Of a DNA stretch of 64,000 nucleotides, positions 1 through 64,000 are shown one piece after another. Position 1 is the first letter of the stretch. The number at the start of each line of letters is the position of its first letter. Below the pieces are notes generated by a model. That model searched no databases. It was not told the DNA's origin and was given only the letters and a program-made list of their open reading frames with translations. The position numbers and the translations under genes were made by a program. The DNA is taken from assembly GCA_963835355.1 (NCBI GenBank), contig CAWIFE010000011.1:70848-134847 (forward strand), in the 5' to 3' direction. Source of the DNA: an uncultured Acidobacteriaceae bacterium (GTDB lineage Bacteria > Acidobacteriota > Terriglobia > Terriglobales > Acidobacteriaceae).

Positions 1-918
1 GGAATTGTCGATGAATGGCGGAAAAAGAACAGCCGCGCCAGATCCCGCGCATACACTGCCCCGATAATGTATTCGGTGCCGCGAGCCTCATCGTAAACAG
101 GAATGCGCGAGTGGTTGTGGCCGAAGACGCGCATGCAGGCGTCTTCAAGCAGCATATTTGAAGGCAAAGAGAAAATCCGCTGTCGCGGCGTCATGATCTC
201 GCGCACCTGCACATCGCCGAGTTCCAAGAGCGCGGTGCACCAGCGTCTCCTGAAATTCGGGAAGCAGGCCCAGCCGCCTGGCTGCCGTCGCAATGAGCTT
301 CAGTTCCTCGGCGGAGTGAATGGAAGCGGCGCGCTCCCCGGATGGAATATCGAATGCGTGCAAAACGGCTGCGGCAGAGTGCCGAAGCAAGCGCACCGCG
401 GGGCGAGTGACGGCCATGAACACCAGCATGGGCGGCGCCACTGCCACAGCCAGCGCCTCGGCCCGGCGCAGCGCCAGTCCTTTCGGCACCAGCTCGCCGG
501 CCACAACGTGAAAGTAAGTGATGATGGCAAATCCGAGTGTCACGGCCGCCACATGACCGTAGATACTCGCGTGGGGCAGTGCACCGAACCATCCTGCCAG
601 CATTTGCGCCGCCAGCGGCTCGCCTAGCCAGCCAAGCGCCAGCGAGCAAAGGGTCACGCCGAGCTGCACCGCGGGGAGCAGGTCGTCGAGGTTGCGCTGC
701 AGGCTCCGCACTGCACGAGCTCCCGGCACCTGCGCCGCCAGCAACTGCTCCACGCGCGTTTCGCGGATCGAGATCAGCGCGAATTCGACCGCGACAAAGT
801 AGGCGTTGGCCAGGATCAGCATGGCCACGGCGACCGGCTTGATGAGCAGAAGCTCGTGCATCTCGCAGTGAGGATAGCATTGGACGGTCTGCGTGGCGCC
901 GGATGAGGCCTCGCTCAT
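1..918 (-). CDS. Hemolysin/CNNM (HlyC/CorC, DUF21 + CBS) family membrane protein; runs off the window start; +1 frameshift near 226
   Basis: ANAYFVAVEFALISIR, QLGVTLCSLALGWLGEP and GELVPK are DUF21 motifs. Removing one base near 226 restores LELGDVQVREIMTPRQRIFSL...HSRIPVYD (CBS region). Confidence 0.85.
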
Positions 919-986
919 GACATTTCTATGGAACCCGTGGGCCGTCGGGTGCGTAGAATCATCCAGGTGGCAAAATGAGGAGCGCG

Positions 987-1829
987 ATGAGGCGTTTTTG
1001 TGCAGCAGTCACGATATTTGTTGCAGTTGTGCTTGCGACAACATTTCCGGCGCGGGCGGCTGAGGCAACATTTGAGCGCGACCTGACGGTTACCGGCAGA
1101 GTCGATCTCACGGTCCACACCGGCTCGGGTTCCATCCATCTAACCAGCGGCCCCGACGGGCGCGTCCATATCTTCGCGCGCGTAAAGTCAGGCTGGGGCT
1201 CGAGCGATGAAACGGTACAACAGATCGCTGCGCATCCTCCCATCCAGCAGACCGGCAACATCATCCGCATCGGCGCGAGCCATCAGAATTTCGGCAACGT
1301 CAGCATCGATTACGAGATTCAGGCTCCGCCCGATGCTTACCTGGATGCCGCGTCAGGCTCAGGCAACGTGACCGACGACGGCGTCGGCGCGAATGCCAGG
1401 CTCGGCACCGGCTCGGGATCGATTCACGCCACCGGACTCAAAGGCGGATTCACCGTCGGCACAGGGTCGGGTAACATCTACGCCGAACAAATCGGCCCCG
1501 GCGACGTGAAAGCCAGCACCGGCTCTGGATCGATCGAGCTGAAGAACCTGCATGGCGCGCTCCAGGCCGGAACCGGATCGGGCAATATCAAGATTGACGG
1601 CACGCCCGCTGCCCCGTGGCGCATCCACACCGGTTCTGGCAGTGTCGAGCTTTGGACAGGCAATGCCGCGCTGACGCTCGATGCAGGGACCGGCTCAGGC
1701 AGCATTCACAGCGACCGCGAGATCGTGACGCAAGGGACAATGGACCACCACCACTTGAAGGGCGCCATTGGCGGCGGAGGCCCGGCCGTGCACATCGGAA
1801 CCGGCTCAGGCAACATCCGCATTCACTAG
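987..1829 (+). CDS. Secreted DUF4097-like beta-strand repeat (adhesin-like) protein
   Basis: Signal peptide ending ARA, then repeated TGSGSI/TGSGNI units. AGGAG precedes ATG 987; alternative start 975. Confidence 0.8.
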   Translation: MRRFCAAVTIFVAVVLATTFPARAAEATFERDLTVTGRVDLTVHTGSGSIHLTSGPDGRVHIFARVKSGWGSSDETVQQIAAHPPIQQTGNIIRIGASHQNFGNVSIDYEIQAPPDAYLDAASGSGNVTDDGVGANARLGTGSGSIHATGLKGGFTVGTGSGNIYAEQIGPGDVKASTGSGSIELKNLHGALQAGTGSGNIKIDGTPAAPWRIHTGSGSVELWTGNAALTLDAGTGSGSIHSDREIVTQGTMDHHHLKGAIGGGGPAVHIGTGSGNIRIH

Positions 1830-1835
1830 GCCCCA

Positions 1836-2579
1836 CTACGGTATGAAGTAATACGGATCGGGATATTTCACCGAAAACTCCGCTTCCGGCTTGCCCTTCA
1901 GGTCGCTCCACTGGTCGCCCACGTTGAGGGCCAGCGTATAGCCCGCCGCGGCAACCTGCCCGCGCGCTATTGCTTTGAAAGCGCCAGTCGTTTGTGACCC
2001 GGGTTCCGCCGGACGCATGACAAGCAGCTTCCAGTTGTCGAATCCCTGCGCGCGAAGATTGCGCTCCGTAGCGGCGCGCTGTGTCTCGTAACGGCCTGTA
2101 ATAAAGACGACGCTTATGCCCAACCGCTGCGCTTCCTTGTAGAGCCGCAAGGTGCCCGGAATGGCCGGCGCCTGCGCGGTGTCAAGCCACTGATCGAATT
2201 CGGGCTTGTTGTACGCGAAGTCTGCGCCCAACATCTCCGCGTAGGTCGACAGCGTCGTGTCGTCGATGTCCAGAATCAGCGCCAGTTTCTCGCGCGGCTT
2301 TCGATTTGCGGCCCGCTGACGCAAGAACGTAATGGCATGATCCGCCTGCATGTCCAGATCGTGCGCGTAACAGCCGCACTTGCATGTGCAATTGTGGTAT
2401 TCCTTCAGTTCCGTCTTCAGCGTGCCAAGGTTGGGGATGCGCTCCGCCGCAGCGTCGGCGCTGAAGGCCGGGCGCGGCGCCTGCTGCGCGGAAAGGCAAC
2501 TCAGTCCAATCGCCAGCCCAATCGCGAGCCCCGTCGCCGGAATGAGCGGCGCCGCCAGCATGGTCGCACTTTTCTTCAT
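1836..2579 (-). CDS. Secreted HAD-superfamily acid phosphatase (class B / plant VSP-like)
   Basis: LDIDDT, ITGR and GDQWSDL motifs; signal-like N-terminus from MKKSATML. Confidence 0.85.
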   Translation of the reverse strand: MKKSATMLAAPLIPATGLAIGLAIGLSCLSAQQAPRPAFSADAAAERIPNLGTLKTELKEYHNCTCKCGCYAHDLDMQADHAITFLRQRAANRKPREKLALILDIDDTTLSTYAEMLGADFAYNKPEFDQWLDTAQAPAIPGTLRLYKEAQRLGISVVFITGRYETQRAATERNLRAQGFDNWKLLVMRPAEPGSQTTGAFKAIARGQVAAAGYTLALNVGDQWSDLKGKPEAEFSVKYPDPYYFIP

Positions 2580-2657
2580 CACGCCGAACTCCTCTCCGTT
2601 CCTTCGATTGCCTAGTTTATACAATGCGCCTTGCCCGCCCTTTAGACTGAGAAGAAT

Positions 2658-3383
2658 ATGATTCGCGTCTTTCGTCCCATTCCCGTCGACCGGCTCAAGC
2701 TCTTGGTCTTCGATCTCGATGGCACGCTGATCGACTCGGCGCAGGACCTGTGCAACAGCGTGAATGCGACGCTCCGGGAATTCAACTGTGGCCCGCTGCC
2801 CGACAAAACGATCGCCGGCTTTGTCGGCAACGGCGCGCCGATGCTCATGCGCCGCTCACTGGCCCTCGCCGGGAGCATTGCTCCTGACCAGATCAACGAG
2901 GATCTGTTCGCCAGGGCCTACGCATTCTTTCTCCAGCACTACCGCGAGCACAAGCTGGACTTCACCTACGCTTACGAAGGCGTTCTCGATGCGCTCAAGG
3001 CATTGCACGAGCTGCATGACGCGCCCGGCGGCCCGCAAAGAACCATGGCTGTGCTCACCAACAAGCCGGTGCGTCCAGCGCGCGGCATCTGCGAAGGGCT
3101 CGGCCTCGCCGATTACTTCCTCCACATTTACGGCGGTGACAGTTTCCCCCTCAAGAAACCGGATCCGCTGGGTCTCCGCTCGCTCATGGACGAGACCGGT
3201 GCTGCTCCTGGCGAGACCGTGATGATCGGCGACAGCAAAGTGGACGTCGAAACAGCCCGCAACGCCGGAGCCTGGTCCATCGGCTGTGCTTTCGGCTTCG
3301 GCCCCCAAAACCTCTCGGATTCCCCTCCCGACGTCCTTGTTGACAGCGCCGCCGAATGGACGCAGGCGTTGAGTCCGGCGTAA
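2658..3383 (+). CDS. gph: HAD hydrolase, phosphoglycolate phosphatase-like
   Basis: FDLDGTL, TNKP, KPDP and MIGDSKVD HAD motifs. Confidence 0.8.
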   Translation: MIRVFRPIPVDRLKLLVFDLDGTLIDSAQDLCNSVNATLREFNCGPLPDKTIAGFVGNGAPMLMRRSLALAGSIAPDQINEDLFARAYAFFLQHYREHKLDFTYAYEGVLDALKALHELHDAPGGPQRTMAVLTNKPVRPARGICEGLGLADYFLHIYGGDSFPLKKPDPLGLRSLMDETGAAPGETVMIGDSKVDVETARNAGAWSIGCAFGFGPQNLSDSPPDVLVDSAAEWTQALSPA

Positions 3384-3477
3384 GTAGCGCAGAATGAATA
3401 TCTTCGCCAGCCCAATCTCTCGGGAACTTCCGCGCATCGTTGCGCGTATAGTTGCTTGTAGCGGGGATCAAAAGCTT

Positions 3478-4023
3478 ATGCATCGGAGATTTCTCGCCCT
3501 TTGCCTGTTCGGTGCCGCCTTGGCAGTTGCCGCTGCACCGGTGCGCGCCAGCGAAGACGCGGTCCAGTTTTTTAACAACATCGAAGTCACTCCTGACGCT
3601 CCGGTCCACGACGCTGTCTGCTTCTTCTGCAATGTCCATGCGGACGGAGAGGTGAACGGCGACATCGTTGTCTTCTTCGGCAACGTGCGCCTCAATGGCC
3701 ACGCACACCACGACGTGGTCAACTTCTTTGGCCAGGTCACGGCCGCAGATAACTCCTCCATTGGTGGCGATCTCGTTTCCTTCTTTGGCTCCGTGCGCCT
3801 CGGTGAAAACGTCACTGTGACCAAAGACCTGGTCGCGATGTTCGGCGTGGTGCACACCCCGTCCTCCGTTTCCGTCGGCAAGGATCACGTCGTGTTCTCG
3901 CCGTGGATTCTCTTCGGCCCGCTGCTGATCATCTTCCTCGTAGTGTTTGTCATCGTCCACGAGATCCGTGTCCATCGCCAGCGCCGGTTCGCCCAAGCCT
4001 ACCCGCTCCCGCCACGGCAATAG
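3478..4023 (+). CDS. Exported/membrane protein with ~17-aa beta-helix-like repeats (bactofilin-like) and a C-terminal TM helix
   Basis: Signal peptide; repeats DAVCFFCNV, DIVVFFGNV, DVVNFFGQV, DLVSFFGSV, DLVAMFGVV; hydrophobic C-terminal helix. Confidence 0.65.
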   Translation: MHRRFLALCLFGAALAVAAAPVRASEDAVQFFNNIEVTPDAPVHDAVCFFCNVHADGEVNGDIVVFFGNVRLNGHAHHDVVNFFGQVTAADNSSIGGDLVSFFGSVRLGENVTVTKDLVAMFGVVHTPSSVSVGKDHVVFSPWILFGPLLIIFLVVFVIVHEIRVHRQRRFAQAYPLPPRQ

Positions 4024-4060
4024 TGCGATCAAAAGCCCGTCTGGGCGTTACGCTGTTGGA

Positions 4061-5095
4061 GTGGACACTCCATGCCTCCTCGGCCCTCGCCCCTTGCGCA
4101 TCGTCTTGCCCGGCGGCAGCGGCCAGGTAGGCCGCATGTTGGCGCGGTTCTTTCAGGAGCGCGGCCATCACGTCACGGTGCTCACCCGTGGGCCCTACAC
4201 CGCGCCCTGGCAAACCGTGTATTGGGACGGAATCGAGCTCGGCCCCTGGGTCGAGGCGCTCGAAGGCGCCGACCTCTGCATCCATCTCTCCGGTCGCAGC
4301 ATCAACTGCCGCTACACCGCTCGCAACCGCCGCGAGCTTTACGATTCGCGGATCGGCCCAACGCTTCTGCTGCACCGGGCCTTCGCCACGCTGGCCAATC
4401 CGCCGCACCTCTGGATGAACGCCTCCTCGGCCACCGTCTACCGGCACGCTCCACAGGGAACGGAATTCGATCGCCCGATGGACGAGACCACAGGCGAGCT
4501 GGGCGGCAATGACCCATTAGGCGGCCATGAAATGATCTCGCTCCGCCGTCGCGCTCCCGAAAAGTGGAATTGGACCATCCAGCTCGTCAAAGACTGGGAG
4601 GCCGCATTCTTCTCTGCAGAAACTCCGCGCACGCGCAAGATCGCGCTGCGCACATCGCTCGTCTTCGGCCCTGAGCCGGGCAGTGTCTTTGCGGTCCTCT
4701 CGAATCTTGTCCGCGTCGGCCTCGGCGGAACGCAAGGCAACGGCCGCCAATATGTTTCATGGATTCACGAGTCCGACTTCGCCCGAGCTCTCGAATTCCT
4801 CATCGACCACGAGGAAATCGACGGCCCAGTCAATCTCGCCGCGCCTCATCCGCTTCCCAACCGCGAATTCATGGCCGACTTGCGCGAAGCCTGGGAGATG
4901 CCCAATGGCCTCCCCGCGCCCGCGCTGCTCATGGCCATCGGCATGTTCTTCCTGCGCACCGAACCCGAGCTGGTCCTCAAGAGCCGTCGCGTCGTTCCCG
5001 GCCGCCTTCTCCAATCTGGATTTCAGTTTGAATTTCCCGACTGGCCCGAAGCCGCCGCCGACCTCGTCCGCCAGTGGCGAGCCCGAGACGAGTAG
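4061..5095 (+). CDS. TIGR01777-like NAD-dependent epimerase/oxidoreductase
   Basis: PGGSGQVG Rossmann motif, SRIGPT, GNGRQYVSWIH and SRRVVPGRL. GTG start at 4061 is inferred. Confidence 0.85.
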   Translation: MDTPCLLGPRPLRIVLPGGSGQVGRMLARFFQERGHHVTVLTRGPYTAPWQTVYWDGIELGPWVEALEGADLCIHLSGRSINCRYTARNRRELYDSRIGPTLLLHRAFATLANPPHLWMNASSATVYRHAPQGTEFDRPMDETTGELGGNDPLGGHEMISLRRRAPEKWNWTIQLVKDWEAAFFSAETPRTRKIALRTSLVFGPEPGSVFAVLSNLVRVGLGGTQGNGRQYVSWIHESDFARALEFLIDHEEIDGPVNLAAPHPLPNREFMADLREAWEMPNGLPAPALLMAIGMFFLRTEPELVLKSRRVVPGRLLQSGFQFEFPDWPEAAADLVRQWRARDE

Positions 5096-5180
5096 CACCG
5101 GTCTCCAATCCGGGGTCCCCACGGACAGGTCTTCGTCCGTGGGGCGGCTGACCGGCTGTCGTGCGGGCGTCCCCGCCCGC
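5092..5180 (+). repeat. GTAG-tagged REP-like hairpin with a second palindromic element (5112-5144) nested in its loop; its GTAG supplies the upstream gene's TAG stop
   Basis: gtagcaccggtctcca[...ggggtccccacggacaggtcttcgtccgtgggg...]gaccggctgtcgtgcggg; an un-nested copy is at 19605-19653. Confidence 0.8.
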
Positions 5181-5230
5181 GCCTGGCGCGCACCGATCTC
5201 GGCTCTCTGTTCTCTAATCTCTGTTCTCTG

Positions 5231-5698
5231 CTACTTCGGCGTTATATCCGTCACCGGCAGATCCCAGTGCCCGAGCAGAATCTCGAATCTACGCTGCTCC
5301 TCTTTCTTGTACGTGTCCTGGTCCGGCCAAAGCTCCTTGATAAACGCCGCTTCATCCAGGTTCGAGCTCGTCGCAACCGTCGAGTCCTTGTAGACGATCG
5401 TCACGCGGTAATCCCAGCGCCCGTCCTCGGTCGTGTGGTAGGCCGGCGACTCAATCTTCAGCGACACAATCCGCCCCGTCGCCTCGATCTTCTTGAGCAG
5501 CGGCCAATGATTCTTCAGAAACAGATCCAAAAATTCCTGCTGATGTCCCCACTGGCACTTGTAGTAGTACTCGATCGTGTACGGCGCCCCGGCGCTCGAC
5601 TGTGGCGGCGCGCCCTGCGCCCAAATCCTTCCCGCAAAGCCCACTGCAAATGCCAATCCCACCAAGGCAACAACAATCCTGCGCGTCATATTCGTCAT
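5231..5698 (-). CDS. Secreted hypothetical protein (possible NIPSNAP-like/dimeric alpha-beta barrel)
   Basis: Signal peptide MTNMTRRIVVALVGLAFAVGFAGRIWA followed by a well-formed globular sequence. Confidence 0.65.
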   Translation of the reverse strand: MTNMTRRIVVALVGLAFAVGFAGRIWAQGAPPQSSAGAPYTIEYYYKCQWGHQQEFLDLFLKNHWPLLKKIEATGRIVSLKIESPAYHTTEDGRWDYRVTIVYKDSTVATSSNLDEAAFIKELWPDQDTYKKEEQRRFEILLGHWDLPVTDITPK

Positions 5699-5768
5699 GA
5701 AGGCCTCCATCCGTGCGATGGAAGCATTGTAACGTGGAGAACTCGCGCCGCAATCACAGGGAAAAATG

Positions 5769-6173
5769 TCACTCAGATAGCAAAGCCACGGCGTGAGTGC
5801 GAAACCACGATGCCAGCTCTTCCTCCGGCACTGAGCCGTCGGCAACCGATAGCATCACCCTCACTGTCTCACCATCGCTGGCAGTGAGCCTGTAGCCATT
5901 CAGGGGTAGGAACACGCCGGCCGCCACAACTAGGGCCGTGCGCTTGTTTCCGTCAATGAATGCGTGGTTACGCGCGATCCCAAAAGCATAAGAAGCCGCA
6001 AGATCGGCCGCATCGGGATTTCCATACGCCGCGAGATTCTGTGGACGAGCGAGGGCCGAAAGAAGCAAAGACTCATCTCGCAGCCCTTTCATGCCGCCGT
6101 GCTCCGCGAGTTGCTCGTCGTGAATTGCCAGAACTACATCTTCTGACACCCACCTCCACTCTTCCTGGCTCAC
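5769..6173 (-). CDS. doc: Doc/Fic family toxin (death-on-curing)
   Basis: HAFIDGNKRTA Fic/Doc motif; overlaps the antitoxin stop codon. Confidence 0.92.
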   Translation of the reverse strand: MSQEEWRWVSEDVVLAIHDEQLAEHGGMKGLRDESLLLSALARPQNLAAYGNPDAADLAASYAFGIARNHAFIDGNKRTALVVAAGVFLPLNGYRLTASDGETVRVMLSVADGSVPEEELASWFRTHAVALLSE

Positions 6174-6394
6174 TTTGCGAGTTCCCGCAAAACGTCGCGC
6201 CGCTCTCGCATGAAGTTGCGAGCCAAAGACATCTGTTCTTCGAAGTCAGGACTGTACGGAGTGATCCGAAGGCCATCCGGCGATTCAGTGAGAAACACCG
6301 AGTCGCCTTTCGCCACCTTGAGCAGCGCCAATGCTTCTTTCGGCAACACGATTCCCGACGAACTCCCCACCGTCGTTACTTTGAGTTTGATCAT
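6170..6394 (-). CDS. AbrB/MazE/SpoVT-family antitoxin
   Basis: KVTTVGSSSGIVLPKE AbrB fold, 74 aa, directly upstream of doc with a 4-nt overlap. Confidence 0.88.
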   Translation of the reverse strand: MIKLKVTTVGSSSGIVLPKEALALLKVAKGDSVFLTESPDGLRITPYSPDFEEQMSLARNFMRERRDVLRELAK

Positions 6395-6406
6395 CGCCTA
6401 CCTCGT

Positions 6407-6431
6407 TCTAATGATTATAACATATATTAGA
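6407..6431 (-). promoter_or_regulatory. TA promoter: TATAAT -10 flanked by the inverted repeat TCTAAT-N13-ATTAGA (likely auto-operator)
   Basis: tctaat 6407-6412, attata 6414-6419 and attaga 6426-6431, immediately upstream of the antitoxin ATG. Confidence 0.55.
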
Positions 6432-6520
6432 CTATCGGGATTCGTGGTTTGCATTCCGGCATGGGCTCCGCCGCCGGACACTTAGGACTCGTTCCCTTGG
6501 TCACTTGGCCCCTGCCTTAC

Positions 6521-6551
6521 AAAAAAAACGGCCCCCGTTTCCACGGGGGCC
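6521..6551 (-). terminator. Rho-independent terminator
   Basis: Minus strand reads GGCCCCCGTGGAAACGGGGGCC-G-T8, downstream of the 6656-7591 gene. Confidence 0.85.
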
Positions 6552-6655
6552 AAGTTGCCTTGGTTCTCTCGCGTTGCGAGAGCTTGTTGGCGGCCTTACG
6601 GCGGGGTGGCCGTTGGCACAGAAGCAGAGCCTCGGGGGAGGAGTTGGCCGCTATA

Positions 6656-7591
6656 TTACGGCTGCTCTGTGCCAGCTGCGGCGGGAGCGCTTTGGGGTGA
6701 CGCTCCTGCCCGGGCCGCCAAACTGTTTTCCATCAACCGCAAATGCACACTGCTGACCCGTACCCGTTCCGGTCTTTGGTCTTGATCGCCGGTTCCGGTT
6801 GAGGCCACCTCAGCTTCGTTGCCGAGGGCCACGGAGTGCATGCGGTAGACGGGAATCTGATGTTCCGTCACTAGATAGCGCTTGACTGCTTCTGACAGGC
6901 GCTCGGAACTTTGAATGCCTGCGCTTCCCGCCAAAGGCGAGTGCGCGTCCAATTCCAGAATGTAGCCTTCGCGCCCGGTTAGGCTCGAGGCTAGCCGATC
7001 CAGATCCTGCTTCGAATCCGCAGTCAGCGACGGGCTGGAGCCGCGGAACTTGATCACGATGTCCGTCGCCTGTTGATACTGATCCAGGCCGTTCACCGTG
7101 GTGTTGATCTGGTCCACGTGAGTCGATGCCGATTGGGCGGCGGAGTTTGCGTTCTGGGCCTGCGAGTTGGCGTTCATCGCCAACTGGTTCGCCGCATCGG
7201 CCGCGGTCTGCGCCTTCTGGATGCCTGCCTGCGCCCGCGCATCCACATCCTTGATGTACTGCGCGTTCTTGGAGTTCAAATCATCCAGTTCGCTTAACCG
7301 GTCGTTGATCGGATCGGTCTGTCTCTTCACCCACTTCTTGCGGGCAAAGGGGTAAATCCGGCCCCAGAACCCCTCTTTCGGGGTGCTCAAGGGCTGCTCA
7401 GTCATGGGCATGGGGGAGGGCTGAGCTTGCGCGTTAGAAGATGGGGCGCTCTGTGTTGAAACCCCGGTTGAAACTCCAGTATTGACCTGGTCTTGAGCCC
7501 AAACGGGAATCGCGATCGCAGATGCCAACACGATTGCTGCTACTGCCAAAGGTCGGGGAAACAATCTCAATTCATTCGCAGATCTAATCAT
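6656..7591 (-). CDS. Exported protein with an Ala/Gln coiled coil and an OmpA-like C-terminal domain
   Basis: Signal peptide; AQTAADAANQLAMNANSQAQNANSAAQSA coil; KQDLDRLA...SERLSEAVKRYL resembles OmpA_C. Confidence 0.7.
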   Translation of the reverse strand: MIRSANELRLFPRPLAVAAIVLASAIAIPVWAQDQVNTGVSTGVSTQSAPSSNAQAQPSPMPMTEQPLSTPKEGFWGRIYPFARKKWVKRQTDPINDRLSELDDLNSKNAQYIKDVDARAQAGIQKAQTAADAANQLAMNANSQAQNANSAAQSASTHVDQINTTVNGLDQYQQATDIVIKFRGSSPSLTADSKQDLDRLASSLTGREGYILELDAHSPLAGSAGIQSSERLSEAVKRYLVTEHQIPVYRMHSVALGNEAEVASTGTGDQDQRPERVRVSSVHLRLMENSLAARAGASPQSAPAAAGTEQP

Positions 7592-7668
7592 GGGTTCAAT
7601 CCCTCTCGGTTCGCGGCTGTTATGGTTGCGTCCGCGGTCTGAGCCTGATGTCCGCTCGCCCTACTAAA

Positions 7669-7684
7669 AGCAATACCGGTGCCA
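7669..7684 (-). promoter_or_regulatory. Sigma-54 (-24/-12) promoter
   Basis: Minus strand TGGCAC-CGGTA-TTGCT is an exact match to the TGGCAC-N5-TTGCW consensus, ~80 bp upstream of the OmpA-like gene. Confidence 0.75.
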
Positions 7685-7866
7685 AAAGTGGAGAGGGATT
7701 GGGAAAACATCTATCTTATTGAAAATAAAGTCATTCGATTGGGAGGGTTCGGTGCGGAATCGGCGTGTTTCTCGCCCTGTATACCCCTGTTTGCGGGTAA
7801 ATTTTGCACGTTTGCGTAGTTTCTACGCTGCCCCCGGAACCCTCGCCCCGCTTCGAGTCGACCTGC

Positions 7867-8388
7867 CTACTTAGAACCCACGTGTATGACACGGATCTCG
7901 GGGAAAGCGCCATCCCAATCCTGCGCAACCGTGTCGAATACCAATCGAAAGTCTGCGCTGTCGCCCGGTTTCAACGGTGAGGCCGACACCGGCTCCACAT
8001 CCACGTACGGTTGGCGCGTGCGGATGATCTTCAGCGGCTCGGTTTCGTTTTGCGCCACTTCATGAGCCGGGTCACGGAAGAGCACCTGCACGGTGATTGC
8101 AGTCACCGTCCGGCTTCCTGTATTGCTGATCGACCCATCGACGTAGGTCACTTTGCCGCCCGCAAGATTCGCTGACTCGCTCATCTGCAAATTGCCGACC
8201 GGCAGATTCGCCGCGTACGGGTCCAGGGCCGCCGAGATCGGCGTCGCTGCGGGCGCGCTCTTCCCGTGTCCAAAGATCAGCACCAGTCCTACCGCCACCG
8301 CCAGCACAATCGCCACCGCGATCGCTACCGGCAGCCAATTGCGCTCCTGCCCTGCAGCAGGACGAATCAGTTGTGGTCCCGTGCTCAC
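7867..8388 (-). CDS. Membrane-anchored hypothetical protein (DUF2393/DUF3426-like beta-sandwich)
   Basis: Single TM helix WLPVAIAVAIVLAVAVGLVLIF, then YVDGSISNTGSRTV...PLKPGDSADFRLVF. Start uncertain (8388-8538). Confidence 0.7.
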   Translation of the reverse strand: MSTGPQLIRPAAGQERNWLPVAIAVAIVLAVAVGLVLIFGHGKSAPAATPISAALDPYAANLPVGNLQMSESANLAGGKVTYVDGSISNTGSRTVTAITVQVLFRDPAHEVAQNETEPLKIIRTRQPYVDVEPVSASPLKPGDSADFRLVFDTVAQDWDGAFPEIRVIHVGSK

Positions 8389-8682
8389 GAGCGCGATTGT
8401 ACACCCGATTTGGTTTGCCTCGCGCCCATCCATGCGCTCGATCGGCGCCACACCTCTCATTTCCGTGTCGCCATTCCCGCACGCTCTGGAACTTTTCATC
8501 CAATCTACATTCTTCTTTGAATCTAGCGCGCATCTCACGCGTCTAAGCTGGCAAGAGAGAACTCAACGCTGGCCAGCCGGCGTTGCCAAGTCTCCTGAAG
8601 CCTCAACCACATGACAAGGAAACCGGCAGTGTCATCGCGCCGTAATCCTGATAGAAGTACATTTTGAAAGGCAGGCCAGCCA

Positions 8683-8832
8683 GTGAATCCCTCCCCGAGC
8701 CACGCATTCACCTCGCCGCCCACTCACACAAGCGCCTCTGCGCAGCCCAACCTGCAAGCCGAACGGGTCTACCAGGGCCTCACCATCGCCGCCATGCTCG
8801 CGCTTCTCTTGAGCCTCTTGTCATTTTGGTAG
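8683..8832 (+). CDS. Small (49 aa) protein with a C-terminal hydrophobic helix, absent from the ORF track
   Basis: GTG...TAG reading MNPSPSHAFTSPPTHTSASAQPNLQAERVYQGLTIAAMLALLLSLLSFW; purine-rich GAAAGGCAGG upstream. Confidence 0.45.
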   Translation: MNPSPSHAFTSPPTHTSASAQPNLQAERVYQGLTIAAMLALLLSLLSFW

Positions 8833-8961
8833 GTTTCCCCGCGCCGCCGCTGAGGCACCGGAGGCCATGCGCGAATTCGAAGTCGCAACCTCATAACTGA
8901 ATCAAGCCACACGCTGGCAACTGACTACCGTGAACTACGAACTTTGAACTACGAACTGTAT

Positions 8962-9729
8962 TTATCCGAACCTCGCCCGCTTTACCGATTGCCGGAAATC
9001 ATCGCCCTGCATCTCCACGCGGACACACATCTCCGCCAGCCGCGACCTCATCCGGTCGCCGATCCGGTCTCCCAGCGTGTCGTCAAGGACGGCGGCTTTG
9101 GCCCCGTTCCTGTCAAATCTAGCGCCCGCTCCTGCCGGCAAGTCCGGATAATTCGTCGTAATGATCGTGGTCAGGCGGTCGTTGTAGCGCGTGTTCAGAA
9201 TCAGCGCCACCGTGTCCCATACCCACTCGTTGGGCTTTTGCGCGCCCAGATCGTCCAGCACCAGCACCTCGGCGGCAAACACCGGCTTCAGCAGCTCGAG
9301 CTCCGTCGTCCGTACCTCGGAGTTGTAGCTGTTCTGGATGCTCTTCAGCAGCTCCCGATAGTCACAGAACAACCCCTTCACTCCGCGCTCCTGGATCAGG
9401 CGCCGGAGAATGCCAGCCGCCAGGTGAGTCTTGCCCAAACCAGCTGAGCCGACAAAAAGCAGCCCCCGCCCTGCAGTGTCGACAGGATAGGTCTCCGCGA
9501 ACTTCCGCGCCTTCTGCAGCGCCCTGCCCAGCGAGGGATCGGCGCCGGGATACGAGGGATCGAACGCGTCCAGCGTGCAATCCTTGTAACGCGCCGGAAT
9601 TTGCGCCGCCTGGATCCTTCGCAGTTCCCGCTCCGCCTCCTGGCACTCGCAGGCCCGGCTCACCCAATGTCCGGTCGCATCCATCACCCGAACCAGACCC
9701 ACCCCACCGCAAATCGCGCATTCCGTCAT
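8962..9729 (-). CDS. DnaC/IstB-like AAA+ ATPase (helicase loader) with an N-terminal Zn-binding motif
   Basis: CAICGG...CEC, Walker A GSAGLGKT, Walker B LVLDDLG, TIITTN and RMRSRLAEMC. Confidence 0.85.
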   Translation of the reverse strand: MTECAICGGVGLVRVMDATGHWVSRACECQEAERELRRIQAAQIPARYKDCTLDAFDPSYPGADPSLGRALQKARKFAETYPVDTAGRGLLFVGSAGLGKTHLAAGILRRLIQERGVKGLFCDYRELLKSIQNSYNSEVRTTELELLKPVFAAEVLVLDDLGAQKPNEWVWDTVALILNTRYNDRLTTIITTNYPDLPAGAGARFDRNGAKAAVLDDTLGDRIGDRMRSRLAEMCVRVEMQGDDFRQSVKRARFG

Positions 9730-9864
9730 ATCGTTTTTCCAGCCTAGCGCACTCGCCCTCGCGCGCACTCGGTGCACACCTCGTGCCCGAATGTGGAAAA
9801 TGCGCCAGCCTGCTCGTGAAGCAGCACCCATCAGTCTTCGCGAAGCTCGTCAATGGCCTTTCAC

Positions 9865-9893
9865 TTGACAGCGAATGAGGCGACGACTAATGT
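9865..9893 (+). promoter_or_regulatory. Sigma-70-type promoter
   Basis: TTGACA-N17-TAATGT upstream of the carboxylesterase. Confidence 0.6.
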
Positions 9894-10019
9894 GCTTCGC
9901 TGGTATACGTTTTCTCACCCGGCTGGACTTGAACGTGTCGGCGGAGCCTGTTGCCCGTGCGGCCTGCCGGCTTTGACATAAATTGCTACCTGAATTCATC
10001 ACTAGTGGAAGGAGAAGGA

Positions 10020-11723
10020 ATGTCCGCATCGCAAATTGCTGATCGTCCCCTGATGAACCGTCGCGAAGCTTTGCTCTTCTCAGCGGCGGCAGGCGCGAGC
10101 CTGGCCTTGGGCCAGCCGGCGCTCGCCTCGGATAGCACCAAGACCGCCGCCCAACAGGAACCCGGGAACTGCACCACCCCGCGCAGCGCCATCGCGAATA
10201 CGCGATACGGCAAAGTGCGTGGGTTTGTTGATGGCGGTGTCTTCACCTTCAAAGGCATTCCATACGGTCAGGACACAGGTGGCGAGAACCGCTGGTTGCC
10301 CGCCAAGCCGCCTAACCCCTGGAAGGACGAATATCCAGCGCTGATCTATGGAGGAAACTGCCCCCAGAATCTGCATCCCTGGACAGCGATCGAGCAGACC
10401 TTCATTCAGGACTGGGATGATGGCTACCAGAGCGAAGACATGCTCAAGCTGAATGTGTGGACGCCCAGCCTCACGGGAAAGCGGGCCGTGCTTGTGTATT
10501 TCCATGGCGGAGGATACAGCTTCGGGTCTTCCTATGAGCTGCCCTCGCAGGAAGGCGCCCAGATGGCGCGCCATCACGATGTTGTCTCGGTCACCGTCAA
10601 TCATCGCCTCAACATTCTCGGCTTCTTCGATGCTTCCGTGATCGGCGGATCACCCTACGAGGATTCGGTCAATGTCGGTATGACGGACTTAGTCGCGTCG
10701 CTCAAATGGGTTCAGGAAAACATCGCCAATTTCGGCGGCGATCCGGACCGTGTCATGATCTACGGCCAGTCCGGCGGCGGATCCAAAGTGACGACCTTGA
10801 TGGGAATGCCGTCGGCCGCGGGAATTTTCCATTGCGCCTCGGTGCAATCCGGGGGCGGCGGCAACATCCCAACGAAAGAACAGCAACGAGAAGTAGCACG
10901 GCAATTGATGAAAGATCTTGGGCTGCAATCGAACGACATTGCCTCGTTGCAGAAAATGGAGTGGTCGACGCTGGTGGCCGCAGGTAACGCCGCCGTCGCC
11001 AGGATCAATCCTCCGATGCGGGGCATGTTCGGGCCGTTCGCTCCCGGACCGCCACGCGCGGGCTGGTCGCCATGTCTCGATGACAAGGTCATCGATGTTC
11101 GATCGTTCTTCGATGTTGCGCCGGATATCTCGAAAAACGTGCCGATGCTGCTGGGCTCGGTGAGCGAAGAAGGCAACCAGATGGCCTCCCGTCCCACAGA
11201 GGAACAGTGGCATGCCAGCCTCGCGAAAGTCTACGGTGATGACAAAGCAACAGCCATCATCGCTGCGTTGAAAAAGGCGTACCCGCAGAAACGCATCCAG
11301 ACTCTGTCGTATATGTGCAGCGGCACCTTTGGATTGAACGGCCTCTCAATGCGGAACAACATCGTGAAAATGGCCAAACTGAAGCATGATCAGAAGGGCG
11401 CGCCTGCCTACGCCTACTACTTCACCTGGCAATCGCCGATCCTGGATGGCGTTGCCGGTGCGTGGCACACCGCCGAGCTTGCCTTTTGCTTCGACAACAC
11501 CAAGCGCTGCGAACAGGGCACGGGCAACACACCCGAAGCGCAGGCGCTGGCAATGAAGATGGCGACGGCGTGGGCGAACTTTGCCAGGACCGGGAACCCC
11601 AGCCAGCCGCTACTGCCGTGGACGCCGACGGATCCGGTCAGCAACAAGACCATGGTTTGGGACAACAAAATCCGCCTGGTCGACGACCCTGAGAGCGAGG
11701 CACGCAAGATTCTCTTGAGTTGA
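10020..11723 (+). CDS. Type-B carboxylesterase (PnbA-like) with a Tat signal
   Basis: NRREALL twin-arginine signal, FKGIPY, EDMLKLNVW, catalytic GQSGGG and HTAEL. Confidence 0.9.
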   Translation: MSASQIADRPLMNRREALLFSAAAGASLALGQPALASDSTKTAAQQEPGNCTTPRSAIANTRYGKVRGFVDGGVFTFKGIPYGQDTGGENRWLPAKPPNPWKDEYPALIYGGNCPQNLHPWTAIEQTFIQDWDDGYQSEDMLKLNVWTPSLTGKRAVLVYFHGGGYSFGSSYELPSQEGAQMARHHDVVSVTVNHRLNILGFFDASVIGGSPYEDSVNVGMTDLVASLKWVQENIANFGGDPDRVMIYGQSGGGSKVTTLMGMPSAAGIFHCASVQSGGGGNIPTKEQQREVARQLMKDLGLQSNDIASLQKMEWSTLVAAGNAAVARINPPMRGMFGPFAPGPPRAGWSPCLDDKVIDVRSFFDVAPDISKNVPMLLGSVSEEGNQMASRPTEEQWHASLAKVYGDDKATAIIAALKKAYPQKRIQTLSYMCSGTFGLNGLSMRNNIVKMAKLKHDQKGAPAYAYYFTWQSPILDGVAGAWHTAELAFCFDNTKRCEQGTGNTPEAQALAMKMATAWANFARTGNPSQPLLPWTPTDPVSNKTMVWDNKIRLVDDPESEARKILLS

Positions 11724-11906
11724 TACGAAGGGACGAAAACGTAGTTCTCAGAAAACTTAGTTCACATTTCACCCGGCTTCAAGAAGATCCGGCGGCCGCC
11801 TTTCGGCCGAACCGCGCTCTTCTTGGAAGGCAAAGTTGAATTCAGATTGATTGGGGATTCTCGGATGCCGATCCGGCCGAACTTCGAATTCAGGGATTGG
11901 CGAGGC

Positions 11907-13228
11907 TTAGTCGCAAACCAGCGCAGCCTCGGGAAGAAATCCATGCGCCGCATCCGCTTCGACCGGACCGGCGACCGCCTTCGCCCTGCGCCGTGAAGAA
12001 CCGCTCCACTTCGCCCAGCACATGCAGGCCCAGTGCGCGCCCGGTAGATGGCCGCGCGCAGCTTCGCGCCGCCCGGCACGCCATGCGTAAACCACGTGGC
12101 AAACTGCTTCATCTTTCCTACCGGATCGCCCATCCTCGCGTCTCGCGGCAGATCCTTGGTCGCTTCGGCCTCGGTCAGCAGCATCTCAAAGTACGCCCGA
12201 ATCATCCGGTAGCGATCCAGATTCGTCGGCCGCTCGTAGCTGCTCGTCGCCGTGTACTGCGCAATTTGGCGAAAGATCCACGGGTTCGCCGGCGCCGCCC
12301 GCCCGATCATCACCGCATCGCAGCCCGTCTCAGCCACCATCGCCGCCGCGTCTTCCGGCGTGCGCACGTCGCCGTTCCCCATCACGGGAATCCCCACCGC
12401 CTGCTTCACTTGGGCAATCCAATGCCACTGCGCTTGTCCGCTGTAGCCCTGCTCGCGCGTCCGCGCATGCAGCGCCAATCCGTTCAGCCCTTCGGCCTCG
12501 GCCATCCGCGCCAACTCCACGCACACAATCTGCGAGTCGTTCCAGCCCATGCGGAACTTCACGGTGAAGGGAATCGTCACCGCCTTGCGAATCGCCCGGA
12601 AAATCTCGCCGATCTTCGGCAGATCCCGCAGCAGTCCCGACCCTCCGTTGCACCCCACCACGCGCTTCGCCGGGCAGCCCAGATTCAAATCCACCGTATC
12701 GAAGCCCGTCTCCTCAACAATGCGCGCCGCTTCGGCCAGCGTCTCGGCGTTTGACCCGAACAGTTGCGCTCCGATCGGATGCTCATCGTCGTAGAACGTC
12801 AGATACCGCCGTCGCTTCGTTTCCCTCATCCGCGCCAGCCCATCCGCCGACGTGAACTCGGTCATAATCAGCCCGCATCCTGACTCCACATTGCTGATCG
12901 CCGCTTCAACCTCGGCTGTCGCCGCTCCCTCGCTCCCTCGCTCCCTTGCTTCTTGCGCTTTGATCTCTGTTCTCTGATCTCTGTCGGGTGCCCCCGGTCC
13001 CTCGCATCTGGGGACCGGGGAGAGCAGGTTGGCATTTGAATTGGCGTCGGCGTTGCTGAACAAACTCGCGTGCCGTATAAATCTGCGGAACACCGTGTCC
13101 GTGACGCCCGCCATCGGCGCCAGCACCGTCGCCGGCCGCACCACCACCGCGCCCAGCCGCACCTCCGCCGGAACACGCGCCTCCGCAGGCATCGCGTGCT
13201 CCACTGGGTTGTCCCAGTCCTTCTTCAC
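11907..13228 (-). CDS. dusB: tRNA-dihydrouridine synthase (DusB family) with a repeat-derived in-frame insertion; two apparent +1 frameshifts near 12023 and 11985
   Basis: LAPMAGVTD, DLNLGCP, LHART, GNGDV and VMIGR. Correcting two extra bases gives ...TGPAVLGEVERFFTAQAKAVAGPVEADAAHGFLPEAALVCD*. Confidence 0.88.
12986..13020 (+). repeat. GGGTG-tagged REP-like hairpin inside dusB, preceded by 7/8-mer tandem repeats (12924-12983)
   Basis: gggtgcccccggtccctcgcatctggggaccgggg; same family as 18848, 34988 and 44493. Confidence 0.8.
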
Positions 13229-13260
13229 CGTGAATCCGCGGCGTGGCATAGGGGGCAGAC

Positions 13261-13851
13261 CTAAATCCTCACTTCGATATCGGGACGGCTCTTCGCCAGC
13301 AACCTGGTTTCGATTGCCTTTAGTTTTGCCGGGTCAACGCGAAAGCGCTCGGGAACAACAGCGATTTCGGCTGTTGGGGCCTCTTCGCCCTTTTCCTTAA
13401 TGGTGATAACGCCAAGACGCCCAATCCCATCCTCGGAAAACCCGAAATGCGCGAGCTCTCCAAAAGCTCGGTCGAAGCTCTCCACCGGAATTGCCAGATA
13501 CCGATAATGCGCGGGCAGGCACATCACCTTGCGATGAATGTCTCTGAGCTTCTCGATGTATTTAGCATCATGCGTTGCGTACACCTCGTTGTATTTCTTG
13601 GAGTTCGATGGGTCGATCCGTTGGCCCTCGAAAGGATTGAGATCGCGTGCCAGCTTGATCTCGACGGCGTGCAGGTCACCCGCACCAGCCCGATCTACGG
13701 CGAGCACGTCGGCTGCAATCAGACTCGCGGGCGGTTCAAGGTAAATATTGGGAACGGAAAGTGTCCTTCGCAAGAGCTCTGCAACGGCATTGATGGCGCG
13801 ACCTTCTCTCTGGCGCGTTGTCAGCTTCCGGGTTTCTTCCTTTACAGTCAT
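13261..13851 (-). CDS. Hypothetical protein with a PD-(D/E)XK nuclease-like motif
   Basis: AADVLAVDRAGAGDLHAVEIK fits D...(D/E)xK; lower GC than the flanks; ATG lies 4 nt after the upstream stop. Confidence 0.55.
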   Translation of the reverse strand: MTVKEETRKLTTRQREGRAINAVAELLRRTLSVPNIYLEPPASLIAADVLAVDRAGAGDLHAVEIKLARDLNPFEGQRIDPSNSKKYNEVYATHDAKYIEKLRDIHRKVMCLPAHYRYLAIPVESFDRAFGELAHFGFSEDGIGRLGVITIKEKGEEAPTAEIAVVPERFRVDPAKLKAIETRLLAKSRPDIEVRI

Positions 13852-13855
13852 GACA

Positions 13856-14257
13856 TCACCTTCCTTCCCGTTTTTGCAGAATCCGTTCCGCCCAAGCCCG
13901 AAATCGCTCGGCGGTTATACAGAGTGCCTCAACCCTTTCGTCGTCGACACGCTTTTCGCCATAGGAAATGTCTGTCTTAGTACTCATAAGCTTTTGATAG
14001 TGAGTGATCCCGTGCTGATCGATCTTCGCTCGAGTGCACGCTCGCCTTAGAGCGGTGACTGCTTCTCGATGGTTCTCGCCTCGTGGCCGTGTACCGCCGA
14101 GCCCAATCAAAACAGCATCGCTATAGGAGATGGCGCTGTGCACAGCCAGAAGTGCCGCGGCAGACGCGTAGGCCGACAGATCGTCCCGGCAGAGTTTCAT
14201 CGCGTCGGCAAGCTGTGTCGCCCGGCGATGGTAAACGGTGAAACTCGCCTCGGCCAT
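13856..14257 (-). CDS. HEPN-like helical protein (putative RNase toxin)
   Basis: 133 aa, all-helical; LLAVHSAISYSDA...RPRGENHREAV contains Rx(3-5)H; K..ISYG in the C-terminal half resembles small HEPN proteins. Confidence 0.6.
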   Translation of the reverse strand: MAEASFTVYHRRATQLADAMKLCRDDLSAYASAAALLAVHSAISYSDAVLIGLGGTRPRGENHREAVTALRRACTRAKIDQHGITHYQKLMSTKTDISYGEKRVDDERVEALCITAERFRAWAERILQKREGR

Positions 14258-14277
14258 GCATCACCATCATCGCATGT

Positions 14278-14304
14278 AAGAAAGCCCCCGCCGTGGCGGA
14301 GGCT
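14278..14304 (-). terminator. Weak intrinsic terminator after rpmE
   Basis: Minus strand AGCCTCCGC-CACG-GCGGGGGCT followed by TTCTT. Confidence 0.5.
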
Positions 14305-14317
14305 CGTCCCATCCTGT

Positions 14318-14349
14318 GGGTGCCCCCGGTCTCGGTTTTGAGACCGGGG
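14318..14349 (+). repeat. GGGTG-tagged REP-like hairpin (variant)
   Basis: gggtgcccccggtctcggttttgagaccgggg. Confidence 0.7.
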
Positions 14350-14358
14350 AATCTCGGC

Positions 14359-14589
14359 TTACTTCGCCGCCGCAATCGCCTTGTCGCTCTTCGCGTACTT
14401 CCGCCGGAACCGCTCTACGCGTCCCGCCGTGTCGACCAGCCTTTGTTTGCCGGTAAAGAACGGGTGGCAAACCGAGCAAATTTCCACGTGGATGTCGCCC
14501 TTGTGGGTCGACCGCGTTTCAAAACTGCTTCCGCAGGCACACATCACCCGCACCGCGGCGTAATTGGGATGAATCTTTTCCTTGGGCAT
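14359..14589 (-). CDS. rpmE: 50S ribosomal protein L31 (Zn-binding type A)
   Basis: [22 protein letters not shown] and GRVERF. Confidence 0.98.
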
Positions 14590-14625
14590 CGACAGACAGA
14601 CCTTTCCTGCAATTCTTCTCTCCTT

Positions 14626-14654
14626 ATTGTAGGGGGATTTGCCCGCTTTCGCAA
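14626..14654 (-). promoter_or_regulatory. Sigma-70 promoter of rpmE
   Basis: Minus strand TTGCGA-N17-TACAAT. Confidence 0.65.
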
Positions 14655-14754
14655 TTCCGGGGCAGGAAACTCAGAAAAGCAGCTTTTAGCCACTGGCTTC
14701 TAGCTGTTAGCTCGCATTGCATCGACTTACGGCTTCGGCCTAACCGCAAACGCT

Positions 14755-14842
14755 GGGTGCCCCAGGTCCCTTGCAATTGGGGACCTGGGACAGCACGAAC
14801 GCCGCACGCTGACTTGCTGACTCGCTGACTCGCTAACTCGCT
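14755..14842 (+). repeat. GGGTG-tagged REP-like hairpin (14755-14790) plus an 8-mer tandem repeat (14809-14842)
   Basis: gggtgccccaggtcccttgcaattggggacctggga; ctgacttg-ctgactcg-ctgactcg-ctaactcg. Confidence 0.7.
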
Positions 14843-14845
14843 GCT

Positions 14846-17800
14846 TCATCGAAAATCCCTCGACCGCACCTCCACTCGCGTAATCTCCAGCGGCACAATC
14901 CGCTGCGCCTTCACATGAATCACGCCCTCCTGGTTTTGCACCGGCCCCTCGATGCGCAGGAAACGGTTCCGCGTCACCACCACCCGGTCGCGCTCAAAAA
15001 CATCCGGCGTCAGAATCACGTTGGCAATCCCCGTCTCGTCCTCCAGCGACAAGAACACAAATCCCTTCGCCGTGCCCGGCCGCTGCCGCGCAATCACGCA
15101 TCCGGCAATCGCAACGCGCCTGCCGCTCCTTAACGCCTCCAGCTCTCTTGCCGAAAAAATCCCCTCTGTCCGCAACTCCATGCGGTGATACGCCATCGGA
15201 TGCGGTCCAGTCGTCAATCCCGTCCCCGCATAATCCGCCGCCAGCCGCTCCTCCGTCGTCATCTGCTTGAGCGGCATCGCCGCCGCGCGATCCGCAGCAG
15301 CCGCTCCGCCGCCGGAGTTTTTCTCGCTTGGCTCCGCTGTCGCGCCACACTGTTCTGCTGGTGCCCCATCATTCGGTCGCCGCGGCGACCGAAGGGTGGG
15401 AACCGCCGCTCTGTCGCGCCCATCCCCGCGTCCAGCCTCCGTCCCGCGCAGCAATGGTCCCACCGGCCTTCCCGCCCACTCCACCTGCCACAGCGCATCG
15501 CGCCTGTGCTCCACTTCGCCCAGGGAATTCAGCGCCCCAATCTGTGCCAGCGCCACCAGCTCTTTGCGGTTCAGCTCCGGAACACGCCGCGTCAAATCGT
15601 CCACGCTGGCGAATCCTCCCGCGCCGCGCGCCGCAATCACTGCTTCCGCCGAGCTCTGCCGCAATCCTTTCGCATAATTCATTCCCAGCCGCAGCGAAAT
15701 CGACCCATCCGCTTCCTTCTCCAGCGTGCACAGCCACTCCGAACGCTGCACGTCGATCGGCCGCACCCTCAGCCCATGCCGTTGCGCATCCTTCACCAGC
15801 ACCGCCGGCGAATAAAATCCCATCGGCTGGTTATTCAGCAATCCACACGTGAACGCCGCCAGAAAATGCACCTTCAAATACGCCGATGCATACGCGATCA
15901 GCGCAAAACTCGCCGCATGGCTCTCGGGAAATCCGTACATCGCGAACGACGAAATCCCCTGCACAATGTTGTCCTGCGCCGCCGCATCCACGCCGTTGCG
16001 CGTCATCCCATCGCGCAGCCGCCCCTCCAGGTCCTTCATCCGCTGCATCGATCGCCGCATGCCCACCGCGCGCCGCAGCTCTTCGGCCTCCGCGCCCGTA
16101 AAGCTCGCTACCACCATCGCCATGCGCAGCAGTTGTTCCTGAAACAGCGGCACGCCCAGCGTCCGCTTCAGCACCGGCTCCAGCAGCGGGTGCGGATACG
16201 TCACCTCCTCCTTGCCCTGCCTGCGCCGCATATATGGATGCATCATCTTGCCCACAATCGGTCCCGGCCTGATGATCGCCACCTGCACCACCAGATCGTA
16301 AAAACGCACCGGCGCGTTGTGCGGAATCGACGCCATCTGCGCGCGGCTCTCCACCTGGAACATCCCCACCGTGTCCGCCTTGCACAGCGTTTCGTACACC
16401 ACCGGATCTTCGGGCAGCAGCGCCAGGTCCACCTGCTTGCCGTAGTGCCGCGGGATCAATTCAATCGACTCCTTCAGCGCCGCCATCATCCCCAGCCCCA
16501 GCAGGTCCACCTTGATCAGTCCCATGTCGGCGCAATCTTCCTTGTCCCACTGGATCACCGTCCGCCCCGGCATCGACGCGCGCTCAATCGGGACCACACG
16601 ATTCAGCATTCCCGCGCAGATCACCATGCCGCCCGAGTGCTGCCCCAGGTGCCGCGGCAGATCCTTCATGCGCAGGCACAGGTCCAGATACCGCGCAATC
16701 CGCGGATGCCGCACATCGAATCCCGCCTGCGCAAAATGTTTCTCCATCGTGTCGTTCGGGCCGCGCCATTCCCAGTGGCCCATCAACCCCGACAATCGCG
16801 CCGACTGCTCCTCTTCGAATCCCAGCGCCTTGCCCACCTCGCGCGCCGCCGACCTCCCGCGATACGTGATCACGTTCGCCGTCATTGCCGAGCCCAGCGC
16901 GCCGTAGCGCTCATACACGTACTGGATTACCTGCTCGCGCTCGTCGCCCGATGCCAAATCGAGATCGATGTCCGGCCACTCGCCGCGGTTCTCGCTCAAA
17001 AATCTCTCGAACAGCAACTCCATCCCCACCGGATCAACCGCCGTAAGCTCCAGCGCGTAGCACACAGCCGAATTCGCCGCCGACCCGCGCCCCTGCACCA
17101 GAAATCCGCGCCACTGGCAGTAGCGAATAATGTCCCACACGATCAGGAAATAGCCCGCAAACCCCAGCTTCGCGATCAGCGCCAGCTCGTGCTTCACCTG
17201 CGCCCGCGCCCTCTGGAGCAAATGCCGCTTTGCCGGCGATCCGTACCGCTTGCGCACGCCCTCCTCCACGCGCTTGGCCAGAAAGCTGTCCATCGTCTCG
17301 CCTTCCGGCATCGAATAATGCGGAAATTCGTAGCCGAGATCTTTGAGCGAAAACTCCAGCCGCTCGCTCACAATGCGCGTGTTCGCAATCGCCTCGGGAA
17401 TGTCCTCGAACAGCGCCGCCATCTCGCGCGCCGTCCGCAGATGCCGCGCCGTATTCCGAGCCAGCAACCGCCCCGCGCGGTCCAGCGCCGTGTGGTTGCG
17501 GATCGCCGTGAACACGTCGAGCATCTCGCGGTCCTTCTCCTCCGCATAGCGCACGCCGTTGGTCGCAATCACCGGCAGGCCAAGGCTCTCCGCTGTACGA
17601 AGCAGCGATTGATTGCGGCACTCCTCTTCGCGCTCCTGGTGCCGCTGCAATTCCACGTACAAATTGCCGCGCCCATAAATCGCAGCCAGCCGCTCGGCAA
17701 TTTTTCGCGTCTCGCATTCTCCGCCGCGCGCGAGCGCCGCCGCCAGCGGTCCCTCCTCGCCGCCCGTCAGGCAAATCAGCCCCGCCGAAAACTCTTCCAG

Positions 17801-18364
17801 GTCTTCGACCGTCGCCGCGCCTTCCGCCTTCGTCGCCTCCCGCATCTTGAAGCGCGTAATCAGTTGGCACAGATTCTGGTAGCCAACCTGCGACGCGCAC
17901 AGCAGCACCACCCGCGCCGGCTCTTCGGGAAACTGATGCGGCAGCCATCCCGGCGGCGTCGCGCGGCTGCCCAGCGAAGACACCGCAATCTCCGCCCCAA
18001 TGTGCGCCTTCACGCGGCACGGTTGCGCCGCCGTGTGAAAGCGCGCCGCGCCGTACACGCCGTTCCGGTCAGCCAGCGCAATCGCCGGCATCTCCAGCTC
18101 CACTGCGCGCTGGATCAACTGCTCTGGCAGCGTCGCTCCGGCCAGAAAGCTGAATGCGCTCGTCGCGTGCAACTCAACGTATTCGCAATGATTCGCGTTC
18201 GCCGGTGGTTTTCGCTTGTCATCCTGAGCGAGGTCGCCTCGGCGACCGAGTCGAAGGATCTGCGGTTGCTCTTTGTCGGTTTGTTCTACAAGCTTCGATA
18301 CCGGCGGCTCGTACGCATCATTCGGATGGCACACAGGCGTCCCCGGCGAGTGTGCATTCGGCAC
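14846..18364 (-). CDS. dnaE2: Error-prone DNA polymerase III alpha (DnaE2/ImuC)
   Basis: YVELHATSAFSFL, GRGSAANS, PDIDLD, LGQHSGG, IKVDLLGLGM, GFPESHAASFA, RQRPGTAKG and C-terminal SRDFR. Confidence 0.97.
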   Translation of the reverse strand: MPNAHSPGTPVCHPNDAYEPPVSKLVEQTDKEQPQILRLGRRGDLAQDDKRKPPANANHCEYVELHATSAFSFLAGATLPEQLIQRAVELEMPAIALADRNGVYGAARFHTAAQPCRVKAHIGAEIAVSSLGSRATPPGWLPHQFPEEPARVVLLCASQVGYQNLCQLITRFKMREATKAEGAATVEDLEEFSAGLICLTGGEEGPLAAALARGGECETRKIAERLAAIYGRGNLYVELQRHQEREEECRNQSLLRTAESLGLPVIATNGVRYAEEKDREMLDVFTAIRNHTALDRAGRLLARNTARHLRTAREMAALFEDIPEAIANTRIVSERLEFSLKDLGYEFPHYSMPEGETMDSFLAKRVEEGVRKRYGSPAKRHLLQRARAQVKHELALIAKLGFAGYFLIVWDIIRYCQWRGFLVQGRGSAANSAVCYALELTAVDPVGMELLFERFLSENRGEWPDIDLDLASGDEREQVIQYVYERYGALGSAMTANVITYRGRSAAREVGKALGFEEEQSARLSGLMGHWEWRGPNDTMEKHFAQAGFDVRHPRIARYLDLCLRMKDLPRHLGQHSGGMVICAGMLNRVVPIERASMPGRTVIQWDKEDCADMGLIKVDLLGLGMMAALKESIELIPRHYGKQVDLALLPEDPVVYETLCKADTVGMFQVESRAQMASIPHNAPVRFYDLVVQVAIIRPGPIVGKMMHPYMRRRQGKEEVTYPHPLLEPVLKRTLGVPLFQEQLLRMAMVVASFTGAEAEELRRAVGMRRSMQRMKDLEGRLRDGMTRNGVDAAAQDNIVQGISSFAMYGFPESHAASFALIAYASAYLKVHFLAAFTCGLLNNQPMGFYSPAVLVKDAQRHGLRVRPIDVQRSEWLCTLEKEADGSISLRLGMNYAKGLRQSSAEAVIAARGAGGFASVDDLTRRVPELNRKELVALAQIGALNSLGEVEHRRDALWQVEWAGRPVGPLLRGTEAGRGDGRDRAAVPTLRSPRRPNDGAPAEQCGATAEPSEKNSGGGAAAADRAAAMPLKQMTTEERLAADYAGTGLTTGPHPMAYHRMELRTEGIFSARELEALRSGRRVAIAGCVIARQRPGTAKGFVFLSLEDETGIANVILTPDVFERDRVVVTRNRFLRIEGPVQNQEGVIHVKAQRIVPLEITRVEVRSRDFR
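15360..15401 (+). repeat. GGTG-tagged REP-like hairpin, in frame inside dnaE2
   Basis: ggtgccccatcattcggtcgccgcggcgaccgaagggtggga encodes VPTLRSPRRPNDGAP; related copies at 20586 and 30660. Confidence 0.75.
18217..18268 (+). repeat. TGTC/CGTC-type REP-like element in the dnaE2 5' region
   Basis: tgtcatcctgagcgaggtcgcctcggcgaccgagtcgaaggatctgcggttg. Confidence 0.75.
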
Positions 18365-18395
18365 CGAGTGCGTATTCGGAATATCGCTGCTCAGG

Positions 18396-20177
18396 TCAGT
18401 CGTAAAACGCCTCCAGCCGCCACGTATTCTGCCCTCGATCGCGCGTCAGCAGGCACGCCACAGATCGGCCGCCGTTCATTGCCGCCAGCACATCCCACTC
18501 CTCCGCGTCCCATGTGTCCAATTCCCACCAGCAACCGCTCGTCTTCCATGGCCCATACGCCGCCGCAATCTCGTACCGGTTCTCTCCATCGCTGAACGCA
18601 ACAGGCCTCATCACAGAAGTTTGAGTGCCCCCGGTTCGGGGTCCCCACGGACTGGTTTTCGTCCGTGGGGTGGAGATCCCTCGCATTTGACGACCGGGGT
18701 GAGCACTACACTGCGTACTCGCACGAAAAACTGATCCCTGATCCCTGATCCCTGATCCCTGTATTTGCACCCGCACCAACCGCGCCGGCCTCACGCGCCG
18801 CATCGCCATCCGCGGCGTCGCCTCCATCTCCGCTTCGCCACGATCATGGGTGCCCCCGGTCCCTCGCATTTGGGGACCGGGGTTAACAAACCCCTCCATC
18901 CGGAATCCGTCCGCGCGATGCGTATCCTCCAGCACCGGCGACCCCACGCGCTCCTCGCCCACCATCGCGCGCAACCGCGCCAGCGTCACATCCAGCCGCG
19001 AGGGCTCCGGTGTCTGCGGCGCAAACAATCCCAGCTGCACCTTGCTCTGCGCTCCCGCTTCGGCCCGCAACGTGAGCCGAACCACAGCCGCCTGCGGCGG
19101 ATGCGCTCCAATCTCCAGTTGCAGCAGCTTGAGCAGAAATTTCCGGTCAATCGTCGGCACCGCCGGCCGGATCGCACAACCATGCGTCACTCCGCCCTCC
19201 AGTCCCATCTCGGCCGTCAGCGAACGCAGTGCCAGCGCCCGTCCCGCGGCCCGCGTCGCCAGGCAATCGATCATCCGCGCGCCCACAAAGAGCAGGGAAT
19301 CGATCTGCTCCACCGGCATCTCGAACTCGCAAAACTCCTCGAGCGAAAACTCCGCCTCAATGGGCTCGAACGCATGCTCCGCTTCGCCGCGCGCCAGCGC
19401 CCGCCACACGCGCGCCTTCGGACCCATTCGCGCTACCAGTTCCGCCTCGGGCAGTGCCGCCAGTTCGCCCAGCGTGCCAATGCCCCACAGCGCGAAGGTC
19501 GTCGCGTACTCTTCATCCAGCCCCAATGCCGCAATCGGCAACTTGGCCAGCGCCTCTGCCTCCGCGCCTTCGCAGATCACCGCCGTCCCCTTGGCTCCTC
19601 CTTTGTAGCGCCGGTCTCCAGACCGGCTGTCGTGCGGGTCTCCCGACCCGCACTTACGAACGCGCATGCTCGCCGCCTTCATCCGCGCTGCATGGTAGTT
19701 CGCGCTCACCGCAATCGACGCGCGAAACCCAGCTGCAGCCAACTCCTCCTTCAGCCGCTCCGCCAACTGTGCCGGTGGCCCAAACAGCCGCTCCGTGCCC
19801 GCAATGTCCAGCACAAACGCGCACGCAGTTCCACTGCTGGCCCCAAGCGTGCTCGCATCATTCAAGCCCGCGCCGCCGCTGACCTCTTGAATCCGCGGAG
19901 AAAACTCCGCCGCGCACTCGAGCATTACCGCCCGCGCCGCCGCCTCGCTTTCCGCCGAGCGCTTGAGCAGACGCAGCCCCTGCATACTCTCCGCTTCAAG
20001 CCGCGTCATTCCCGCCGCCGCGCCCCTCCGCTCGGCCAGCCGGTTCAGTGAGCAGACCCACTCCTCGGGAGCGCGCCCATCCAGCACCACCACCGGTTCC
20101 GTCTGCCAGTCCGTCCGCAGCCGCAGCAGTGCCTGCGCGGGAAACTCCGCCGCCCATGCGCACGCAAAGAGGCTCAT
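18396..20177 (-). CDS. imuB: ImuB, Y-family polymerase-like protein, with three repeat-derived in-frame insertions
   Basis: PVVVLDG..PEEWVCSLN..A...G...GMTR, LDIAGTERLFG and AAYGPWKTSGCWW; ATG overlaps the imuA stop (ATGA); located between imuA and dnaE2. Confidence 0.92.
   Translation of the reverse strand: MSLFACAWAAEFPAQALLRLRTDWQTEPVVVLDGRAPEEWVCSLNRLAERRGAAAGMTRLEAESMQGLRLLKRSAESEAAARAVMLECAAEFSPRIQEVSGGAGLNDASTLGASSGTACAFVLDIAGTERLFGPPAQLAERLKEELAAAGFRASIAVSANYHAARMKAASMRVRKCGSGDPHDSRSGDRRYKGGAKGTAVICEGAEAEALAKLPIAALGLDEEYATTFALWGIGTLGELAALPEAELVARMGPKARVWRALARGEAEHAFEPIEAEFSLEEFCEFEMPVEQIDSLLFVGARMIDCLATRAAGRALALRSLTAEMGLEGGVTHGCAIRPAVPTIDRKFLLKLLQLEIGAHPPQAAVVRLTLRAEAGAQSKVQLGLFAPQTPEPSRLDVTLARLRAMVGEERVGSPVLEDTHRADGFRMEGFVNPGPQMRGTGGTHDRGEAEMEATPRMAMRRVRPARLVRVQIQGSGIRDQGSVFRASTQCSAHPGRQMRGISTPRTKTSPWGPRTGGTQTSVMRPVAFSDGENRYEIAAAYGPWKTSGCWWELDTWDAEEWDVLAAMNGGRSVACLLTRDRGQNTWRLEAFYD
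18623..18765 (+). repeat. Composite in-frame insertion in imuB: GGGGTCCCC element nested in a GRGTG hairpin, plus (CTGATCC)x4
   Basis: gagtgcccccggtt[cggggtccccacggactggttttcgtccgtggggtggaga]tccctcgcatttgacgaccgggg; tandem repeat at 18731-18761. Confidence 0.75.
18848..18882 (+). repeat. GGGTG-tagged REP-like hairpin, in frame in imuB
   Basis: gggtgcccccggtccctcgcatttggggaccgggg. Confidence 0.8.
19605..19653 (+). repeat. GTAG-tagged double-hairpin REP-like element, in frame in imuB
   Basis: gtagcgccggtctccagaccggctgtcgtgcgggtctcccgacccgcac encodes CGSGDPHDSRSGDRRY. Confidence 0.78.
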
Positions 20178-21052
20178 GCGCTTCTCTCCGCATCCCACGC
20201 CGCATGCGCCTGCCAGGTCGCGGCCGGCGGCTTTCGCGTCGTGATCTCGATCGGAGCTGACCGCTCTCTCTCGCGACGCACCGCAAACTCGAAGCCGCGC
20301 AGCACCGGCCCGCCCGCCGGCTCCACGCGCCGTGCCGAGCACTCCAGCACCACTGCCGCTGCCGACTTCGCATACCCGCGCGTCCCTACAACAATCAGGC
20401 TGCACTGCGTCCTCTCCGCCGCCTGCCTGTACCGGAACCACGTCGCCAGCGGAATCCTGCTCGCTTGCTCCGGCGCCGTATCGCCCAGGTCGAGCACAAT
20501 CGCCGCAAATCCCCCAGCCTGCAGCAGTAGGTCCGTCGCCCGCAACCCCTGGTCCAATCGCGCCCATGCGGAGCTCACCCACCGTGGGTTTGCCCCACCC
20601 TTTCGCACCGTCTGATCGCGCGAAGGGTGGGCTCTAGCGCCCTCGTTCCCTTCGCAATTTGTGCCCGAAGGGGTTCCTTGTTCCCTTGTTCCCTTGGTCC
20701 CTTGGTCCCTTGCTTTACACCGCATCCACAGCACCTGTTTCAGCCACACCCCATTCGCCGCGGCCGACTCCGGATCGAACGCGTCATTCACGTCCACCCA
20801 CGCGCACGCCCGCTCCTCCGCCGTCCTCTGCGCCACAAATTGGAGCGCCAGGCTCGTCCTCCCTGACGACGCCTCTCCTGTCACCTCGCTGATCGCGCCC
20901 ACCGGCAGTCCGCCATGCAACAGTTCGTCGACCGCCCGAATTCCCGTCGTCGCAACCTCGTACATCGCGCGCGGCGCAGGCGTCAGCGCTGCGGGAAACT
21001 TGCGTTCCAGCGCGTGCTCAATCTCCAAACGAAGTGCGGCGGCAGTAGGCAT
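20174..21052 (-). CDS. imuA: ImuA/RecA-like protein with an in-frame repeat insertion
   Basis: TGIRAVDELLHGGLPVGAISEVTGEASSGRTSLA, WVDVNDAFDPESA and LLLQAGGFAAIVLD; first gene of the imuAB-dnaE2 cassette. Confidence 0.9.
   Translation of the reverse strand: MPTAAALRLEIEHALERKFPAALTPAPRAMYEVATTGIRAVDELLHGGLPVGAISEVTGEASSGRTSLALQFVAQRTAEERACAWVDVNDAFDPESAAANGVWLKQVLWMRCKARDQGTKGTREQGTPSGTNCEGNEGARAHPSRDQTVRKGGANPRWVSSAWARLDQGLRATDLLLQAGGFAAIVLDLGDTAPEQASRIPLATWFRYRQAAERTQCSLIVVGTRGYAKSAAAVVLECSARRVEPAGGPVLRGFEFAVRRERERSAPIEITTRKPPAATWQAHAAWDAERSA
20586..20712 (+). repeat. REP-like hairpin (20586-20632) and 8-mer tandem (CCCTTGKT, 20676-20712), in frame in imuA
   Basis: gggtttgccccaccctttcgcaccgtctgatcgcgcgaagggtggg; ccttgtt-cccttgtt-cccttggt-cccttggt-ccct. 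Confidence 0.7.
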
Positions 21053-21074
21053 GCGATTCGAGGCGTTTCTAGTT

Positions 21075-21089
21075 TTTCGCCTTTTGTTC
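21075..21089. promoter_or_regulatory. LexA (SOS) box-like direct repeat upstream of imuA
   Basis: TTTC-GCCTTTT-GTTC has one mismatch to the GTTC-N7-GTTC box known for Acidobacterium and Alphaproteobacteria LexA; ~23 bp upstream of the imuA ATG. Confidence 0.65.
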
Positions 21090-21294
21090 GCCTAATGTAC
21101 CGCCAAATCGCCTCTCCTGTCAAAGGTAGAATCCACAGATTTTTCCACTGATTTCGGCCGACTTCATGTTCTTGCACCAGGATCGGTGCATAGCCGCGCA
21201 GTATGCCTAACCATATCGAATTTCTATAGCTTGCACCTCGACTACCATCCAGCTTTCCATCGACCGACTAACCCCGCTAACTCCGCTAGCTCCG

Positions 21295-22845
21295 CTAACC
21301 CCGCTGCTTTTTTCCCACCAGCTCCGCCCTCGCCGCCAGCCCCATCGCCATCGCCATCACCCGGTCGTCGTGGGTCCCAGCCTGCGCCCCGCTCGTCCCA
21401 TTCGCCTGCCGCACAAAGCTCCGGCACTCCCCCAGCAGCCGCCGGCTCTGGAATCGCTCCGGCTCCTCCACCAGCGCCGCATTCAGGCGCCCCAGTATTG
21501 CCGGCCGGCTCACGCTCGTCGTCAGCCAACCCGCCTGCCCGCCCTGCCTATAAATTCGCCCGTACTTGCACGCCGTCTCCGCCAGCGCCAGCACGCCCGA
21601 GCCGTGGTTGTTCCGTTCCACCACCAGCCACGCCCCGTTGTATTCCGTCGCCAGATCGGTCACAAACCGCGCCAGTTCAAGCCCGCCGACGTGCCCGGCA
21701 AACTCCGCGCACTGCAACCCCGTCTCCATCTCCAGCACCTCGGCCGCGGAGTAGTCGCCTTCACTCCCGCCTCCTGCCGGATCCACCGACACCACGTACT
21801 CTCTGCCCTTCACCGGCGGCAGCCAAATCTCCAGCTCCCCATTCTGTCTCCGCTGCACCGGCTCGGGAACAGTCTTCATCCGTGCCTCCACCGCCGCCAG
21901 CTCAAACACGCTCTCGCCGCTCGCCAAAAAGCAGCTGTCCACATCCTCGGCAAACTCCTGCCGCGCCAATCCGCGAAAATCCGCACGAATTTGCCTCCGG
22001 TACCCGATCTGATTCAGATCAAGCCCGTGCGCCGTCATGAGCGCCCGCTCTTCCTCCGTCAGGCTCGCCTCGCTCACTGTCCTTGCCCGGTACCCTGGCT
22101 CCATCCACCACGGGAAAAAATGCCGCACCATCCCCGTCTCATCAGCCTTCAGCCACTCTTCGTGAAAGCACCCTCCCACTCCCTGCGGTGTCGACTCCAG
22201 CACCATCTCCGCTCCCGGCGCTAACGCCGCGCGCAATCCCGCCAGAATCTCCGCCGCGTCTCCGGGCCAGCGCGCAATCTCAGAGCAGTGCAGGTTCTGC
22301 ACCGTCAATCCCCGTCCCGCGTTCCGGTCGGCCGCGCTCACCACGCGATACTGCGCATCGATCCGCGGAAACACGATCTGCCGCACATTCGACCGCGCCG
22401 TCCTCAGCGCCCCTTTCCGGGCCCTGTCCGGCAGCCAATCCACAAACCGGTGCACGATGCGGAAAATCTCCTCCGCCGCCTCCTGCGTGTGCGCCACTTC
22501 CAGCGTTAGAGTTCCCGGCTGGGTGATCGTCTTTAGAAAAAATCGCGCAGCCACCCACGTCGTCAGTCCCATCTGCCGCGCCTTCAGCACAATGTTTCGC
22601 TGCCCGCGCCGCTTATCAAACGCCTGCTGCACGGCATTGGCCTTCAACATCGCTGGCTTTCCATCTCGCGTCCTCACCACCAGCACGGCTTCCGCCATCG
22701 CCATCGCCACAGTCCGCCCCCCCGCGATGTCTGACGGCGTATCCAGAATTTTTCCGAGTTGCTCCAGTTGCTCTCTGCCCAGCTTCCTCTGGATCGACTC
22801 GACTGCCAGTGCTCCAACTGAGCTTTCCTCATCCACTGCCGCCAC
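21295..22845 (-). CDS. Phage terminase large subunit (orphan)
   Basis: Walker A VLKARQMGLTTW, Walker B LHCSE, VLESTPQG, nuclease motifs VSVDPAGGG..GDYS, VVERNNHG and HDDRVMA. AGGAGG precedes GTG 22845. Confidence 0.9.
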   Translation of the reverse strand: MAAVDEESSVGALAVESIQRKLGREQLEQLGKILDTPSDIAGGRTVAMAMAEAVLVVRTRDGKPAMLKANAVQQAFDKRRGQRNIVLKARQMGLTTWVAARFFLKTITQPGTLTLEVAHTQEAAEEIFRIVHRFVDWLPDRARKGALRTARSNVRQIVFPRIDAQYRVVSAADRNAGRGLTVQNLHCSEIARWPGDAAEILAGLRAALAPGAEMVLESTPQGVGGCFHEEWLKADETGMVRHFFPWWMEPGYRARTVSEASLTEEERALMTAHGLDLNQIGYRRQIRADFRGLARQEFAEDVDSCFLASGESVFELAAVEARMKTVPEPVQRRQNGELEIWLPPVKGREYVVSVDPAGGGSEGDYSAAEVLEMETGLQCAEFAGHVGGLELARFVTDLATEYNGAWLVVERNNHGSGVLALAETACKYGRIYRQGGQAGWLTTSVSRPAILGRLNAALVEEPERFQSRRLLGECRSFVRQANGTSGAQAGTHDDRVMAMAMGLAARAELVGKKQRG

Positions 22846-23072
22846 CTGCCCCTCCTGCCCTCGTCCGGCATTCGTGCGCACACTTGCAGGCTTGGCGCAC
22901 GACTGCCCAGGTCGCGCGCCAAGCGAAGGCGCAACTCCGCCCCCGAGCCGCACCTCCGATCTCGCTCCATCAATCTGTGTTGTCTTTGTTGCGGCTGCCC
23001 TGTGTCGTATTTGTTAGAGGTGCCGCACCCTCATCACAGCGGTTTTGCTCTCAGGGCTCGATGCTCGCGCGC

Positions 23073-23148
23073 CCCTAAGTCCCTAAGTCCCTAAGTCCCT
23101 AAGTCCTTAAGTCCCTAAGTCCCTAAGTCCCTTGGTCCCTCGTTCCCC
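23073..23148 (+). repeat. Tandem 8-mer (CCCTAAGT)x7 plus two degenerate units
   Basis: Read directly; one unit is CCTTAAGT. The minus strand reads (ACTTAGGG)n. Confidence 0.95.
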
Positions 23149-23154
23149 GCCTTC

Positions 23155-26100
23155 TCAGTACCCGCCGCACCAATACTTGAGCGTGTAAGCCGTCGACGCC
23201 GTCAACGCCGCGTTCGCGGTAATCGTGATCGCCGTCGTGCTTTCCGTCCATGTGTTGCTGGAGATCATCCCCGTCGCGCTCAACGTGCTCACCATGCAAT
23301 TGGCTTGGTTCGTGTGCGTGTTTGGAAAGCTCAGCGTCGCCAGCGTTCCTGTCGTCGGACTCGTCCCCGTCGTCAGTGTCACCGTCCCGCTCACTCCGTC
23401 GCACAGGTGGCTCGTCGCGCACGCAATCGTCGGGCTCGAACCCGCCGCCGCGCCCGCCGCTACGCCCATCGTCCCCGTCCCCATGATGAACTTGCCTTGC
23501 AGAAATCCCGTCGCCGTCGTGTTCCCGCTGCCGCTCACCTGAAGTGCGGCAGTCGAAGAATTCGACCCGCCCTCATACACGATGAATCCGCCCGTGCCTG
23601 ATCCGCTCGTGTTATTGACCACCACGGCGTTCGCGCCGGCCCCCGCATTGATCGTTGTATTCGCATTCGCCGGTAGGATCACCCGGTCCAGCGAATTCAC
23701 TGCGTCGGTCACTCGCAGATAGTTGCTCGCGTCCTTGCGCACTTGCCATTCCGCGGTACCCGAATAGTTGCTGAACTGCAACGCTCCGATCTGGTCCACG
23801 CTCGATCCCGGCTGAATCGCCAGAGTCTGATTGAAGTTCGCTCCGTTCTGCAGCGTCGCGTTGCCCTGCAGGTTCGTCGCCCCGCTCACGCTCAGCGTTC
23901 CGCTCAGCGTTTCCGACGCCCCCGCCAATGTTCCGCTCACTGTCGGCGCAGACAGCGTCGGGCTCGCCGCCAGAACCACGCTCCCGCTGCCCGTCGTCCC
24001 CGCTGCCACCGGCTGCCCGCTCGCGTTCGTCGCCAGCACGCTGACCGAAGCCGGCACAGCTACGCCATTGATCTTGCTTACTGTCGGGTTCGGATAGCTT
24101 CCCCCAAGATCGCCGCCGGCAGCTCCGCTCGGAGCTAGACCCGAAGGCGTGCCTGAGATCTGCGAGTACGCCACCTGCGTGCACGTTGGACCGCCGGTCG
24201 TGTCTCCCGTCTCGTATTGACCCGTCGTGCAGGAGCTTGTCCCGGCCTTCGCCGTCAGGCTCGAAACCAGCACGCCGCTATCTTGTTCCTGGCCGGCGGT
24301 GCCGGTGTAAGTAACCACGTCGCCCGCGGCCGAAGTTGCTGGCCCGGTCGGCACCGCCGCACCGGCTCCAGTTGTGTTGATTGCCGTTGCGCTAAGAACC
24401 GGCTGGTTCCCGTTGTAGTCCGCCTGGTATGGCCTGATCCCTACGAACTCAAGCTTAAGGTCATTACTTGCGCTGCTGGCCTCAAATCCAAAATTACGCC
24501 CATTATAGGAAGAGAGATCGATAGTCGCTGAGGGGGTTGGGTCGGAAGGCGTACCTGCGTGATAGGTGGGGCTGCAAGTTCCCGAGATCGTTCCGACGGC
24601 GGTGTAAGTGGTGTTCGGAATGATAGCCAAAAGCGTGACCGTATATGACGTAGAAGTTGCGCATTTGCCGTTGGCATAAACAACGCTCTTCATCGCTGGA
24701 ACCTCTTGCCCCGGTCCTATAAGCGCCCTACCTCCGCCTGAGTAGTCCTGCGCAATCATGCTGTAAAAAGTCTGGACGAGACCAGAAGGTACGCTGGTGT
24801 TAAACAGATAGGTTTTTCCGAAATAGGCAGTTGAATCCAACGACAACTGTGCTGAATCGTTCGGCGCACCCGTCTCGAAATCGTCAGGGCCAAACAAAAG
24901 GTCATTGTCGCTAGGGTAAGCTCCGGCGTTTCCATTCCTAAAAGAATCGGCCGTCCGCGCTCCGACGGGCTGATCGAAAATGGTCTTCGAGATCGTCGAA
25001 CTGCGGCTTGCACTTCCTCCACCAGACGGATTGAAACCGCGCATGACGATCTGATTCCCGATGCCGTTGTCTATCGGCTGCACAGTTTGGAGTGAGCCGG
25101 TGAAGCCGATATAGTTTCTTGAACCATTGAATTGCGGAGTTCCAGACCAATTGCAATTGATGCAGTTAGAATCGGAAGCATCCCATATCGGACCAACCGA
25201 TAATCCCGTGTAGCCGCCAAGCTGGACGTTAGTGAAGGAATGTTGGGCGCCTTCAACACGCCAACCGTAATTGTTTGTTAGTGGACCCTCAGTCTCGGGA
25301 ACATTGACTGTCCATGCGAAAGGGAAATCTGCATCGGATAGTCCTGACTGCAAAATCTGAGGTCCATAACCGCCGTCAAATACCTGAATTCCGCTCAGAG
25401 TTGCATCTCCACCGTCGTAACTAATCCACGGATAAGTATCCTGCCAGTAGCCGCCCCGCCAACTTAGATAATCCTGTAAGCCTTGCGATTGATACGAATC
25501 TAGTTCGGATGGAACAAACGCTGCCCCAAAATTCAGTCCCGCGAGCGAACTATTGGTCGCCGTAAATCCGTACGGTGAATAGCATCCTTGTATGAAGATA
25601 CCGGCCGATGCGTTCGTCGCATAATTCGGAGTACTCGTGAACCTGACATTGGCCAGTTCATCGCCATCATTGCCTGGAGCTCCAGTCATCGTGTAGTCGG
25701 CGCTGTTCCCATCTTTGCAGTCGAAGGCCAGAGCGGCATTCCCGACAGTCTGGGTCACGGGCAATCCCGCAACGGAAATGTAAGCCGTGCCCGTGCCCGC
25801 TGTGACAGTTGTCGATGCGGCGGTAGCGATCCTCACCGTTCCACTCGCTGAATATGTTTTGTCGGTCGGACTTGAGCATGGAGTTACGGCGGCAATCGTA
25901 GTCACGAGGTTAGCCCCTGCAACTCCGCAACCGTTGAATTGCACAGCCTGCCCTACGTCACCGCAAGTGAACAGTGCGTGTGGAGATGTGACCACGGCAC
26001 TGCCCGCCGTGCATCCGGCATCCTGCACCCACCGCCCCGGCCAGCGATGCGGAAAACTGGAAGAAGCGTTGACTGAATCGTCTACTTCAAAAACGATGTC

Positions 26101-29100
26101 GCGAATCGACCACGAAATGCGGGGCGCGGCGGTTGTAACTGTCGTCGGATCAGGTGCCTCGAAAACATCCTCTCCAGGTTGTCCTTTGATTAGAACTCCA
26201 GCGCTTCCCTGAGCAGGGTTGATTCCGGCTGGTTGCTGACCCTCCAACGACACGCCATACCACGGCAAGGTGCTCGTTAGGTAGCAGCCTCCCGGCGGCA
26301 ATGGAAAATAAACTGTCGCCGGCGGATTCGTCGCATTGGCAGCATTCAATGCGGCGTTAATCGCCGCCTGGTCGTCAGACGAACAGTCGCCCTTGGCGTT
26401 GAAGGGCGGCGCCATCACATTCACTTTCGTGTTGACGCTGGCATTGAGGGAGGGCCCCGTCAGCCTGCTTGAAAAAGTCTGCGGAGTTGTGGCTGCAGCG
26501 GAAAGAGCGCCCAGGTTCGCCAGCGCGCCGCTGGCACTGGTTGCTCCCGTCCCTCCACCAGTAAGCGGAACTGCGTTCATGCCGCCGAGCGCCGTGCCGT
26601 TCCCCATGTAGTACGCAATCTGTCCCGAGCTTGCTGAATTGATCGTCCCGTTCACGCCGCCCGATCCTGATCCGCTTCCGCAGGGCGATCCGGTATTCGT
26701 GATGTATCCCGAGTTATCGATCTGCAGGCAAAAGTCCCCCGACGAAGACGCCAGTCCGGGAAACTTGATCGCATTCGGTGCCACAAATGCGGCGTCGAGG
26801 ATCGAACTCGATCCCGAATAGATATCCGTCTCCGCCCCGGAGCCACTCTCATAATTCAATCGGATATGTCCCGTCGAGTTACTCGTATCTATGTAGGTAT
26901 CGCCGCTGTTTGTGTTTTGATACGCCTTGAAGCTGTCTAACCCTCCGATTGCCGAATTAATCGCCCAGTTATTGCTCGCGTCCTTCACCAGGTACCACTG
27001 GCTGGCCCCGTTCCAATCCTTGTAAGTAAGCGTCCCTTTCTGGCTCGTTGTAAGTCCAGGCCATAGGTAAAAACCGATCTCCGCGTCCGCGCTGTTGCGC
27101 GCAGTAATCGACCCTACCGATTGCGTGGTCCCTCCCACCTCCAGAGTTCCCACGAACTGAGCGTCTCCGGCTTTGTCGACCGTGCCCACTGCCGCCGGTG
27201 AAGTGCCGCCGCTGGCAAACGTCACTCCGCCTGTTCCGGAATTCGTCGAGCAGTTGAAGCACACATTGCCCGTCCCCGCGGCATTCAGCGCGGTTTGATT
27301 GTTGGTGCTGCTCTGTCCTTGATTCCACTGCTGAATCTGCAGCCGGTATACGTTATTGAGCAAGTCCTGCACCTGGTAGAGCTGCTGGCCGCTTGTGGCG
27401 TCGCTGAATCCATAGAGCCAGCGATAACCATAGTCTGTCTGGATCTCGTTAAGCAGCCCGCGCTCGTTCCCCGCTCCAGTCCCCAGCCGGAAGTGATTGG
27501 TCAGCGTCGCGTCTTGCTGGCTTCCATACCAGTCACCATTCAATGCGTTGAAACTCCGGTGAAACGTATCGAGGAAGCTGTTGCGCGTGCCGTTGTCGGT
27601 CAGCTTTCCGTTGAACATCGTGCCGCCCGTGATCCAGTTGTTGTACGCGCTCCCCGCATCCGCTACCACCTGGCTTGTCGAGTTCTCGTTCCGCAACCCG
27701 ACGATCGTGTTGTTCTGCGCGTTCGGTCCTAAGTGCAGCGCTGTCGAGCATCCTTCTACATCCCCTCCGGTAAACGTGTTTCCATCGCCCTGTTGTAAGT
27801 TGATCCCATAAGTGCCGCTGATCGGGTTCCCGCCGCTCGTCGGGCAGTCGATGTGCAGCCGCACAAACGTGCTTGCATTCGCCCAATCCGTCGTCGCGGA
27901 GTTTGTATTCTGGTGCCCGATCGCATTCACGGCCGTCCCGAATCCGCTGAACTGGTTATCTAGGTACGTGCCGCCCGTGTAATTCCCGGTTCCGTCCAGA
28001 GTCATACCCGTCTGGTTCGAGTTACCAAGGAAATACAAGCTTTCTAAGTCCATCTCCTGCGTCCGGTACGCAACCAATCCCTCTGCTGTCGCGCTGGTAG
28101 CTCCCGTCGTATTGACCACCACGTTGTCCATGTGGAAGCCCGGCGTGTCCGTCGCATATGTCGCGTCGCCCACCTGCACCATTGCGCTCGATCCCGTGTA
28201 GGCGAACGCCGTTCCGCCCGTGCTCCCGCTCGCCTGCGTCCCGCCGCGCAGAGCGCACCCGCGCAACGACACGTTCCGCGTCCCCGCCGTCACAACAATC
28301 TGGTTCGCCGTCGTGATCGTCGCGCACGGCAGCAAAATCGCCACATTCCCCGTCGAGATCGTAAGATTTTCGCCCCAAGTCAGATTGCCCGTGAAGTTCC
28401 GCGCGTCGCACGTTCCGCCGTAGCTCGCATTCACTGCATTCACGCACGCCTGGATCTTCGCTCCAATGTCCGCGCCCGGAAATTGATCCACCTGGAAAGC
28501 TGACCCAACTCGCCCGCTTCCGGCCAAAGCGCCGTAAGTCCCACCGCCAGGCAGCGTCCCGCCTCCGCCGTCAAGTTGTGTTCCGTAGCTCGCCGAGTTC
28601 GCCGCGTTCCACACCGTGTACCCGCCGTTGCCCTTCAGCAGATTTCCGGCGAAGAACGTCATATCCTGCCCGCCAATCAGGTTCACCGGCGCTGCCGTAT
28701 TCCAGGTCCCCGCCGCGTTCACGCTCGCTGTAGTCGTCGCGGAGCAGCCCACTCCGCCTTGTGTCACGCTCACGCTTGCAATCGATCCGGTTGCATTTAC
28801 GGCCGCCGTTGCCTGCGCCGAGCACAACCCGCTGAACGCAACCGGTACATTCGCTCCGTACGGGTCCCATCCCAGCCCGTGCTCACTGCCCACTGTTACC
28901 GCCGTCACTGCGCCGCCCGTCGTCGTCACCGCCAACGTCGGCTGCACCGCGTTCCAGGCTGGAACCACAACCGCGTTCCGTACTGTCCATCCCTGTTGCG
29001 GATTTTGCCCGCTTCCGTTCAGGTCCAGCACCAGGCCTGTCGGCGGCTCGCCGGTCGCTGAAGAATTTCCCGCCAGCGCCACCACGTTATCCAGAACATT

Positions 29101-30715
29101 GTTCGATCCCGCGGCCGCCGTAAACGCGTGCGTTGCCTGGATCGTCACGTTTTGCCAACGATTCGAATCCGCATTCAACCCCGCCGGCGCCGTCATCGAT
29201 AGCGCCGGAATCGCCACGCCCGTGTTTAGTCCGCGAATGTCGATGTTCCGGAACTCGCTCCACTGCGGCCACTGCGCCAGATAAATGCCGCACGTGTGCG
29301 TCGAATGCGCGCCCGGGTATTGCGCGGCCATCGGATCCACGCCTGTCGCCGCAATCTCCACGTTTTCGATCTCCGCCACGCGCAGCCCGTTGCCTCCCGC
29401 GCCTGTCGTGGCCTGCATCGCAATCGCGCAGTTGCCAACGCCCCAAGCCGCGCCCGTTCCCGCTGTTCCCGTCAGTCCATTTCCGCCCGGCGAAAAAATC
29501 GAGTTCGCTTCCATCGGCCGGTTCGACTGGCAGCTCCCCGCCGCCGCACGCCCCTCTGCCGGCGAACACGACACATCCACGCTCTGGTCCACATAAATCG
29601 TCAGATCGTGCAGCCGTGTGTAGCTCAAAATATTCGTCGCGTCCGGCCCGCTCTCCAGCACATCCTGCCCCGGAAATCCCATCAGAGCCGACACCTGCTT
29701 GCCCAATCCTCCAATCGATTGCCCATGCCAGCTCAGCGCCCGCGTCTTGCACGTCCCTTGCGGAATCGTCAGCGCCACGCCGTGCGCATTCGCGTAGCTC
29801 AGCGCCGCCTGCAGCGCGTTCGTATCATCGGTTACTCCGTCGCAAACCGCGCCGAACTCCTTCACGCTGCGCTCCGCCTGTTGCGCGCCCGTCGTGCGCA
29901 GGTCCGTCACTACCACGCCGCTCGTGTTCGTGAACGTATCATTCCCCGCATATGTCGGCGGAATCTCCATCGCCCCATTCGTTCCCGCCGCATTGATCGC
30001 AGCTTGCAGCGTCGTCTGCGCGCTCGCTGCCGCCGGAGCCTGCACGCCGTTCATCGCGGGAGTTGTCAACGCCCCCGTCATATTTGCGCCCGCCAGTGGC
30101 ACCGCTGTCGCCACCTGCGTATCCACATAGTGTTTGTCCGCGGCCTGCAGAGTTTGCGTCGGATCGCTGCTCAAATACAGTGGCCCGGTCAGCGTTCCGC
30201 CTGTTGCTGTCAGTCCGCTGCTCTGGCTCGCCTGCGCAATGGCCTGGTCCACATACGCCTTGCTCACCGCCTGCACCGCTTGCGCCGCGGGCATCACCTT
30301 TGCCTGCACCTGCGCCAGGCTGGCCTGCGCCGCCGCCGGAACCATCCAATACTGCGTGCTCGTCGTCCCATCGCTCATGTAGTACACGGCCGTGTAGTAC
30401 TCTCCTGCAGGCGTCGCACCCACATTCGGCGCGAGGTTCACGCTCACAAATCCGTCCGGCCCAATGGTTCACCGTCGTCGTGTCCGCAGCCACCGCCTGG
30501 CCCGCCGCCGTCGTAAACGACGGCCAGCTGATCGACAATGTCCCTGCGCCCGGCTGCCCGTTCGCCAGGTACACCGTCCCCTGCACCGTCGTCGTGCTTA
30601 CTGCCTGCGCCATCATCGTCGCCGCCGCCAGCATCATCATCACTGCGCACGCCGCGATCGGTTGCCCCATCCTTTTCGCATTCTTCGCGAAAAAGGTGGG
30701 AGCCAACGACGTCAT
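23155..30715 (-). CDS. Giant (~2,520 aa) tailspike/tail-fibre-like beta-helix protein with a Sec-like signal peptide; +1 frameshift near 30468
   Basis: Joins ORF 29939-30838 to ORF 23155-30447 (TTTV-TIGPDGFVSVNLAPN). Signal AACAVMMMLAAATMMAQA; neck-like AADKHYVD; two pectate-lyase-3-like starts (SVKEFGAVCDGVTDDTNALQAA and VNVMAPPFNAKGDCSSDDQAAINAA); GGDLGGSYPNPTV fibre motif. Confidence 0.8.
30660..30701 (+). repeat. REP-like hairpin in frame at the N-terminus of the giant gene
   Basis: ggttgccccatccttttcgcattcttcgcgaaaaaggtggga encodes APTFFAKNAKRMGQP. Confidence 0.7.
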
Positions 30716-30904
30716 TTGCCTCACCTCGAACCATCCGTTTTTCATGAGCTTCATTCCCATCGCATCCTTCTTCTCACTGCAATTCGCAAACTCATTTCGC
30801 TGGGGCGGCCGCAGCGGATCGGTCTGCCCCAGCTTCACGCCCAGTCACCAATTGAATTTCAAGTTCCCCCATGCTCTCAGCGACACGTCGCGCGCTAAAG
30901 GCCA

Positions 30905-30965
30905 AGAGCTGAGAGCCAATAGCTGATAGCCGAACTGAGAACTGACAACTGACAACTGCCAACTG
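30905..30965 (+). repeat. Degenerate heptamer tandem repeat
   Basis: gagctga-gagccaa-tagctga-tagccga-actgaga-actgaca-actgaca-actgcca-actg. Confidence 0.7.
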
Positions 30966-30968
30966 TTC

Positions 30969-31394
30969 TTACGCCGCCTTGGTCTTTTCCTCTTCGTCAT
31001 TCGCCGCTTCTTTTGCCGCGGTCTTCTCTTTCCACAACTGGCCCGGCACCAGAATGTCCGCCAGCCCCGGCCCGTCCCAATTGTCGTCTTCGCCGTCTTT
31101 CTTCTTCTTCTCCATCAGCGACAACACCATCGCTGCGCAGTGCGCGTCGCCGTCTTCGGTCTTCTCCACTAGCTTTTCTGCAATCTTGGCTCTGCGGACC
31201 TTCACCACCGTCTTCACCGCCTGTCGCAGCGCCTTTCTCGCCCCCTTGTGATCTTCCTCCTCGATTCTCTCCGCCGCATCCTTCTCTTCGCCGTTTCCAC
31301 TCGCCTCCGCGTCTTCGCCGGTGTTCGTCCGCGGCATCGTCACCACCTTGTTCTTCTTTGGCTGCTTTACCTTGTCCACCTTGCTCTTTCCCAT
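30969..31394 (-). CDS. Highly charged hypothetical protein, possibly small-terminase-like
   Basis: Lys/Glu-rich with a helical core KIAEKLVEKTEDGDAHCAAMVLSL (A..GD..A-like hairpin); co-oriented with and upstream of the giant gene and terL. Confidence 0.55.
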   Translation of the reverse strand: MGKSKVDKVKQPKKNKVVTMPRTNTGEDAEASGNGEEKDAAERIEEEDHKGARKALRQAVKTVVKVRRAKIAEKLVEKTEDGDAHCAAMVLSLMEKKKKDGEDDNWDGPGLADILVPGQLWKEKTAAKEAANDEEEKTKAA

Positions 31395-31873
31395 TGCTCC
31401 GCCATTCCGGCCACCCATCCACGGTCCTTCCTGTGCCGCGGAAAAGGAAAAGGGGCAACCCGGCTACCGAGTCGCCCCTCCGCTCTCTTCTTCTTTCCTC
31501 GTACCCGCGCTCGCCGCGGTGATGGCCCGAAGAAGATCGGAAAAGCCTCTCGGCTTCTCCGTCAGTCAGAATCATTTCTGTATGATTGCTTCCAGCTTAC
31601 TCCAAACCGCATAAATTACCTGCAAACTTCGCTACCCTGAATCTTCTGCATGTTTTCAATCACTTAGCGATATTCTTGCCCTCCGGCCATTTGACAAATC
31701 TTCGACCCCGCGCCTCAAAGGCCTGCTTTCCACTGAGGGGACCCTTTCGCTCCTGGCCATTTGCTCTTACTCTCGTCCAACTCGCGTCATCCGCATCAGC
31801 TCTACTCCCACAACGCAAGCGGGAAGCCAATCGCTGACGGCTAACGGCTGCGTCTCATGCCCCTTACTTGCCA

Positions 31874-31902
31874 TTGATTCGCTCCTTGCGCCGTGGTATA
31901 CA
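31874..31902 (+). promoter_or_regulatory. Putative sigma-70 promoter
   Basis: TTGATT-N17-TATACA, with a TG dinucleotide just upstream of the -10. Confidence 0.4.
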
Positions 31903-32015
31903 ACTCCCAGTTCTTCGTGCCGCCTACAACAGATTTTTCTTTTGCATTTTCGCTTATCGTCCGTCGAAGCAGGGTCGCAACACCGCAACAATACCCGGCG
32001 ATGGGAGTCTTCGTC

Positions 32016-33977
32016 ATGCGCATCTTCGCGGTCATTGCCGCTTCCTTCGGTACTCTTCTTCTCTCTGGCTGCGCCGGTATGCCGGCCATCAACACGTCCT
32101 CCACAGGTTCTGTCTCCGGCACAGCCCTCCACGGCTCGGTCCGCGGCGGCCAGAATCCCATTGTCGGCGCGCATGTCTATCTCTACGCGGTCAACACTAC
32201 CGGTTACGGAGGCCCCGGCATCGCTCCTAACAGCACCAACGCTTCGGTGTCCCTGCTCAGGAACGCCACCGGAACCGCTCAGGACGCCAACGGCCACTAT
32301 TACGTCACCACCGACCAGTACGGCAATTTCACCATTACTGGCGACTACAGTTGTCCCAGCTCTTACGCGCATCCTTACTTCTACGCATCCGGCGGCGACT
32401 CGGGCTCGGGCGCAAATTCGGCCATCGCACTCACCGCCCCCGCGCAGGCCTGCAACACTTCCGCATCCACTGATGTCAATGAAGTCTCGACCGTCGTAAC
32501 CGCCTACGCCTATGCCGGTTTTGCCAGCGATCCAACGCACGTCTCGAGTTCCAGCACCACGCTGGCCGCCACCGGGGTCACCAACGCGGCCAACAACATC
32601 GCCAACCTTGAAGACATCAGCCTGAGTGTCGCCCTCGCCACCACCCCCGCCGGCAACGGCACCGTGCCGCAAGCGGAAATCAACACAATCGCCAACATCC
32701 TCGCCGCCTGTGTCAACTCCACCGGCCCCGGCTCCACGCAATGCTCCACGCTTTTCACAAACGCTACCAACAACGGCGTTGAGCCCATTGACACCGCAAC
32801 AGCCGCACTCAACGTCGCGCACTATCCCGGCGTCAACGTCGGCAATTTGTTTGGCCTTCAGATCGCCGACTCGCCCTTTCAGCCCATGCTGCCCTCCACC
32901 CCCGTGCCCAATGATTTCACCATCGCCGTCAGCTACACCGGCGGCGGCTTGAATTCACCCGTTCCCATTGCCATCGACGCCGCGGGCGACGTGTGGTTGG
33001 GAAACACGGCAACCGGAGCCAACAGCGTCAGCGAGTTCAGTCCCCTCGGCGCGCCCGTCTCCGCTTCCGGCTATACCGGCGGCGGCATCGTTGACCCCTA
33101 CAGCATCGCCATCGACAGCTCCGGCAATCTCTGGACCGCGAACGTCACTCCGGATAGCCTCAGCAAGCTCGGCTCCAACGGCACGCCGGTCTCCACTTCC
33201 GCCGGCTACACCGGCGGCGGCCTCAACGCCCCCTATGCCATCGCCTTTGACCCGCTTGGCCACGTCTGGGTCGTGAACAACGTCGGCTCCAGCCTCAGCG
33301 AGTTCAGCTCCGGCGGCACGGCGATCACAACTTCCTCGGGCGACACCGGCGGCGGCATCAGCAATGATCCTGTGTCCCTCGCCATCGATGCCTCGGGCAA
33401 TATCTGGGTAACCGATAGCATCACTCTCGGCGCTCTCAGCGAATTCAACTCCGCCGGCACGACTCCCGGCTCGCCCATTTCCCCTTCGACCGGCGATACC
33501 GGCGGCGGCCTAAACGATCCCTGGGGCCTCGCCGTCGATGCCTCTGGCAACATTTGGGTAGCGGACAGCGGAACGGGCGCAAACAGAATCAGCCTGTTCG
33601 GCGCCTCCGGCACGGCCATCTCCAGCCCCCTCGGATACACCGGCGGCGGCCTCAGCATTCCCGAGGCCCTCGCCATCGATGGCGCAGGCAACGTCTGGGT
33701 GGTCAATCGCGCAAGCAACCTGACCTCTCCGCCCTATCCCGACAGCTCCATCAGCGAGTTCAACTCCTCCGGCACTGCCATCTCCCCCGCCACCGGCTAC
33801 ACTGCCGGCCTCAATCTCTCCATTCGCATCGCCGTCGATGGCTCCGGAAATGTCTGGGTCCCGAATGCCACCCTCAACACCGTCACCGAGTTCGTCGGCG
33901 CAGGATCGCCCGTCGTCACGCCCATCGTAGCCAATCTTCTCTACCCCTACGCCAGCCGCGCCGTCAACCGCCCCTGA
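32016..33977 (+). CDS. Lipoprotein with a C-terminal NHL-repeat beta-propeller (7 repeats)
   Basis: Lipobox LLLSGC; seven units of YTGGGL..P..IA.D..GN.W..N. Confidence 0.85.
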
Positions 33978-34017
33978 TTCGGAGGCCAAGCGGCAAACTT
34001 CGCCCTCCCACAGAAGC

Positions 34018-34187
34018 GGGCGTCCGTGTCCGGGGTCCCCGCGGACAGGTCTTGGTCCGTGAGGTGGAAATCCCTCGCATTTGGGAACCCGGGATGCGAT
34101 GCCCCTCCAACTGACTCGCCGACTTGCCAACCTGCCAACTCGCCAACTCGCCAACTCCCCAACCCCGCTAACTCCGCTAACTCCGCT
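34018..34187 (+). repeat. Nested REP-like composite (34018-34094) followed by 8/9-mer tandem repeats (34109-34187)
   Basis: [cggggtccccgcggacaggtcttggtccgtgaggtggaaa]tccctcgcatttgggaacccggga; then ccaactcg units and ctaactccg units. Confidence 0.75.
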
Positions 34188-34208
34188 GTCTTGCATTACC
34201 ATTCCTCT

Positions 34209-36375
34209 ATGTTCCGGTCGTCGCGCAGCTTCCATTGCGTTGCCGCTCTTATCGCTCTCTGCGCCGCCTCCCTCGCCCACGCTCAAACCGCTGCTCCCGC
34301 ACAATCCACCGTCGCGCCACCTTCGGCACAGCTCAACGAAATCCTTTCCAGCCAGAACCGCGCCCGCACCATCGCTCAGGTCGCCGTCTCGCCCGATGGC
34401 AAGCGCATCGCCTTTCTTGAGGCCGGCCAGATTCGCCTCGCTTCGTTCAACAATCTGGTCCAAAGCCAACAAATCACCGCCGCGCCCGGCCAATCCTGCC
34501 CGGCCTCCAATCTCATCTGGTCGCCCGACTCCGCCTCCCTCGCCTTCCTTTCCGATTGCGACACCCCCCCCGACCAGCCCACTCAGCCCGATCTCTTCGT
34601 CTCTCATCTCGACGGCAATCCCGCCCATCGCCTCACCGAACTCCATGGTTACGTCGACGCGCCGGCTTTCTCTCCGGACGGAAAGAGCATCGCGTTTCTT
34701 TACGTCGAGGGCGCCACACGTCCCTCCGGCGCGCTCGCCGCGGAAACACCTCCCTCCGGCGTCATCGGAGAAGATCACATCGAGATTCAGCGCGTGGCCG
34801 CTGTCCCGGCCGATGCGTCCCAACCCGTTGCTCCCGGCTTCCTCACGCCGCCCAACCTTCACGTCTTCGAGTTCGATTGGTCGCCCGACTCCAAATCCCT
34901 CGCCTACATTGCCGCCGACCCTCCTGGCGAAAACAACTGGTGGGTCGCCAAACTCTATACGCAAAATCTGTCAGGCTCACAACGAGTGGGTGCCCCTGAT
35001 CCCTCGCACTTGGGGACCAGGGATAGCACGGACCCAACTCCCACCGTCATCCTTTCTCCCGCCGACGTCCCCGGCCCGCTCCACGGCCTGCAGATCGCCG
35101 TTCCTCGCTGGTCGCCCGACGGCAAATCCATCGCCTTCATCGCCGGCCTCATGAGCGATCAGGGCGTCACCGGTGGCGACGTCTGGGTCATCCCTTCTTC
35201 CGGCGGCATTCCGATCGATCTCACTCCCGGCCGTCCCGCCTCCGCCCAATGGATCACATGGGACGGTAACAACGGCATCTACGTCAGCGAACTTTCCGGC
35301 GGAGACTCTCAGCTCGTTCGCCTGCAGATTCCCGATCGCGGCGTCGCTACTGCAACCTCTGGCTCGCCCGTCTTCACCATTCCCGGCGATGTAGGTTCCA
35401 GCCAATTCGATCCCAGCCTCTCTGCCTCCGCCGATCGCTCTCTCTTCGTCTTTCAGGCCAGCTCATTCAACACCCCGCCCGAAATCTTCGCCGCCCGCGC
35501 CAAACAGGATTCGTCCGCCCGCTCGGCAGACACCGCGCGCCTGTTCCAGCTCTCTCACTTCAACGACGGCGTCAAGCCGTTCCTGGGGCGATTCCGTTTC
35601 GCTCTCATGGAAGAACGACGGCTTTCAGATTCAGGGTTGGCTCCTGCTTCCCAAAGATTTCGATCCGGCGAAGAAGTATCCGCTCCTCGTCGAAGTCCAC
35701 GGCGGCCCGGCCTCCTCAGTGACCTCGCGCTGGGACGGCGGAGCAGGCGGCTTCAGCGCCACAACTTTTTCCACGCTCGGCTACTTTGTCCTCTTGCCCA
35801 ATCCCCGTGGCAGCTACGGTCAGGGCGAAGCCTTCACCGAGGCCAATCGCAAGGACTTCGGATACGGTGACCTGCGCGACATACTCGCCGGTGTCGATAC
35901 CGTTCTCGCTAGGTATCCCGTTGATCCCAATCGCATCGGCATTGCCGGCTGGAGCTATGGCGGCTTCATCACCATGTTCGCCGTCACCCAGACCCATCGC
36001 TTCCGCGCCGCCGTCGCCGGAGCGGGCATCTCCGATTGGCTCTCCTACTACGGCGAAAACTCCATCGATCAGTGGATGATCCCCTACTTCGGCGCTTCCG
36101 TTTATGACGACCCCGCGATTTATGCGAAGAGTTCGCCCATCACATTCATCGAACAGGTGAAAACTCCAACCCTCACTGTCGTGGGCGACCGCGATGGCGA
36201 ATGTCCCGCGCCGCAGTCCTTCGAGTTCTGGCATGCGCTGCGCGACCTGCACATCCCGGCGCAGTTAGTCGTATATCCCAATGAAGGCCACGGCTTCTCC
36301 GATCCAGCCGACCGCCGCGATGTCCTCGAGAGAGCGGTCGATTGGTTTGCCCGCTACATGCCGTCCAACCCCTAG
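34209..36375 (+). CDS. Secreted S9 family peptidase (dipeptidyl aminopeptidase/acylaminoacyl peptidase); +1 frameshift near 35580
   Basis: PD40-like WSPDGK repeats. Correction restores KPSWGDSVSLSWKNDGFQIQGWLLLP...VEVHGGP; catalytic GWSYGG, GDRD and EGHG. Confidence 0.9.
34988..35023 (+). repeat. GGGTG-tagged REP-like hairpin, in frame in the S9 peptidase
   Basis: gggtgcccctgatccctcgcacttggggaccaggga encodes GAPDPSHLGTRD. Confidence 0.8.
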
Positions 36376-36534
36376 TCCGCCAACCGCCCTCTTTCCACTT
36401 CCCACGCTGCCCGAAACCAAAGCACGAGCGGCAGAGGCACGCCCTTGCTGAAGTCAAGGTACGTTGCGAAACACGGAATTAAGCCTGACGACCTGCAAAT
36501 CCGGCGCAAAAAAACAAAGCTGACTCGGGAATCT

Positions 36535-37749
36535 TCACGGAGATGTATTTGACCCCTGCGGCAAATCGGGTACTGCAACCGTCACTCCGGAAAGTTCACT
36601 GGCTACGTGGATCGGCTGATCCGCTGTTCCATAGCGGCGTATCGTTCGCGTCTCCGTCTGGGTTGGCGGCCAGGAGTCGGATTTGTTCGGTACCTCGCGA
36701 TACTCGTTATCGGATGCATCTTCGACATGCAGGATATAGTCTCCTTCAGGAACAAAACTGAAGGTAAAGGCATCATCATCCTTCGTTAAGGATGTTTGGC
36801 CGATGACAGACTTGTCATCCGAACTTAAAAGCGAGAGTTTCCCCCCGTTCAGCAGGTGACCGTCATGGGCAGAAACGATATAACCGCGTACAACGTGCAG
36901 CTTGGTAAGGGGGATCTCGATGTCTTCCCCGCTCCGCTCCTCTCCTGTTTTGACCGAAAACGGGGTCCCATCCTTGCGCCGTGTACTACCGCCGGAGTAT
37001 GTCGACAATGAATACACATCGTTCATCGAAACGCTGGTACCGCCGTGATCGTCGACTCTGTATACCGTCTTGGAGATGTGGAGCGTGGCTTCGAGCATGT
37101 AATCTCCTCCGGGGAGTCCGCTGATACGATAGTGCCCCTCATCGTCGGATTGCCCGTAAAAAGAAGTTTTCCCAATAGGACTAGATGGAGGAGAAATCCA
37201 TTGTCCCTTTCGGTAAATGAGCATCGACAGACGAATTCCACTGGCCGGGCTCCCATCGTCGTACAAAACTGTGCCACTCACCACGGCGCCGCGGTCAATT
37301 ATCACATTCACAGTGACGGGGAGATTAGCTCCTACGCTAATTCGTGGAACCGACTTGAGAATGTTCTTTGGGCTATTGTCTTCCGAAGAGGAGGCTGCGT
37401 TTCCGTGCACATACAACGGAGCGAGAGGAAATACATAGCCAGCTTGCGAAGCGATCACATAGTATGTGCCCGGCGCAACGTGTTGTATCACAAAGCTACC
37501 GTCCAGTAGCGTTTCCACTGCCTCGCCGCTGAAAACCGCGTGCTGCTCCTCGCCGGGGATAATAGATTCAACAATTCCGGCTGGTTCAAGCACGACAGTC
37601 GCCATGCGAGCAGGCGCATTCGTATCGCCACAGTAAACATGGCCGGATACAGTGTTGGCTCCCGGGGGCTTGTCGGAACTCTCTTGCTGTGCCGAACCCG
37701 CTGCTGCCGATGCGAGGCAACACACCACGATCAACCATTTGAACTTCAT
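36535..37749 (-). CDS. Secreted protein with carboxypeptidase-regulatory-like (transthyretin-like) domains; lower GC
   Basis: Signal peptide; VSGHVYCGDT, VSGTVLYDDGSPA, SDDEGHYRISGLPGGDY and FTFSFVPEGDYIL. Confidence 0.75.
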   Translation of the reverse strand: MKFKWLIVVCCLASAAAGSAQQESSDKPPGANTVSGHVYCGDTNAPARMATVVLEPAGIVESIIPGEEQHAVFSGEAVETLLDGSFVIQHVAPGTYYVIASQAGYVFPLAPLYVHGNAASSSEDNSPKNILKSVPRISVGANLPVTVNVIIDRGAVVSGTVLYDDGSPASGIRLSMLIYRKGQWISPPSSPIGKTSFYGQSDDEGHYRISGLPGGDYMLEATLHISKTVYRVDDHGGTSVSMNDVYSLSTYSGGSTRRKDGTPFSVKTGEERSGEDIEIPLTKLHVVRGYIVSAHDGHLLNGGKLSLLSSDDKSVIGQTSLTKDDDAFTFSFVPEGDYILHVEDASDNEYREVPNKSDSWPPTQTETRTIRRYGTADQPIHVASELSGVTVAVPDLPQGSNTSP

Positions 37750-37849
37750 GATGAAGCACATCCTGGTCGCAATCGAGAATGGATTCCGTGATCACCGACA
37801 CAATCTCTCGGCTACTCCTGCTTTTCTGGGCCGCGGTCGCCGAAGTCTC

Positions 37850-37882
37850 GTAGTCCCGTAGTCCCCCAGTCCCGTAGTCCCC
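37850..37882 (+). repeat. 8-mer tandem repeat (GTAGTCCC)
   Basis: gtagtccc-gtagtccc-ccagtccc-gtagtccc. Confidence 0.75.
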
Positions 37883-38185
37883 ACCTCTCCGCTCCCCATC
37901 CGCCCCCGCGCAAGTCTATTGAGAAGAGACCTGACTCGCGGCCCGATCCGCGCCAGAAGCAGGCCCATCCTGATACACTTTTTTTGGAGTATTTAGCATG
38001 CGTTTCGTCCTTCCGGCAGCATCCGGCAGTGTGCCGCCGGGAACCTGCTCCTGCGGTGCGACTCACCCGGCGCTGGCCTATCGACGGTCCGGCCGTGAGC
38101 TTCGGCAGGAGCGGTGATCACTCATTCTTCTTTTCGTCTCTTTTCAAATCCGTTCCGCGGTTCTAAGGCGGGACGGGGAGGATTC

Positions 38186-40648
38186 ATGCGGCGGTTCTTC
38201 ACGCTTGTTTGTTTGCTTGGCCTGGCCATACCGGCCGGAATATCCATCTCCGGCTGCGTGCGCAATCCAGCGGGCAATTATTGCAACGGCCTTGGGTACG
38301 GGCCAACCCTCACCCAGGTCACCAGCCTCACGCTGCAGCCGCAAATCGCTGGCATTTCGCTGGCCTACGGCCAGACCACGCAGGTTGTCTCGCCGCAAGC
38401 CAGCACTTGCAAAGGTGATCAAGCATCAATCACCGGGTCGCAAATCAGCTACGGAACCTCCAACAATCAGCTGGTCGACATTTCGCCCGGCGGTGGTATC
38501 TGCGCCGGCACCTGGAACCGCAACAGCGGCGGCGGCATCGCCGACTACACCTACTGCAACATCCCAAATCCGTTGCCTTCGACGAAGGGCTTGCCCTACG
38601 CGATCGCTTACATCACTGCGACGGCCGATTCGGTCACTTCCAATCCAGTCACCGTCTACATTCACGCTCCCATCTCCAGCATCAACCTGGTCACAACACC
38701 ATCCTCGGGGTCTTCACCCCAGGGTTGCTACTCGCAGAACCAGCAGGCCAGTCTCGACGCGCAGGCGTTTTACAGCCTGAATGGAGCACAGGCTCTCCTT
38801 TGCGCTCCGGGTTCCAATACGGTTCCCGAGTGCTCCGCCTCCATCGGGACGCTTGCCTTTGCCACCGGCAACCCGGCAGTAGCGACGATTGATTCCGCCA
38901 CCAATGTCATCACCGCGCAGCAACCCGGCACCACCGTGATCACCGCGACCATCGCACAAACCGCTTCCTCGACCGGATACTTTTCCACTTGTCCGCCGAA
39001 ATCGATCAGTATTGCTTTCGCCAACGGAAGCACCAAGGGCATCGTCACGCAAGGCGTTGCGCAAAACCTCACCACAACGGTCACCGATACACTCGGCCAG
39101 TCCATCACCGGTCTTTCGCTGACCTACGAGTCCACCAACCCGATCGATATCGTAGGGTCCGGCTCCATCTCTCCAGCTTTTCCCGGCGTCGCTACGTTAA
39201 CCGCCCTCTGCAAACCGCCGCAATGCAATCCTGCTCCGATCAACGAAATAGGCTTGAGCGGCACCGGGCTCGCAATCGCTTCCAACCCTGTCGATGTCAT
39301 TGTTCCCGGCACCACGAGTGACTTTGCTTGGTTCGCGGCGCCAAACCAGTCGCAATACTTTTCTTCAGTTGAGCTGCTCACAGGCACGCCCGGCTCCACC
39401 GTGCGCATGCCCTACGTCCCCAACTCCATGGTCATGGATCAGGGGGGACTCACGCTCTACTTCGGCTCGCTCCACGAGTTGATGGCTTACTCCACCCAGA
39501 ACAACTCCATCACCAGACAGGACACGTCGGTTCCCGGCGTCGTGCTCGCAGTTTCTCCGAATGCCGACTACTTGCTCATCAATGATCAGGTGCGTGGTCT
39601 CTTCTACCTTTACAACACCTCTGGTACCGTCATTTCCACCTTTGGTGGCCTGGGAGCCGCTGCAGCATTCACTCAGGATTCGAATACTCTCTATATCGTC
39701 GATAGCAAGGCCCTCGGCGGAAATCACACGAATACGCTCTATGTGCACGCTCTCGATTCCGGCTGGAGCACCTACGACCTGAGCGCCTCCGGCGGCTCGC
39801 AGAATCTGGCCATCACCGTTCCCGGTTTGGGCGTTTATCTCGCCGGCAATCCAACTGTTGCGCACACATGGTGCCCTTCCGGCACGGTTGGCAGCAGCGG
39901 GACCATCCAGTTCTTCCCGCAGCCCTTAACCGACTCGATCAACATTCCCACCAGTGTCTTGGGCGCTACTTCCGACGGTCAGCACGTTCTGGGCGCATCG
40001 CTCAACGGCTCGAGCATCACGCTCGACGACATCGGACTCAATATTCCGCCATCGCTGGCCTATCCATCTGCCGAATGTCAGGTGACCACCGCAGGCGCCA
40101 CCCAGACTCTCTCGCCGCTTTCCACCAACCCCACGCTCAACGGCTCGGTTAATCTTGCCGGCGTAACCGGCGCGACCGCCATCAACCAGGTCGTTACCGG
40201 CACGGCGCCCACCACGGCTTCGGTGACCACGGCCGCGCCCATCGCCTTCGTCACCTACTCGACGCCTTCCGCATCAACAACAGCGTCGCAACTTCCGTTT
40301 TATCTGCCCCAGTCGAGCGGCGTCGGACTGGTCGGCTACGTGACCTTTGCCGACAGCACGTCTGCCACACCACCCATCGCGCCGCTCGCGGGCACATTTT
40401 CGCCCGACCATTCCATCTTCTTCGTCTCCACTGCTGGCGACAATGAAGTTCACCTCATCAGCATTCCCGTCAGCCTCAGCCTCGCTGCGCCCCCGACCGA
40501 TACGCAGCAGTTGAGCCCCGGTTTGCCGGCGTGCACGCCAGTCTCCGCCGGCGGCAACGATGCCGGCTGTCTCTATCCGACTGCTCCTGGCCCAAACACC
40601 GTGGTTCCCGCGACGGTCATTACGGTCAAGCCGCGCTCGGTCACCTAG
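38186..40648 (+). CDS. Large lipoprotein with Ig-like domains and a probable beta-propeller
   Basis: GGAGG SD; lipobox SISGC; Thr/Ser-rich beta-strand composition; VATIDSATNVITAQQPGTTVITA resembles Big_2. Confidence 0.75.
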   Translation: MRRFFTLVCLLGLAIPAGISISGCVRNPAGNYCNGLGYGPTLTQVTSLTLQPQIAGISLAYGQTTQVVSPQASTCKGDQASITGSQISYGTSNNQLVDISPGGGICAGTWNRNSGGGIADYTYCNIPNPLPSTKGLPYAIAYITATADSVTSNPVTVYIHAPISSINLVTTPSSGSSPQGCYSQNQQASLDAQAFYSLNGAQALLCAPGSNTVPECSASIGTLAFATGNPAVATIDSATNVITAQQPGTTVITATIAQTASSTGYFSTCPPKSISIAFANGSTKGIVTQGVAQNLTTTVTDTLGQSITGLSLTYESTNPIDIVGSGSISPAFPGVATLTALCKPPQCNPAPINEIGLSGTGLAIASNPVDVIVPGTTSDFAWFAAPNQSQYFSSVELLTGTPGSTVRMPYVPNSMVMDQGGLTLYFGSLHELMAYSTQNNSITRQDTSVPGVVLAVSPNADYLLINDQVRGLFYLYNTSGTVISTFGGLGAAAAFTQDSNTLYIVDSKALGGNHTNTLYVHALDSGWSTYDLSASGGSQNLAITVPGLGVYLAGNPTVAHTWCPSGTVGSSGTIQFFPQPLTDSINIPTSVLGATSDGQHVLGASLNGSSITLDDIGLNIPPSLAYPSAECQVTTAGATQTLSPLSTNPTLNGSVNLAGVTGATAINQVVTGTAPTTASVTTAAPIAFVTYSTPSASTTASQLPFYLPQSSGVGLVGYVTFADSTSATPPIAPLAGTFSPDHSIFFVSTAGDNEVHLISIPVSLSLAAPPTDTQQLSPGLPACTPVSAGGNDAGCLYPTAPGPNTVVPATVITVKPRSVT

Positions 40649-40684
40649 CTCCGCGTCCGGTGCGACGCTGGCAGCCACAAGCTC

Positions 40685-40722
40685 CCCATGGTCCCTTGGT
40701 CCCTCGGTCCCTCGGTCCCTGT
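40685..40722 (+). repeat. 8-mer tandem repeat (CCCTYGGT)
   Basis: cccatggt-cccttggt-ccctcggt-ccctcggt-ccct. Confidence 0.8.
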
Positions 40723-40738
40723 CTTCTACAATCGACTC

Positions 40739-41623
40739 ATGATCAAGGGAATCTCCTTTCTGCGACCTGCAGGCAGCGCCGCGGCCTACGACCGGCTTGC
40801 GGGCTTCTTTGCCGCGCTGGGCTTCGCGCCGGGCAAGGGTTGGCAGGAAGAGGGTTCACGTGGCGCTTCGTTTCTCGCTCCGCTCGGCAATCTGGAATTC
40901 GTCGACGGAAGGTTTCCATCCACCGCCGATATCCTCGTCGAAGTCACATCGCTCGATTCCATCCACCAGGTCGCGGAAGCATGGCTCCGTGCCCATCCGG
41001 TTCCCGGCCAGTCCGGTGACGCGGCTGCTTCACGGCTTTCATCGATCGCTGAGACGCATTGGCGTTCGCGCCTCTTCACTGTCGAGCCGGAGCCCGGCTT
41101 CCGCTTCAGCTTCTGGGCGTGGTCCGATCCCGTGAAGGGAAAGCCTGTCGCCCTGGAGGGCGATCTATCGGCCGCCGGAATGAGGTTCGCCATCGTGGTC
41201 GCTCGCTGGAACGCAGTCGTGACCGACCGCCTGCTCGAGGGCTCTCTTGACGCGCTCCTGCGCAGCGGCGCCGACCGATCCGATATTCAGGTTGTGCGTG
41301 TCCCCGGCGCATGGGAGATTGCTGCCGCGGCTCGCGCCTGCGCGGCCAGCGGTCGCGTTAGTGCCGTCGTCACTCTGGGTTGCCTGCTGCGCGGTGAAAC
41401 TGCGCACTATGAAGCCATCTACAACGAGGTCGCCCGTGGCATCGGCCAGTCCCAGCAGGAGACCGGCGTGCCCCACAGCTTTGGCGTGCTCACCTGCGAG
41501 ACCCTGGAGCAGGCGCTGGACCGCGCTGGAATCAAGGGCGGTAACAAGGGATTTGAGGCCGCCACCGCAGCCATCGAGATGGTGAGCCTGCGCAGGAAGC
41601 TCGAGCAAGGTGGCCCCGCTTGA
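40739..41623 (+). CDS. ribH: Lumazine synthase fused to a ~140-aa N-terminal VOC/glyoxalase-like domain
   Basis: RFAIVVARWN, VPGAWEI, LGCLLRGETAHY and KGGNKG. N-terminal FFAALGF...G...LAPLGNLEF resembles VOC. Confidence 0.92.
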   Translation: MIKGISFLRPAGSAAAYDRLAGFFAALGFAPGKGWQEEGSRGASFLAPLGNLEFVDGRFPSTADILVEVTSLDSIHQVAEAWLRAHPVPGQSGDAAASRLSSIAETHWRSRLFTVEPEPGFRFSFWAWSDPVKGKPVALEGDLSAAGMRFAIVVARWNAVVTDRLLEGSLDALLRSGADRSDIQVVRVPGAWEIAAAARACAASGRVSAVVTLGCLLRGETAHYEAIYNEVARGIGQSQQETGVPHSFGVLTCETLEQALDRAGIKGGNKGFEAATAAIEMVSLRRKLEQGGPA

Positions 41624-42045
41624 CCTCGCGCCATCGCCGCAAGTCCCGCGAGCTCGCCATGCAGATGCTTTTTCAGGCCGACATCGGCCACCAAACTCCC
41701 GACGAAGTTCGAGCTACGTTCTGGAAGGCCGGCGATCCCGTCGAACCCGAAGTGCGCGACTTTGCCGAGGAACTTTTTCGGATTGCCAATGAACAGCAGC
41801 CGAAGATCGACGGCCTCATCGCCGAGCACTCTGCCCACTGGCGGCTGGAACGGATGCCCGCCGTCGATCGCAATCTGCTGCGCATGGCCGTGGCCGAACT
41901 CGTCGGCGTCAAATCCACGCCTTTCCCTGTGGTCATCAACGAGGCGCTTGAAATCGGCCGCCGTTACTGCGCCACTGAGTCGATCAACTTCCTCAATGGC
42001 GTCCTCGACTCCATCGCGCGCAGCGTGATCGCCAGCAAGCAGTGA
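41620..42045 (+). CDS. nusB: Transcription antitermination factor NusB
   Basis: RRKSRELAMQMLFQ, WRLERMPAVDRNLLR and FLNGVLD; overlaps the ribH stop. Confidence 0.97.
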   Translation: MTSRHRRKSRELAMQMLFQADIGHQTPDEVRATFWKAGDPVEPEVRDFAEELFRIANEQQPKIDGLIAEHSAHWRLERMPAVDRNLLRMAVAELVGVKSTPFPVVINEALEIGRRYCATESINFLNGVLDSIARSVIASKQ

Positions 42046-42080
42046 AGCGTAGACGGTGCGCTTCCGTCAATTTGGTCTAA

Positions 42081-42698
42081 GTGTTTTCACATTCTCTTGA
42101 AGCAACTCGCCGCGCCCGCCCTGCTATCCTTGATCTCGTGATTCCGCACACCTGCCACAAAGGAATGCTGGTGTTGGTCCTGCTTCCCTCTTTGGCTATC
42201 GCCGCCTGCCATCGGGAAGAGCGGGCCGTGGTGAACGTGGAAAAGAACGCCGAAAAGGCCGAACATCAGGCGCAGGTCAAGGCCATTGAGCGCGATCAGC
42301 AACGCGCCGAACTCGACCAGATCGCGCTGCCCACCAAGAGCTTGTACATCGATATCCACGACCCAGAGCAATGGGCCAATCCGTTTCTCTCGGTTGGAGC
42401 CGACACAATCGGCCTCCGCATCATCATGTCCGACGCGAATCCCAGCCCGGTAGGGGAGGGAACCCTGCTCCGCCCTGTGGCCGCGCGCCGCCAGGAGCTC
42501 GACTTGCGCCTCACCGACCTGAGCGCTGCTGTGGCCGCCATTCCTGCGGGCGCGTGGCCCTATGGCCGCGTGATTGCAGTAGCTGAATCTCCCTCCGCCG
42601 CCCCCAAAGATCGTCCCAGGGTCCGCCGAAACGTTGAAGCCGTCATCCGTCAGCTCAACGACCTTGGCGTCGTTGTCGAAGAGTGGCCGGCGAGGTAA
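42081..42698 (+). CDS. Hypothetical lipoprotein
   Basis: LAIAAC lipobox followed by a coiled coil; start uncertain. Confidence 0.65.
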   Translation: MFSHSLEATRRARPAILDLVIPHTCHKGMLVLVLLPSLAIAACHREERAVVNVEKNAEKAEHQAQVKAIERDQQRAELDQIALPTKSLYIDIHDPEQWANPFLSVGADTIGLRIIMSDANPSPVGEGTLLRPVAARRQELDLRLTDLSAAVAAIPAGAWPYGRVIAVAESPSAAPKDRPRVRRNVEAVIRQLNDLGVVVEEWPAR

Positions 42699-42798
42699 CC
42701 CTCCCGGCCTCGCTCGTCGAGCGCCCGTCCGGGCCACTGTTCTATGCATTGCGTCCTGCTCCAACAGCCGCCTCTCCGGGGCGCGCTACCATTGCAGC

Positions 42799-45700
42799 GT
42801 GAGCTCTTCCACGTTTGCCATCCTCTCCAATCTCACATCGCTCGCCCATGAGCAATTTTCGGCTCACCGTGAGCTTGAGGCCCTGCTGAAGAAATCTCTT
42901 CGCGGCCCGGCTTCCTCTGATCTTGTCCGCTTCGATCTCGGCTCGCGCGCGCTTTACGCTGCCGATGCTTCGAACTACCGCCAGTTGCCCGTAGGTGTCA
43001 TTTTTCCCCGTGATGCGGCAGACGTTGAAGCCGCCCTGGCCGCTTGCCGCGCCACCGGCGCCGCAGTTCTCCCGCGCGGCGCGGGTACCAGTCTTGCCGG
43101 CCAGTGCGTCAACGTGGCAGTGGTCTTCGACTATTCGCGCCACATGAATGCGCTCACCTCGATCGATCCCAACACAAAACTGGCCCGAGTGGAGCCAGGC
43201 ATCGTTCTCGACCGCCTTCGCGACGCGGCAGAACTCCACCACCTCACCTACGCCCCCGATCCGGCCACCCACTCCCGCTGCACCCTCGGCGGCATGATCG
43301 GCAACAACAGTTGCGGCGTCCATGGCCTGCTCGGCGGCAAAGTCGTTGACAACGTGGAATCGCTCGACGTCGTCCTCTACGACGGCACGCGCATGACCGT
43401 CGGCCCCACTCCGCCCGATCGCCTCGATGCTCTCATCCGCGCCGGCGGCCGCATCGGCCAAATCTACTCCGGCCTCGCCCGCATCCGCGACCGTTACGCT
43501 TCCCTCGTCCGCGAAAAGTTTCCTCGCATCCCGCGGCGCGTCTCCGGCTACAACCTCGACGAGCTCCTGCCCGAAAACAACTTCCACGTGGCCCGCGCAC
43601 TGGTCGGCTCCGAGGGAACCTGCGCCAACATCGTCTCCGCCACTCTCAACCTCACCGCCAGCCCGCCCTTCCGCGTGCTCACCGTGCTTGGCTTCAACGA
43701 TCCCTTCCTTGCCGCCGACGCGGTTCCGCTCGCTCTCGAGCACAAGCCCATCGGCCTCGAAGGCTTCGATTCTCTCCTGATCGATTTCATGCGCCGCAAG
43801 GGCCTCGCGCTGCGCGAACTCGACCAACTTCCTCCCGGCGTGGGCTTCTTGCTCGTCGAAATGGGCGCGTGGTCTCCCGAAGAGGCTCGAGCCAAGGCCG
43901 ACGCATTGGCGCACGCCTCACAGTCCTGGCCGTCGCCGCCGGTCGCTCACATCTGCGCGCCCGACGAGGCCGCTGCAGTGTGGCACGTGCGCGAATCCGC
44001 GCTCGGCGCAATGGTCTTCGTGCCCGGCGAGCCCGACCGCTGGGAAGGCTGGGAGGACGCCGCCGTTCCGCCCGCGCGCCTCGGCGCCTATTTGCGTGCC
44101 ATCACCGGGCTCATGGCCGAGTATGGCTTCCGCAGCCCGCTCTACGGCCACTACGGGCAGGGCTGCGTCCACATGCGCGTCAATTTCGACTTTCGCAGCG
44201 CCGAGGGCATACGCATCTTCCGCGAGTTCATCGAACGCGCTGCCGATACCGTGCTCTCCTTCGGCGGGTCGCTCTCCGGCGAACATGGCGACGGCCAGGC
44301 CCGCGCCGCTCTACTGCCGAAAATGTTCGGGCCTGAGCTCATCAATGCCTTCCGCGAATTCAAGGCGCTCTGGGACCCCGACAACCGCATGAATCCCGGC
44401 AAGCTTTCAGATGCCGCGCGTGTCTATGACCCCACCGAGAACCTGCGCCACCCGCTCACAGCGGGTGCCTCATCCGAACAAGCCACGGATGTGGGTGCCC
44501 CTGATCCCTCGCATTTGGGGATCAGGGAGACCCATTTCGCTTTCGCCAAAGACGATGGCTCTCTCGAACGCGCCACCGAGCGGTGTGTCGGTGTCGGCTC
44601 GTGCCGCAACACTGTGGGCGGCGTCATGTGTCCCAGCTACCGCGCCACTGGAGAGGAGCAGCACTCCACCCGCGGCCGCGCTCATCTGTTGTCGGAGATG
44701 CTCGTCGGAGCCCTTCGCGGCGAAGGCTTCCAGAGCCGCGCCGTCGACGAGGCCCTCGATCTCTGCTTGAGCTGCAAGGCCTGCAAATCCGAGTGCCCGG
44801 TGCAGGTGGACATGGCCGCCTACAAGTCGGAGTTCCTTTGGCAGCGCTATAAAGGCCGGCTGCACCCGCTCCACCATTACATCTTCGGCTTCGCCGACCG
44901 CCTCGCGCGCTACGGCTCGCTCGCCCCATCCCTCACCAATGCGATCTTGACCGGCTCTCTCACGAGCCCGCTCGTCAAGCGCATCGCCGGCGTAGCGCGC
45001 GAGCGCCAGTTGCCGCGCCTGGCGGCGAAAAGCTACCAAAGGACACGAGGTACCCATTCTTCAAGCGGGACTGCTTCGCGCGGAGCGCAATTGCCTGGAC
45101 GGCCAGTCCTGCTTTGGCCTGACACATGGAACAACTACTATCACCCGCAATCGCTTTCCGCCGCCGAAACCGTTCTCACGCAAGCCGGGTTTCAGGTCGA
45201 AGTTCCTCGCGGCCACATCTGCTGCGGCCGTCCGCTCTACGATTTCGGTCTTCTCGGCGCGGCCCGCTCCTACCTCTCTCGCGTCCTCGACCGCATGGCT
45301 CCGCAAATTGAGGCCGGCCTGCCCTTCATCTTCCTCGAGCCGAGCTGCGCCAGCGTCTTCAAAGATGAGCTGCCGGAACTTTTCCCAGACGATCGCCGCG
45401 CTCAGCTCTTGAGCCGGCAGGTCTGGCTTCTTGCCGACTGGCTCGCCGATCGCGCGCCGGATTTTGCTGTCGGCCGCCTTCAAGGCGCGCACATCCTCAT
45501 TCACGGCCACTGCCATCACAAAGCCGTCTTTGGCGGTCCGGCCAGCGAAATCGCTTTGCTCCGCAAGGCGGGCGCCACGGTCGAGTCCATCCAGGCCGGG
45601 TGCTGCGGGATGGCAGGCCCTTTCGGCTTCGAAGCCGGCAAATTTGAAATCTCTAAAACCATCGCTAACCAGGGTCTGCTCCCCGCCGTTCAATCCGCCG

Positions 45701-45822
45701 GCCCAGCCACCATCATCCTTGCGGATGGTTTCAGTTGCCGCGAGCAGATCGCGCAATTGTCCTCTCGCCAGGCCCTCCATTTCGCGGAACTTCTTTCCCA
45801 CAACTGCGCCTGCGGCGAGTGA
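42799..45822 (+). CDS. FAD-binding and (Fe-S)-binding oxidoreductase (GlcD/GlpC, lactate dehydrogenase-like)
   Basis: PRGAGTSLAGQ, GEHGDG, CVGVGSC..MCPSY, CLSCKACKSECP and CCG domains. Confidence 0.92.
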   Translation: MSSSTFAILSNLTSLAHEQFSAHRELEALLKKSLRGPASSDLVRFDLGSRALYAADASNYRQLPVGVIFPRDAADVEAALAACRATGAAVLPRGAGTSLAGQCVNVAVVFDYSRHMNALTSIDPNTKLARVEPGIVLDRLRDAAELHHLTYAPDPATHSRCTLGGMIGNNSCGVHGLLGGKVVDNVESLDVVLYDGTRMTVGPTPPDRLDALIRAGGRIGQIYSGLARIRDRYASLVREKFPRIPRRVSGYNLDELLPENNFHVARALVGSEGTCANIVSATLNLTASPPFRVLTVLGFNDPFLAADAVPLALEHKPIGLEGFDSLLIDFMRRKGLALRELDQLPPGVGFLLVEMGAWSPEEARAKADALAHASQSWPSPPVAHICAPDEAAAVWHVRESALGAMVFVPGEPDRWEGWEDAAVPPARLGAYLRAITGLMAEYGFRSPLYGHYGQGCVHMRVNFDFRSAEGIRIFREFIERAADTVLSFGGSLSGEHGDGQARAALLPKMFGPELINAFREFKALWDPDNRMNPGKLSDAARVYDPTENLRHPLTAGASSEQATDVGAPDPSHLGIRETHFAFAKDDGSLERATERCVGVGSCRNTVGGVMCPSYRATGEEQHSTRGRAHLLSEMLVGALRGEGFQSRAVDEALDLCLSCKACKSECPVQVDMAAYKSEFLWQRYKGRLHPLHHYIFGFADRLARYGSLAPSLTNAILTGSLTSPLVKRIAGVARERQLPRLAAKSYQRTRGTHSSSGTASRGAQLPGRPVLLWPDTWNNYYHPQSLSAAETVLTQAGFQVEVPRGHICCGRPLYDFGLLGAARSYLSRVLDRMAPQIEAGLPFIFLEPSCASVFKDELPELFPDDRRAQLLSRQVWLLADWLADRAPDFAVGRLQGAHILIHGHCHHKAVFGGPASEIALLRKAGATVESIQAGCCGMAGPFGFEAGKFEISKTIANQGLLPAVQSAGPATIILADGFSCREQIAQLSSRQALHFAELLSHNCACGE
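44493..44527 (+). repeat. GGGTG-tagged REP-like hairpin, in frame in the oxidoreductase
   Basis: gggtgcccctgatccctcgcatttggggatcaggga encodes GAPDPSHLGIRE. Confidence 0.8.
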
Positions 45823-45935
45823 TCCGCACCTTTATGGCGCGATGAATCTGCAGTCCGGGACCGGTTTGCAGTAAACTGGACAGGTTTGGTAGTCTCAGGC
45901 ATTCCTTGAGCGCAGTGGAAAGGGGAGGTTTCATC

Positions 45936-46343
45936 ATGGCAGAAGATAGCAAATCGTATGGTTTGGCCTGGTTCTTGGCCGGATTAGGTGTTGGCGCTCT
46001 TGTCGGCATTCTCTATGCGCCAAAGAGCGGCAAGGAGACGCGCGAGGACATCGCTTCAGGAGCTCGCGAGAGCGCCGAGTATCTTCGTGCTCGCACGCGC
46101 GAGGCTGCGGAGAACGTCAGCGCCATCGTCGATCGCGGCAAGGAGCAGATTAGCGCCTTTGTCGACAAGAGCAAGGAACAGGTTGGCGAATACACGGATC
46201 GCGGACGGGCACAGTGGGAAGAGTTTGTCGAGCGCGGCAAGAACCTGGTCGCCGATCAGACCACTCGCGTCTCTGCGGCCGTGGACGCTGGACGTCAGGC
46301 ATACAAGTCGGCCAGCGGCGAGCCCGAAACGCACGAGTATTGA
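45936..46343 (+). CDS. YtxH domain-containing protein
   Basis: FLAGLGVGALVGILYAPKSGKETR; GGGAGG SD. Confidence 0.9.
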   Translation: MAEDSKSYGLAWFLAGLGVGALVGILYAPKSGKETREDIASGARESAEYLRARTREAAENVSAIVDRGKEQISAFVDKSKEQVGEYTDRGRAQWEEFVERGKNLVADQTTRVSAAVDAGRQAYKSASGEPETHEY

Positions 46344-46528
46344 GATCGGGCGAGCTTCACCGGGTCCGTGCCGGCCTCACATCTCATTGTTCCTTCCGGC
46401 GCCGAATGCGGGTGTGATCGAATCGCGTACCCGCGCTGGCTCCGGGACAAAAGCCGCTGCCCTCGCCAGGGGAGCGTGCTCCAGCAGTTATTCGCAGGCC
46501 CGCAGAGTTCCTGCGCGAGATCGTCATC

Positions 46529-47056
46529 ATGTCAAATCTAGACCATCAAACCATTGAACTCGCCTTGATCGCATTGGTCGCCTTGGCCATGTTGGTTCAG
46601 GCTATCGTCATGTTCGCCGCTTTTTTGACCATGCGCAAGGCGGCGCGTGCCGCGGACCAGAAGTTCGCGGCGTTCCAATCCTCCGTGACTCCGCTCATTG
46701 ACAATACCCGCGCGCTGGTCACGCGCCTGACCCCGAAGATCGAGCAATCCGCCGACGACTTGGCCGCCCTCACTCACTCCCTGCGCTTGCAAACTGCCGA
46801 CGTGCAATTCGCGGCTGACGAAATCATTACGCGCGCGCGCAACCAGGCCACCCGCCTTGACGCGATGCTCTCTCATCTTCTCGACACTCTCGACCGCACC
46901 GGCCACTTTATGACCGATGCCGTCAACAAGCCCATCCGCCAGTTCTCGGCGATTTTGGCCTCTGTCAAAGCCGTTGTCGAATCGTTGCGCAGCGGAGTGC
47001 CTGAGCCTGTTTCGCGGCCCAATCCGCCGTCACGCGATCACGATATGTTTGTCTAG
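46529..47056 (+). CDS. Membrane-anchored coiled-coil hypothetical protein (DUF948-like)
   Basis: N-terminal TM helix followed by heptad-rich helices; adjacent to YtxH. Confidence 0.7.
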   Translation: MSNLDHQTIELALIALVALAMLVQAIVMFAAFLTMRKAARAADQKFAAFQSSVTPLIDNTRALVTRLTPKIEQSADDLAALTHSLRLQTADVQFAADEIITRARNQATRLDAMLSHLLDTLDRTGHFMTDAVNKPIRQFSAILASVKAVVESLRSGVPEPVSRPNPPSRDHDMFV

Positions 47057-47106
47057 GGCTCACCCACGTTCCCCGGTACACGCGAGGCCGATCGAAATAG
47101 GTTTGA

Positions 47107-47721
47107 ATGATGCGGGTATTGGATCCTGCTCTGATCGCGGCCAACGATATTTACAAGCTCATGATAGGCATGATTGTGCCTCGGCCCATCGCCTTCGTCT
47201 CCACCGTCGATGTGGCAGGCGTCAGAAATCTGGCTCCCTTCAGCTACTTCACCGCGTGCGGCTCCAATCCGCCCGTTGTCTGCTTCTCCACATCGGTTCG
47301 TTCTGACCCGCGTCCCTATAAGGACACGCTTAGAAACGTCGAGGCCACCGGCGAATTCGTGGTCAACATCGTTTCTGAGGAGTTCGCTGCGCAGATGAAT
47401 ATGAGTTCGGCCGAGGTTGCGCCCGAAGTGGATGAGTTCGAGCTTTCTGGCCTTACGCCGATCTCGAGCGATCTCATCAAACCGCCGCGCGTAGCCGAGA
47501 GCAAGGTGCAGATGGAATGTCGCCTGCACCAGATCGTGCCCGTCAGCGACAGGCCCGGCGGCGGCATCCTCGTGCTCGGCGAGGTCCTCCGATTCCATGT
47601 GCTGGAGTCATTGCTCGACGGCTACAAAATCGATCCCGACAAGTTAAATGCAATCGGCCGCATGGGCGGCCCCACTTACGTTCGCACCCACGATCGCTTC
47701 GAAATGCAGAGGCCCAAGTAA
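47107..47721 (+). CDS. Flavin reductase-like (FMN-binding split barrel) protein
   Basis: IVPRPIAFVST, NLAPFSYF, KDTLRN..ATGEFVVN and IGRMGG..Y. Confidence 0.9.
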   Translation: MMRVLDPALIAANDIYKLMIGMIVPRPIAFVSTVDVAGVRNLAPFSYFTACGSNPPVVCFSTSVRSDPRPYKDTLRNVEATGEFVVNIVSEEFAAQMNMSSAEVAPEVDEFELSGLTPISSDLIKPPRVAESKVQMECRLHQIVPVSDRPGGGILVLGEVLRFHVLESLLDGYKIDPDKLNAIGRMGGPTYVRTHDRFEMQRPK

Positions 47722-47791
47722 CCGAGTCGCGCCCGTCAAGTGCTGTTCGCGCGTCGCCTGATCCGCCGAAGTGACGCGGGCCGCGCCGGAT

Positions 47792-48928
47792 TCAAACGAT
47801 CCAGCCCCCGCCTACCACTTCATCGCCATCGTAAAAGACCGCGGCCTGTCCCGGCGTTACCGCGCGCTGCGGCTCATCAAATGTAGCCTCGACTTCGTCG
47901 CTGCCAGCAGGCTCCAGCGTCGCCCACGCAGGCTCGTGCCGATGCCGGATCTTCGCCTTCACCCGCATCGGCTCCGTCAGCTCCGCAACGCTGATCCAGT
48001 TCAGTTGCCGCGCGTGCAGCGTGCGCGTCCCGAGCTCCGCGTCTGCGCCCACCGTCACGCGATGGCTCGCCGGATCGATGTTGAGCACGTAGAGCGGAGC
48101 TAGACTCGCCACGCCCAATCCCTTGCGCTGCCCCACGGTAAAGTTGTGGATGCCCCCGTGCCGGCCGATCACTTCGCCGCTCGCGGCCACCAGCTCGCCC
48201 GCCGTCTCGGTCGTCGCTTCGCCCTGCTCCTCGAGATACGCCGTGATGAACTGCTTGTAATCGCCGCCCGGTACAAAGCAGATCTCCTGCGAATCCGGCT
48301 TCTCGGCCAGCGTCAACCCGTGCCGCCGCGCGGTCTCGCGCACCTCCGGCTTCGTCATATGCCCAAGAGGAAACAGCGTGCGCGCAAGCTGCTCCTGCGT
48401 AAGACCGAACAAAAAGTAAGTCTGGTCCTTTGCCAAATCCGCAGGCCGCTTCATAATCCAGCGTCCGCGCGCTTCGTCGAACTCGTTCACAGCATAGTGT
48501 CCGGTCGCGATCCGCTCCGCTCCAATGCTCCGCGCCGTCTTCAGCAGTTGATCGAATTTGATGTGGTTGTTGCAGAGAGAGCAGGGAATCGGCGTGCGTC
48601 CCGCGAGATACTCATCGACAAACGGCCGCACCACGTCGCGCTCGAACCGCTCCTCCTGGTTCACCACGTAATACGGAATCCCCAGGTGCTCGGCGACCCG
48701 CCGCGCATCGTAAACATCATCCAAGGAACAGCACCGCCCCGCCTTCGGCGCATCGGGAATCCCGTGCTTTCCCGCCAGCCGCGTCTGATCCCAAAGCTGC
48801 AGAGTCAGCCCAACCACCGTGTTGCCCGAAACGCCGCCGCCATCGCCCTCTCGCGCGAGAATCGCCGCCGCCGTCGAGGAATCCACCCCTCCCGACATCG
48901 CCACCGCAATGGTTGTGCCCTGCTTCAT
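47792..48928 (-). CDS. mnmA: tRNA 2-thiouridylase MnmA
   Basis: VAMSGGVDSS, PIPCSLCN, ATGHY, KDQTYFL, DSQEICF and AVTPGQAAVFY. Confidence 0.97.
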   Translation of the reverse strand: MKQGTTIAVAMSGGVDSSTAAAILAREGDGGGVSGNTVVGLTLQLWDQTRLAGKHGIPDAPKAGRCCSLDDVYDARRVAEHLGIPYYVVNQEERFERDVVRPFVDEYLAGRTPIPCSLCNNHIKFDQLLKTARSIGAERIATGHYAVNEFDEARGRWIMKRPADLAKDQTYFLFGLTQEQLARTLFPLGHMTKPEVRETARRHGLTLAEKPDSQEICFVPGGDYKQFITAYLEEQGEATTETAGELVAASGEVIGRHGGIHNFTVGQRKGLGVASLAPLYVLNIDPASHRVTVGADAELGTRTLHARQLNWISVAELTEPMRVKAKIRHRHEPAWATLEPAGSDEVEATFDEPQRAVTPGQAAVFYDGDEVVGGGWIV

Positions 48929-48943
48929 CGTGAAATGAGCTCC

Positions 48944-50122
48944 CTATCCAACTCTTCCCGCCACTTCCGGCGCGAGCGCCCGTAAGTGTTCCACTGCCTC
49001 TGGAACCACGCGCAACACGTGGTCCACGTCTTCATCGGTCGCCGTTTTTAACAAACTAAATCGCAAGCTGGCCAGCGCTGCGTTCTTGTCCAGTCCCATC
49101 GCCATCAGCACGTGGCTCGGTTCCGTCGATCCGGAATGGCACGCCGACCCTCCGCTCACGGCAACGCCCTTCAAATCCAGCGCGATCACCAGCGCCTCTC
49201 CCTCTGCCTGCTCAAAGTGAATGTTCGTCGTGTTCCCTACGCGCGGCGCGCCCGCGCCATTTACACCGGTGCCGGAAATTGCGAGAATCCCCGTCTCCAG
49301 CCGGTCGCGCAGCCGGGCAACGCGCTCCATCGTCCCATCCTCAAGGCTCTCCATCGCCAGTTCCACGGCCTTGCCCAGTCCCACGATGCCTGGCACATTC
49401 TGCGTCCCGGCGCGCTGGCGCCGTTCGTGACTTCCGCCCACAATCAGCGGCTCCAGCGGCGTTCCGCGCCGCACATACATCGCTCCCACGCCCTTCGGTC
49501 CGTGGATCTTGTGCGCGCTGATCGAGCACAGGTGGCATCCGAACCGTCGCACGTCAAACGCAACCTTTCCCGCGCCCTGCACCGCGTCAATGTGAAAGAA
49601 GGCCTTGGCCTCCGCGGCGATTCTGCCGATCTCCTCCACCGGCTGCACCACCCCCGTCTCGTTGTTTGCCAGCATCACGCTGACCAGCGTCCTGCGGGAA
49701 TCGCCCTGCTGCGTCCCAGGCCTGATCGCACGCCGAATCTCTTCAGGATCGATGAGCCCATTCGCCCGCGGCGCAACAAACGTCACTTCGACACCGCGCT
49801 CTGCCACCCGGTCGGCAGCGCGCAACACAGCCGAATGCTCAATCGACGTCGTGATGAAGTGATCTCCCGGGCGCAGCAGCCCGAAGATCGCCGTGTTGTC
49901 GCCCTCGGTGCCGCCGGAGTTGAACACCACCTCCGCCTCGCGGCAATGGAAAAACCTCGCCAGCGTCTCCCTCGCATGGTCCACGGCCGTACGCGCCTTT
50001 TGCCCCTGCAAATGAATCGACGAAGCGTTTCCAAACTCCTCCATCCAATACGGCCGCATCTCCTCCATCACCTCGGGCAGCAGGGGCGTGGTGGCATTGG
50101 CATCGCAATAAACCCGTCGCAT
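48944..50122 (-). CDS. iscS: Cysteine desulfurase (IscS/NifS group I)
   Basis: YCDANATTP, SGGTEGDN, SAHKIHGPKG and SGGSACHSG. Confidence 0.93.
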   Translation of the reverse strand: MRRVYCDANATTPLLPEVMEEMRPYWMEEFGNASSIHLQGQKARTAVDHARETLARFFHCREAEVVFNSGGTEGDNTAIFGLLRPGDHFITTSIEHSAVLRAADRVAERGVEVTFVAPRANGLIDPEEIRRAIRPGTQQGDSRRTLVSVMLANNETGVVQPVEEIGRIAAEAKAFFHIDAVQGAGKVAFDVRRFGCHLCSISAHKIHGPKGVGAMYVRRGTPLEPLIVGGSHERRQRAGTQNVPGIVGLGKAVELAMESLEDGTMERVARLRDRLETGILAISGTGVNGAGAPRVGNTTNIHFEQAEGEALVIALDLKGVAVSGGSACHSGSTEPSHVLMAMGLDKNAALASLRFSLLKTATDEDVDHVLRVVPEAVEHLRALAPEVAGRVG

Positions 50123-50238
50123 CGCGGAAAATCTCCTGCCTTAAATTGTACGGGGAATCGCGCTTCGGCGCGAACTGTGCCGGCCAACCCAGTTAAAATG
50201 CGAACAATGCACTTCGGAATATTTCTTCGAGTCCTCGC

Positions 50239-51189
50239 GTGACGGAAACGCCAACCCAAACCTCGGCCGCAAACTCATCGGTGAAGCCGCGCATTCTCAT
50301 TGTTGGCAACGCTGGTCAGCTCGGCCGCGAGCTTGAACGTTTCTTTGCCGCCGTTGGCCCCATCGTCGCTGTCGATCGCGAGTCCGTCGATCTCGCCGAT
50401 CCCGATCAGACGCGCGACCTCGTCCGCCGCTCTGCGCCTGACGTGATTCTCAACGCCGCCGCCTACACCGCCGTCGATCGCGCTGAAACGGAGATGGCTC
50501 TGGCCCACGCCATCAACGCCCTCGCTCCTCGCGTTCTTGCCGAGGAAGCCGCCGAACGCAACGCCCTCCTCGTGCATTACTCCACGGACTATGTCTTCGA
50601 CGGCAGCAAGCTGGAGCCGTGGACGGAAGACGATTCACCCGCGCCGCTCAGCGTCTACGGTGCCAGCAAGCTGGCGGGCGAGCGGGCCGTCCAGAACTCC
50701 AGCGCCCGCTACCTCATCTTTCGCACCAGTTGGGTTTACGGGCCGCACGGCAGCAATTTCTTGCTCACCATGCTTCGCTTGGCGCGCGAGCGCGACCGGC
50801 TCTCCATTGTCGACGATCAGGTCGGCGCACCAACAACCTCCATCGAACTGGCCCGCGCAACGCATGCCATCGTCACGGGTGTGTTGGATGGCCGATTTGG
50901 GGAACCGCAAAACTGGTCCGGCCTTTATCACATGACCAGTGCCGGCTCCGTCTCCTGGTTCGGATTCGCTCAAGCCATCTTTGCCCGCGCGTCCGAACGG
51001 CTCGGCGTCAAGGCACCGGAACTCGTTCCGATCGGCACGAAAGACTATCCCACCCCCGCCGCGCGCCCTCGCAACTCCGTCCTGTCAAACGCCAAACTTC
51101 ATGCCCGCTTCGGTGTCGAGCTTCCCGCGTGGCAGTCCGCGCTGGATGAAGTGATCGCTTGTCTTCAGGAGCGCTCGGGCTCAGAATAA
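50239..51189 (+). CDS. rfbD: dTDP-4-dehydrorhamnose reductase
   Basis: GNAGQLG, NAAAYTAVD, HYSTDYVFDG, YGASKLAGE and DQVGAPT. Confidence 0.95.
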   Translation: MTETPTQTSAANSSVKPRILIVGNAGQLGRELERFFAAVGPIVAVDRESVDLADPDQTRDLVRRSAPDVILNAAAYTAVDRAETEMALAHAINALAPRVLAEEAAERNALLVHYSTDYVFDGSKLEPWTEDDSPAPLSVYGASKLAGERAVQNSSARYLIFRTSWVYGPHGSNFLLTMLRLARERDRLSIVDDQVGAPTTSIELARATHAIVTGVLDGRFGEPQNWSGLYHMTSAGSVSWFGFAQAIFARASERLGVKAPELVPIGTKDYPTPAARPRNSVLSNAKLHARFGVELPAWQSALDEVIACLQERSGSE

Positions 51190-52229
51190 GCTGCAAGCAG
51201 CGTCCGCGCAGCGCGAAACGACGTCGTCCGTCCCTCCGCCACGTCGCGCTCCAGTGCCGCAATCTGACTGCGCACCGCCGGATGCGCATCAAATCGCTGC
51301 CGCAGCGCCTGATCGATCATCTCGTGCATCCATCTGCGTTGTTGCTCGCGCCGGCCCGCGGCAAGCCAGCCGTTGTTTCGCGTTAGCTCCATATACTCAA
51401 GCACGAATACCCATAGTTCGCTGATTCCCGCGCCCGTTAACGCGGAGCAGGTCACCGCGCGCGGCGTCCATCCCGACCCAGGCGCCGGAAAAAAGTGCAA
51501 CGCGTTCTGCGCCTCGGCGCGCGCGCGTTCCGCGGCGGCCACATTCGCTCCATCGGCCTTGTTCACCGCCACCAGGTCAGCCAGCTCCATCACGCCGCGC
51601 TTGATTCCCTGCAACTCATCGCCCGCGCCGGCCAGCGTGATCAGCAGGAAAAAATCCACCATCTCGTGCACGGCCGTCTCAGACTGCCCTACGCCGATCG
51701 TCTCCACCAGAATGTTCCGGTAGCCCGCCGCCTCGCACAGCAGCATCGCCTCCCGCGTCCGCTGCGCCACGCCGCCGGCCATTCCCCGCGAGGGTGACGG
51801 CCGGATGAACGCCATCTCGCTCGCGGCCAGCGTCGGCATCCGCGTCTTATCGCCCAGAATGCTTCCGCCTGAAATCTGGCTGCTGGGATCGATCGCCAGC
51901 ACCGCGACCTTTTGCTTCGGCGTCTCGATTAGAAATCCGCCCAATGCCTCAATCAAGCTGCTCTTGCCCGCGCCGGGCACGCCCGTAATCCCCACACGAA
52001 TCGAATCGCCCGCCGCGGCCGGCAGGCAGTCTTCCACAATTTGCTCGGCCACCTCGCGATCTGCCTCGCGGGCGCTCTCGATCAGCGTTACGGCGCGCGC
52101 CAGCACAATGCGGTCGCCACGCAGAATTCCGTCGCGGTACTCTTCACGCGAAAGCGGCCGGTGCCGCTTCGCCGGCTTCGGCGCCTCAGGCGTTCCGCAT
52201 CCCGGCACTTCGCGTAGGGCGCTCTTCAT
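51165..52229 (-). CDS. meaB: Methylmalonyl-CoA mutase-associated GTPase MeaB
   Basis: GITGVPGAGKSS, LAIDPSS...GSILGDKTRM, ETIGVGQSE and GDELQGIKRG. Confidence 0.95.
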   Translation of the reverse strand: MKSALREVPGCGTPEAPKPAKRHRPLSREEYRDGILRGDRIVLARAVTLIESAREADREVAEQIVEDCLPAAAGDSIRVGITGVPGAGKSSLIEALGGFLIETPKQKVAVLAIDPSSQISGGSILGDKTRMPTLAASEMAFIRPSPSRGMAGGVAQRTREAMLLCEAAGYRNILVETIGVGQSETAVHEMVDFFLLITLAGAGDELQGIKRGVMELADLVAVNKADGANVAAAERARAEAQNALHFFPAPGSGWTPRAVTCSALTGAGISELWVFVLEYMELTRNNGWLAAGRREQQRRWMHEMIDQALRQRFDAHPAVRSQIAALERDVAEGRTTSFRAARTLLAAYSEPERS

Positions 52230-52238
52230 TGCGTTCCT

Positions 52239-54371
52239 CTAACCGACCACCGCGGCGCACAGCATCTCCAGAATCTTTTGTGCCGCCATCGGAATCACCG
52301 TACCCGGCCCGTAGATTCCCGCCACACCCGCGTCATACAGGAACCGGTAGTCCTGCGGCGGAATCACGCCGCCCACCACAACCAGAATGTCGTCGCGGCT
52401 CAGCGCGCGCAATTCCGCAATCAGTTGCGGCACAAGCGTCTTGTGGCCCGCGGCCAGGCTTGATACGCCCACCACGTGCACGTCGCTGTCCATGGCAAAT
52501 CGCGCCACCTCGCGCGGCGTTTGGAAAAGCGGTCCCACGTCTACATCGAATCCGATGTCCGCGAAAGCCGTCGCAATCACTTTCGCTCCGCGATCGTGCC
52601 CGTCCTGGCCCATCTTCGCCACCAGGATCCGTGGCCTCCGTCCTTCTTCGCGCTCGAACTCTTCCACCATTCGCCGCGCTTTCTTGAATTCCTCTCCATT
52701 GGCGCTTTCAGCGGAATACACGCCGGCAATGGTGCGCGTCGTCGCCTCGTAGCGCCCCCACACGTGTTCGAGAGCCATTGAGATTTCGCCCAGCGTTGCT
52801 CGTTTGCGCGCCGCGTCCACCGCGCAATCCAGCAGATTTCCCTCTCCGGTTTCCGCCGAGCGTTCAAGCCTCTCCAGCGCCCCGTGCACTGCGCTCGCAT
52901 TCCGCTCGCGCTTCAGATGCTCAAGCTGCTTTACCTGCGCCGTGCGTACCGCATCGTTGTCGATATCGAGCACGGGGATCTCCGGCTCCATGGGCGTTGG
53001 ATACGCGTTCACGCCGACAATCACGTCGCGCCCCGCATCGATGCCTGCTTGTCTGCGCGCCGCAGCCTCTTCAATGCGCATCTTTGGCACTCCCGTCTCA
53101 ATCGCCTTTGCCATTCCACCCAGCCGCTCAATCTCTTCGATCAGGCCCCAGGCGTTGTGCATCAGCTCGTGCGTCAGTCGCTCTACGTAGTACGATCCTG
53201 CCCACGGGTCCACCACATGCGTGATCCCCGTCTCCAGTTGCAGGTAATGCTGTGTGTTGCGCGCGATCCGCGCCGAGAAATCTGTTGGCAGGCCCAGCGC
53301 CTCATCGAGCCCGTTTGTGTGCAGCGATTGCGTGCCCCCGAATGCCGCGGCCAGCGCCTCAACGCACGTGCGCACCACGTTGTTATACGGATCCTGCGCC
53401 GTCAGGCTCCATCCCGAGGTTTGCGAATGTGCGCGCAGCACCAGCGATTTCGGATTCTTCGCGCCAAAGCTCTTCACCAGCTTTGCCCAGATCATCCGCG
53501 CCGCCCTCATCTTGGCAATCTCCATAAAATGGTTCATGCCCACGCCCCAGAAAAACGAGATCCGCGGCGCAAACTCGTCCACGTCGAGCCCGGCTCCAAC
53601 CCCGGCGCGCAGGTACTCCAACCCGTCCGCCAGCGTGTAGCCCAGCTCCAGGTCGGCCGTCGCCCCCGCTTCCTGCATGTGGTAACCGCTAACGCTGATG
53701 CAGTTGAACTTCGGCATCTTCGCCGCGCAGTAGCGGAAAATATCGCCGATAATGCGCATCGATCCCGCCGGCGGATAAATGTAGGTGTTGCGAACCATGA
53801 ACTCCTTCAGAATGTCGTTCTGGATGGTCCCGCTCAACGCCTCCGGCGTCACGCCCTGTTCTTCCGCGGCAACAATATAGAACGCCATGATCGGCAGAAC
53901 CGCGCCGTTCATGGTCATTGAAACCGACATCTGGTCCAGCGGAATGCGGTGGAACAGTGTCTTCATGTCAAGAATTGAGTCGATGGCCACTCCGGCCTTG
54001 CCCACGTCTCCCGCCACGCGCTCATGATCGGAGTCGTAGCCGCGGTGCGTCGCCAAATCGAAGGCCACCGATAGCCCTCGCTGCCCCGCCGCCAGGTTGC
54101 GGCGATAAAACGCGTTCGACTCCTCTGCTGTTGAGAAACCCGCGTACTGCCGGATCGTCCACGGGCGCATCGCATACATCGTCGCGTATGGCCCGCGCAA
54201 ATAGGGCGGAATGCCTGCCGCGTAATTCAGGTGCTCAAGCCCCGCCAAATCCTCACGCGTATAAAAACTCTTGAGCTCGATGTGGTCGGGCGAAAGCCAC
54301 TCGTCGGCTTCGTGCGTCGATGCTTCCACCGCCGCCGGCGTCCAATCGATCTTTGTAAAGTCAGGTCGCAT
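52239..54371 (-). CDS. mutB: Methylmalonyl-CoA mutase, large (catalytic, B12-binding) subunit
   Basis: [33 protein letters not shown] and [10 protein letters not shown]. Confidence 0.96.
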
Positions 54372-54373
54372 CG

Positions 54374-56128
54374 TCAGCTTTTGATCCCCATCCACTCCTG
54401 CCACTTCGTCAACACTTCCACCGGATTGCTGCGCAAGTGCACAAAATCCGCTACCCCAGCCGCCACAAGCGTTTCGGCGTCTTCGGGGTTTCCCGCCACA
54501 ATCACCGGCGTCGTTCGGACCAGCTCCTTTAGTTTCGCCATCAGCTCCGCGGTAATCGCAGCGTATTCCGCATTGGCGCTGCAGAGCACGATCAGGTCGC
54601 CTTCCGCCGCGGCGATCTCCGCACCCTTTCTGAATCGCCGCGTCACGGTCTCGAATCCAGCGCAGGCAAAAAAGTTCGCCGCGAAATTCGAACGTGCTGT
54701 GCGCATCTTCACGTCGCCAACCTCAGCCAGCAATACCCGAGGCGTCAAGCCCGTCAAGGCCGCGTGCCGCTCGGTACGCATGCGCAGTTCCTCATAGGGT
54801 TGCGCTCCCCGCTTCGTCTCGCTCATTCGCGCGGCCTCGACTCGGCCCAGCGCCCGCTCCGCCGTATTCGCGAATTGATTCGTTCCCACCAGCACGCGCC
54901 GGCGCACAGCAACCGCTTTTTCCCTCGCTGCCATCGAACGTCCCAACGTCTGCGCGATCAGCCCTTCCGCCTGCGCCTTCCGGTAGCCGCCATGCGCTTC
55001 GATCTCCTGCATGAGCTTCCAGCCCTCGCGCGCCAGAGAATCTGTCAGCGCTTCAATGAAATACGACCCGCCTCCCGCATCGGCCACGCGGCCCATCCAC
55101 GCCTCATGCTTCAGCAGGAGCTGCGTATTCCGCGCCAGCCTTCGGCTCGCCTCGTCGGGCTGTTTGTAGCACGCGTCAAACGGTGCAACCGTCACCGAGT
55201 CCGCGCCGCCCAGCACCGCGGCCATCGCTTCGGTGGTGGCGCGCAGAATATTCACGTGCGGATCGTATGCCGTCTTGTTCCAGCGCGAAGTGCGCGCCGC
55301 AATGCGTGCCCCGGCTCCCGAATGCATTCCGCCAAAGCTCTCGATGACGCGCGCCCACACCATGCGGAATGCGCGCAGTTTGGCAATCTGGAAAAAGGTT
55401 GTCGAGCCTATGGCAAAGCTGAACTCAAGCGCCGCTGCCGCGCGCTCCGCATCCACGCCGCGCTCCTGCATTGCAGCGATAAAATCAACCCCGGCCGCCA
55501 GAGTGAACCCTACTTCTTCCACTGCCGTCGCTCCGGCTTCCTCGAATGTCTCGCCATGAATCGTAAACGGCACAAATCCGTCCGGTGCGCCGCCGATCAC
55601 CCTCGCCGCAAAGTCAACGCTCGCGGCCGCGTCGCATCCGCTTGAGACTCGCGTCGAAACTCGCGCAGCGCTTTCCCCCTTGCCGAGCCGCTCGATCAGC
55701 AGCCGCAACAGTCGTTCGCAAGCGTGCTCGAAATGAACGGGGATTTCAGCGAGATTCGTGAGGATCGCGTCCAATTCATCCGCGCGCTCAACCAAAAGAC
55801 CGCTGAATGTAATTCCCTCGGCGCCGCCGGCAACTGCGGCGCATGCCGCGCGATTTGCGCTTTCCACATCCGCCGCGTCGATCTCTTCGCGAATCTGCCA
55901 GTCGCCTGTCGTGCGCGTGCCGCGCCGGTAAGGAAACGTCCCGGGCGTCGCTTCCATGCACGCCAGGTCCTTCAAATCCTCGGCGCGATAATACGGCTTC
56001 ACTGCGAGTCCCTCTTCGCTGCGCCAGATCAGCCGTTTCTCGTAATCGGCGCCCTTCAGGTCCCGCGCAATCGCCGATTCCCACTCCGCTGTGCTGACTG
56101 CAGGAAACTCCTCAAGCAAATGATCCAT
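54374..56128 (-). CDS. mutA: Methylmalonyl-CoA mutase, small subunit
   Basis: [34 protein letters not shown] and [10 protein letters not shown]; lacks the DxHxxG B12 motif. Confidence 0.92.
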
Positions 56129-56618
56129 CGCTGCCTTCTCTCACCTGCCCTTGGGGGTCTTCCACCATCTCGATGAGAAACCCAAATGCTCCTTCGTCCC
56201 GCGACTTGGGATGCACAAAGAAAACCGTCGTGCCCCGCGAGCCCTTGCGCGGAGCCTTGTCGATCAGTTGAAAACCGTCAGCCCGCATCGCGTCGAAGGC
56301 GCGCTTTGCGTTGTCCACGCGAAAGGCAACGTGCGCCAGCCCGCCGCGTCCGCCGTTTCTATCGATGAGCTTCTGCACCGGCGAGTCCGGAGATAGTGGC
56401 TCCAGCAGTTGAATCAGATTCGGTCCCTCGCCAATCTGCAAAAGTGCCTCGCGCACCTGATCCCCGCCCCGCACTTCCTCGCGGTGAATCTCCCTGAAGC
56501 CGAGCATCTCGTACGCTTTCACTTGGGTCTCCAGCTCGCCCTGCTTCACCGCGATCGCCACGTGATCCACGAATCTGATCCCGGGAATCCGCTTCAACTC
56601 CTCCTGCACATCGCCCAT
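56112..56618 (-). CDS. mce: Methylmalonyl-CoA epimerase (VOC family)
   Basis: DHVAIAV, IQLLEP, GGLAHVAFRV, FFVHPK and LIEMVE; operon context. Confidence 0.88.
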   Translation of the reverse strand: MGDVQEELKRIPGIRFVDHVAIAVKQGELETQVKAYEMLGFREIHREEVRGGDQVREALLQIGEGPNLIQLLEPLSPDSPVQKLIDRNGGRGGLAHVAFRVDNAKRAFDAMRADGFQLIDKAPRKGSRGTTVFFVHPKSRDEGAFGFLIEMVEDPQGQVREGSDGSFA

Positions 56619-56661
56619 CACGTCCCCTTGCTCTGTTGTCGGCAAGCCGCCTCGCACTCTC

Positions 56662-57048
56662 TCATTCGAGCTCGAGCAACACCTGGTTTAGTTTCACCGG
56701 ATCGCCCACCGCTACGTGAACGCTCTTCACTATCGCAGCGCGCGGCGCGGTCAGGTTCGTCTCCATCTTCATCGCTTCCAGAACCAGAACCAGCTCGCCG
56801 GCTTCCACTGCTTGTCCCGGCCTCGCGTTCACCTTGATCACCAGGCCCATCACCGGGCTGCGGCAAATTCGTCCTTCCCCATCCCACGCTGCTGACTGGT
56901 CCTGCGCGTGTGCCCCGGCCGCATGGGAGTTGTTTGCGTGCGCCGCATGATGCGAAGCGAAGTTCGGAGCCGGTGCGCTCTCCTCATCTTCCAAAACCTC
57001 GACCTCAACCTCGTACGCCTTTCCGTCGATCGTGATCTGAAGCTTCAA
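56662..57048 (-). CDS. Biotin carboxyl carrier protein (MmdC/transcarboxylase 1.3S-like)
   Basis: ITIDGKAYEVEVE N-terminus and LEAMKMET biotin motif. Confidence 0.93.
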   Translation of the reverse strand: MKLQITIDGKAYEVEVEVLEDEESAPAPNFASHHAAHANNSHAAGAHAQDQSAAWDGEGRICRSPVMGLVIKVNARPGQAVEAGELVLVLEAMKMETNLTAPRAAIVKSVHVAVGDPVKLNQVLLELE

Positions 57049-57085
57049 CGTGCCGCTTCCTTTCCTTCAAAATTTATAGCCGCTC

Positions 57086-57535
57086 TTAGCTTCTCGAACG
57101 CGGGTTATGCGACGTCTGCACAAACGCGCGTCCCTGCTGCGCCCAGGCGCCCGCACTGCTCCGTTCCGCCGGTGCCAGTTGCGCCGAGCGAATTTGCGCT
57201 TTCTTGCCCAGAAACGTCGTCGCCGCCGCCGTCAGCACCGCGACAATCTCCGGCTCGGGCAATTCTTTCTTCTGTCCGCCTTCGTTTTCTGTCGCAATCG
57301 GGAGGGCTTCGCTCTCACCCTGCTGTGCCTGCACCGCGTTCAGTCCGCTTAGCTCCGCCACCCGTGCCTGCAGAGCCTTCACAGTCGTGGCCATCGCGCT
57401 CAACTGCCGTTCGGTCTCCCGTTGCCGCTCGGCCACGGCGCGCCGCATCGCGCGCGCCATTGCGGCATAAACTGCCACGCATGCCGCGCCCATCAGCGCC
57501 GTCACCACCAGCCATTCCGTCCAATGAAGCTTCAA
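57086..57535 (-). CDS. Membrane-anchored small subunit (OadG/MmdD-like)
   Basis: N-terminal TM helix, EIVAVLTAAA and C-terminal AWAQQGR; located between the carboxyltransferase and the biotin carrier. Confidence 0.65.
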   Translation of the reverse strand: MKLHWTEWLVVTALMGAACVAVYAAMARAMRRAVAERQRETERQLSAMATTVKALQARVAELSGLNAVQAQQGESEALPIATENEGGQKKELPEPEIVAVLTAAATTFLGKKAQIRSAQLAPAERSSAGAWAQQGRAFVQTSHNPRSRS

Positions 57536-57547
57536 GGTGCGCTCCTT

Positions 57548-59122
57548 TTACAGCGGAATCAATCCATGTTTCTTCTGCGGCCGCAGTTCGCGCTTTCCAT
57601 GCAGCGATTCCAGGGCCCGCGCCAGGTATCGCCGCGTTTCCGCAGGGTCAATGATGTCGTCCACCAGCCGCCTGCCTGCCGCCACATACGGATTCGAAAA
57701 CGTCTCCCGGTAATCGTCCACCAACTCCTTGCGCCGAGCCGCCTTGTCCTCGGCCGCATCAATCTCCCTGCGGAATACGATTTCCGCCGCGCCCTCGGCC
57801 CCCATCACCGCAATCTCCGCTGTAGGCCACGCCACTACACGGTCCGCTCCCAATCCCTTCGAGCACATGGCAATGTATGCGCCGCCGTATGCCTTGCGCA
57901 GAACCACGGTGATCTTCGGAACTGTGGCCGCCGAATACGCGAACAGCAGCTTCGCGCCATGCCGGATGATTCCCCCGCGCTCCTGCTCCACGCCCGGCAA
58001 AAATCCCGGCACGTCCACAAACGTCAGCAGCGGAATGTTGAATGCGTTGCAGAATCGCACGAACCGTGCCGACTTGTCCGACGCATCGATGTCCAGCGCC
58101 CCGGCCAGCACGCACGGCTGGTTGGCCACAATTCCCACTGGCCGCCCTTGCAGTCGTCCAAAACCAATAACAATGTTCGCGGCAAACTCCGGTTGAATTT
58201 CGAGAAAATCCTGGTTATCCACCACGCGCACAATCACGTCGCGAACGTCGTAGGCCACCTTCGGATCCACGGGAACCGTTTCGCTCATCTCCGCGTCGGC
58301 GCGCATCCGCCCGCTAAAAGGCAGTCGCGGCGGGTCCTCCACATTGTTCGCCGGTAAAAAGCTCAGCAATCGCCGGCAAAGTTCGATCGCTTCAACGTCG
58401 TCGCGCGCGATCAGGTGTACCACGCCCGAGTAATGCATCTGCGATAGCGCTCCGCCCAGCTCCTCGGCGCTCACCTCTTCGCCCGTCACCTGCTTGATCA
58501 CCTGCGGCCCGGTGATGAACATCCGCGCCTGCTCGGTCTGGATCACAAAATCCGTCAGTGCCGGGCTGTAGGCCGCGCCGCCCGCGCATGGCCCGCAGAT
58601 CAGCGAAATCTGCGGCACCGTCCCCGACAGCATCACGTTGCGATAGAACACCCGTGCGTATCCGGCCAGGCTGTCGATCCCTTCCTGCACCCGCGCCCCG
58701 CCCGAATCGTTGATAAAGACGAACGGGCTGCCCGTCTTTTGGCTCATGGCCATCATCTCGGCCACTTTGTTGCAGTGTGTTTCGCCCGCGGCTCCGCCCG
58801 CCACCGTGAAATCCTGGCTCGCCAGGTGCACCAGCCGCCCATCAATGGTTGCGCAACCTGTCACCACGCCGTCGGCCGGCAGTTCCTTTTCGGCCATGCC
58901 GAAGTACGTCGCGCGGTGCCGGCTAAACAGCCCGATCTCCTCAAAGCTGCCGCGGTCCACCAGTCGTTCTACGCGCTCGCGCGCCGAAAGCTTGCCCGAA
59001 GCGTGCTGCCGGTCGATCCGTTCCTTGCCCCCGCCCAGTTCAAGTTCTGCGCGCCTCGCCGCTAGCTCCGCAACCTTGTCGCCGATCGTCTTCTTTTTCT
59101 CAATTTCTATTTCTGTCGCCAT
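57548..59122 (-). CDS. Acyl-CoA carboxyltransferase (MmdA/PccB/transcarboxylase 12S family)
   Basis: GKLSARER, DSGGARVQEG, GPCAGGAAYSP, FVDVPGFLPG and KKHGLIPL. Confidence 0.94.
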   Translation of the reverse strand: MATEIEIEKKKTIGDKVAELAARRAELELGGGKERIDRQHASGKLSARERVERLVDRGSFEEIGLFSRHRATYFGMAEKELPADGVVTGCATIDGRLVHLASQDFTVAGGAAGETHCNKVAEMMAMSQKTGSPFVFINDSGGARVQEGIDSLAGYARVFYRNVMLSGTVPQISLICGPCAGGAAYSPALTDFVIQTEQARMFITGPQVIKQVTGEEVSAEELGGALSQMHYSGVVHLIARDDVEAIELCRRLLSFLPANNVEDPPRLPFSGRMRADAEMSETVPVDPKVAYDVRDVIVRVVDNQDFLEIQPEFAANIVIGFGRLQGRPVGIVANQPCVLAGALDIDASDKSARFVRFCNAFNIPLLTFVDVPGFLPGVEQERGGIIRHGAKLLFAYSAATVPKITVVLRKAYGGAYIAMCSKGLGADRVVAWPTAEIAVMGAEGAAEIVFRREIDAAEDKAARRKELVDDYRETFSNPYVAAGRRLVDDIIDPAETRRYLARALESLHGKRELRPQKKHGLIPL

Positions 59123-59228
59123 GTCCGCACCTGGGAAACTCTGCGTCGAGCCCGAAGAACGCTTCCGGAAGGCGCAGAAAACCTTCCTCGCACCGCCGTC
59201 ATTCTATGCCCCGAACGGCATCGCCAGA

Positions 59229-59244
59229 TGTGACAAGGTTCACT
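59229..59244. promoter_or_regulatory. CRP/FNR- or Rex-like palindromic site upstream of the mutase operon
   Basis: TGTGA-CAAGGT-TCACT, ~107 bp upstream of the carboxyltransferase ATG. Confidence 0.35.
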
Positions 59245-59444
59245 CTTCTTGACCTTCAGTAAAGTCGCAAATCTCCACTGTTTTTGGCTCGTTAGACGCA
59301 GCCATCGTTGTCTTCGAACGAAGCTTTTTGATCGACAGGAAAGCGGCCGGCAGGGCCGGTGTCTCAGGCCGGTATGTGCGATTAACTATAATGTATTCAG
59401 TTGTTTACTTGGATAGACAGTGTGCCTCACCGGCGGCGGCCGGC

Positions 59445-60752
59445 CTACGAGAACCGCGTCCTTCTCCACAGCAGTGTCCCGCACAGGCCCAGCGGAATAA
59501 TCGTGCCCACAATCAGCACGATCATCCACGGCAGGTTCACGTAGATGTGCTGTGCGCGCGTGCCCACTGCGAGCCACACAAAGACGCCGCTCGCAACCGT
59601 GACAATCAGAATCTCCCACCAGCGGCGCGGGTGCTTATTGTCGGCCAGCGGATCGTTGCCGGCCACCACGGCGGCTACGTTCTCCTTGTCTAATCCATAG
59701 CGGTCGCACTCGCGGTGCATCGCCGCGTTCCAGTTCGTCATCTCTCCGGGCGGCGGCGCGGCCATGCTGATCGAAACGGCGCCCGCAATCATGATGATCG
59801 ATCCGGTCAGGATCAGAAGTTTACTGCCAGTCGTCAGTCCCACAAACTCGCCGAACACCAGCGCACCCCACGCCAATCCCCAAAGCTGATTGGTGTTCGA
59901 CAGCGGAATCCCTCGTCCGATCCCGATATACTTCGCTGCATAATTCTGAAACAGGTCGCCGATCACCCAGCAGAATCCGCCCACAAACGGCCAGAACAGC
60001 ATCGGACGCGCGCGATTGAGTTCGGCCAGCAGCGGCCCCGTGCCGCCATAAAAAATCCAACCGAGCAGAAACACCGTTCCCAATTCGCCAAAGGTGAAAA
60101 TCGTCACGAACGACAGCGGATTCATGCCGCTGATGTACGCCTTGCGGTAAGGAATGTACATCGTGCCCAGCAAAACTCCAGCGCCCAACGCGGCAATGAT
60201 GCCGATAGCCGCCTTGCCCGGTGTCCCCGCATTCTGCTGCGCCGTAGCCACAGCCAGCACCGCCGCGCCGCTCACAATCGCCCCAGCGCCGCCAATCACC
60301 TTGGCCCAGTCCTTCGCCCGCGATCCGCGCAGTTCCTTGAACAGCAAACAGCCCCAGAAAAGCCCCACCAGGCTATTCGTATTCCACAGCGGAAACGCAA
60401 TCGCCAAACCCACGTTGCGCACCGCGAAAATCGTCAGCGTATTCGCCACCGCCCACAGCATTCCGCCCACCAGCGCCCACACCATCAGGTGCGGCTTTTC
60501 GCGCAGGTCGTCGAAGACGAATCCCGTCCCTTTGAGCATCGTGGGAATCGTCCACCGCGCCACAAACGCGCCCATCACCATCCCCATCGAAATCAGGAAC
60601 GGTGAAAATCCTTCGTTCACCAGCTTCGTCGGCGCTTCCGCGCTTCCCAGCCATACCGCCGCCGAAAGCCCGCAGAACACACCCAGCTTGTGCAATGAAA
60701 TTGTGGACCGCGACGCCGAATGTCGCCCCGCGGCGGTCGTCCCCTCGCTCAT
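59445..60752 (-). CDS. DMT-superfamily (GRP/ureide permease-like) sugar transporter
   Basis: Ten or more TM helices; GLAIAFPLWNTN and GIGRGIPLSNTNQLWG internal duplication. Confidence 0.8.
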   Translation of the reverse strand: MSEGTTAAGRHSASRSTISLHKLGVFCGLSAAVWLGSAEAPTKLVNEGFSPFLISMGMVMGAFVARWTIPTMLKGTGFVFDDLREKPHLMVWALVGGMLWAVANTLTIFAVRNVGLAIAFPLWNTNSLVGLFWGCLLFKELRGSRAKDWAKVIGGAGAIVSGAAVLAVATAQQNAGTPGKAAIGIIAALGAGVLLGTMYIPYRKAYISGMNPLSFVTIFTFGELGTVFLLGWIFYGGTGPLLAELNRARPMLFWPFVGGFCWVIGDLFQNYAAKYIGIGRGIPLSNTNQLWGLAWGALVFGEFVGLTTGSKLLILTGSIIMIAGAVSISMAAPPPGEMTNWNAAMHRECDRYGLDKENVAAVVAGNDPLADNKHPRRWWEILIVTVASGVFVWLAVGTRAQHIYVNLPWMIVLIVGTIIPLGLCGTLLWRRTRFS

Positions 60753-60756
60753 CCCT

Positions 60757-60858
60757 TCACCTCAACGTCATCAGCAGCGTGGTTCCCAGAATGAGCACAG
60801 CAACAGGCACCCAAAGGTGCACGTCGGTCAGAATGGCGACTAGATTTGATCTCCTCAC
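60757..60858 (-). CDS. Small (33 aa) hydrophobic peptide
   Basis: MRRSNLVAILTDVHLWVPVAVLILGTTLLMTLR; stop lies 4 nt before the transporter ATG. Confidence 0.45.
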   Translation of the reverse strand: MRRSNLVAILTDVHLWVPVAVLILGTTLLMTLR

Positions 60859-60945
60859 GCGGGGTCCTTCCTCGTCCTGGCCATCCAGGCGGTGGTTCTC
60901 TCCTTGCCAATCTCCTTTGCCGCAAAGGCCACGCTTCCGCAAAAC

Positions 60946-60979
60946 AAGCTAGAAGCTAGGGGCTAGAGGCTAGAAGCTG
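60946..60979 (+). repeat. Heptamer tandem repeat overlapping the iolG stop
   Basis: aagctag-aagctag-gggctag-aggctag-aagctg. Confidence 0.7.
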
Positions 60980-61986
60980 TCTAAACGCACCGGCCTGTGT
61001 TCGTCAAACGATTTCTTCGCCGCCAGCGCCATCACCACGGGCACGCGCCCATCCGCGCCCGTAACCGGCGTCGGCTTGTTTTCGATCACCGCCTGCACAA
61101 ACTCCGCGACCTCCAGCGCAAAGCTCTCCGGATAGCGGTCCATGAAGAACTCCAGCGGCCGGTCACTGTAAATCGACTCGCCGGTGCTGACCACAACCTC
61201 GTTCGGGAATCGATTCTCGCTCGCGATCTTGCCTTTGGTTCCCAGAATCTCCACGCGCTGGTCGTAACCGAACACCGCCTTGCGGCTGTTGTCGATCGTG
61301 CCGATCGTTCCGTTCTTGAAACGCAACACCACCACCGCCATATCCAGGTCGCCCGCCTCGCCGATCTCGGGTTCAGCAATCACGCCTCCCGTGGTGTAAA
61401 TCTCCTCCACTTCGTCGCCGATCAAAAATCGCGCCATGTCGAAGTCGTGAATCATCATGTCCAGGAAAATCCCGCCCGACGACTTGATGTACCCGATCGA
61501 CGGCGGCGCGGGATCGCGGCTGATGATGTGCATCAGGCACGGCTGGCCAATCTCACCTTTTGCCACCGCCTGCCGCACGCGCCTGAAATTCGAGTCGAAC
61601 CGCCGGTTGAAACCAATCTGCAATTTCACGCCGGCCTTCGCCACCGCCGCCAGCGCCATATCGATCTTGTCCAGGCTGAATGCGATCGGCTTCTCGCAGA
61701 AAATCTGCTTCCCGGCCGCCGCCGCCTGCACAATCAGATCCGCATGAGTGCCCGTCGGAGTGCAGATCAGGACCGCCTCCACTTTCGGGTCGCCAATCAC
61801 TTCCTCGGCCGTCGCAACCACCTTGGGAATGCCGCACCGCGCCGCCAACGTCCCCGCCGCCTCGCGATTCACATCGGCGATCGAAACGATCTCCGCTTCC
61901 GGCAAGCGAAACGCCAGCGTCTCCGCGTGAACTTTCCCAATCCGCCCTGCCCCGATAATTCCGAAATGCAGTTTCTTTCCGCTCAT
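60970..61986 (-). CDS. iolG: Inositol 2-dehydrogenase (Gfo/Idh/MocA)
   Basis: GIIGAGRIG, FCEKP, IGFNRRFD, SRDP, DMMIHDFD and YDQRVE. Confidence 0.92.
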   Translation of the reverse strand: MSGKKLHFGIIGAGRIGKVHAETLAFRLPEAEIVSIADVNREAAGTLAARCGIPKVVATAEEVIGDPKVEAVLICTPTGTHADLIVQAAAAGKQIFCEKPIAFSLDKIDMALAAVAKAGVKLQIGFNRRFDSNFRRVRQAVAKGEIGQPCLMHIISRDPAPPSIGYIKSSGGIFLDMMIHDFDMARFLIGDEVEEIYTTGGVIAEPEIGEAGDLDMAVVVLRFKNGTIGTIDNSRKAVFGYDQRVEILGTKGKIASENRFPNEVVVSTGESIYSDRPLEFFMDRYPESFALEVAEFVQAVIENKPTPVTGADGRVPVVMALAAKKSFDEHRPVRLDSF

Positions 61987-62031
61987 TCTGTCCTCAAAAA
62001 TGCGATTCGTATTTCATCTCAAGTGTTCGCA

Positions 62032-62089
62032 ACTTAAAATCCGCAGACCTTAACCAGTCGTGGGGGTTCAAGTCCCCCTCCGGGCACCA
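62032..62089 (+). pseudogene. 3' half of tRNA-Leu(TAA), att-site-like remnant
   Basis: ACTTAAAATCCGC, long variable arm, GGGGGTTCAAGTCCCCC T-arm and TCCGGGCACCA end. No matching 5' acceptor strand (GCCCGGA) or D-arm upstream. Confidence 0.8.
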
Positions 62090-62250
62090 GATTGTGAATC
62101 GGCTTGGGGTTGTGTTGACCGCACGCATGTATCAAGATGCTCCTGGCTTTACCCTTGTCGCTACAAACTTGTTTATGAACACGATTCGGCGGCAGTCTTC
62201 AAATCGCAGGGTAAGCAAATCCCTCGTGCAGGTTTCTTAAACGTGCACAA

Positions 62251-64000
62251 TCAGTACCGCGCGTGATTGCCATCGCCCGATATTGCCAACGTAGGCCGTC
62301 GTTTCCCCGCGTCCGTCAAAGGTTTCAGCCCGATTCGGTCTCCTGTCCGAGCACCTTTCCTTTCGGCGGAGCGTGCCGCCGGAAAGGGCGTTGATGCAGC
62401 GGCAGGAATCGCAAGACTGCTGAGATCGACGAACGTGACCCCTGCCGCGGTGAGATAGCCAAGTACCCCAGCGGATGCGCCAAGAAACATCGGGTCGTAT
62501 GCGCTGGCTAGCATTCCTGGCACTTGTACCCGGTAAAGCAGGCGGCCCGTGTTGCGCTCGATCAAGTCCACTCCATTCGTCAGCGGTTGGTAAAGAATGC
62601 TTCCGTCCTGGTTCAGTTTCTGTCCATAGGTTGCGGTGGGCAGCCATGTCTCCCAATCGACGTAGGCAGTAACATTTTCCACTTGAAGTGAACCGTCCGT
62701 GAGGTACCCATTGATGGAGATTGTACTTCCATCGGTCGATATTGCACCATCAGCGGTTTGAAAGCCTTGACTTATCGCAGAATCTGGATTGATGGTGTCC
62801 GTTGCTGTGTCAATCCAGTACACAGATCCTGCAATGTTCACGAAGACAGTCGACTGATCCGGGCTCAGCAGCACCCGACCGCCATTAAGTTCCGCGGTGC
62901 CTACGCTGCCTATCTGAAAATCGGTAAACTGTCCGGTAGTGAGGTCCAGCTTGTGAAAGCTTGCCGAACCGGCCACCTGGTTCAAAATGTCCACGGCGAC
63001 AAAGAAGATGCTCTTGTGGTCGAGAACGGCAAGCGAGACTGGAGGGGAAGGGTAAGAGCCGTTGGCAGGCGACGGCACCGGGTAACGCACTGCTGAACCG
63101 GGATTGTCGGGATCGAGGACATAGATCGCCTGGCCGCCATTATCCGCAACCGCGAGCATCGAGCCGTCCGGTGACTCGGCAATTCCGATCAATTGGGAAG
63201 TGTTAGCGATTCCAGGAAGAGTGATTGGCGTTTGCCACGTTCCGCTTTCCGGTGAGAACACCTGGATCTTCGCTGTGTCCGTAAAGAAATACAGGTTCCT
63301 GTGTGGGTCGTAGATGCCCTGCTGCAATTTGGCACTGACAGGATAGGAAACGGCCTTGGGCGTGTAGGTGAACGTTCCTGTCGTGGTCCCGGACGGCGAC
63401 GTAATCGAAATGGTCGTCACCCCGGCAACCCCGGCGGGAATCGTGAAGGTCAGAGCCTCTACGGGAAATGGATAAGGGTTGATCGGAGCGTAGTCGTATA
63501 AATTCTGGATCGGTGCTGATTGCCCGCCCACGCTCACCTGGATTGCGGACGCCGAACTCCCGAACCCATATCCGATCACAGCTCCTTGTTGCCCGCCATC
63601 AGCCGTGGCAGCATTCGGAACCGCTTCGAGAATCGTTGGCCCGTAGCTGTAGCCCTCGGGGGCGGTAATAACGGCTCCATCGTTAAACATCGCGGTCAGG
63701 TCGACGGGCATATCGGAGCTGGCAGCAGGGGTGTTCAAGCTCACTGGGTCATCGGCAATCGTTGCTCCTGAGATTGGGGAGTTTCCTACATAGAATTTCG
63801 AGATCGTAGCGTTGAAGGACGATCCGGCGGAGTATGGATCGGAGATGGCAGTATTGCCAGAGACCGGACCGGTGTCTGGAGAAGGAATTGCCATTGCCAC
63901 GCTTTCCGTCACGGTTGTGGACTCGGGTGCTGCGGTATCTGCAAAAGCGACGCCGTGGCCGATGGGGCCGATGATGAGTCCCGTATTGTCGATCGCTGAG
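62251..64000 (-). CDS. C-terminal part of a large secreted IPT/TIG + beta-propeller protein (partial, lower GC)
   Basis: The frame stays open to the window end; IPT-like GYGFG...VSVGGQSA...TIPAG; propeller-like YDPHRNLYF, IAESPDG and LSPDQS. Confidence 0.75.
   Translation of the reverse strand, partial: SAIDNTGLIIGPIGHGVAFADTAAPESTTVTESVAMAIPSPDTGPVSGNTAISDPYSAGSSFNATISKFYVGNSPISGATIADDPVSLNTPAASSDMPVDLTAMFNDGAVITAPEGYSYGPTILEAVPNAATADGGQQGAVIGYGFGSSASAIQVSVGGQSAPIQNLYDYAPINPYPFPVEALTFTIPAGVAGVTTISITSPSGTTTGTFTYTPKAVSYPVSAKLQQGIYDPHRNLYFFTDTAKIQVFSPESGTWQTPITLPGIANTSQLIGIAESPDGSMLAVADNGGQAIYVLDPDNPGSAVRYPVPSPANGSYPSPPVSLAVLDHKSIFFVAVDILNQVAGSASFHKLDLTTGQFTDFQIGSVGTAELNGGRVLLSPDQSTVFVNIAGSVYWIDTATDTINPDSAISQGFQTADGAISTDGSTISINGYLTDGSLQVENVTAYVDWETWLPTATYGQKLNQDGSILYQPLTNGVDLIERNTGRLLYRVQVPGMLASAYDPMFLGASAGVLGYLTAAGVTFVDLSSLAIPAAASTPFPAARSAERKGARTGDRIGLKPLTDAGKRRPTLAISGDGNHARY

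Follow-up and report, generated by a model that had tools for sequence, protein, structure and literature searches.

The question raised by this locus was why palindromic and tandem repeats lie in frame within several of its proteins, with a concentration in the SOS mutasome. The window (the whole 64,000-nt stretch of DNA analyzed) comes from a peat-soil, Terracidiphilus-like member of the Acidobacteriaceae whose genome carries several REP-type palindrome families and hundreds of 7/8-mer tandem arrays. An earlier, sequence-only reading had proposed in-frame repeats in seven proteins; they were found in six (DusB, DnaE2, ImuB, ImuA, an S9 peptidase, and an FAD/Fe-S oxidoreductase), and the seventh, the N-terminus of a giant fibre protein, was ambiguous, as its status depends on the start codon. 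The features are collected in Table 1.

Table 1. Repeat-bearing genes and repeat elements in the window.
Feature	Position	Strand	Relative to G011	Description
dusB	11762-13249	minus		tRNA-dihydrouridine synthase B; Pfam Dus 2e-74
dusB insert region	12910-13030			CGCTCCCT x3.5 (12923-12950), TCTCTGT x3 (12964-12984), hairpin A (12987-13020)
Intergenic hairpin A, then array	14756-14789; 14807-14843			array CGCTGACT x4.6; just 3' of dnaE2 stop codon
dnaE2 (imuC)	14846-18364	minus		error-prone Pol III alpha homologue; Pfam PHP, DNA_pol3_alpha, finger, HHH_6, OB
dnaE2 linker insert	15360-15405			GGTGCCCC-headed hairpin with nested palindrome TTCGGTCGCCGCGGCGACCGAA; k-mer repeat
dnaE2 N-terminal insert	18205-18280		+60 nt, +20 aa	family F (TTGTCATCCTGAGCGAGG...GAAGGATCTGCGGTTGC); predicted peptide ...EQPQILRLGRRGDLAQDDKRK...
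imuB	18396-20177	minus		Y-family-polymerase-like mutasome subunit, 593 aa; Pfam IMS
imuB insert 3	~18620-18762		+144 nt	hairpin A split by nested hairpin B, then CTGATCC x4.4
imuB insert 2	about 18846-18882		+33 nt	perfect-consensus hairpin A (18849-18882); predicted peptide PGPQMRGTGGT
imuB insert 1	19593-19664		+72 nt	family C double hairpin; predicted peptide VRKCGSGDPHDSRSGDRRYKGGAK
imuA	20174-21052	minus		RecA-like mutasome subunit; Pfam RecA 4e-12
imuA insert	~20570-20712		+102 nt	hairpin CCCACCCTTTCGC...GCGAAGGGTGGG + GGTCCCTT/GTTCCCTT x5 array
Candidate LexA box	21075-21089	minus		GAACAAAAGGCGAAA; ~37 nt upstream of imuA start
Fibre REP hairpin	30660-30705	+		GGTTGCCCCATCCTTTTCGC...GCGAAAAAGGTGGG; 5' end of giant fibre gene
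Composite hairpin + 8-mer array	34028-34093; 34114-34183			5' of conserved S9 peptidase part
S9/TolB-like peptidase hairpin A	34989-35022	+		in frame between PD40 repeats; predicted peptide GAPDPSHLGTRD
FAD/Fe-S oxidoreductase hairpin A	44494-44527	+		FAD-oxidase_C / 4Fe-4S interdomain linker; predicted peptide GAPDPSHLGIRE

Insertions were delimited at the DNA level against G011, the closest relative. The six insertion regions claimed for the 6.2-kb imuA-imuB-dnaE2 cassette were recovered in this comparison, and the lengths of all insertions in imuB, imuA, dnaE2, and dusB were multiples of 3, as the alignment of orthologues had been expected to reveal. Each insertion was either a member of one of the dispersed hairpin families or an array of 7- or 8-mers. 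Families C and F occurred at 23 and 20 places genome-wide, respectively, with 18 intergenic in each case. The orthologous dnaE2 genes were 93% identical, with additions of 27, 9, and 3 nt (9, 3, and 1 aa) in the HHH_6-OB (HhH-OB) linker, around the hairpin there. The core of ImuB is ~494 aa in orthologues (compare the length in Table 1), and ImuA is 292 aa long here versus 258 aa in G011. Hairpin B, nested in imuB insert 3, is GGGGTCCCCACGGAC...GTCCGTGGGG; the imuA insert would be translated as KARDQGTKGTREQGTPSGTNCEGNEGARAHPSRDQTVRKGGANPRWVSS. Computed folding energies indicated that the hairpins are stable as single-stranded DNA: −20.3 kcal/mol (z = −4.5) for imuB insert 1, −22 kcal/mol (z = −3.2) for imuB insert 3, and −17.4 kcal/mol (z = −4.7) for the dnaE2 linker hairpin. 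Foldseek matched ImuB to Dpo4/DinB (1e-17), and the clamp motif QLGLF was present.

Such a pattern could also come about if ORFs had been mis-called, making the repeats non-coding, or if the insertions were assembly errors. An independent assembly of the same species (L146, 99.6% identical), annotated with an independent gene caller, agreed in every insertion and in the lengths of the called proteins (ImuB is again 593 aa), and no difference was found within any insert between the two conspecific assemblies. Moreover, the inserts in imuB, imuA, dnaE2 (linker), dusB, and the S9 peptidase lie between conserved stretches of protein that could be aligned. Flanking conservation and the independent assembly and gene caller refute an artefact in these core cases, and we regard it as extremely unlikely overall. 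The points in its favor were two repeats that may precede true start codons. Orthologues of the S9 peptidase align only from about residue 58 of the ORF, and the hairpin and array at 34028-34183 are probably 5'-UTR rather than coding. The fibre REP is coding (as TFFAKNAKRMGQP) only if the upstream ATG is the start; a second possible start, an ATG within the CCCCAT head of the REP itself, opens a clean signal peptide. The fibre N-terminus is split from the main ORF by a frameshift at ~30447 in this assembly (the gene call in the conspecific assembly is 2532 aa).

The inserts were located at predicted unstructured loops and linkers. All three ImuB inserts had pLDDT values below 50 (insert 1, residues 173-196, within a low-pLDDT stretch; insert 2, residues ~432-447, within the low-pLDDT stretch 410-456; insert 3, residues ~471-524), and the ImuA insert (residues 113-161) had values below 50 at 116-142 and 146-158. 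The dnaE2 hairpin encodes part of an interdomain linker. Alignment to PDB 6ei9 placed the DusB insert in the alpha1-beta2 loop, where residues 58-121 stand in place of 2 residues of E. coli DusB; in 119 homologues, this loop comprised 24-81 aa assembled from REP and array modules. In 28 DnaE2 sequences, all insertions were in the N-terminus or in linker columns 962-970, and no insertion of at least 8 aa was found in the structured core (columns 43-961; 2.7 kb). Because the core lacks insertions despite the shared operon and transcription, survival filtering is clearly acting.

The remaining hosts in the window were more varied. The gain in dusB relative to G011 (72 nt, 24 aa) consisted of hairpin A and a tail, adjoining the 8-mer and 7-mer arrays at 12923-12984, and reads on the minus strand as ...LLSPVPRCEGPGAPDRDQRTEI.... 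The 3' end of dusB is apparently frameshifted in this assembly; the conspecific DusB (P0001) has 444 aa, a normal C-terminus, and no frameshift, and the frameshift may be an assembly error. The concern that orthologues might have equally long loops applied to the FAD/Fe-S oxidoreductase, whose linker holds repeat-derived sequence without net gain in length, but not to the S9 peptidase, where 8 of 10 orthologues lacked the insertion and in G011 that position is occupied by a diverged copy. A rare left arm of hairpin A, CCCCTGATCCC, is common to the copies in these two genes. This assembly has a frameshift near 35590 in the S9 peptidase gene.

A genome-wide comparison confirmed that the repeats are concentrated in the mutasome: the imuA-imuB-dnaE2 triplet ranked first among 3,597 adjacent-gene triplets, no other locus in the genome being as heavily affected, and imuB was the top-ranked single gene. 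The cassette had 6 insertions of at least 6 aa versus 0.42 expected (p = 5e-6). Across 236 orthologue pairs (G000 vs. G011), 6 insertions of at least 20 aa were found, four of them in the cassette and a fifth in dusB; other long-linker proteins in this comparison had only ordinary Pro/Ala-rich indels. At the loci of 62 relatives, hairpin density in the imu genes was 2.2 times that of flanking coding sequence under a strict hairpin definition (p = 7e-4), a modest effect, and tandem-array density was not significantly enriched. The same ImuB loops contained other repeats in 47 orthologues, and the ImuA insert zone was a hot spot in 51. Repeat families, positions, and lengths varied between lineages, with no insert conserved genus-wide. 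Elsewhere, repeats were found in UvrA, a UvrC-like protein, Lhr, DprA, TrmD, MnmG, TsaD, TrmJ, RluB, and the CCA-adding enzyme, and many of the hosts are constitutive tRNA-modification genes. The repair and tRNA/rRNA-modification hosts, and a 2013 description of this bias (PMC3733652), had escaped the sequence-only reading.

A further possibility was that the cassette and other hosts are pseudogenes or near-neutral genes in which repeats accumulate as junk. The dN/dS values were 0.155 for imuB (80th percentile), 0.19 for imuA (89th), and 0.11 for dnaE2 (57th); the first two are above the median, and the window contains the frameshifts in dusB, the S9 peptidase, and the fibre gene. However, all three values are far below 1, placing the cores under purifying selection, and as the cassette does not stand out in this respect, there is no gross relaxation of selection. 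ORFs were intact in 47 ImuB, 51 ImuA, and 27 DnaE2 orthologues, every insertion kept the frame, and the conspecific assembly lacked the dusB frameshift. Low dN/dS, intact orthologue ORFs, and preserved frames thus largely refute decay, which we consider very unlikely. On these values, the relaxed selection proposed earlier has weak support.

The repeats behaved as mobile REPs do. The hairpin A pattern had 65 genome-wide matches, compared to 1 for the reversed pattern, and is thus no product of chance; 50 of the ~65 copies (77%) were intergenic, and 13-14 lay within coding sequence. The element is open in all six frames, and its stem has compensatory variants (CCCCAGG/CCTGGGG, CCCCTGG/CCAGGGG, and CTGATCCC/GGGATCAG). 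Its orientation agreed with GC skew in 58 of 65 copies (p = 4e-11); copies within coding sequences had no bias relative to gene direction (8 same, 7 opposite). Seven of the 65 copies were in this window (p = 3e-5), a regional clustering which suggests that insertion supply (local hopping) may matter besides survival. Among the 7/8-mer arrays, 8-mers were as common as 7-mers, and some arrays were in frame in genes beside REP hairpins; 15 were intragenic, and 4 of these were in dusB, imuB, or imuA. The arrays were short (3-5 units). The genome has five Y1-transposase (Y1_Tnp) genes, three of them flanked by REP arrays; the one at C24:161897-162433 is preceded by 5 REP units and followed by 1 in inverted orientation. 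Units related to family F flank the Y1 transposase at C2:6415-6867. None of the five genes was directly flanked by hairpin A. Its link to a RAYT is suggested by the head sequence GGGTGCCCC, common to hairpin A and the transposase-flanking family; the latter was also found in frame in relatives' ImuB, ImuA, and DusB (...DKNKGVARVGHP).

Damage-induced transposition of IS200/IS605 elements is established in Deinococcus, and REP/RAYT transposition of single-stranded DNA might likewise peak during DNA damage, when the strongly transcribed, LexA-controlled cassette would expose single strands. Damage-induced genes, the mutasome operon among them, would in that case gain insertions more often in the first place, rather than only retain them. 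The replication-strand-tied orientation of hairpin A fits a single-strand mechanism, its clustering and the rare variant common to the S9 and FAD/Fe-S copies suggest local hopping, and UvrA, the UvrC-like protein, Lhr, and DprA are repair hosts. Upstream of imuA, there is also a conserved motif, presumably a LexA box by comparison with the GTTCN7GTTC box reported for Acidobacterium capsulatum; 25 of 49 loci in relatives have it equally far from imuA, compared with a background rate of 0.017 per 250 nt. Such targeting is nonetheless unlikely: the structured core of dnaE2 is insertion-free in 28 genomes, copies within genes are indifferent to the direction of transcription, many hosts are constitutive, and a LexA-box scan found no enrichment of candidate boxes among repeat-bearing genes. 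That scan, together with the variation of positions and families between lineages, also left a role of the hairpins during SOS expression, as once suggested, without support.

Alternatively, the inserts could be kept because they tune the mutasome: expression might be curbed by mRNA hairpins, new peptide loops might change the contacts among ImuA, ImuB, and DnaE2, or copy-number slippage in the arrays might switch imuA and imuB on and off (phase variation). The repeated, independent hits on the same ImuB and ImuA loops would suit this, as would the share of intragenic arrays in dusB, imuB, and imuA; because neither a 7-mer nor an 8-mer is divisible by 3, adding or dropping a single unit would throw off the reading frame. 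Di Nocera et al. (2013; PMC3733652) speculated that mutators might arise from REPs located in repair genes. Set against this, no insert is conserved genus-wide, the arrays are short, the two conspecific assemblies are identical inside every insert, array density in relatives' imu genes is not significantly raised, and the inserts avoid folded parts, as neutral passengers would. Adaptive tuning is therefore judged quite unlikely.

We consider it fairly probable that selfish REPs and arrays, mobilized by RAYTs, are tolerated in flexible loops, and that the cassette accumulates the most because extra loops are cheap there. Most likely, REPs are mobilized as single-stranded DNA by RAYT-type Y1 transposases of the same genome. 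The pattern suggests that genic insertions would persist only if their length is a multiple of 3, the G+C-rich palindrome contributes no stop codon, and the site is a flexible loop or linker; a surviving insert would be read out as an additional unstructured peptide. A loop with one repeat may then become a landing pad for more (by nesting and arrays), giving an intragenic REP cluster, a step to which the composite and nested elements and the multi-module DusB loops point. The least secure part is the reason for the cassette's rank: the linkers of ImuA and ImuB are long and disordered, and the system is conditionally expressed and of low abundance, so that extra loops may cost little. Tolerance alone does not obviously account for the first rank among 3,597 triplets, given that other long-linker proteins had only ordinary indels; the unexceptional dN/dS of the cassette and the regional clustering of hairpin A also weigh against this reading.

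Several known systems resemble this one. In the REPIN/RAYT and REP-BIME systems of Pseudomonas and E. coli, as here (the C24 locus), Y1 transposase genes are accompanied by their own inverted REPs, and dispersed copies have compensatory stem changes and clustered, nested units; however, most copies of hairpin A are single and not paired as inverted doublets, none of the RAYT genes has hairpin A directly at its flanks, and the share of hairpin A in coding sequence is unusually high. The STRR heptamers of heterocystous cyanobacteria, like the heptamers here, are 7-nt units repeated in hundreds of arrays between genes, with a strand preference. The unit sequences and the phylum differ, however, and here 8-mers are equally common and some arrays are in frame beside REP hairpins. 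Rickettsia palindromic elements (RPEs) are about 100-150 bp long, whereas the REPs here are shorter (35-70 nt). The parallel with RPEs drawn by the sequence-only reading held, in that repeat-derived, frame-preserving additions were found in predicted unstructured loops; RPEs, as they are summarized in PMC3733652 and PMC3184786 (after Ogata et al. 2000), are likewise palindromic selfish repeats located in frame in still-functional genes, adding a peptide at tolerant sites. They come from an obligately intracellular lineage, and no transposase is known to move them, whereas the present elements have RAYT genes in the genome and a strong replication-strand bias.

A close precedent is the GTAG/CGTC-tagged REPs described inside replication and repair genes, DnaE2 among them, by Di Nocera, De Gregorio & Rocco (2013; PMC3733652). 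Those are also short, G+C-rich palindromes that are tied to RAYT tyrosine transposases, mainly intergenic, and in a minority of cases read in frame; their hosts are over-represented in DNA repair (UvrA, error-prone DnaE2) and tRNA/RNA enzymes, and the inserts are often clusters encoding 20-80 aa. They differ in that the head here is GGGTGCCCC rather than GTAG or CGTC, the host is an acidobacterium, and a single operon has been hit by several unrelated families as well as by 7/8-mer arrays; ImuA and ImuB are unmentioned in the text of that paper ("ImuB" gave 0 matches). The kind of event was already known; here, its enrichment in the mutasome has been quantified genome-wide and across 62 relatives.

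Insertions in the window genes were delimited by protein and DNA alignment against locus L016 of the closest relative (G011; ~86-93% amino-acid identity). Compared with that locus, imuB carries an additional 72, 33 and 144 nt, imuA 102 nt, dnaE2 60 nt at its N-terminus and 27, 9 and 3 nt in a linker, and dusB 72 nt. Every one of these lengths is a multiple of three, which bears out the proposal of the sequence-only reading that repeats had entered these genes without loss of frame, and each insert matches a dispersed family or a tandem array. The types encountered were hairpin A (a 34-nt dispersed palindrome), hairpin A with a nested second hairpin and 4.4 copies of CTGATCC, a double hairpin of family C, family F, a nested palindrome headed by GGTGCCCC, and five copies of GGTCCCTT. 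An example of a predicted junction-spanning peptide is ...NPGPQMRGTGGTHDR....

The possibility that orthologues have equally long loops was realized in the FAD/Fe-S oxidoreductase, in which hairpin A occupies an interdomain linker and the orthologue linkers are of equal length and unrelated sequence; it did not hold for imuB, imuA, dnaE2 or dusB, all of which show net gains relative to G011. In the S9 peptidase, hairpin A is absent from eight of ten orthologues, and a diverged copy is found at the matching site in G011; this insertion is therefore older. We hold with high confidence that the inserts are recent where G011 lacks them and earlier where they are shared and diverged. The fibre gene is an ambiguous case of insertion. 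The CCCCAT head of its REP (repetitive extragenic palindrome) hairpin reads ATGGGG on the coding strand and may donate the start codon of a clean signal peptide (MGQPIAACAVMMMLAAATMMAQA) to the giant fibre protein.

The inserts are identical in a conspecific assembly (L146; 99.6% identity), in which an independent gene caller found ImuA, ImuB and DnaE2 of 292, 593 and 1172 aa, respectively. Because the conspecific assembly and the independent caller agree, an artefact of assembly or ORF calling was ruled out. That the genes might be pseudogenes was ruled out by intact orthologues and by dN/dS, which between the window's genome (G000) and G011 was 0.155 for imuB, 0.19 for imuA, 0.11 for dnaE2 and 0.12 for dusB (median 0.10 over 236 genes). 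The genes are under purifying selection, only mildly relaxed for imuA and imuB; the relaxed selection that had been offered as an explanation is present only in mild form in these two genes, against an overall purifying regime (0.11-0.19).

The genome comprises 4.62 Mb in 28 contigs (~60% G+C). Locations of the features are collected in the table. The assignment of the cassette rests on a RecA-like ImuA, a Y-family-like ImuB and DnaE2 in operon order, and this order is kept in 62 relatives. The AlphaFold2 model of ImuB matches Dpo4/DinB; in its QLGLF sequence, which we take to be the beta-clamp-binding motif from established knowledge of ImuB, Q381, G383, L384 and F385 are invariant or nearly so (44 sequences). 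Searching with ImuB identified relatives among peat and soil MAGs of Terracidiphilus and Acidobacteriaceae.

Locations of genes, repeats and related features. Positions without a contig name are those of the window; C1 to C24 are contigs of genome G000.
Feature	Location	Strand	Remarks
Window	C11:70848-134847
dusB	11762-13249	minus	Pfam
dnaE2	14846-18364	minus	Pfam PHP/DNA_pol3_alpha/OB
imuB	18396-20177	minus	Pfam IMS; longer ORF reaching 20582 overlaps imuA
imuA	20174-21052	minus	Pfam RecA
PD40/S9-type peptidase	34026-35870	plus	Pfam
FAD/Fe-S oxidoreductase	42799-45822	plus	Pfam
GAACAAAAGGCGAAA 5' of imuA	21075-21089
Terminase-like and fibre-like genes	21295-30447
REP hairpin, fibre gene	30660-30705
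Hairpin A, S9 copy	34989-35022
Hairpin A, FAD/Fe-S copy	44494-44527
Tandem arrays (examples)	5204, 14807, 21268, 23073, 30933, 37840, 40690, 60946
Intragenic 7/8-mer arrays	18731-18762, 20672-20712, 12923-12984
Indel cluster, dusB 3' end	11936-12024
Length difference from L146	13241-14282		1042 nt; 442 nt in L146
196-aa ORF	13261-13851		no Pfam match
Apparent frameshift, fibre gene	~30447
Apparent frameshift, S9 peptidase	~35590		continuation in frame of ORF 35719-36375
TrmD	C11:155026-156174		split by repeats
MnmG	C1:327647-329830		split by repeats
UvrA	C18:41924-44986		split by repeats
Lhr	C8:406939-411876		split by repeats
CCA-adding enzyme	C24:171341-172873		split by repeats
REPtron-like locus	C24:161455-162470		Y1 gene 161897-162433; five ~101-nt REP units upstream, one inverted downstream
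REPtron-like locus	C2:132529-133864		Y1 gene; three + two copies of a 53-78-nt unit
REPtron-like locus	C2:5407-5999		Y1 gene; array of 'GTCATCCCGAGCGAAGC...' units, related to family F

Further differences were observed around these genes. The two conspecific assemblies differ by 600 nt next to dusB, where the window has the 196-aa ORF and L146 a 124-aa DUF1801 gene. Immediately upstream of imuA are a terminase-like gene, for which the profile search gave no Pfam match, and a fibre-like gene of 2,430 aa; the fibre gene is absent at the corresponding position in G011. Compared with the conspecific assembly, whose DusB is normal (444 aa), indels are clustered at the 3' end of dusB; the N-terminal ~100 aa of the giant fibre gene are in another frame (the conspecific call is 2532 aa), and orthologues of the S9 peptidase carry on in the frame of a downstream ORF. 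Either these genes were genuinely disrupted in the recent past, or the apparent frameshifts are consensus errors in a long-read MAG.

The inserts were expected to fall in loops, and the structural comparisons agreed. The three ImuB inserts coincide with the stretches of the model in which pLDDT is below 50 (residues 176-194, 410-456 and 475-519), and the ImuA insert (residues 113-161) also lacks structure. DusB residues 58-121 stand in for two residues between alpha1 and beta2 of E. coli DusB (PDB 6ei9); this loop measures 24-81 aa in 119 homologues and is pieced together from modules derived from arrays (RDQRTEI...), from hairpin A (QVPKCEGPGAP) and from other REPs. The DnaE2 inserts lie 5' of the PHP domain and between HhH and OB, and no insertions were found in the 2.7-kb structured core of DnaE2 in 28 genomes. 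This insert-free core belongs to the same operon and serves as an internal control; strong filtering by structural tolerance is therefore concluded. Translation of the inserts into additional disordered loops is most likely. They resemble Rickettsia palindromic elements in being inserted in frame, at loops, in functional genes; the likeness is one of behaviour alone, and membership of the elements in those families is unlikely, judged by the differences in phylum and length.

Hairpin A (GGTGCCCCnGnTCCCTCGCATTTGGGGAnCnGGG) has a 10-bp stem and a 9-nt loop, with a folding energy of -12.9 to -15.4 kcal/mol as single-stranded DNA; the corresponding z-scores for families C and E were -4.5 and -4.7. 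A genome-wide Hamming scan returned 65 copies, versus one for the reversed pattern. Fifty copies are intergenic, 13 are in coding sequences and two are at gene edges, as judged by our own simple codon-model gene calls (3,652 genes); the S9 gene was not called by this model, and its copy was thus tallied as intergenic. Families C and F occur at 23 and 20 places, respectively. The copies of hairpin A have a conserved head, (T)GGGTGCCCC, and tail, GGGGATAGCACGAACCC, with the extended consensus ...CCACAAAAGAAT-GGGTGCCCC...GGGG-ATAGCACGAACCC, and differ by compensatory stem variants (CCCCAGGTCCC/GGGACCTGGG, CCCCTGGTCCC/GGGACCAGGG and CCCCTGATCCC/GGGATCAGGG). Two REP superfamilies, with a GTAG or CGTC tag at one end, have been described (Di Nocera et al. 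2013, PMC3733652); neither tag was found at the ends of the hairpin A copies compared. The elements are REP-like in their working and lie outside both superfamilies.

In 58 of 65 copies, hairpin A is oriented according to the sign of the local GC skew (p = 4e-11), and copies in coding sequences have no preference relative to gene direction (8 same, 7 opposite). Seven of the 65 copies are clustered in the 64-kb window, and all seven share one orientation. The left-arm variant CCCCTGATCCC was found in this genome only in the S9 and FAD/Fe-S copies, 9.5 kb apart, and is compensated in the latter and uncompensated in the former; this shared rare variant suggests local hopping, copying or gene conversion.

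Five Y1 transposase genes of the IS200/IS605-RAYT type (RAYT, REP-associated Y1 tyrosine transposase) are present in the genome, and three are flanked by REP arrays, none of them composed of hairpin A. The GGGTGCCCC head is common to hairpin A, the family flanking the Y1 gene on C24 and a third family; hairpin A shares nothing further with the C24 family. The latter, read as ...DKNKGVARVGHP, recurs in relatives, where it is in the reading frame of ImuB, ImuA and DusB. Taken together, the properties of the elements resemble those of REP/RAYT systems, although the GTAG/CGTC tag is missing.

Besides hairpin A and other palindromes, repeat finders showed numerous arrays of 7-9-mers in the window. 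Tandem arrays with periods of 7, 8, 14 or 16 number 464 in the genome. Those of period 7 or 8 number 277, with 223 (80%) intergenic and 15 in coding sequences; four of the 15 are in dusB, imuB or imuA. Common units are AAACTGTG, AACCACT, CCCTTGGT and AAGCTAG, and the arrays recall the STRR heptamers of cyanobacteria. The G/C bias of the unit follows the local GC skew in 308 arrays versus 144 against, a moderate strand bias. A tight coupling between arrays and hairpin A was considered and dropped (an array lies within 100 nt of only 9 of 65 copies, although this is five times chance). A search of Rfam with the window's 11-46 kb returned no known RNA family.

Short repeats were mapped genome-wide with k = 16 and a count of at least 4, with long repeats masked; a map with k = 13 was discarded, being flooded by G+C-rich words from codon bias. 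Intervals of short repeats are tenfold rarer in coding sequences (0.088/kb) than between genes (0.87/kb). With four intervals, imuB tops the 3,652 genes (one other gene ties), and the cassette ranks first of 3,597 adjacent-gene triplets (7 intervals versus 0.55 expected; p = 2e-6), so the claim that its insertion density exceeds the genome average was sustained. Among 236 orthologue pairs of G000 and G011 (243 kb of coding sequence), 23 insertions of at least 6 aa were found in G000, six of them in the cassette and one in dusB; five of the six insertions of at least 20 aa are in imuA, imuB, dnaE2 or dusB. The other insertions were Pro/Ala-rich linker indels. The mutasome is thus favoured in the window's genome.

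Relatives agree, less dramatically. Their proteins vary in length (ImuB, 493-645 aa; ImuA, 252-342 aa; DnaE2, 1101-1203 aa), with varying repeat-derived peptides at a few insertion hot spots, located after core columns 95, 156, 396, 423 and 468 of ImuB, at columns 112-134 of ImuA, and at the N-terminus and columns 962-970 of DnaE2. In a family-agnostic count over 62 loci, perfect stems of at least 9 bp occurred at 0.143/kb in the imu genes versus 0.065/kb in flanking coding sequences (p = 7e-4), the latter near a rough hand-calculated chance level of ~0.05/kb; arrays were not significantly enriched in the imu genes of these loci.

Intragenic REPs or arrays were also found in genes for proteins that act on DNA (UvrA, a UvrC-like protein, Lhr helicase, DprA) or RNA (TrmD, MnmG, TsaD, TrmJ, RluB, CCA-adding enzyme, LeuRS, NusA), and in those for unrelated enzymes and transporters (PurL, EgtB, LarC, GlgA, IolD and others). 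Inserts split TrmD, MnmG, UvrA, Lhr and the CCA-adding enzyme into several profile stretches; TrmD, for example, has 382 aa, and its profile has 221 positions. Of the 31 hosts with an annotation, 16 act on DNA or RNA; among random controls with an annotation the figure is two of 13 (one-sided p = 0.026, with small samples). Intragenic REPs have been reported to concentrate in replication and repair genes, including DnaE2, and in those of tRNA enzymes, a pattern deemed unlikely to be fortuitous (Di Nocera et al. 2013, PMC3733652). The present hosts show the same bias, now in a further phylum and for families of repeats that are unrelated.

A role of the hairpins during SOS expression, raised by the sequence-only reading, found no support. 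A conserved LexA-like box is present 5' of imuA: GAACAAAAGGCGAAA occurs ~37 nt upstream, as it does in 25 of 49 loci of relatives. It directly follows a promoter-like TTGACA-N18-TACATT and is a candidate for a LexA operator built as a direct repeat (GTTCN7GTTC). In a scan for GAACN7GAAC, at least 7 of 8 positions matched in 630 of 3,637 genes versus 11 of 49 hosts, the motif being too degenerate, and a perfect box was found at none of the other hosts among the 49.

We conclude with high confidence that selfish REP-type elements and tandem arrays make up the inserts, and that these persist only at sites where reading frame and fold allow it. With moderate confidence, we propose that repeat-bearing loops would attract further repeats through nesting and mosaics, and that the cassette would gather inserts owing to the long linkers of ImuA and ImuB and to the conditional expression and low abundance of these two proteins. 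As an explanation, tolerance may be incomplete: hairpin A is regionally clustered, the variant shared by the S9 and FAD/Fe-S copies suggests local hopping, and the first rank in the genome is hard to derive from tolerance alone. Several unrelated repeat families converge on the cassette, and the same loops have been hit independently in dozens of Terracidiphilus genomes. That the link between palindromic repeats and the cassette holds generally across phyla and has a mechanistic cause, and is not an artefact of tolerance, appears rather improbable to us. Conceivably, single-strand transposition activated by DNA damage would target the mutasome locus under SOS induction, or rapidly evolving repeat loops, frame-shifting 7/8-mer arrays among them, would be retained by selection to tune inducible mutagenesis or to switch it on and off.

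This is an unusually clear case in which living proteins have gained peptide loops from selfish DNA, at the genome's most repeat-laden locus. In these genomes, ImuA, ImuB, DusB, TrmD, UvrA and others are 10-40% longer than their families by way of repeat loops and not of new domains. Through replication of the 2013 bias (towards genes for error-prone polymerase, excision repair and tRNA modification) in a new phylum, tolerance versus targeting becomes testable; if the bias is mechanistic, the activity of mobile elements would be tied to the control of stress-induced mutagenesis.

Follow-up and report, generated by a model that had tools for sequence, protein, structure and literature searches.

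The window, a stretch of 64,000 nucleotides from an uncultured Acidobacteriaceae bacterium, carries three co-oriented open reading frames (ORFs) on the minus strand between positions 21295 and 31418, as the first-pass annotation had described. These encode a small charged helical protein of 149 aa (30969–31418), which is the orthologue of the small gene found in all genera ahead of the giant gene; a giant beta-helix protein; and the large terminase subunit TerL (21295–22953), which is single-copy in the genome. The main open frame of the giant gene spans 23155–30447 (2430 aa), and its 5' end lies in another frame at 30463–30715, encoding a Sec-type signal peptide (MGQPIAACAVMMMLAAATMMAQA) and the first half of a conserved N-terminal domain. 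A conserved non-coding leader (31430–31700, minus strand) with a promoter-like motif, two hairpins and a terminator-like hairpin adjoins the small ORF. The tandem repeats noted earlier within the module were located at 23073–23140 (an 8-mer, CCCTAAGT, 8.5 copies, between the giant gene and TerL) and at 30933–30965 (the 7-mer AACTGAC, 4.7 copies, between the small ORF and the giant gene). The exact type of the 8-mer array was found at two genome sites only. The heptamer type occurs at 13 genome sites, one of them upstream of a HipA-like gene on contig C8, and was rejected as a specific regulatory signal, in the window and upstream on C8, because of this genome-wide number. GC content was host-like over the three-gene region in general, as had been claimed for TerL, but lower in the middle of the giant gene. 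The imuA-imuB-dnaE2 cassette adjoining TerL is a later, variable insertion; a functional tie to TerL was rejected because the cassette is missing in 26 of the 44 loci with the same flanks and, as a second ground, because imuA has its own promoter-like site.

The description of TerL as having complete ATPase and nuclease motifs held. The protein matched phrog_2 (terminase large subunit, E=5e-26), with further terminase PHROGs spanning both halves, and sequence searches against Pfam, NCBIfam and PDB gave no match. In 81 species, conservation is at least 98% for its ATPase and nuclease motifs, namely NIVLKARQxGxTTW (Walker A-like), QNLHCSE (Walker B), ESTPxG, VDPxGGGxxGDxSA, VVERNNHG and HDDxVMAMA; the Walker B reads HCSE, with Ser where Asp is usual. 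By these motifs the protein is predicted to combine an N-terminal ATPase (Walker A, Walker B, coupling motif) with a C-terminal RNase-H-like nuclease carrying acidic residues, as expected of a TerL. Relatives have stop codons inside the first ~51 codons of the listed ORF, so the true start probably lies 40–60 codons downstream of 22953. The best phage matches were podovirus proteins annotated as terminase large subunit (Roseobacter phage CRP-7 and Stx2-converting 933W/Sakai types), which align over ~80% of the length of TerL but at 27–28% identity only, no phage TerL exceeding 28%, and the other genes of the cluster described below match none of these phages.

The giant protein had been described as a tailspike-like protein of ~2,520 aa. 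A large beta-helix frame is indeed present, but the open frame covers 2430 aa and the ~2520-aa reading requires a frame change near 30463–30472, where the gene has one surplus base that is absent in 25 of 25 relatives. This 1-nt frameshift is confined to the present assembly and may be an assembly error or a real mutation. The sole ground for the tailspike-like label is a match to PF12708 (pectate-lyase-like, E=8e-12). An N-terminus resembling a Sec-type signal peptide was seen in every orthologue, in all genera examined, and tblastn searches of the protein and of its N-domain against 50,697 phage records gave no useful match, to sequenced phages, both of which weaken the label; such a signal would also be surprising in a particle component if assembly takes place in the cytoplasm. 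Across the family the N-terminal domain is conserved, and it is specific to the element, while the remainder is highly variable; identity to orthologues is 42–88% for the giant protein as against 71–89% for TerL. By analogy, a conserved N-domain followed by a variable body resembles receptor-binding proteins. No paralogue of the giant protein was found in the genome.

The small protein is 43–58% identical in relatives and aligns with its positional equivalents in other genera, the family sharing the core K.LR.A.K..V......IA..L.....G.....S...L.EL ... PSLAE.LA.EPEW. It is a real conserved gene, but the earlier proposal of a possible small terminase was not borne out: neither the ORF nor its family profile gave a match in Pfam, PHROG or PDB, to a terminase small subunit or otherwise, apart from a weak DUF5681 match for 5 of 14 family members. 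Small terminases (TerS) are usually encoded directly upstream of TerL; here the giant gene separates the two. A role of the protein as a small terminase or as a regulator would be speculation.

The leader shows 75–93% identity in 16 relatives, and its stems carry compensatory changes. The promoter-like motif AAGTTTGCAGGTAATT lies at 31614–31629, and a terminator scan placed an intrinsic-terminator-like hairpin with a U-tract at 31481–31439, ending ~20–30 nt upstream of the ATG of the small ORF. Rfam gave no match over 20800–32000, which includes the leader. The same motif was found in the same orientation upstream of the portal gene in 28 of 32 loci, in this genome at C8:1026851. It occurs at ~25 further genome sites and may represent a promoter type in general use by the host, or else a dispersed repeat. 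A sigma-54 interpretation was rejected, as the spacing of the motif, judged by eye, does not fit.

The first-pass annotation had seen no portal, capsid or integrase gene nearby, and a search of the contigs of the genome agreed: contig C11, which carries the window, has no further gene of the cluster described below, and the nine genome matches to PF00589 (tyrosine integrase) include none on C11, C8 or C1. The module is, however, not the orphan it was taken for. A search of the rest of the genome, as had been suggested, recovered the structural partners, portal through last gene, intact at C8:1024693–1035680 beside purEK, and an HTH regulator and a sigma-like factor were found on contig C1; the window therefore holds one of three scattered pieces.

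Among 20 other genera of the family, 19 have small gene, giant gene and TerL at the head of a contiguous ~20-kb cluster. The gene order is HTH regulator, sigma-like factor (a sigma-region-4-like protein), small, giant, TerL, HipA-like, DUF3037, HK97-type portal (PF04860, E=7e-56), protease-like, scaffold-like, HK97-fold capsid protein, adaptor (phrog_442), three small proteins and a 771-aa protein, followed by purE-purK. This right boundary is kept in 5 of 8 other-genus loci examined and in this genome. The HipA-like and DUF3037 genes correspond to the candidate defence pair PDC-M66A/B, fixed inside the cluster. The HK97 fold of the capsid protein is predicted from an AF2 model (pLDDT 83.7, pTM 0.80), for which a shallow 20-sequence alignment gave a pLDDT of 44.7 and the addition of distant representatives the value of 83.7; the top Foldseek matches of the model were phage and encapsulin shells including HK97 (E~1e-11, probability 1.0).

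Integrase, replication and lysis genes were absent in and beside the cluster in 20 genera and in all three pieces of this genome, and no small terminase, tail tube or tape measure was recognised in the cluster. Six cluster proteins (f2, f4, f5, f7 and the large f9 and f17) gave nothing against PHROGs, Pfam and NCBIfam, and PDB profile searches with the capsid protein, f7, f9, f17 and the small protein returned no meaningful match. No phage among the 50,697 records carries the capsid gene (tblastn), and a look-up of a distant capsid relative gave contigs of 1.5–2.5 kb only.

For TerL, vertical inheritance, conserved synteny and a dN/dS below 1 had been named as expectations of a domesticated system, and sporadic occurrence and decay as signs against it. 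Of 151 genera of Acidobacteriaceae, 95 have TerL and 96 the capsid gene, and the genomes that carry the one and the other are nearly the same; the two genes co-occur in ~63% of genera, and their presence and loss are correlated over the 151 genera. Both are single-copy in most genomes and were found in this family only; the capsid gene was recovered from 30 of 35 family members sampled and from none of 366 other Acidobacteriota. The element is missing from about a third of genera and decayed in a few. The TerL and RecA trees have 10 of 27 bipartitions in common, where 0.2 are expected by chance, and their distances are correlated (Mantel r=0.45, p<=2e-4). In 78 of 80 species the TerL frame has no interruption, and the median dN/dS is 0.15 at contiguous and 0.20 at split loci.

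Contiguous arrangements account for 36 of the 80 species-level loci and split ones for 44. In these 44 Terracidiphilus-like species the small-giant-TerL block lies between an NHL-repeat gene and dusB, a host neighbourhood that holds for all split loci with enough flank, and TerL is intact in 42 of them and interrupted by internal stops in two. A TerL parted from portal and capsid yet kept intact in a whole group of species points to ownership by the host, since such a separation would be lethal for a phage and viable for a host-owned machine.

With good confidence, the region is interpreted as a spike and packaging block that was translocated out of a phage-derived, vertically inherited particle cluster of Acidobacteriaceae. 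The block consists of leader, small protein, giant exported beta-helix protein and TerL, and the ancestral form is a single ~20-kb cluster without integrase, replication or lysis genes. Because the gene set is inherited and kept intact by most Acidobacteriaceae, the element is probably no dead prophage but a host-owned machine resembling a gene transfer agent. The first-pass suggestion of one locus of a dispersed, domesticated DNA-packaging system is therefore supported by the partners elsewhere in the genome, the host-tracking TerL and purifying selection. As in gene transfer agents (GTAs), phage-like structural and packaging genes lie in the chromosome, bounded by host genes, without integration, replication or lysogeny modules, and they are inherited vertically under purifying selection (RecA congruence; dN/dS 0.15–0.20).

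In the proposed course of events, one rearrangement in the Terracidiphilus-like subclade would have placed small, giant and TerL between the NHL-repeat gene and dusB, and a separate one in the same subclade would have split off the two regulators. The three loci may be expressed together, with the same promoter-like motif on both structural blocks, and the terminator-containing leader of the window block could gate expression. Capsids would be assembled from the genes on C8, TerL would package DNA into them in trans, and the particles, once released, would serve the host, perhaps with the giant protein in a part of its own; GTA-like gene transfer, that is, particles that package and transfer host DNA, is our leading guess for their function. 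More tentatively, the element might be a previously unrecognised, family-wide GTA of podovirus origin, with specificity conferred by the hypervariable Sec-exported giant protein and with its blocks co-ordinated in trans by the sigma-like factor through the shared motif and the terminator-containing leader; the three-locus split of the subclade, maintained over dozens of speciations, would then be a natural proof of trans function. We find this fuller reading possible, but somewhat doubtful.

A host-owned particle or shell could also have a role other than transfer (a defence or killing particle, or DNA release), or a capsid-packaging machine could be combined with an unrelated secreted giant protein that binds or degrades glycans. 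The Sec-exported giant protein, which is not phage-like, the candidate defence pair PDC-M66A/B fixed within the cluster, and the lack of any recognised tail-tube, tape-measure or lysis gene are compatible with such a role. We nevertheless regard it as unlikely, as a TerL with intact nuclease and ATPase motifs together with a portal would imply DNA packaging, the conserved N-domain of the giant protein is unique to the element and its remainder varies as in receptor-binding proteins, and the translocation left giant gene and TerL together.

The cluster could instead be an ordinary family of temperate prophages, known as 'Cluster 153' or 'group (ii)', that uses the same integration site in many hosts, the window holding a rearranged copy. 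Such regions are named proviruses in the literature (PMC5900883, PMC11924767), 31 contigs bearing the capsid gene are entered in IMG/VR under viral or proviral labels, and more distant relatives (capsid 47–48% identical) occur in large IMG/VR records. The cluster has an HTH regulator as well as head and packaging genes of phage type, and gene order is permuted in some lineages, as in circular phage genomes. A temperate prophage would be marked by an integrase with att sites, replication and lysis modules and a patchy, mobile distribution; no integrase, replication or lysis gene was found inside or alongside the cluster, and it is mostly single-copy, confined to one family and RecA-congruent, with capsid proteins 69–82% identical between genera, and the TerL of 44 species remains under purifying selection away from portal and capsid. 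We consider a prophage family very unlikely.

Decay of a prophage, with TerL and its neighbours as leftovers or kept through a linked useful gene, is largely refuted and hardly credible. The window locus does lack other phage genes, its giant gene is frameshifted in this assembly, two of the 44 split-clade TerL genes have internal stops and dN/dS is slightly higher at split than at contiguous loci (0.20 vs 0.15), but 78 of 80 species have an intact TerL, conservation is at least 98% for all its catalytic motifs, every partner gene is found undamaged at other sites of the genome, and TerL and the capsid gene tend to be present or lost together across the 151 genera. A capsid-forming satellite island (cf-PICI-like), which makes heads itself and takes its tails from a helper phage, would account for the plentiful head, packaging and connector genes and the lack of recognised tail genes, but is extremely improbable for a cluster that, in 20 genera, has no integrase, no primase or replication module beside its head genes and no alpA-type regulator, is not mobile but occupies a fixed chromosomal site with vertical descent across the family, and persists though split into three loci.

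Acidobacteriaceae are among the most abundant bacteria of acid soils and peat, and to our knowledge almost nothing is known about gene exchange among them. If the host-owned, GTA-like reading is true, a DNA-packaging particle that most members of the family possess would offer these communities a candidate route of gene flow, and would be one of very few GTA-like systems outside Alphaproteobacteria. Virus-prediction pipelines count the element as a provirus, so estimates of lysogeny for soil Acidobacteria would be inflated. The window adds the split arrangement, in which TerL looks functional dozens of speciations after parting from portal and capsid. Cultured carriers of the element exist (Terracidiphilus, Granulicella and Terriglobus).

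Among known systems, the Rhodobacter capsulatus GTA (RcGTA) type of Alphaproteobacteria is similar in having clusters of head, connector and packaging genes that derive from phages, lack integrase and replication genes, are single-copy, are vertically inherited across a family or order under purifying selection and have parts at separate loci; HK97-type portal and capsid occur in both. No sequence relationship was detectable past the fold or family level. Unlike RcGTA, the Acidobacteriaceae cluster has no recognised tape measure, tail-tube or small terminase gene, its TerL relatives are podoviral, it embeds the Sec-exported giant beta-helix protein and the HipA-like/DUF3037 pair, its regulators are an HTH protein and a sigma-region-4-like protein, and it is known from genes alone.

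The FpGTA of Faecalibacterium prausnitzii is a GTA-like, probably podovirus-like system outside Alphaproteobacteria, compact, with two operons ~125 kb apart and a receptor-binding protein at a separate locus; encapsidation of host DNA was demonstrated, and holin and endolysin genes lie in the second operon (Borodovich et al., Nat Commun 2026, PMC12946183). The Acidobacteriaceae cluster resembles it in its GTA-like character, split layout and probable podovirus type, and differs in that no lysis genes were found, in its genes-only characterisation and in belonging to another phylum with other protein families.

The closest published relatives are the 'Cluster 153' acidobacterial prophages, which include the Ellin345 region at 5.15–5.19 Mb (Eichorst et al. 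2018, PMC5900883), and the 'group (ii)' Terriglobales proviruses, which are related to the Ellin345 provirus and occur widely within Terriglobales (Demina et al. 2025, PMC11924767). Those studies regard the regions as proviruses, either putative or likely active. The published regions and the present cluster are almost certainly one and the same element; in the sampled genome the cluster lies at 5.163–5.185 Mb and so matches the published Ellin345 region by coordinates. New with respect to these two studies are the fixed site, the host-congruent phylogeny, the purifying selection, the lack of an integrase and the split arrangement.

The block in the window consisted of three minus-strand open reading frames: a charged protein of 149 aa (30969-31418), a giant beta-helix frame of 2430 aa (23155-30447) and a large terminase (TerL) of 552 codons (21295-22953). 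TerL was matched by phrog_2 (terminase large subunit, E=5e-26) in a PHROG search, with other terminase PHROGs spanning its ATPase and nuclease halves; Pfam, NCBIfam and PDB sequence searches gave no match for it. On the same strand TerL is followed directly by an imuA-imuB-dnaE2 mutagenesis cassette (14846-21052), whose products have RecA-like, IMS and Pol III alpha domains; NHL-repeat and PD40 beta-propeller proteins are encoded upstream on the opposite strand. No tRNA gene was found in the 64-kb window. GC content was host-like, as the first-pass annotation had said of terL, save for the middle of the giant gene (0.556-0.582 at 24000-28000, flanks about 0.63-0.65). A two-gene insert between rpmE and dusB (13261-14257) was found by tblastn in only one related locus.

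Over 5,600 relatives came up in a protein search with TerL; the top 120 were 75-90% identical and located on contigs of up to 2 Mb, some titled 'terminase [Terracidiphilus sp.]'. In a sample of 151 genomes of the same family, approximately one per genus, a TerL orthologue was present in 95 (50-76% identity, mostly single-copy). The 20-kb contexts of TerL were taken from 20 of the TerL-bearing genera. In 19/20, eleven identical gene families followed TerL in the same orientation, and a giant gene, a small gene, a sigma-region-4-like gene and a divergent HTH gene preceded it. TerL is therefore no orphan gene: it belongs to this conserved cluster in other genera and has its partners elsewhere in its own genome.

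Directly after TerL come a HipA-like kinase and a DUF3037 protein, fixed between TerL and the portal gene in nearly all genera, which jointly match the candidate defence system PDC-M66A/B of PADLOC (E=5e-9 and 1e-6 for the pair in the window's own genome, contig C8:1024693-1026742, equivalent to 8694-10743 of record L051). They are followed by an HK97-type portal (PF04860, E=7e-56), a protein of ~200 aa with His...Ser motifs resembling prohead proteases by eye, a small, probably coiled-coil protein (also by eye), a 322-aa protein, a head-tail adaptor (phrog_442), two small proteins and, as the last members, proteins of 325 aa and ~770 aa. The AF2 model of the 322-aa protein, built on a deepened alignment (pLDDT 83.7, pTM 0.80), has an HK97 capsid fold as judged by Foldseek, whose top matches were phage capsid and encapsulin shells including HK97 (E~1e-11, probability 1.0). 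The cluster stops directly at purE-purK in 5/8 of the other-genus loci examined and in the window's own genome, and contains no integrase, replication, lysis or tape-measure genes. One lineage from IMG/VR (L181, L185, L190) has a permuted order (protease-like ... family f9, giant, TerL, HipA-like, DUF3037, portal) with one portal gene per record, another rearrangement that left the genes intact.

When the cluster proteins were searched by tblastn against the whole assembly, portal and capsid genes included, all were found on C8 at full length and without stops. The HipA-like gene and the gene of the 771-aa protein mark the two ends of the C8 segment, 1,024,693-1,035,680, after which come purE and purK, and the HTH and sigma-like pair is on contig C1 (360,401-362,336). 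With the window block on C11 and the remainder on C8 and C1, the element is therefore in three pieces, at least ~335 kb apart as estimated from contig-end distances. Nine tyrosine-integrase matches were present in the genome, none of them on C11, C8 or C1. The earlier proposal that the window holds one locus of a dispersed, domesticated packaging system is thus supported by intact partners on C8 and regulators on C1.

The age of the split was assessed in a species-representative scan of 80 loci from Terracidiphilus-like species (TerL 71-89% identical). The TerL block was contiguous with the head genes in 36/80, and in 44/80 the HipA-like and portal genes were missing after TerL. Of the 44 split loci, all those with sufficient flank had the window's neighbourhood (NHL-repeat gene, then small gene, giant gene and TerL, then dusB), so that one translocation in the ancestor of the subclade is indicated. 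The imuA-imuB-dnaE2 cassette beside TerL is an incidental, variable insertion at this site, since 18 split species have it and 26 lack it with identical flanks; imuA has its own promoter-like site. In G062, a genome of the same genus, TerL and the capsid gene are likewise on separate contigs, and the capsid gene was kept in 5/5 sampled genomes of the genus. The TerL catalytic-core frame was uninterrupted in 78/80 species (two split-clade loci had one internal stop each), and its ATPase and nuclease motifs, described as complete in the first-pass annotation, were all at least 98% conserved. Median pairwise dN/dS of TerL was below 1 in both groups (0.20 split, 0.15 contiguous). Separation of the terminase from the head genes would stop a phage from propagating, but is tolerable for a machine that belongs to the host and whose parts act in trans. 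This old, tolerated split of TerL from the head genes is the window's main addition to the picture.

Of the 151 family genomes sampled for TerL, 96 had the capsid gene, mostly single-copy and at 65-91% identity, and these were almost exactly the TerL-bearing genomes; in the few with a fragmented TerL, the capsid gene was fragmented too. Among phylum-wide high-quality genomes, it was present in 30/35 of the family and in 0/366 of other families. TerL and RecA pairwise distances were correlated across 30 genera (Mantel r=0.45, permutation p<=2e-4), and their trees had 10/27 bipartitions in common (shuffled labels: mean 0.2, maximum 3). Capsid proteins were 69-82% identical between genera, and the capsid profile was matched by no more than 324 cluster representatives in a set of 1.84 billion proteins. 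In the nearest sequenced phages (podoviruses CRP-7 and 933W/Sakai type), TerL was just 27-28% identical and the capsid gene was absent. Taken together, the distribution, tree and identity data indicate that the element was acquired once, long ago, and has since been passed down vertically, with loss in some lineages. TerL is not sporadic and shows purifying selection. Two records, L204 (98.6 kb) and L205 (29.9 kb), encode distantly related head modules, with 47-48% identity for the capsid and 37-41% for the portal; by tblastn, no relative of TerL lay closer than 10 kb to their capsid gene. They may stand for the phage source of the element or for another domesticated lineage.

Upstream of the small gene is a non-coding leader of ~270 nt (31430-31700, minus strand), 75-93% identical across 17 species, which exceeds the conservation of much coding sequence. 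It contains a promoter-like block GAAGTTTGCAGGTAATT, two hairpins and, directly before the small-gene start codon, a strong terminator-like hairpin with a U-tract; the stems have compensatory changes in two species, and no Rfam match was found. The leader may act as an antitermination or attenuation switch of the block. The motif TTTGC[AC]G[GA][TG][ACT]ATT occurred within 450 nt upstream of the portal in 28/32 loci and upstream of the small gene in 22/31 split and 7/22 contiguous loci, with 107 matches on the gene strand versus 25 on the opposite strand over 1.44 Mb. In this genome it lies at 31614-31629 of the window and at C8:1,026,851; each structural block therefore has its own copy, which would permit co-expression after separation. 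A near-identical 16-mer, AAGTTTGC[AC]G[GA]T[ACT]ATT, was found at about 25 sites genome-wide, usually preceded by CTGAAAACAC and several at contig ends. Because most of these sites have a CACAAT/CATAAT-like hexamer at a fixed distance of 20 nt downstream and then repeat-rich non-coding sequence, the 16-mer may belong to a dispersed repeat or be a general or lineage-specific type of promoter.

The giant gene had been described as encoding a tailspike-like protein of ~2,520 aa. Its only family match is PF12708 (pectate-lyase-like beta-helix). The 2430-aa frame has no start of its own; some 250 nt upstream of it, a different frame holds an ATG, followed by a typical Sec signal peptide (…MMMLAAATMMAQA|VSTTTVQG…) and half of the conserved N-domain, namely its first part. 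The two frames are parted by one extra base at 30463-30472, absent from 25/25 relatives, which have GTG-ACCATT or GTGAACC-TT where the window has GTGAACCATT. As the latter resembles a mix of the two alleles, a consensus artefact of metagenome assembly is plausible. Orthologues in every genus have a signal-peptide-like N-terminus and then a conserved domain (TTTVQGTVYRADG…SWPAF…YYT), beyond which length (800-3000 aa) and sequence vary strongly. Neither the protein nor its N-domain had a paralogue in its own genome or a match among 50,697 phage records. Receptor-binding proteins typically combine a conserved anchor with a variable body, as seen here; Sec export is at odds with a role as part of a cytoplasmically assembled virion. 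Identity to orthologues is very uneven, consistent with an exchange of modules within the variable part. Some genera (L048, L049, L050) have two tandem genes in place of one giant gene, with signal peptide and conserved N-domain in both (L049) or in the first alone, the second having a signal peptide but a different N-terminus (L048, L050).

The small protein keeps 43-58% identity in relatives and aligns with the same-position gene of other genera over a helical core and a PSLAE.LA.EPEW tail. Its only family match, DUF5681 (phage-associated, function unknown), was weak and limited to 5/14 family members, and nothing marked it as a small terminase. The first-pass description of the block is partly confirmed: the three co-oriented genes and TerL stand, the ~2,520-aa reading of the giant protein needs the frame change, and the small-terminase label is unsupported.

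Six Acidobacteria carry 'Cluster 153' prophages according to Eichorst et al. 2018 (PMC5900883); the one of Ellin345 lies at 5.15-5.19 Mb. In one sampled genome the present cluster lies at 5.163-5.185 Mb, within the published interval, and the two are therefore very probably the same element, which Demina et al. 2025 named 'group (ii)' Terriglobales proviruses (PMC11924767). No proposal of a GTA in Acidobacteria was found in the published literature. For genes that are identified, dispersed, intact, vertically inherited and under selection, the supported interpretation is a dispersed, domesticated system that would form particles, package DNA into them and release them, with putative roles for the giant and small proteins. 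Its closest functional analogues are the RcGTA-type agents and the recently described, probably podovirus-like, two-locus FpGTA of Faecalibacterium (PMC12946183).
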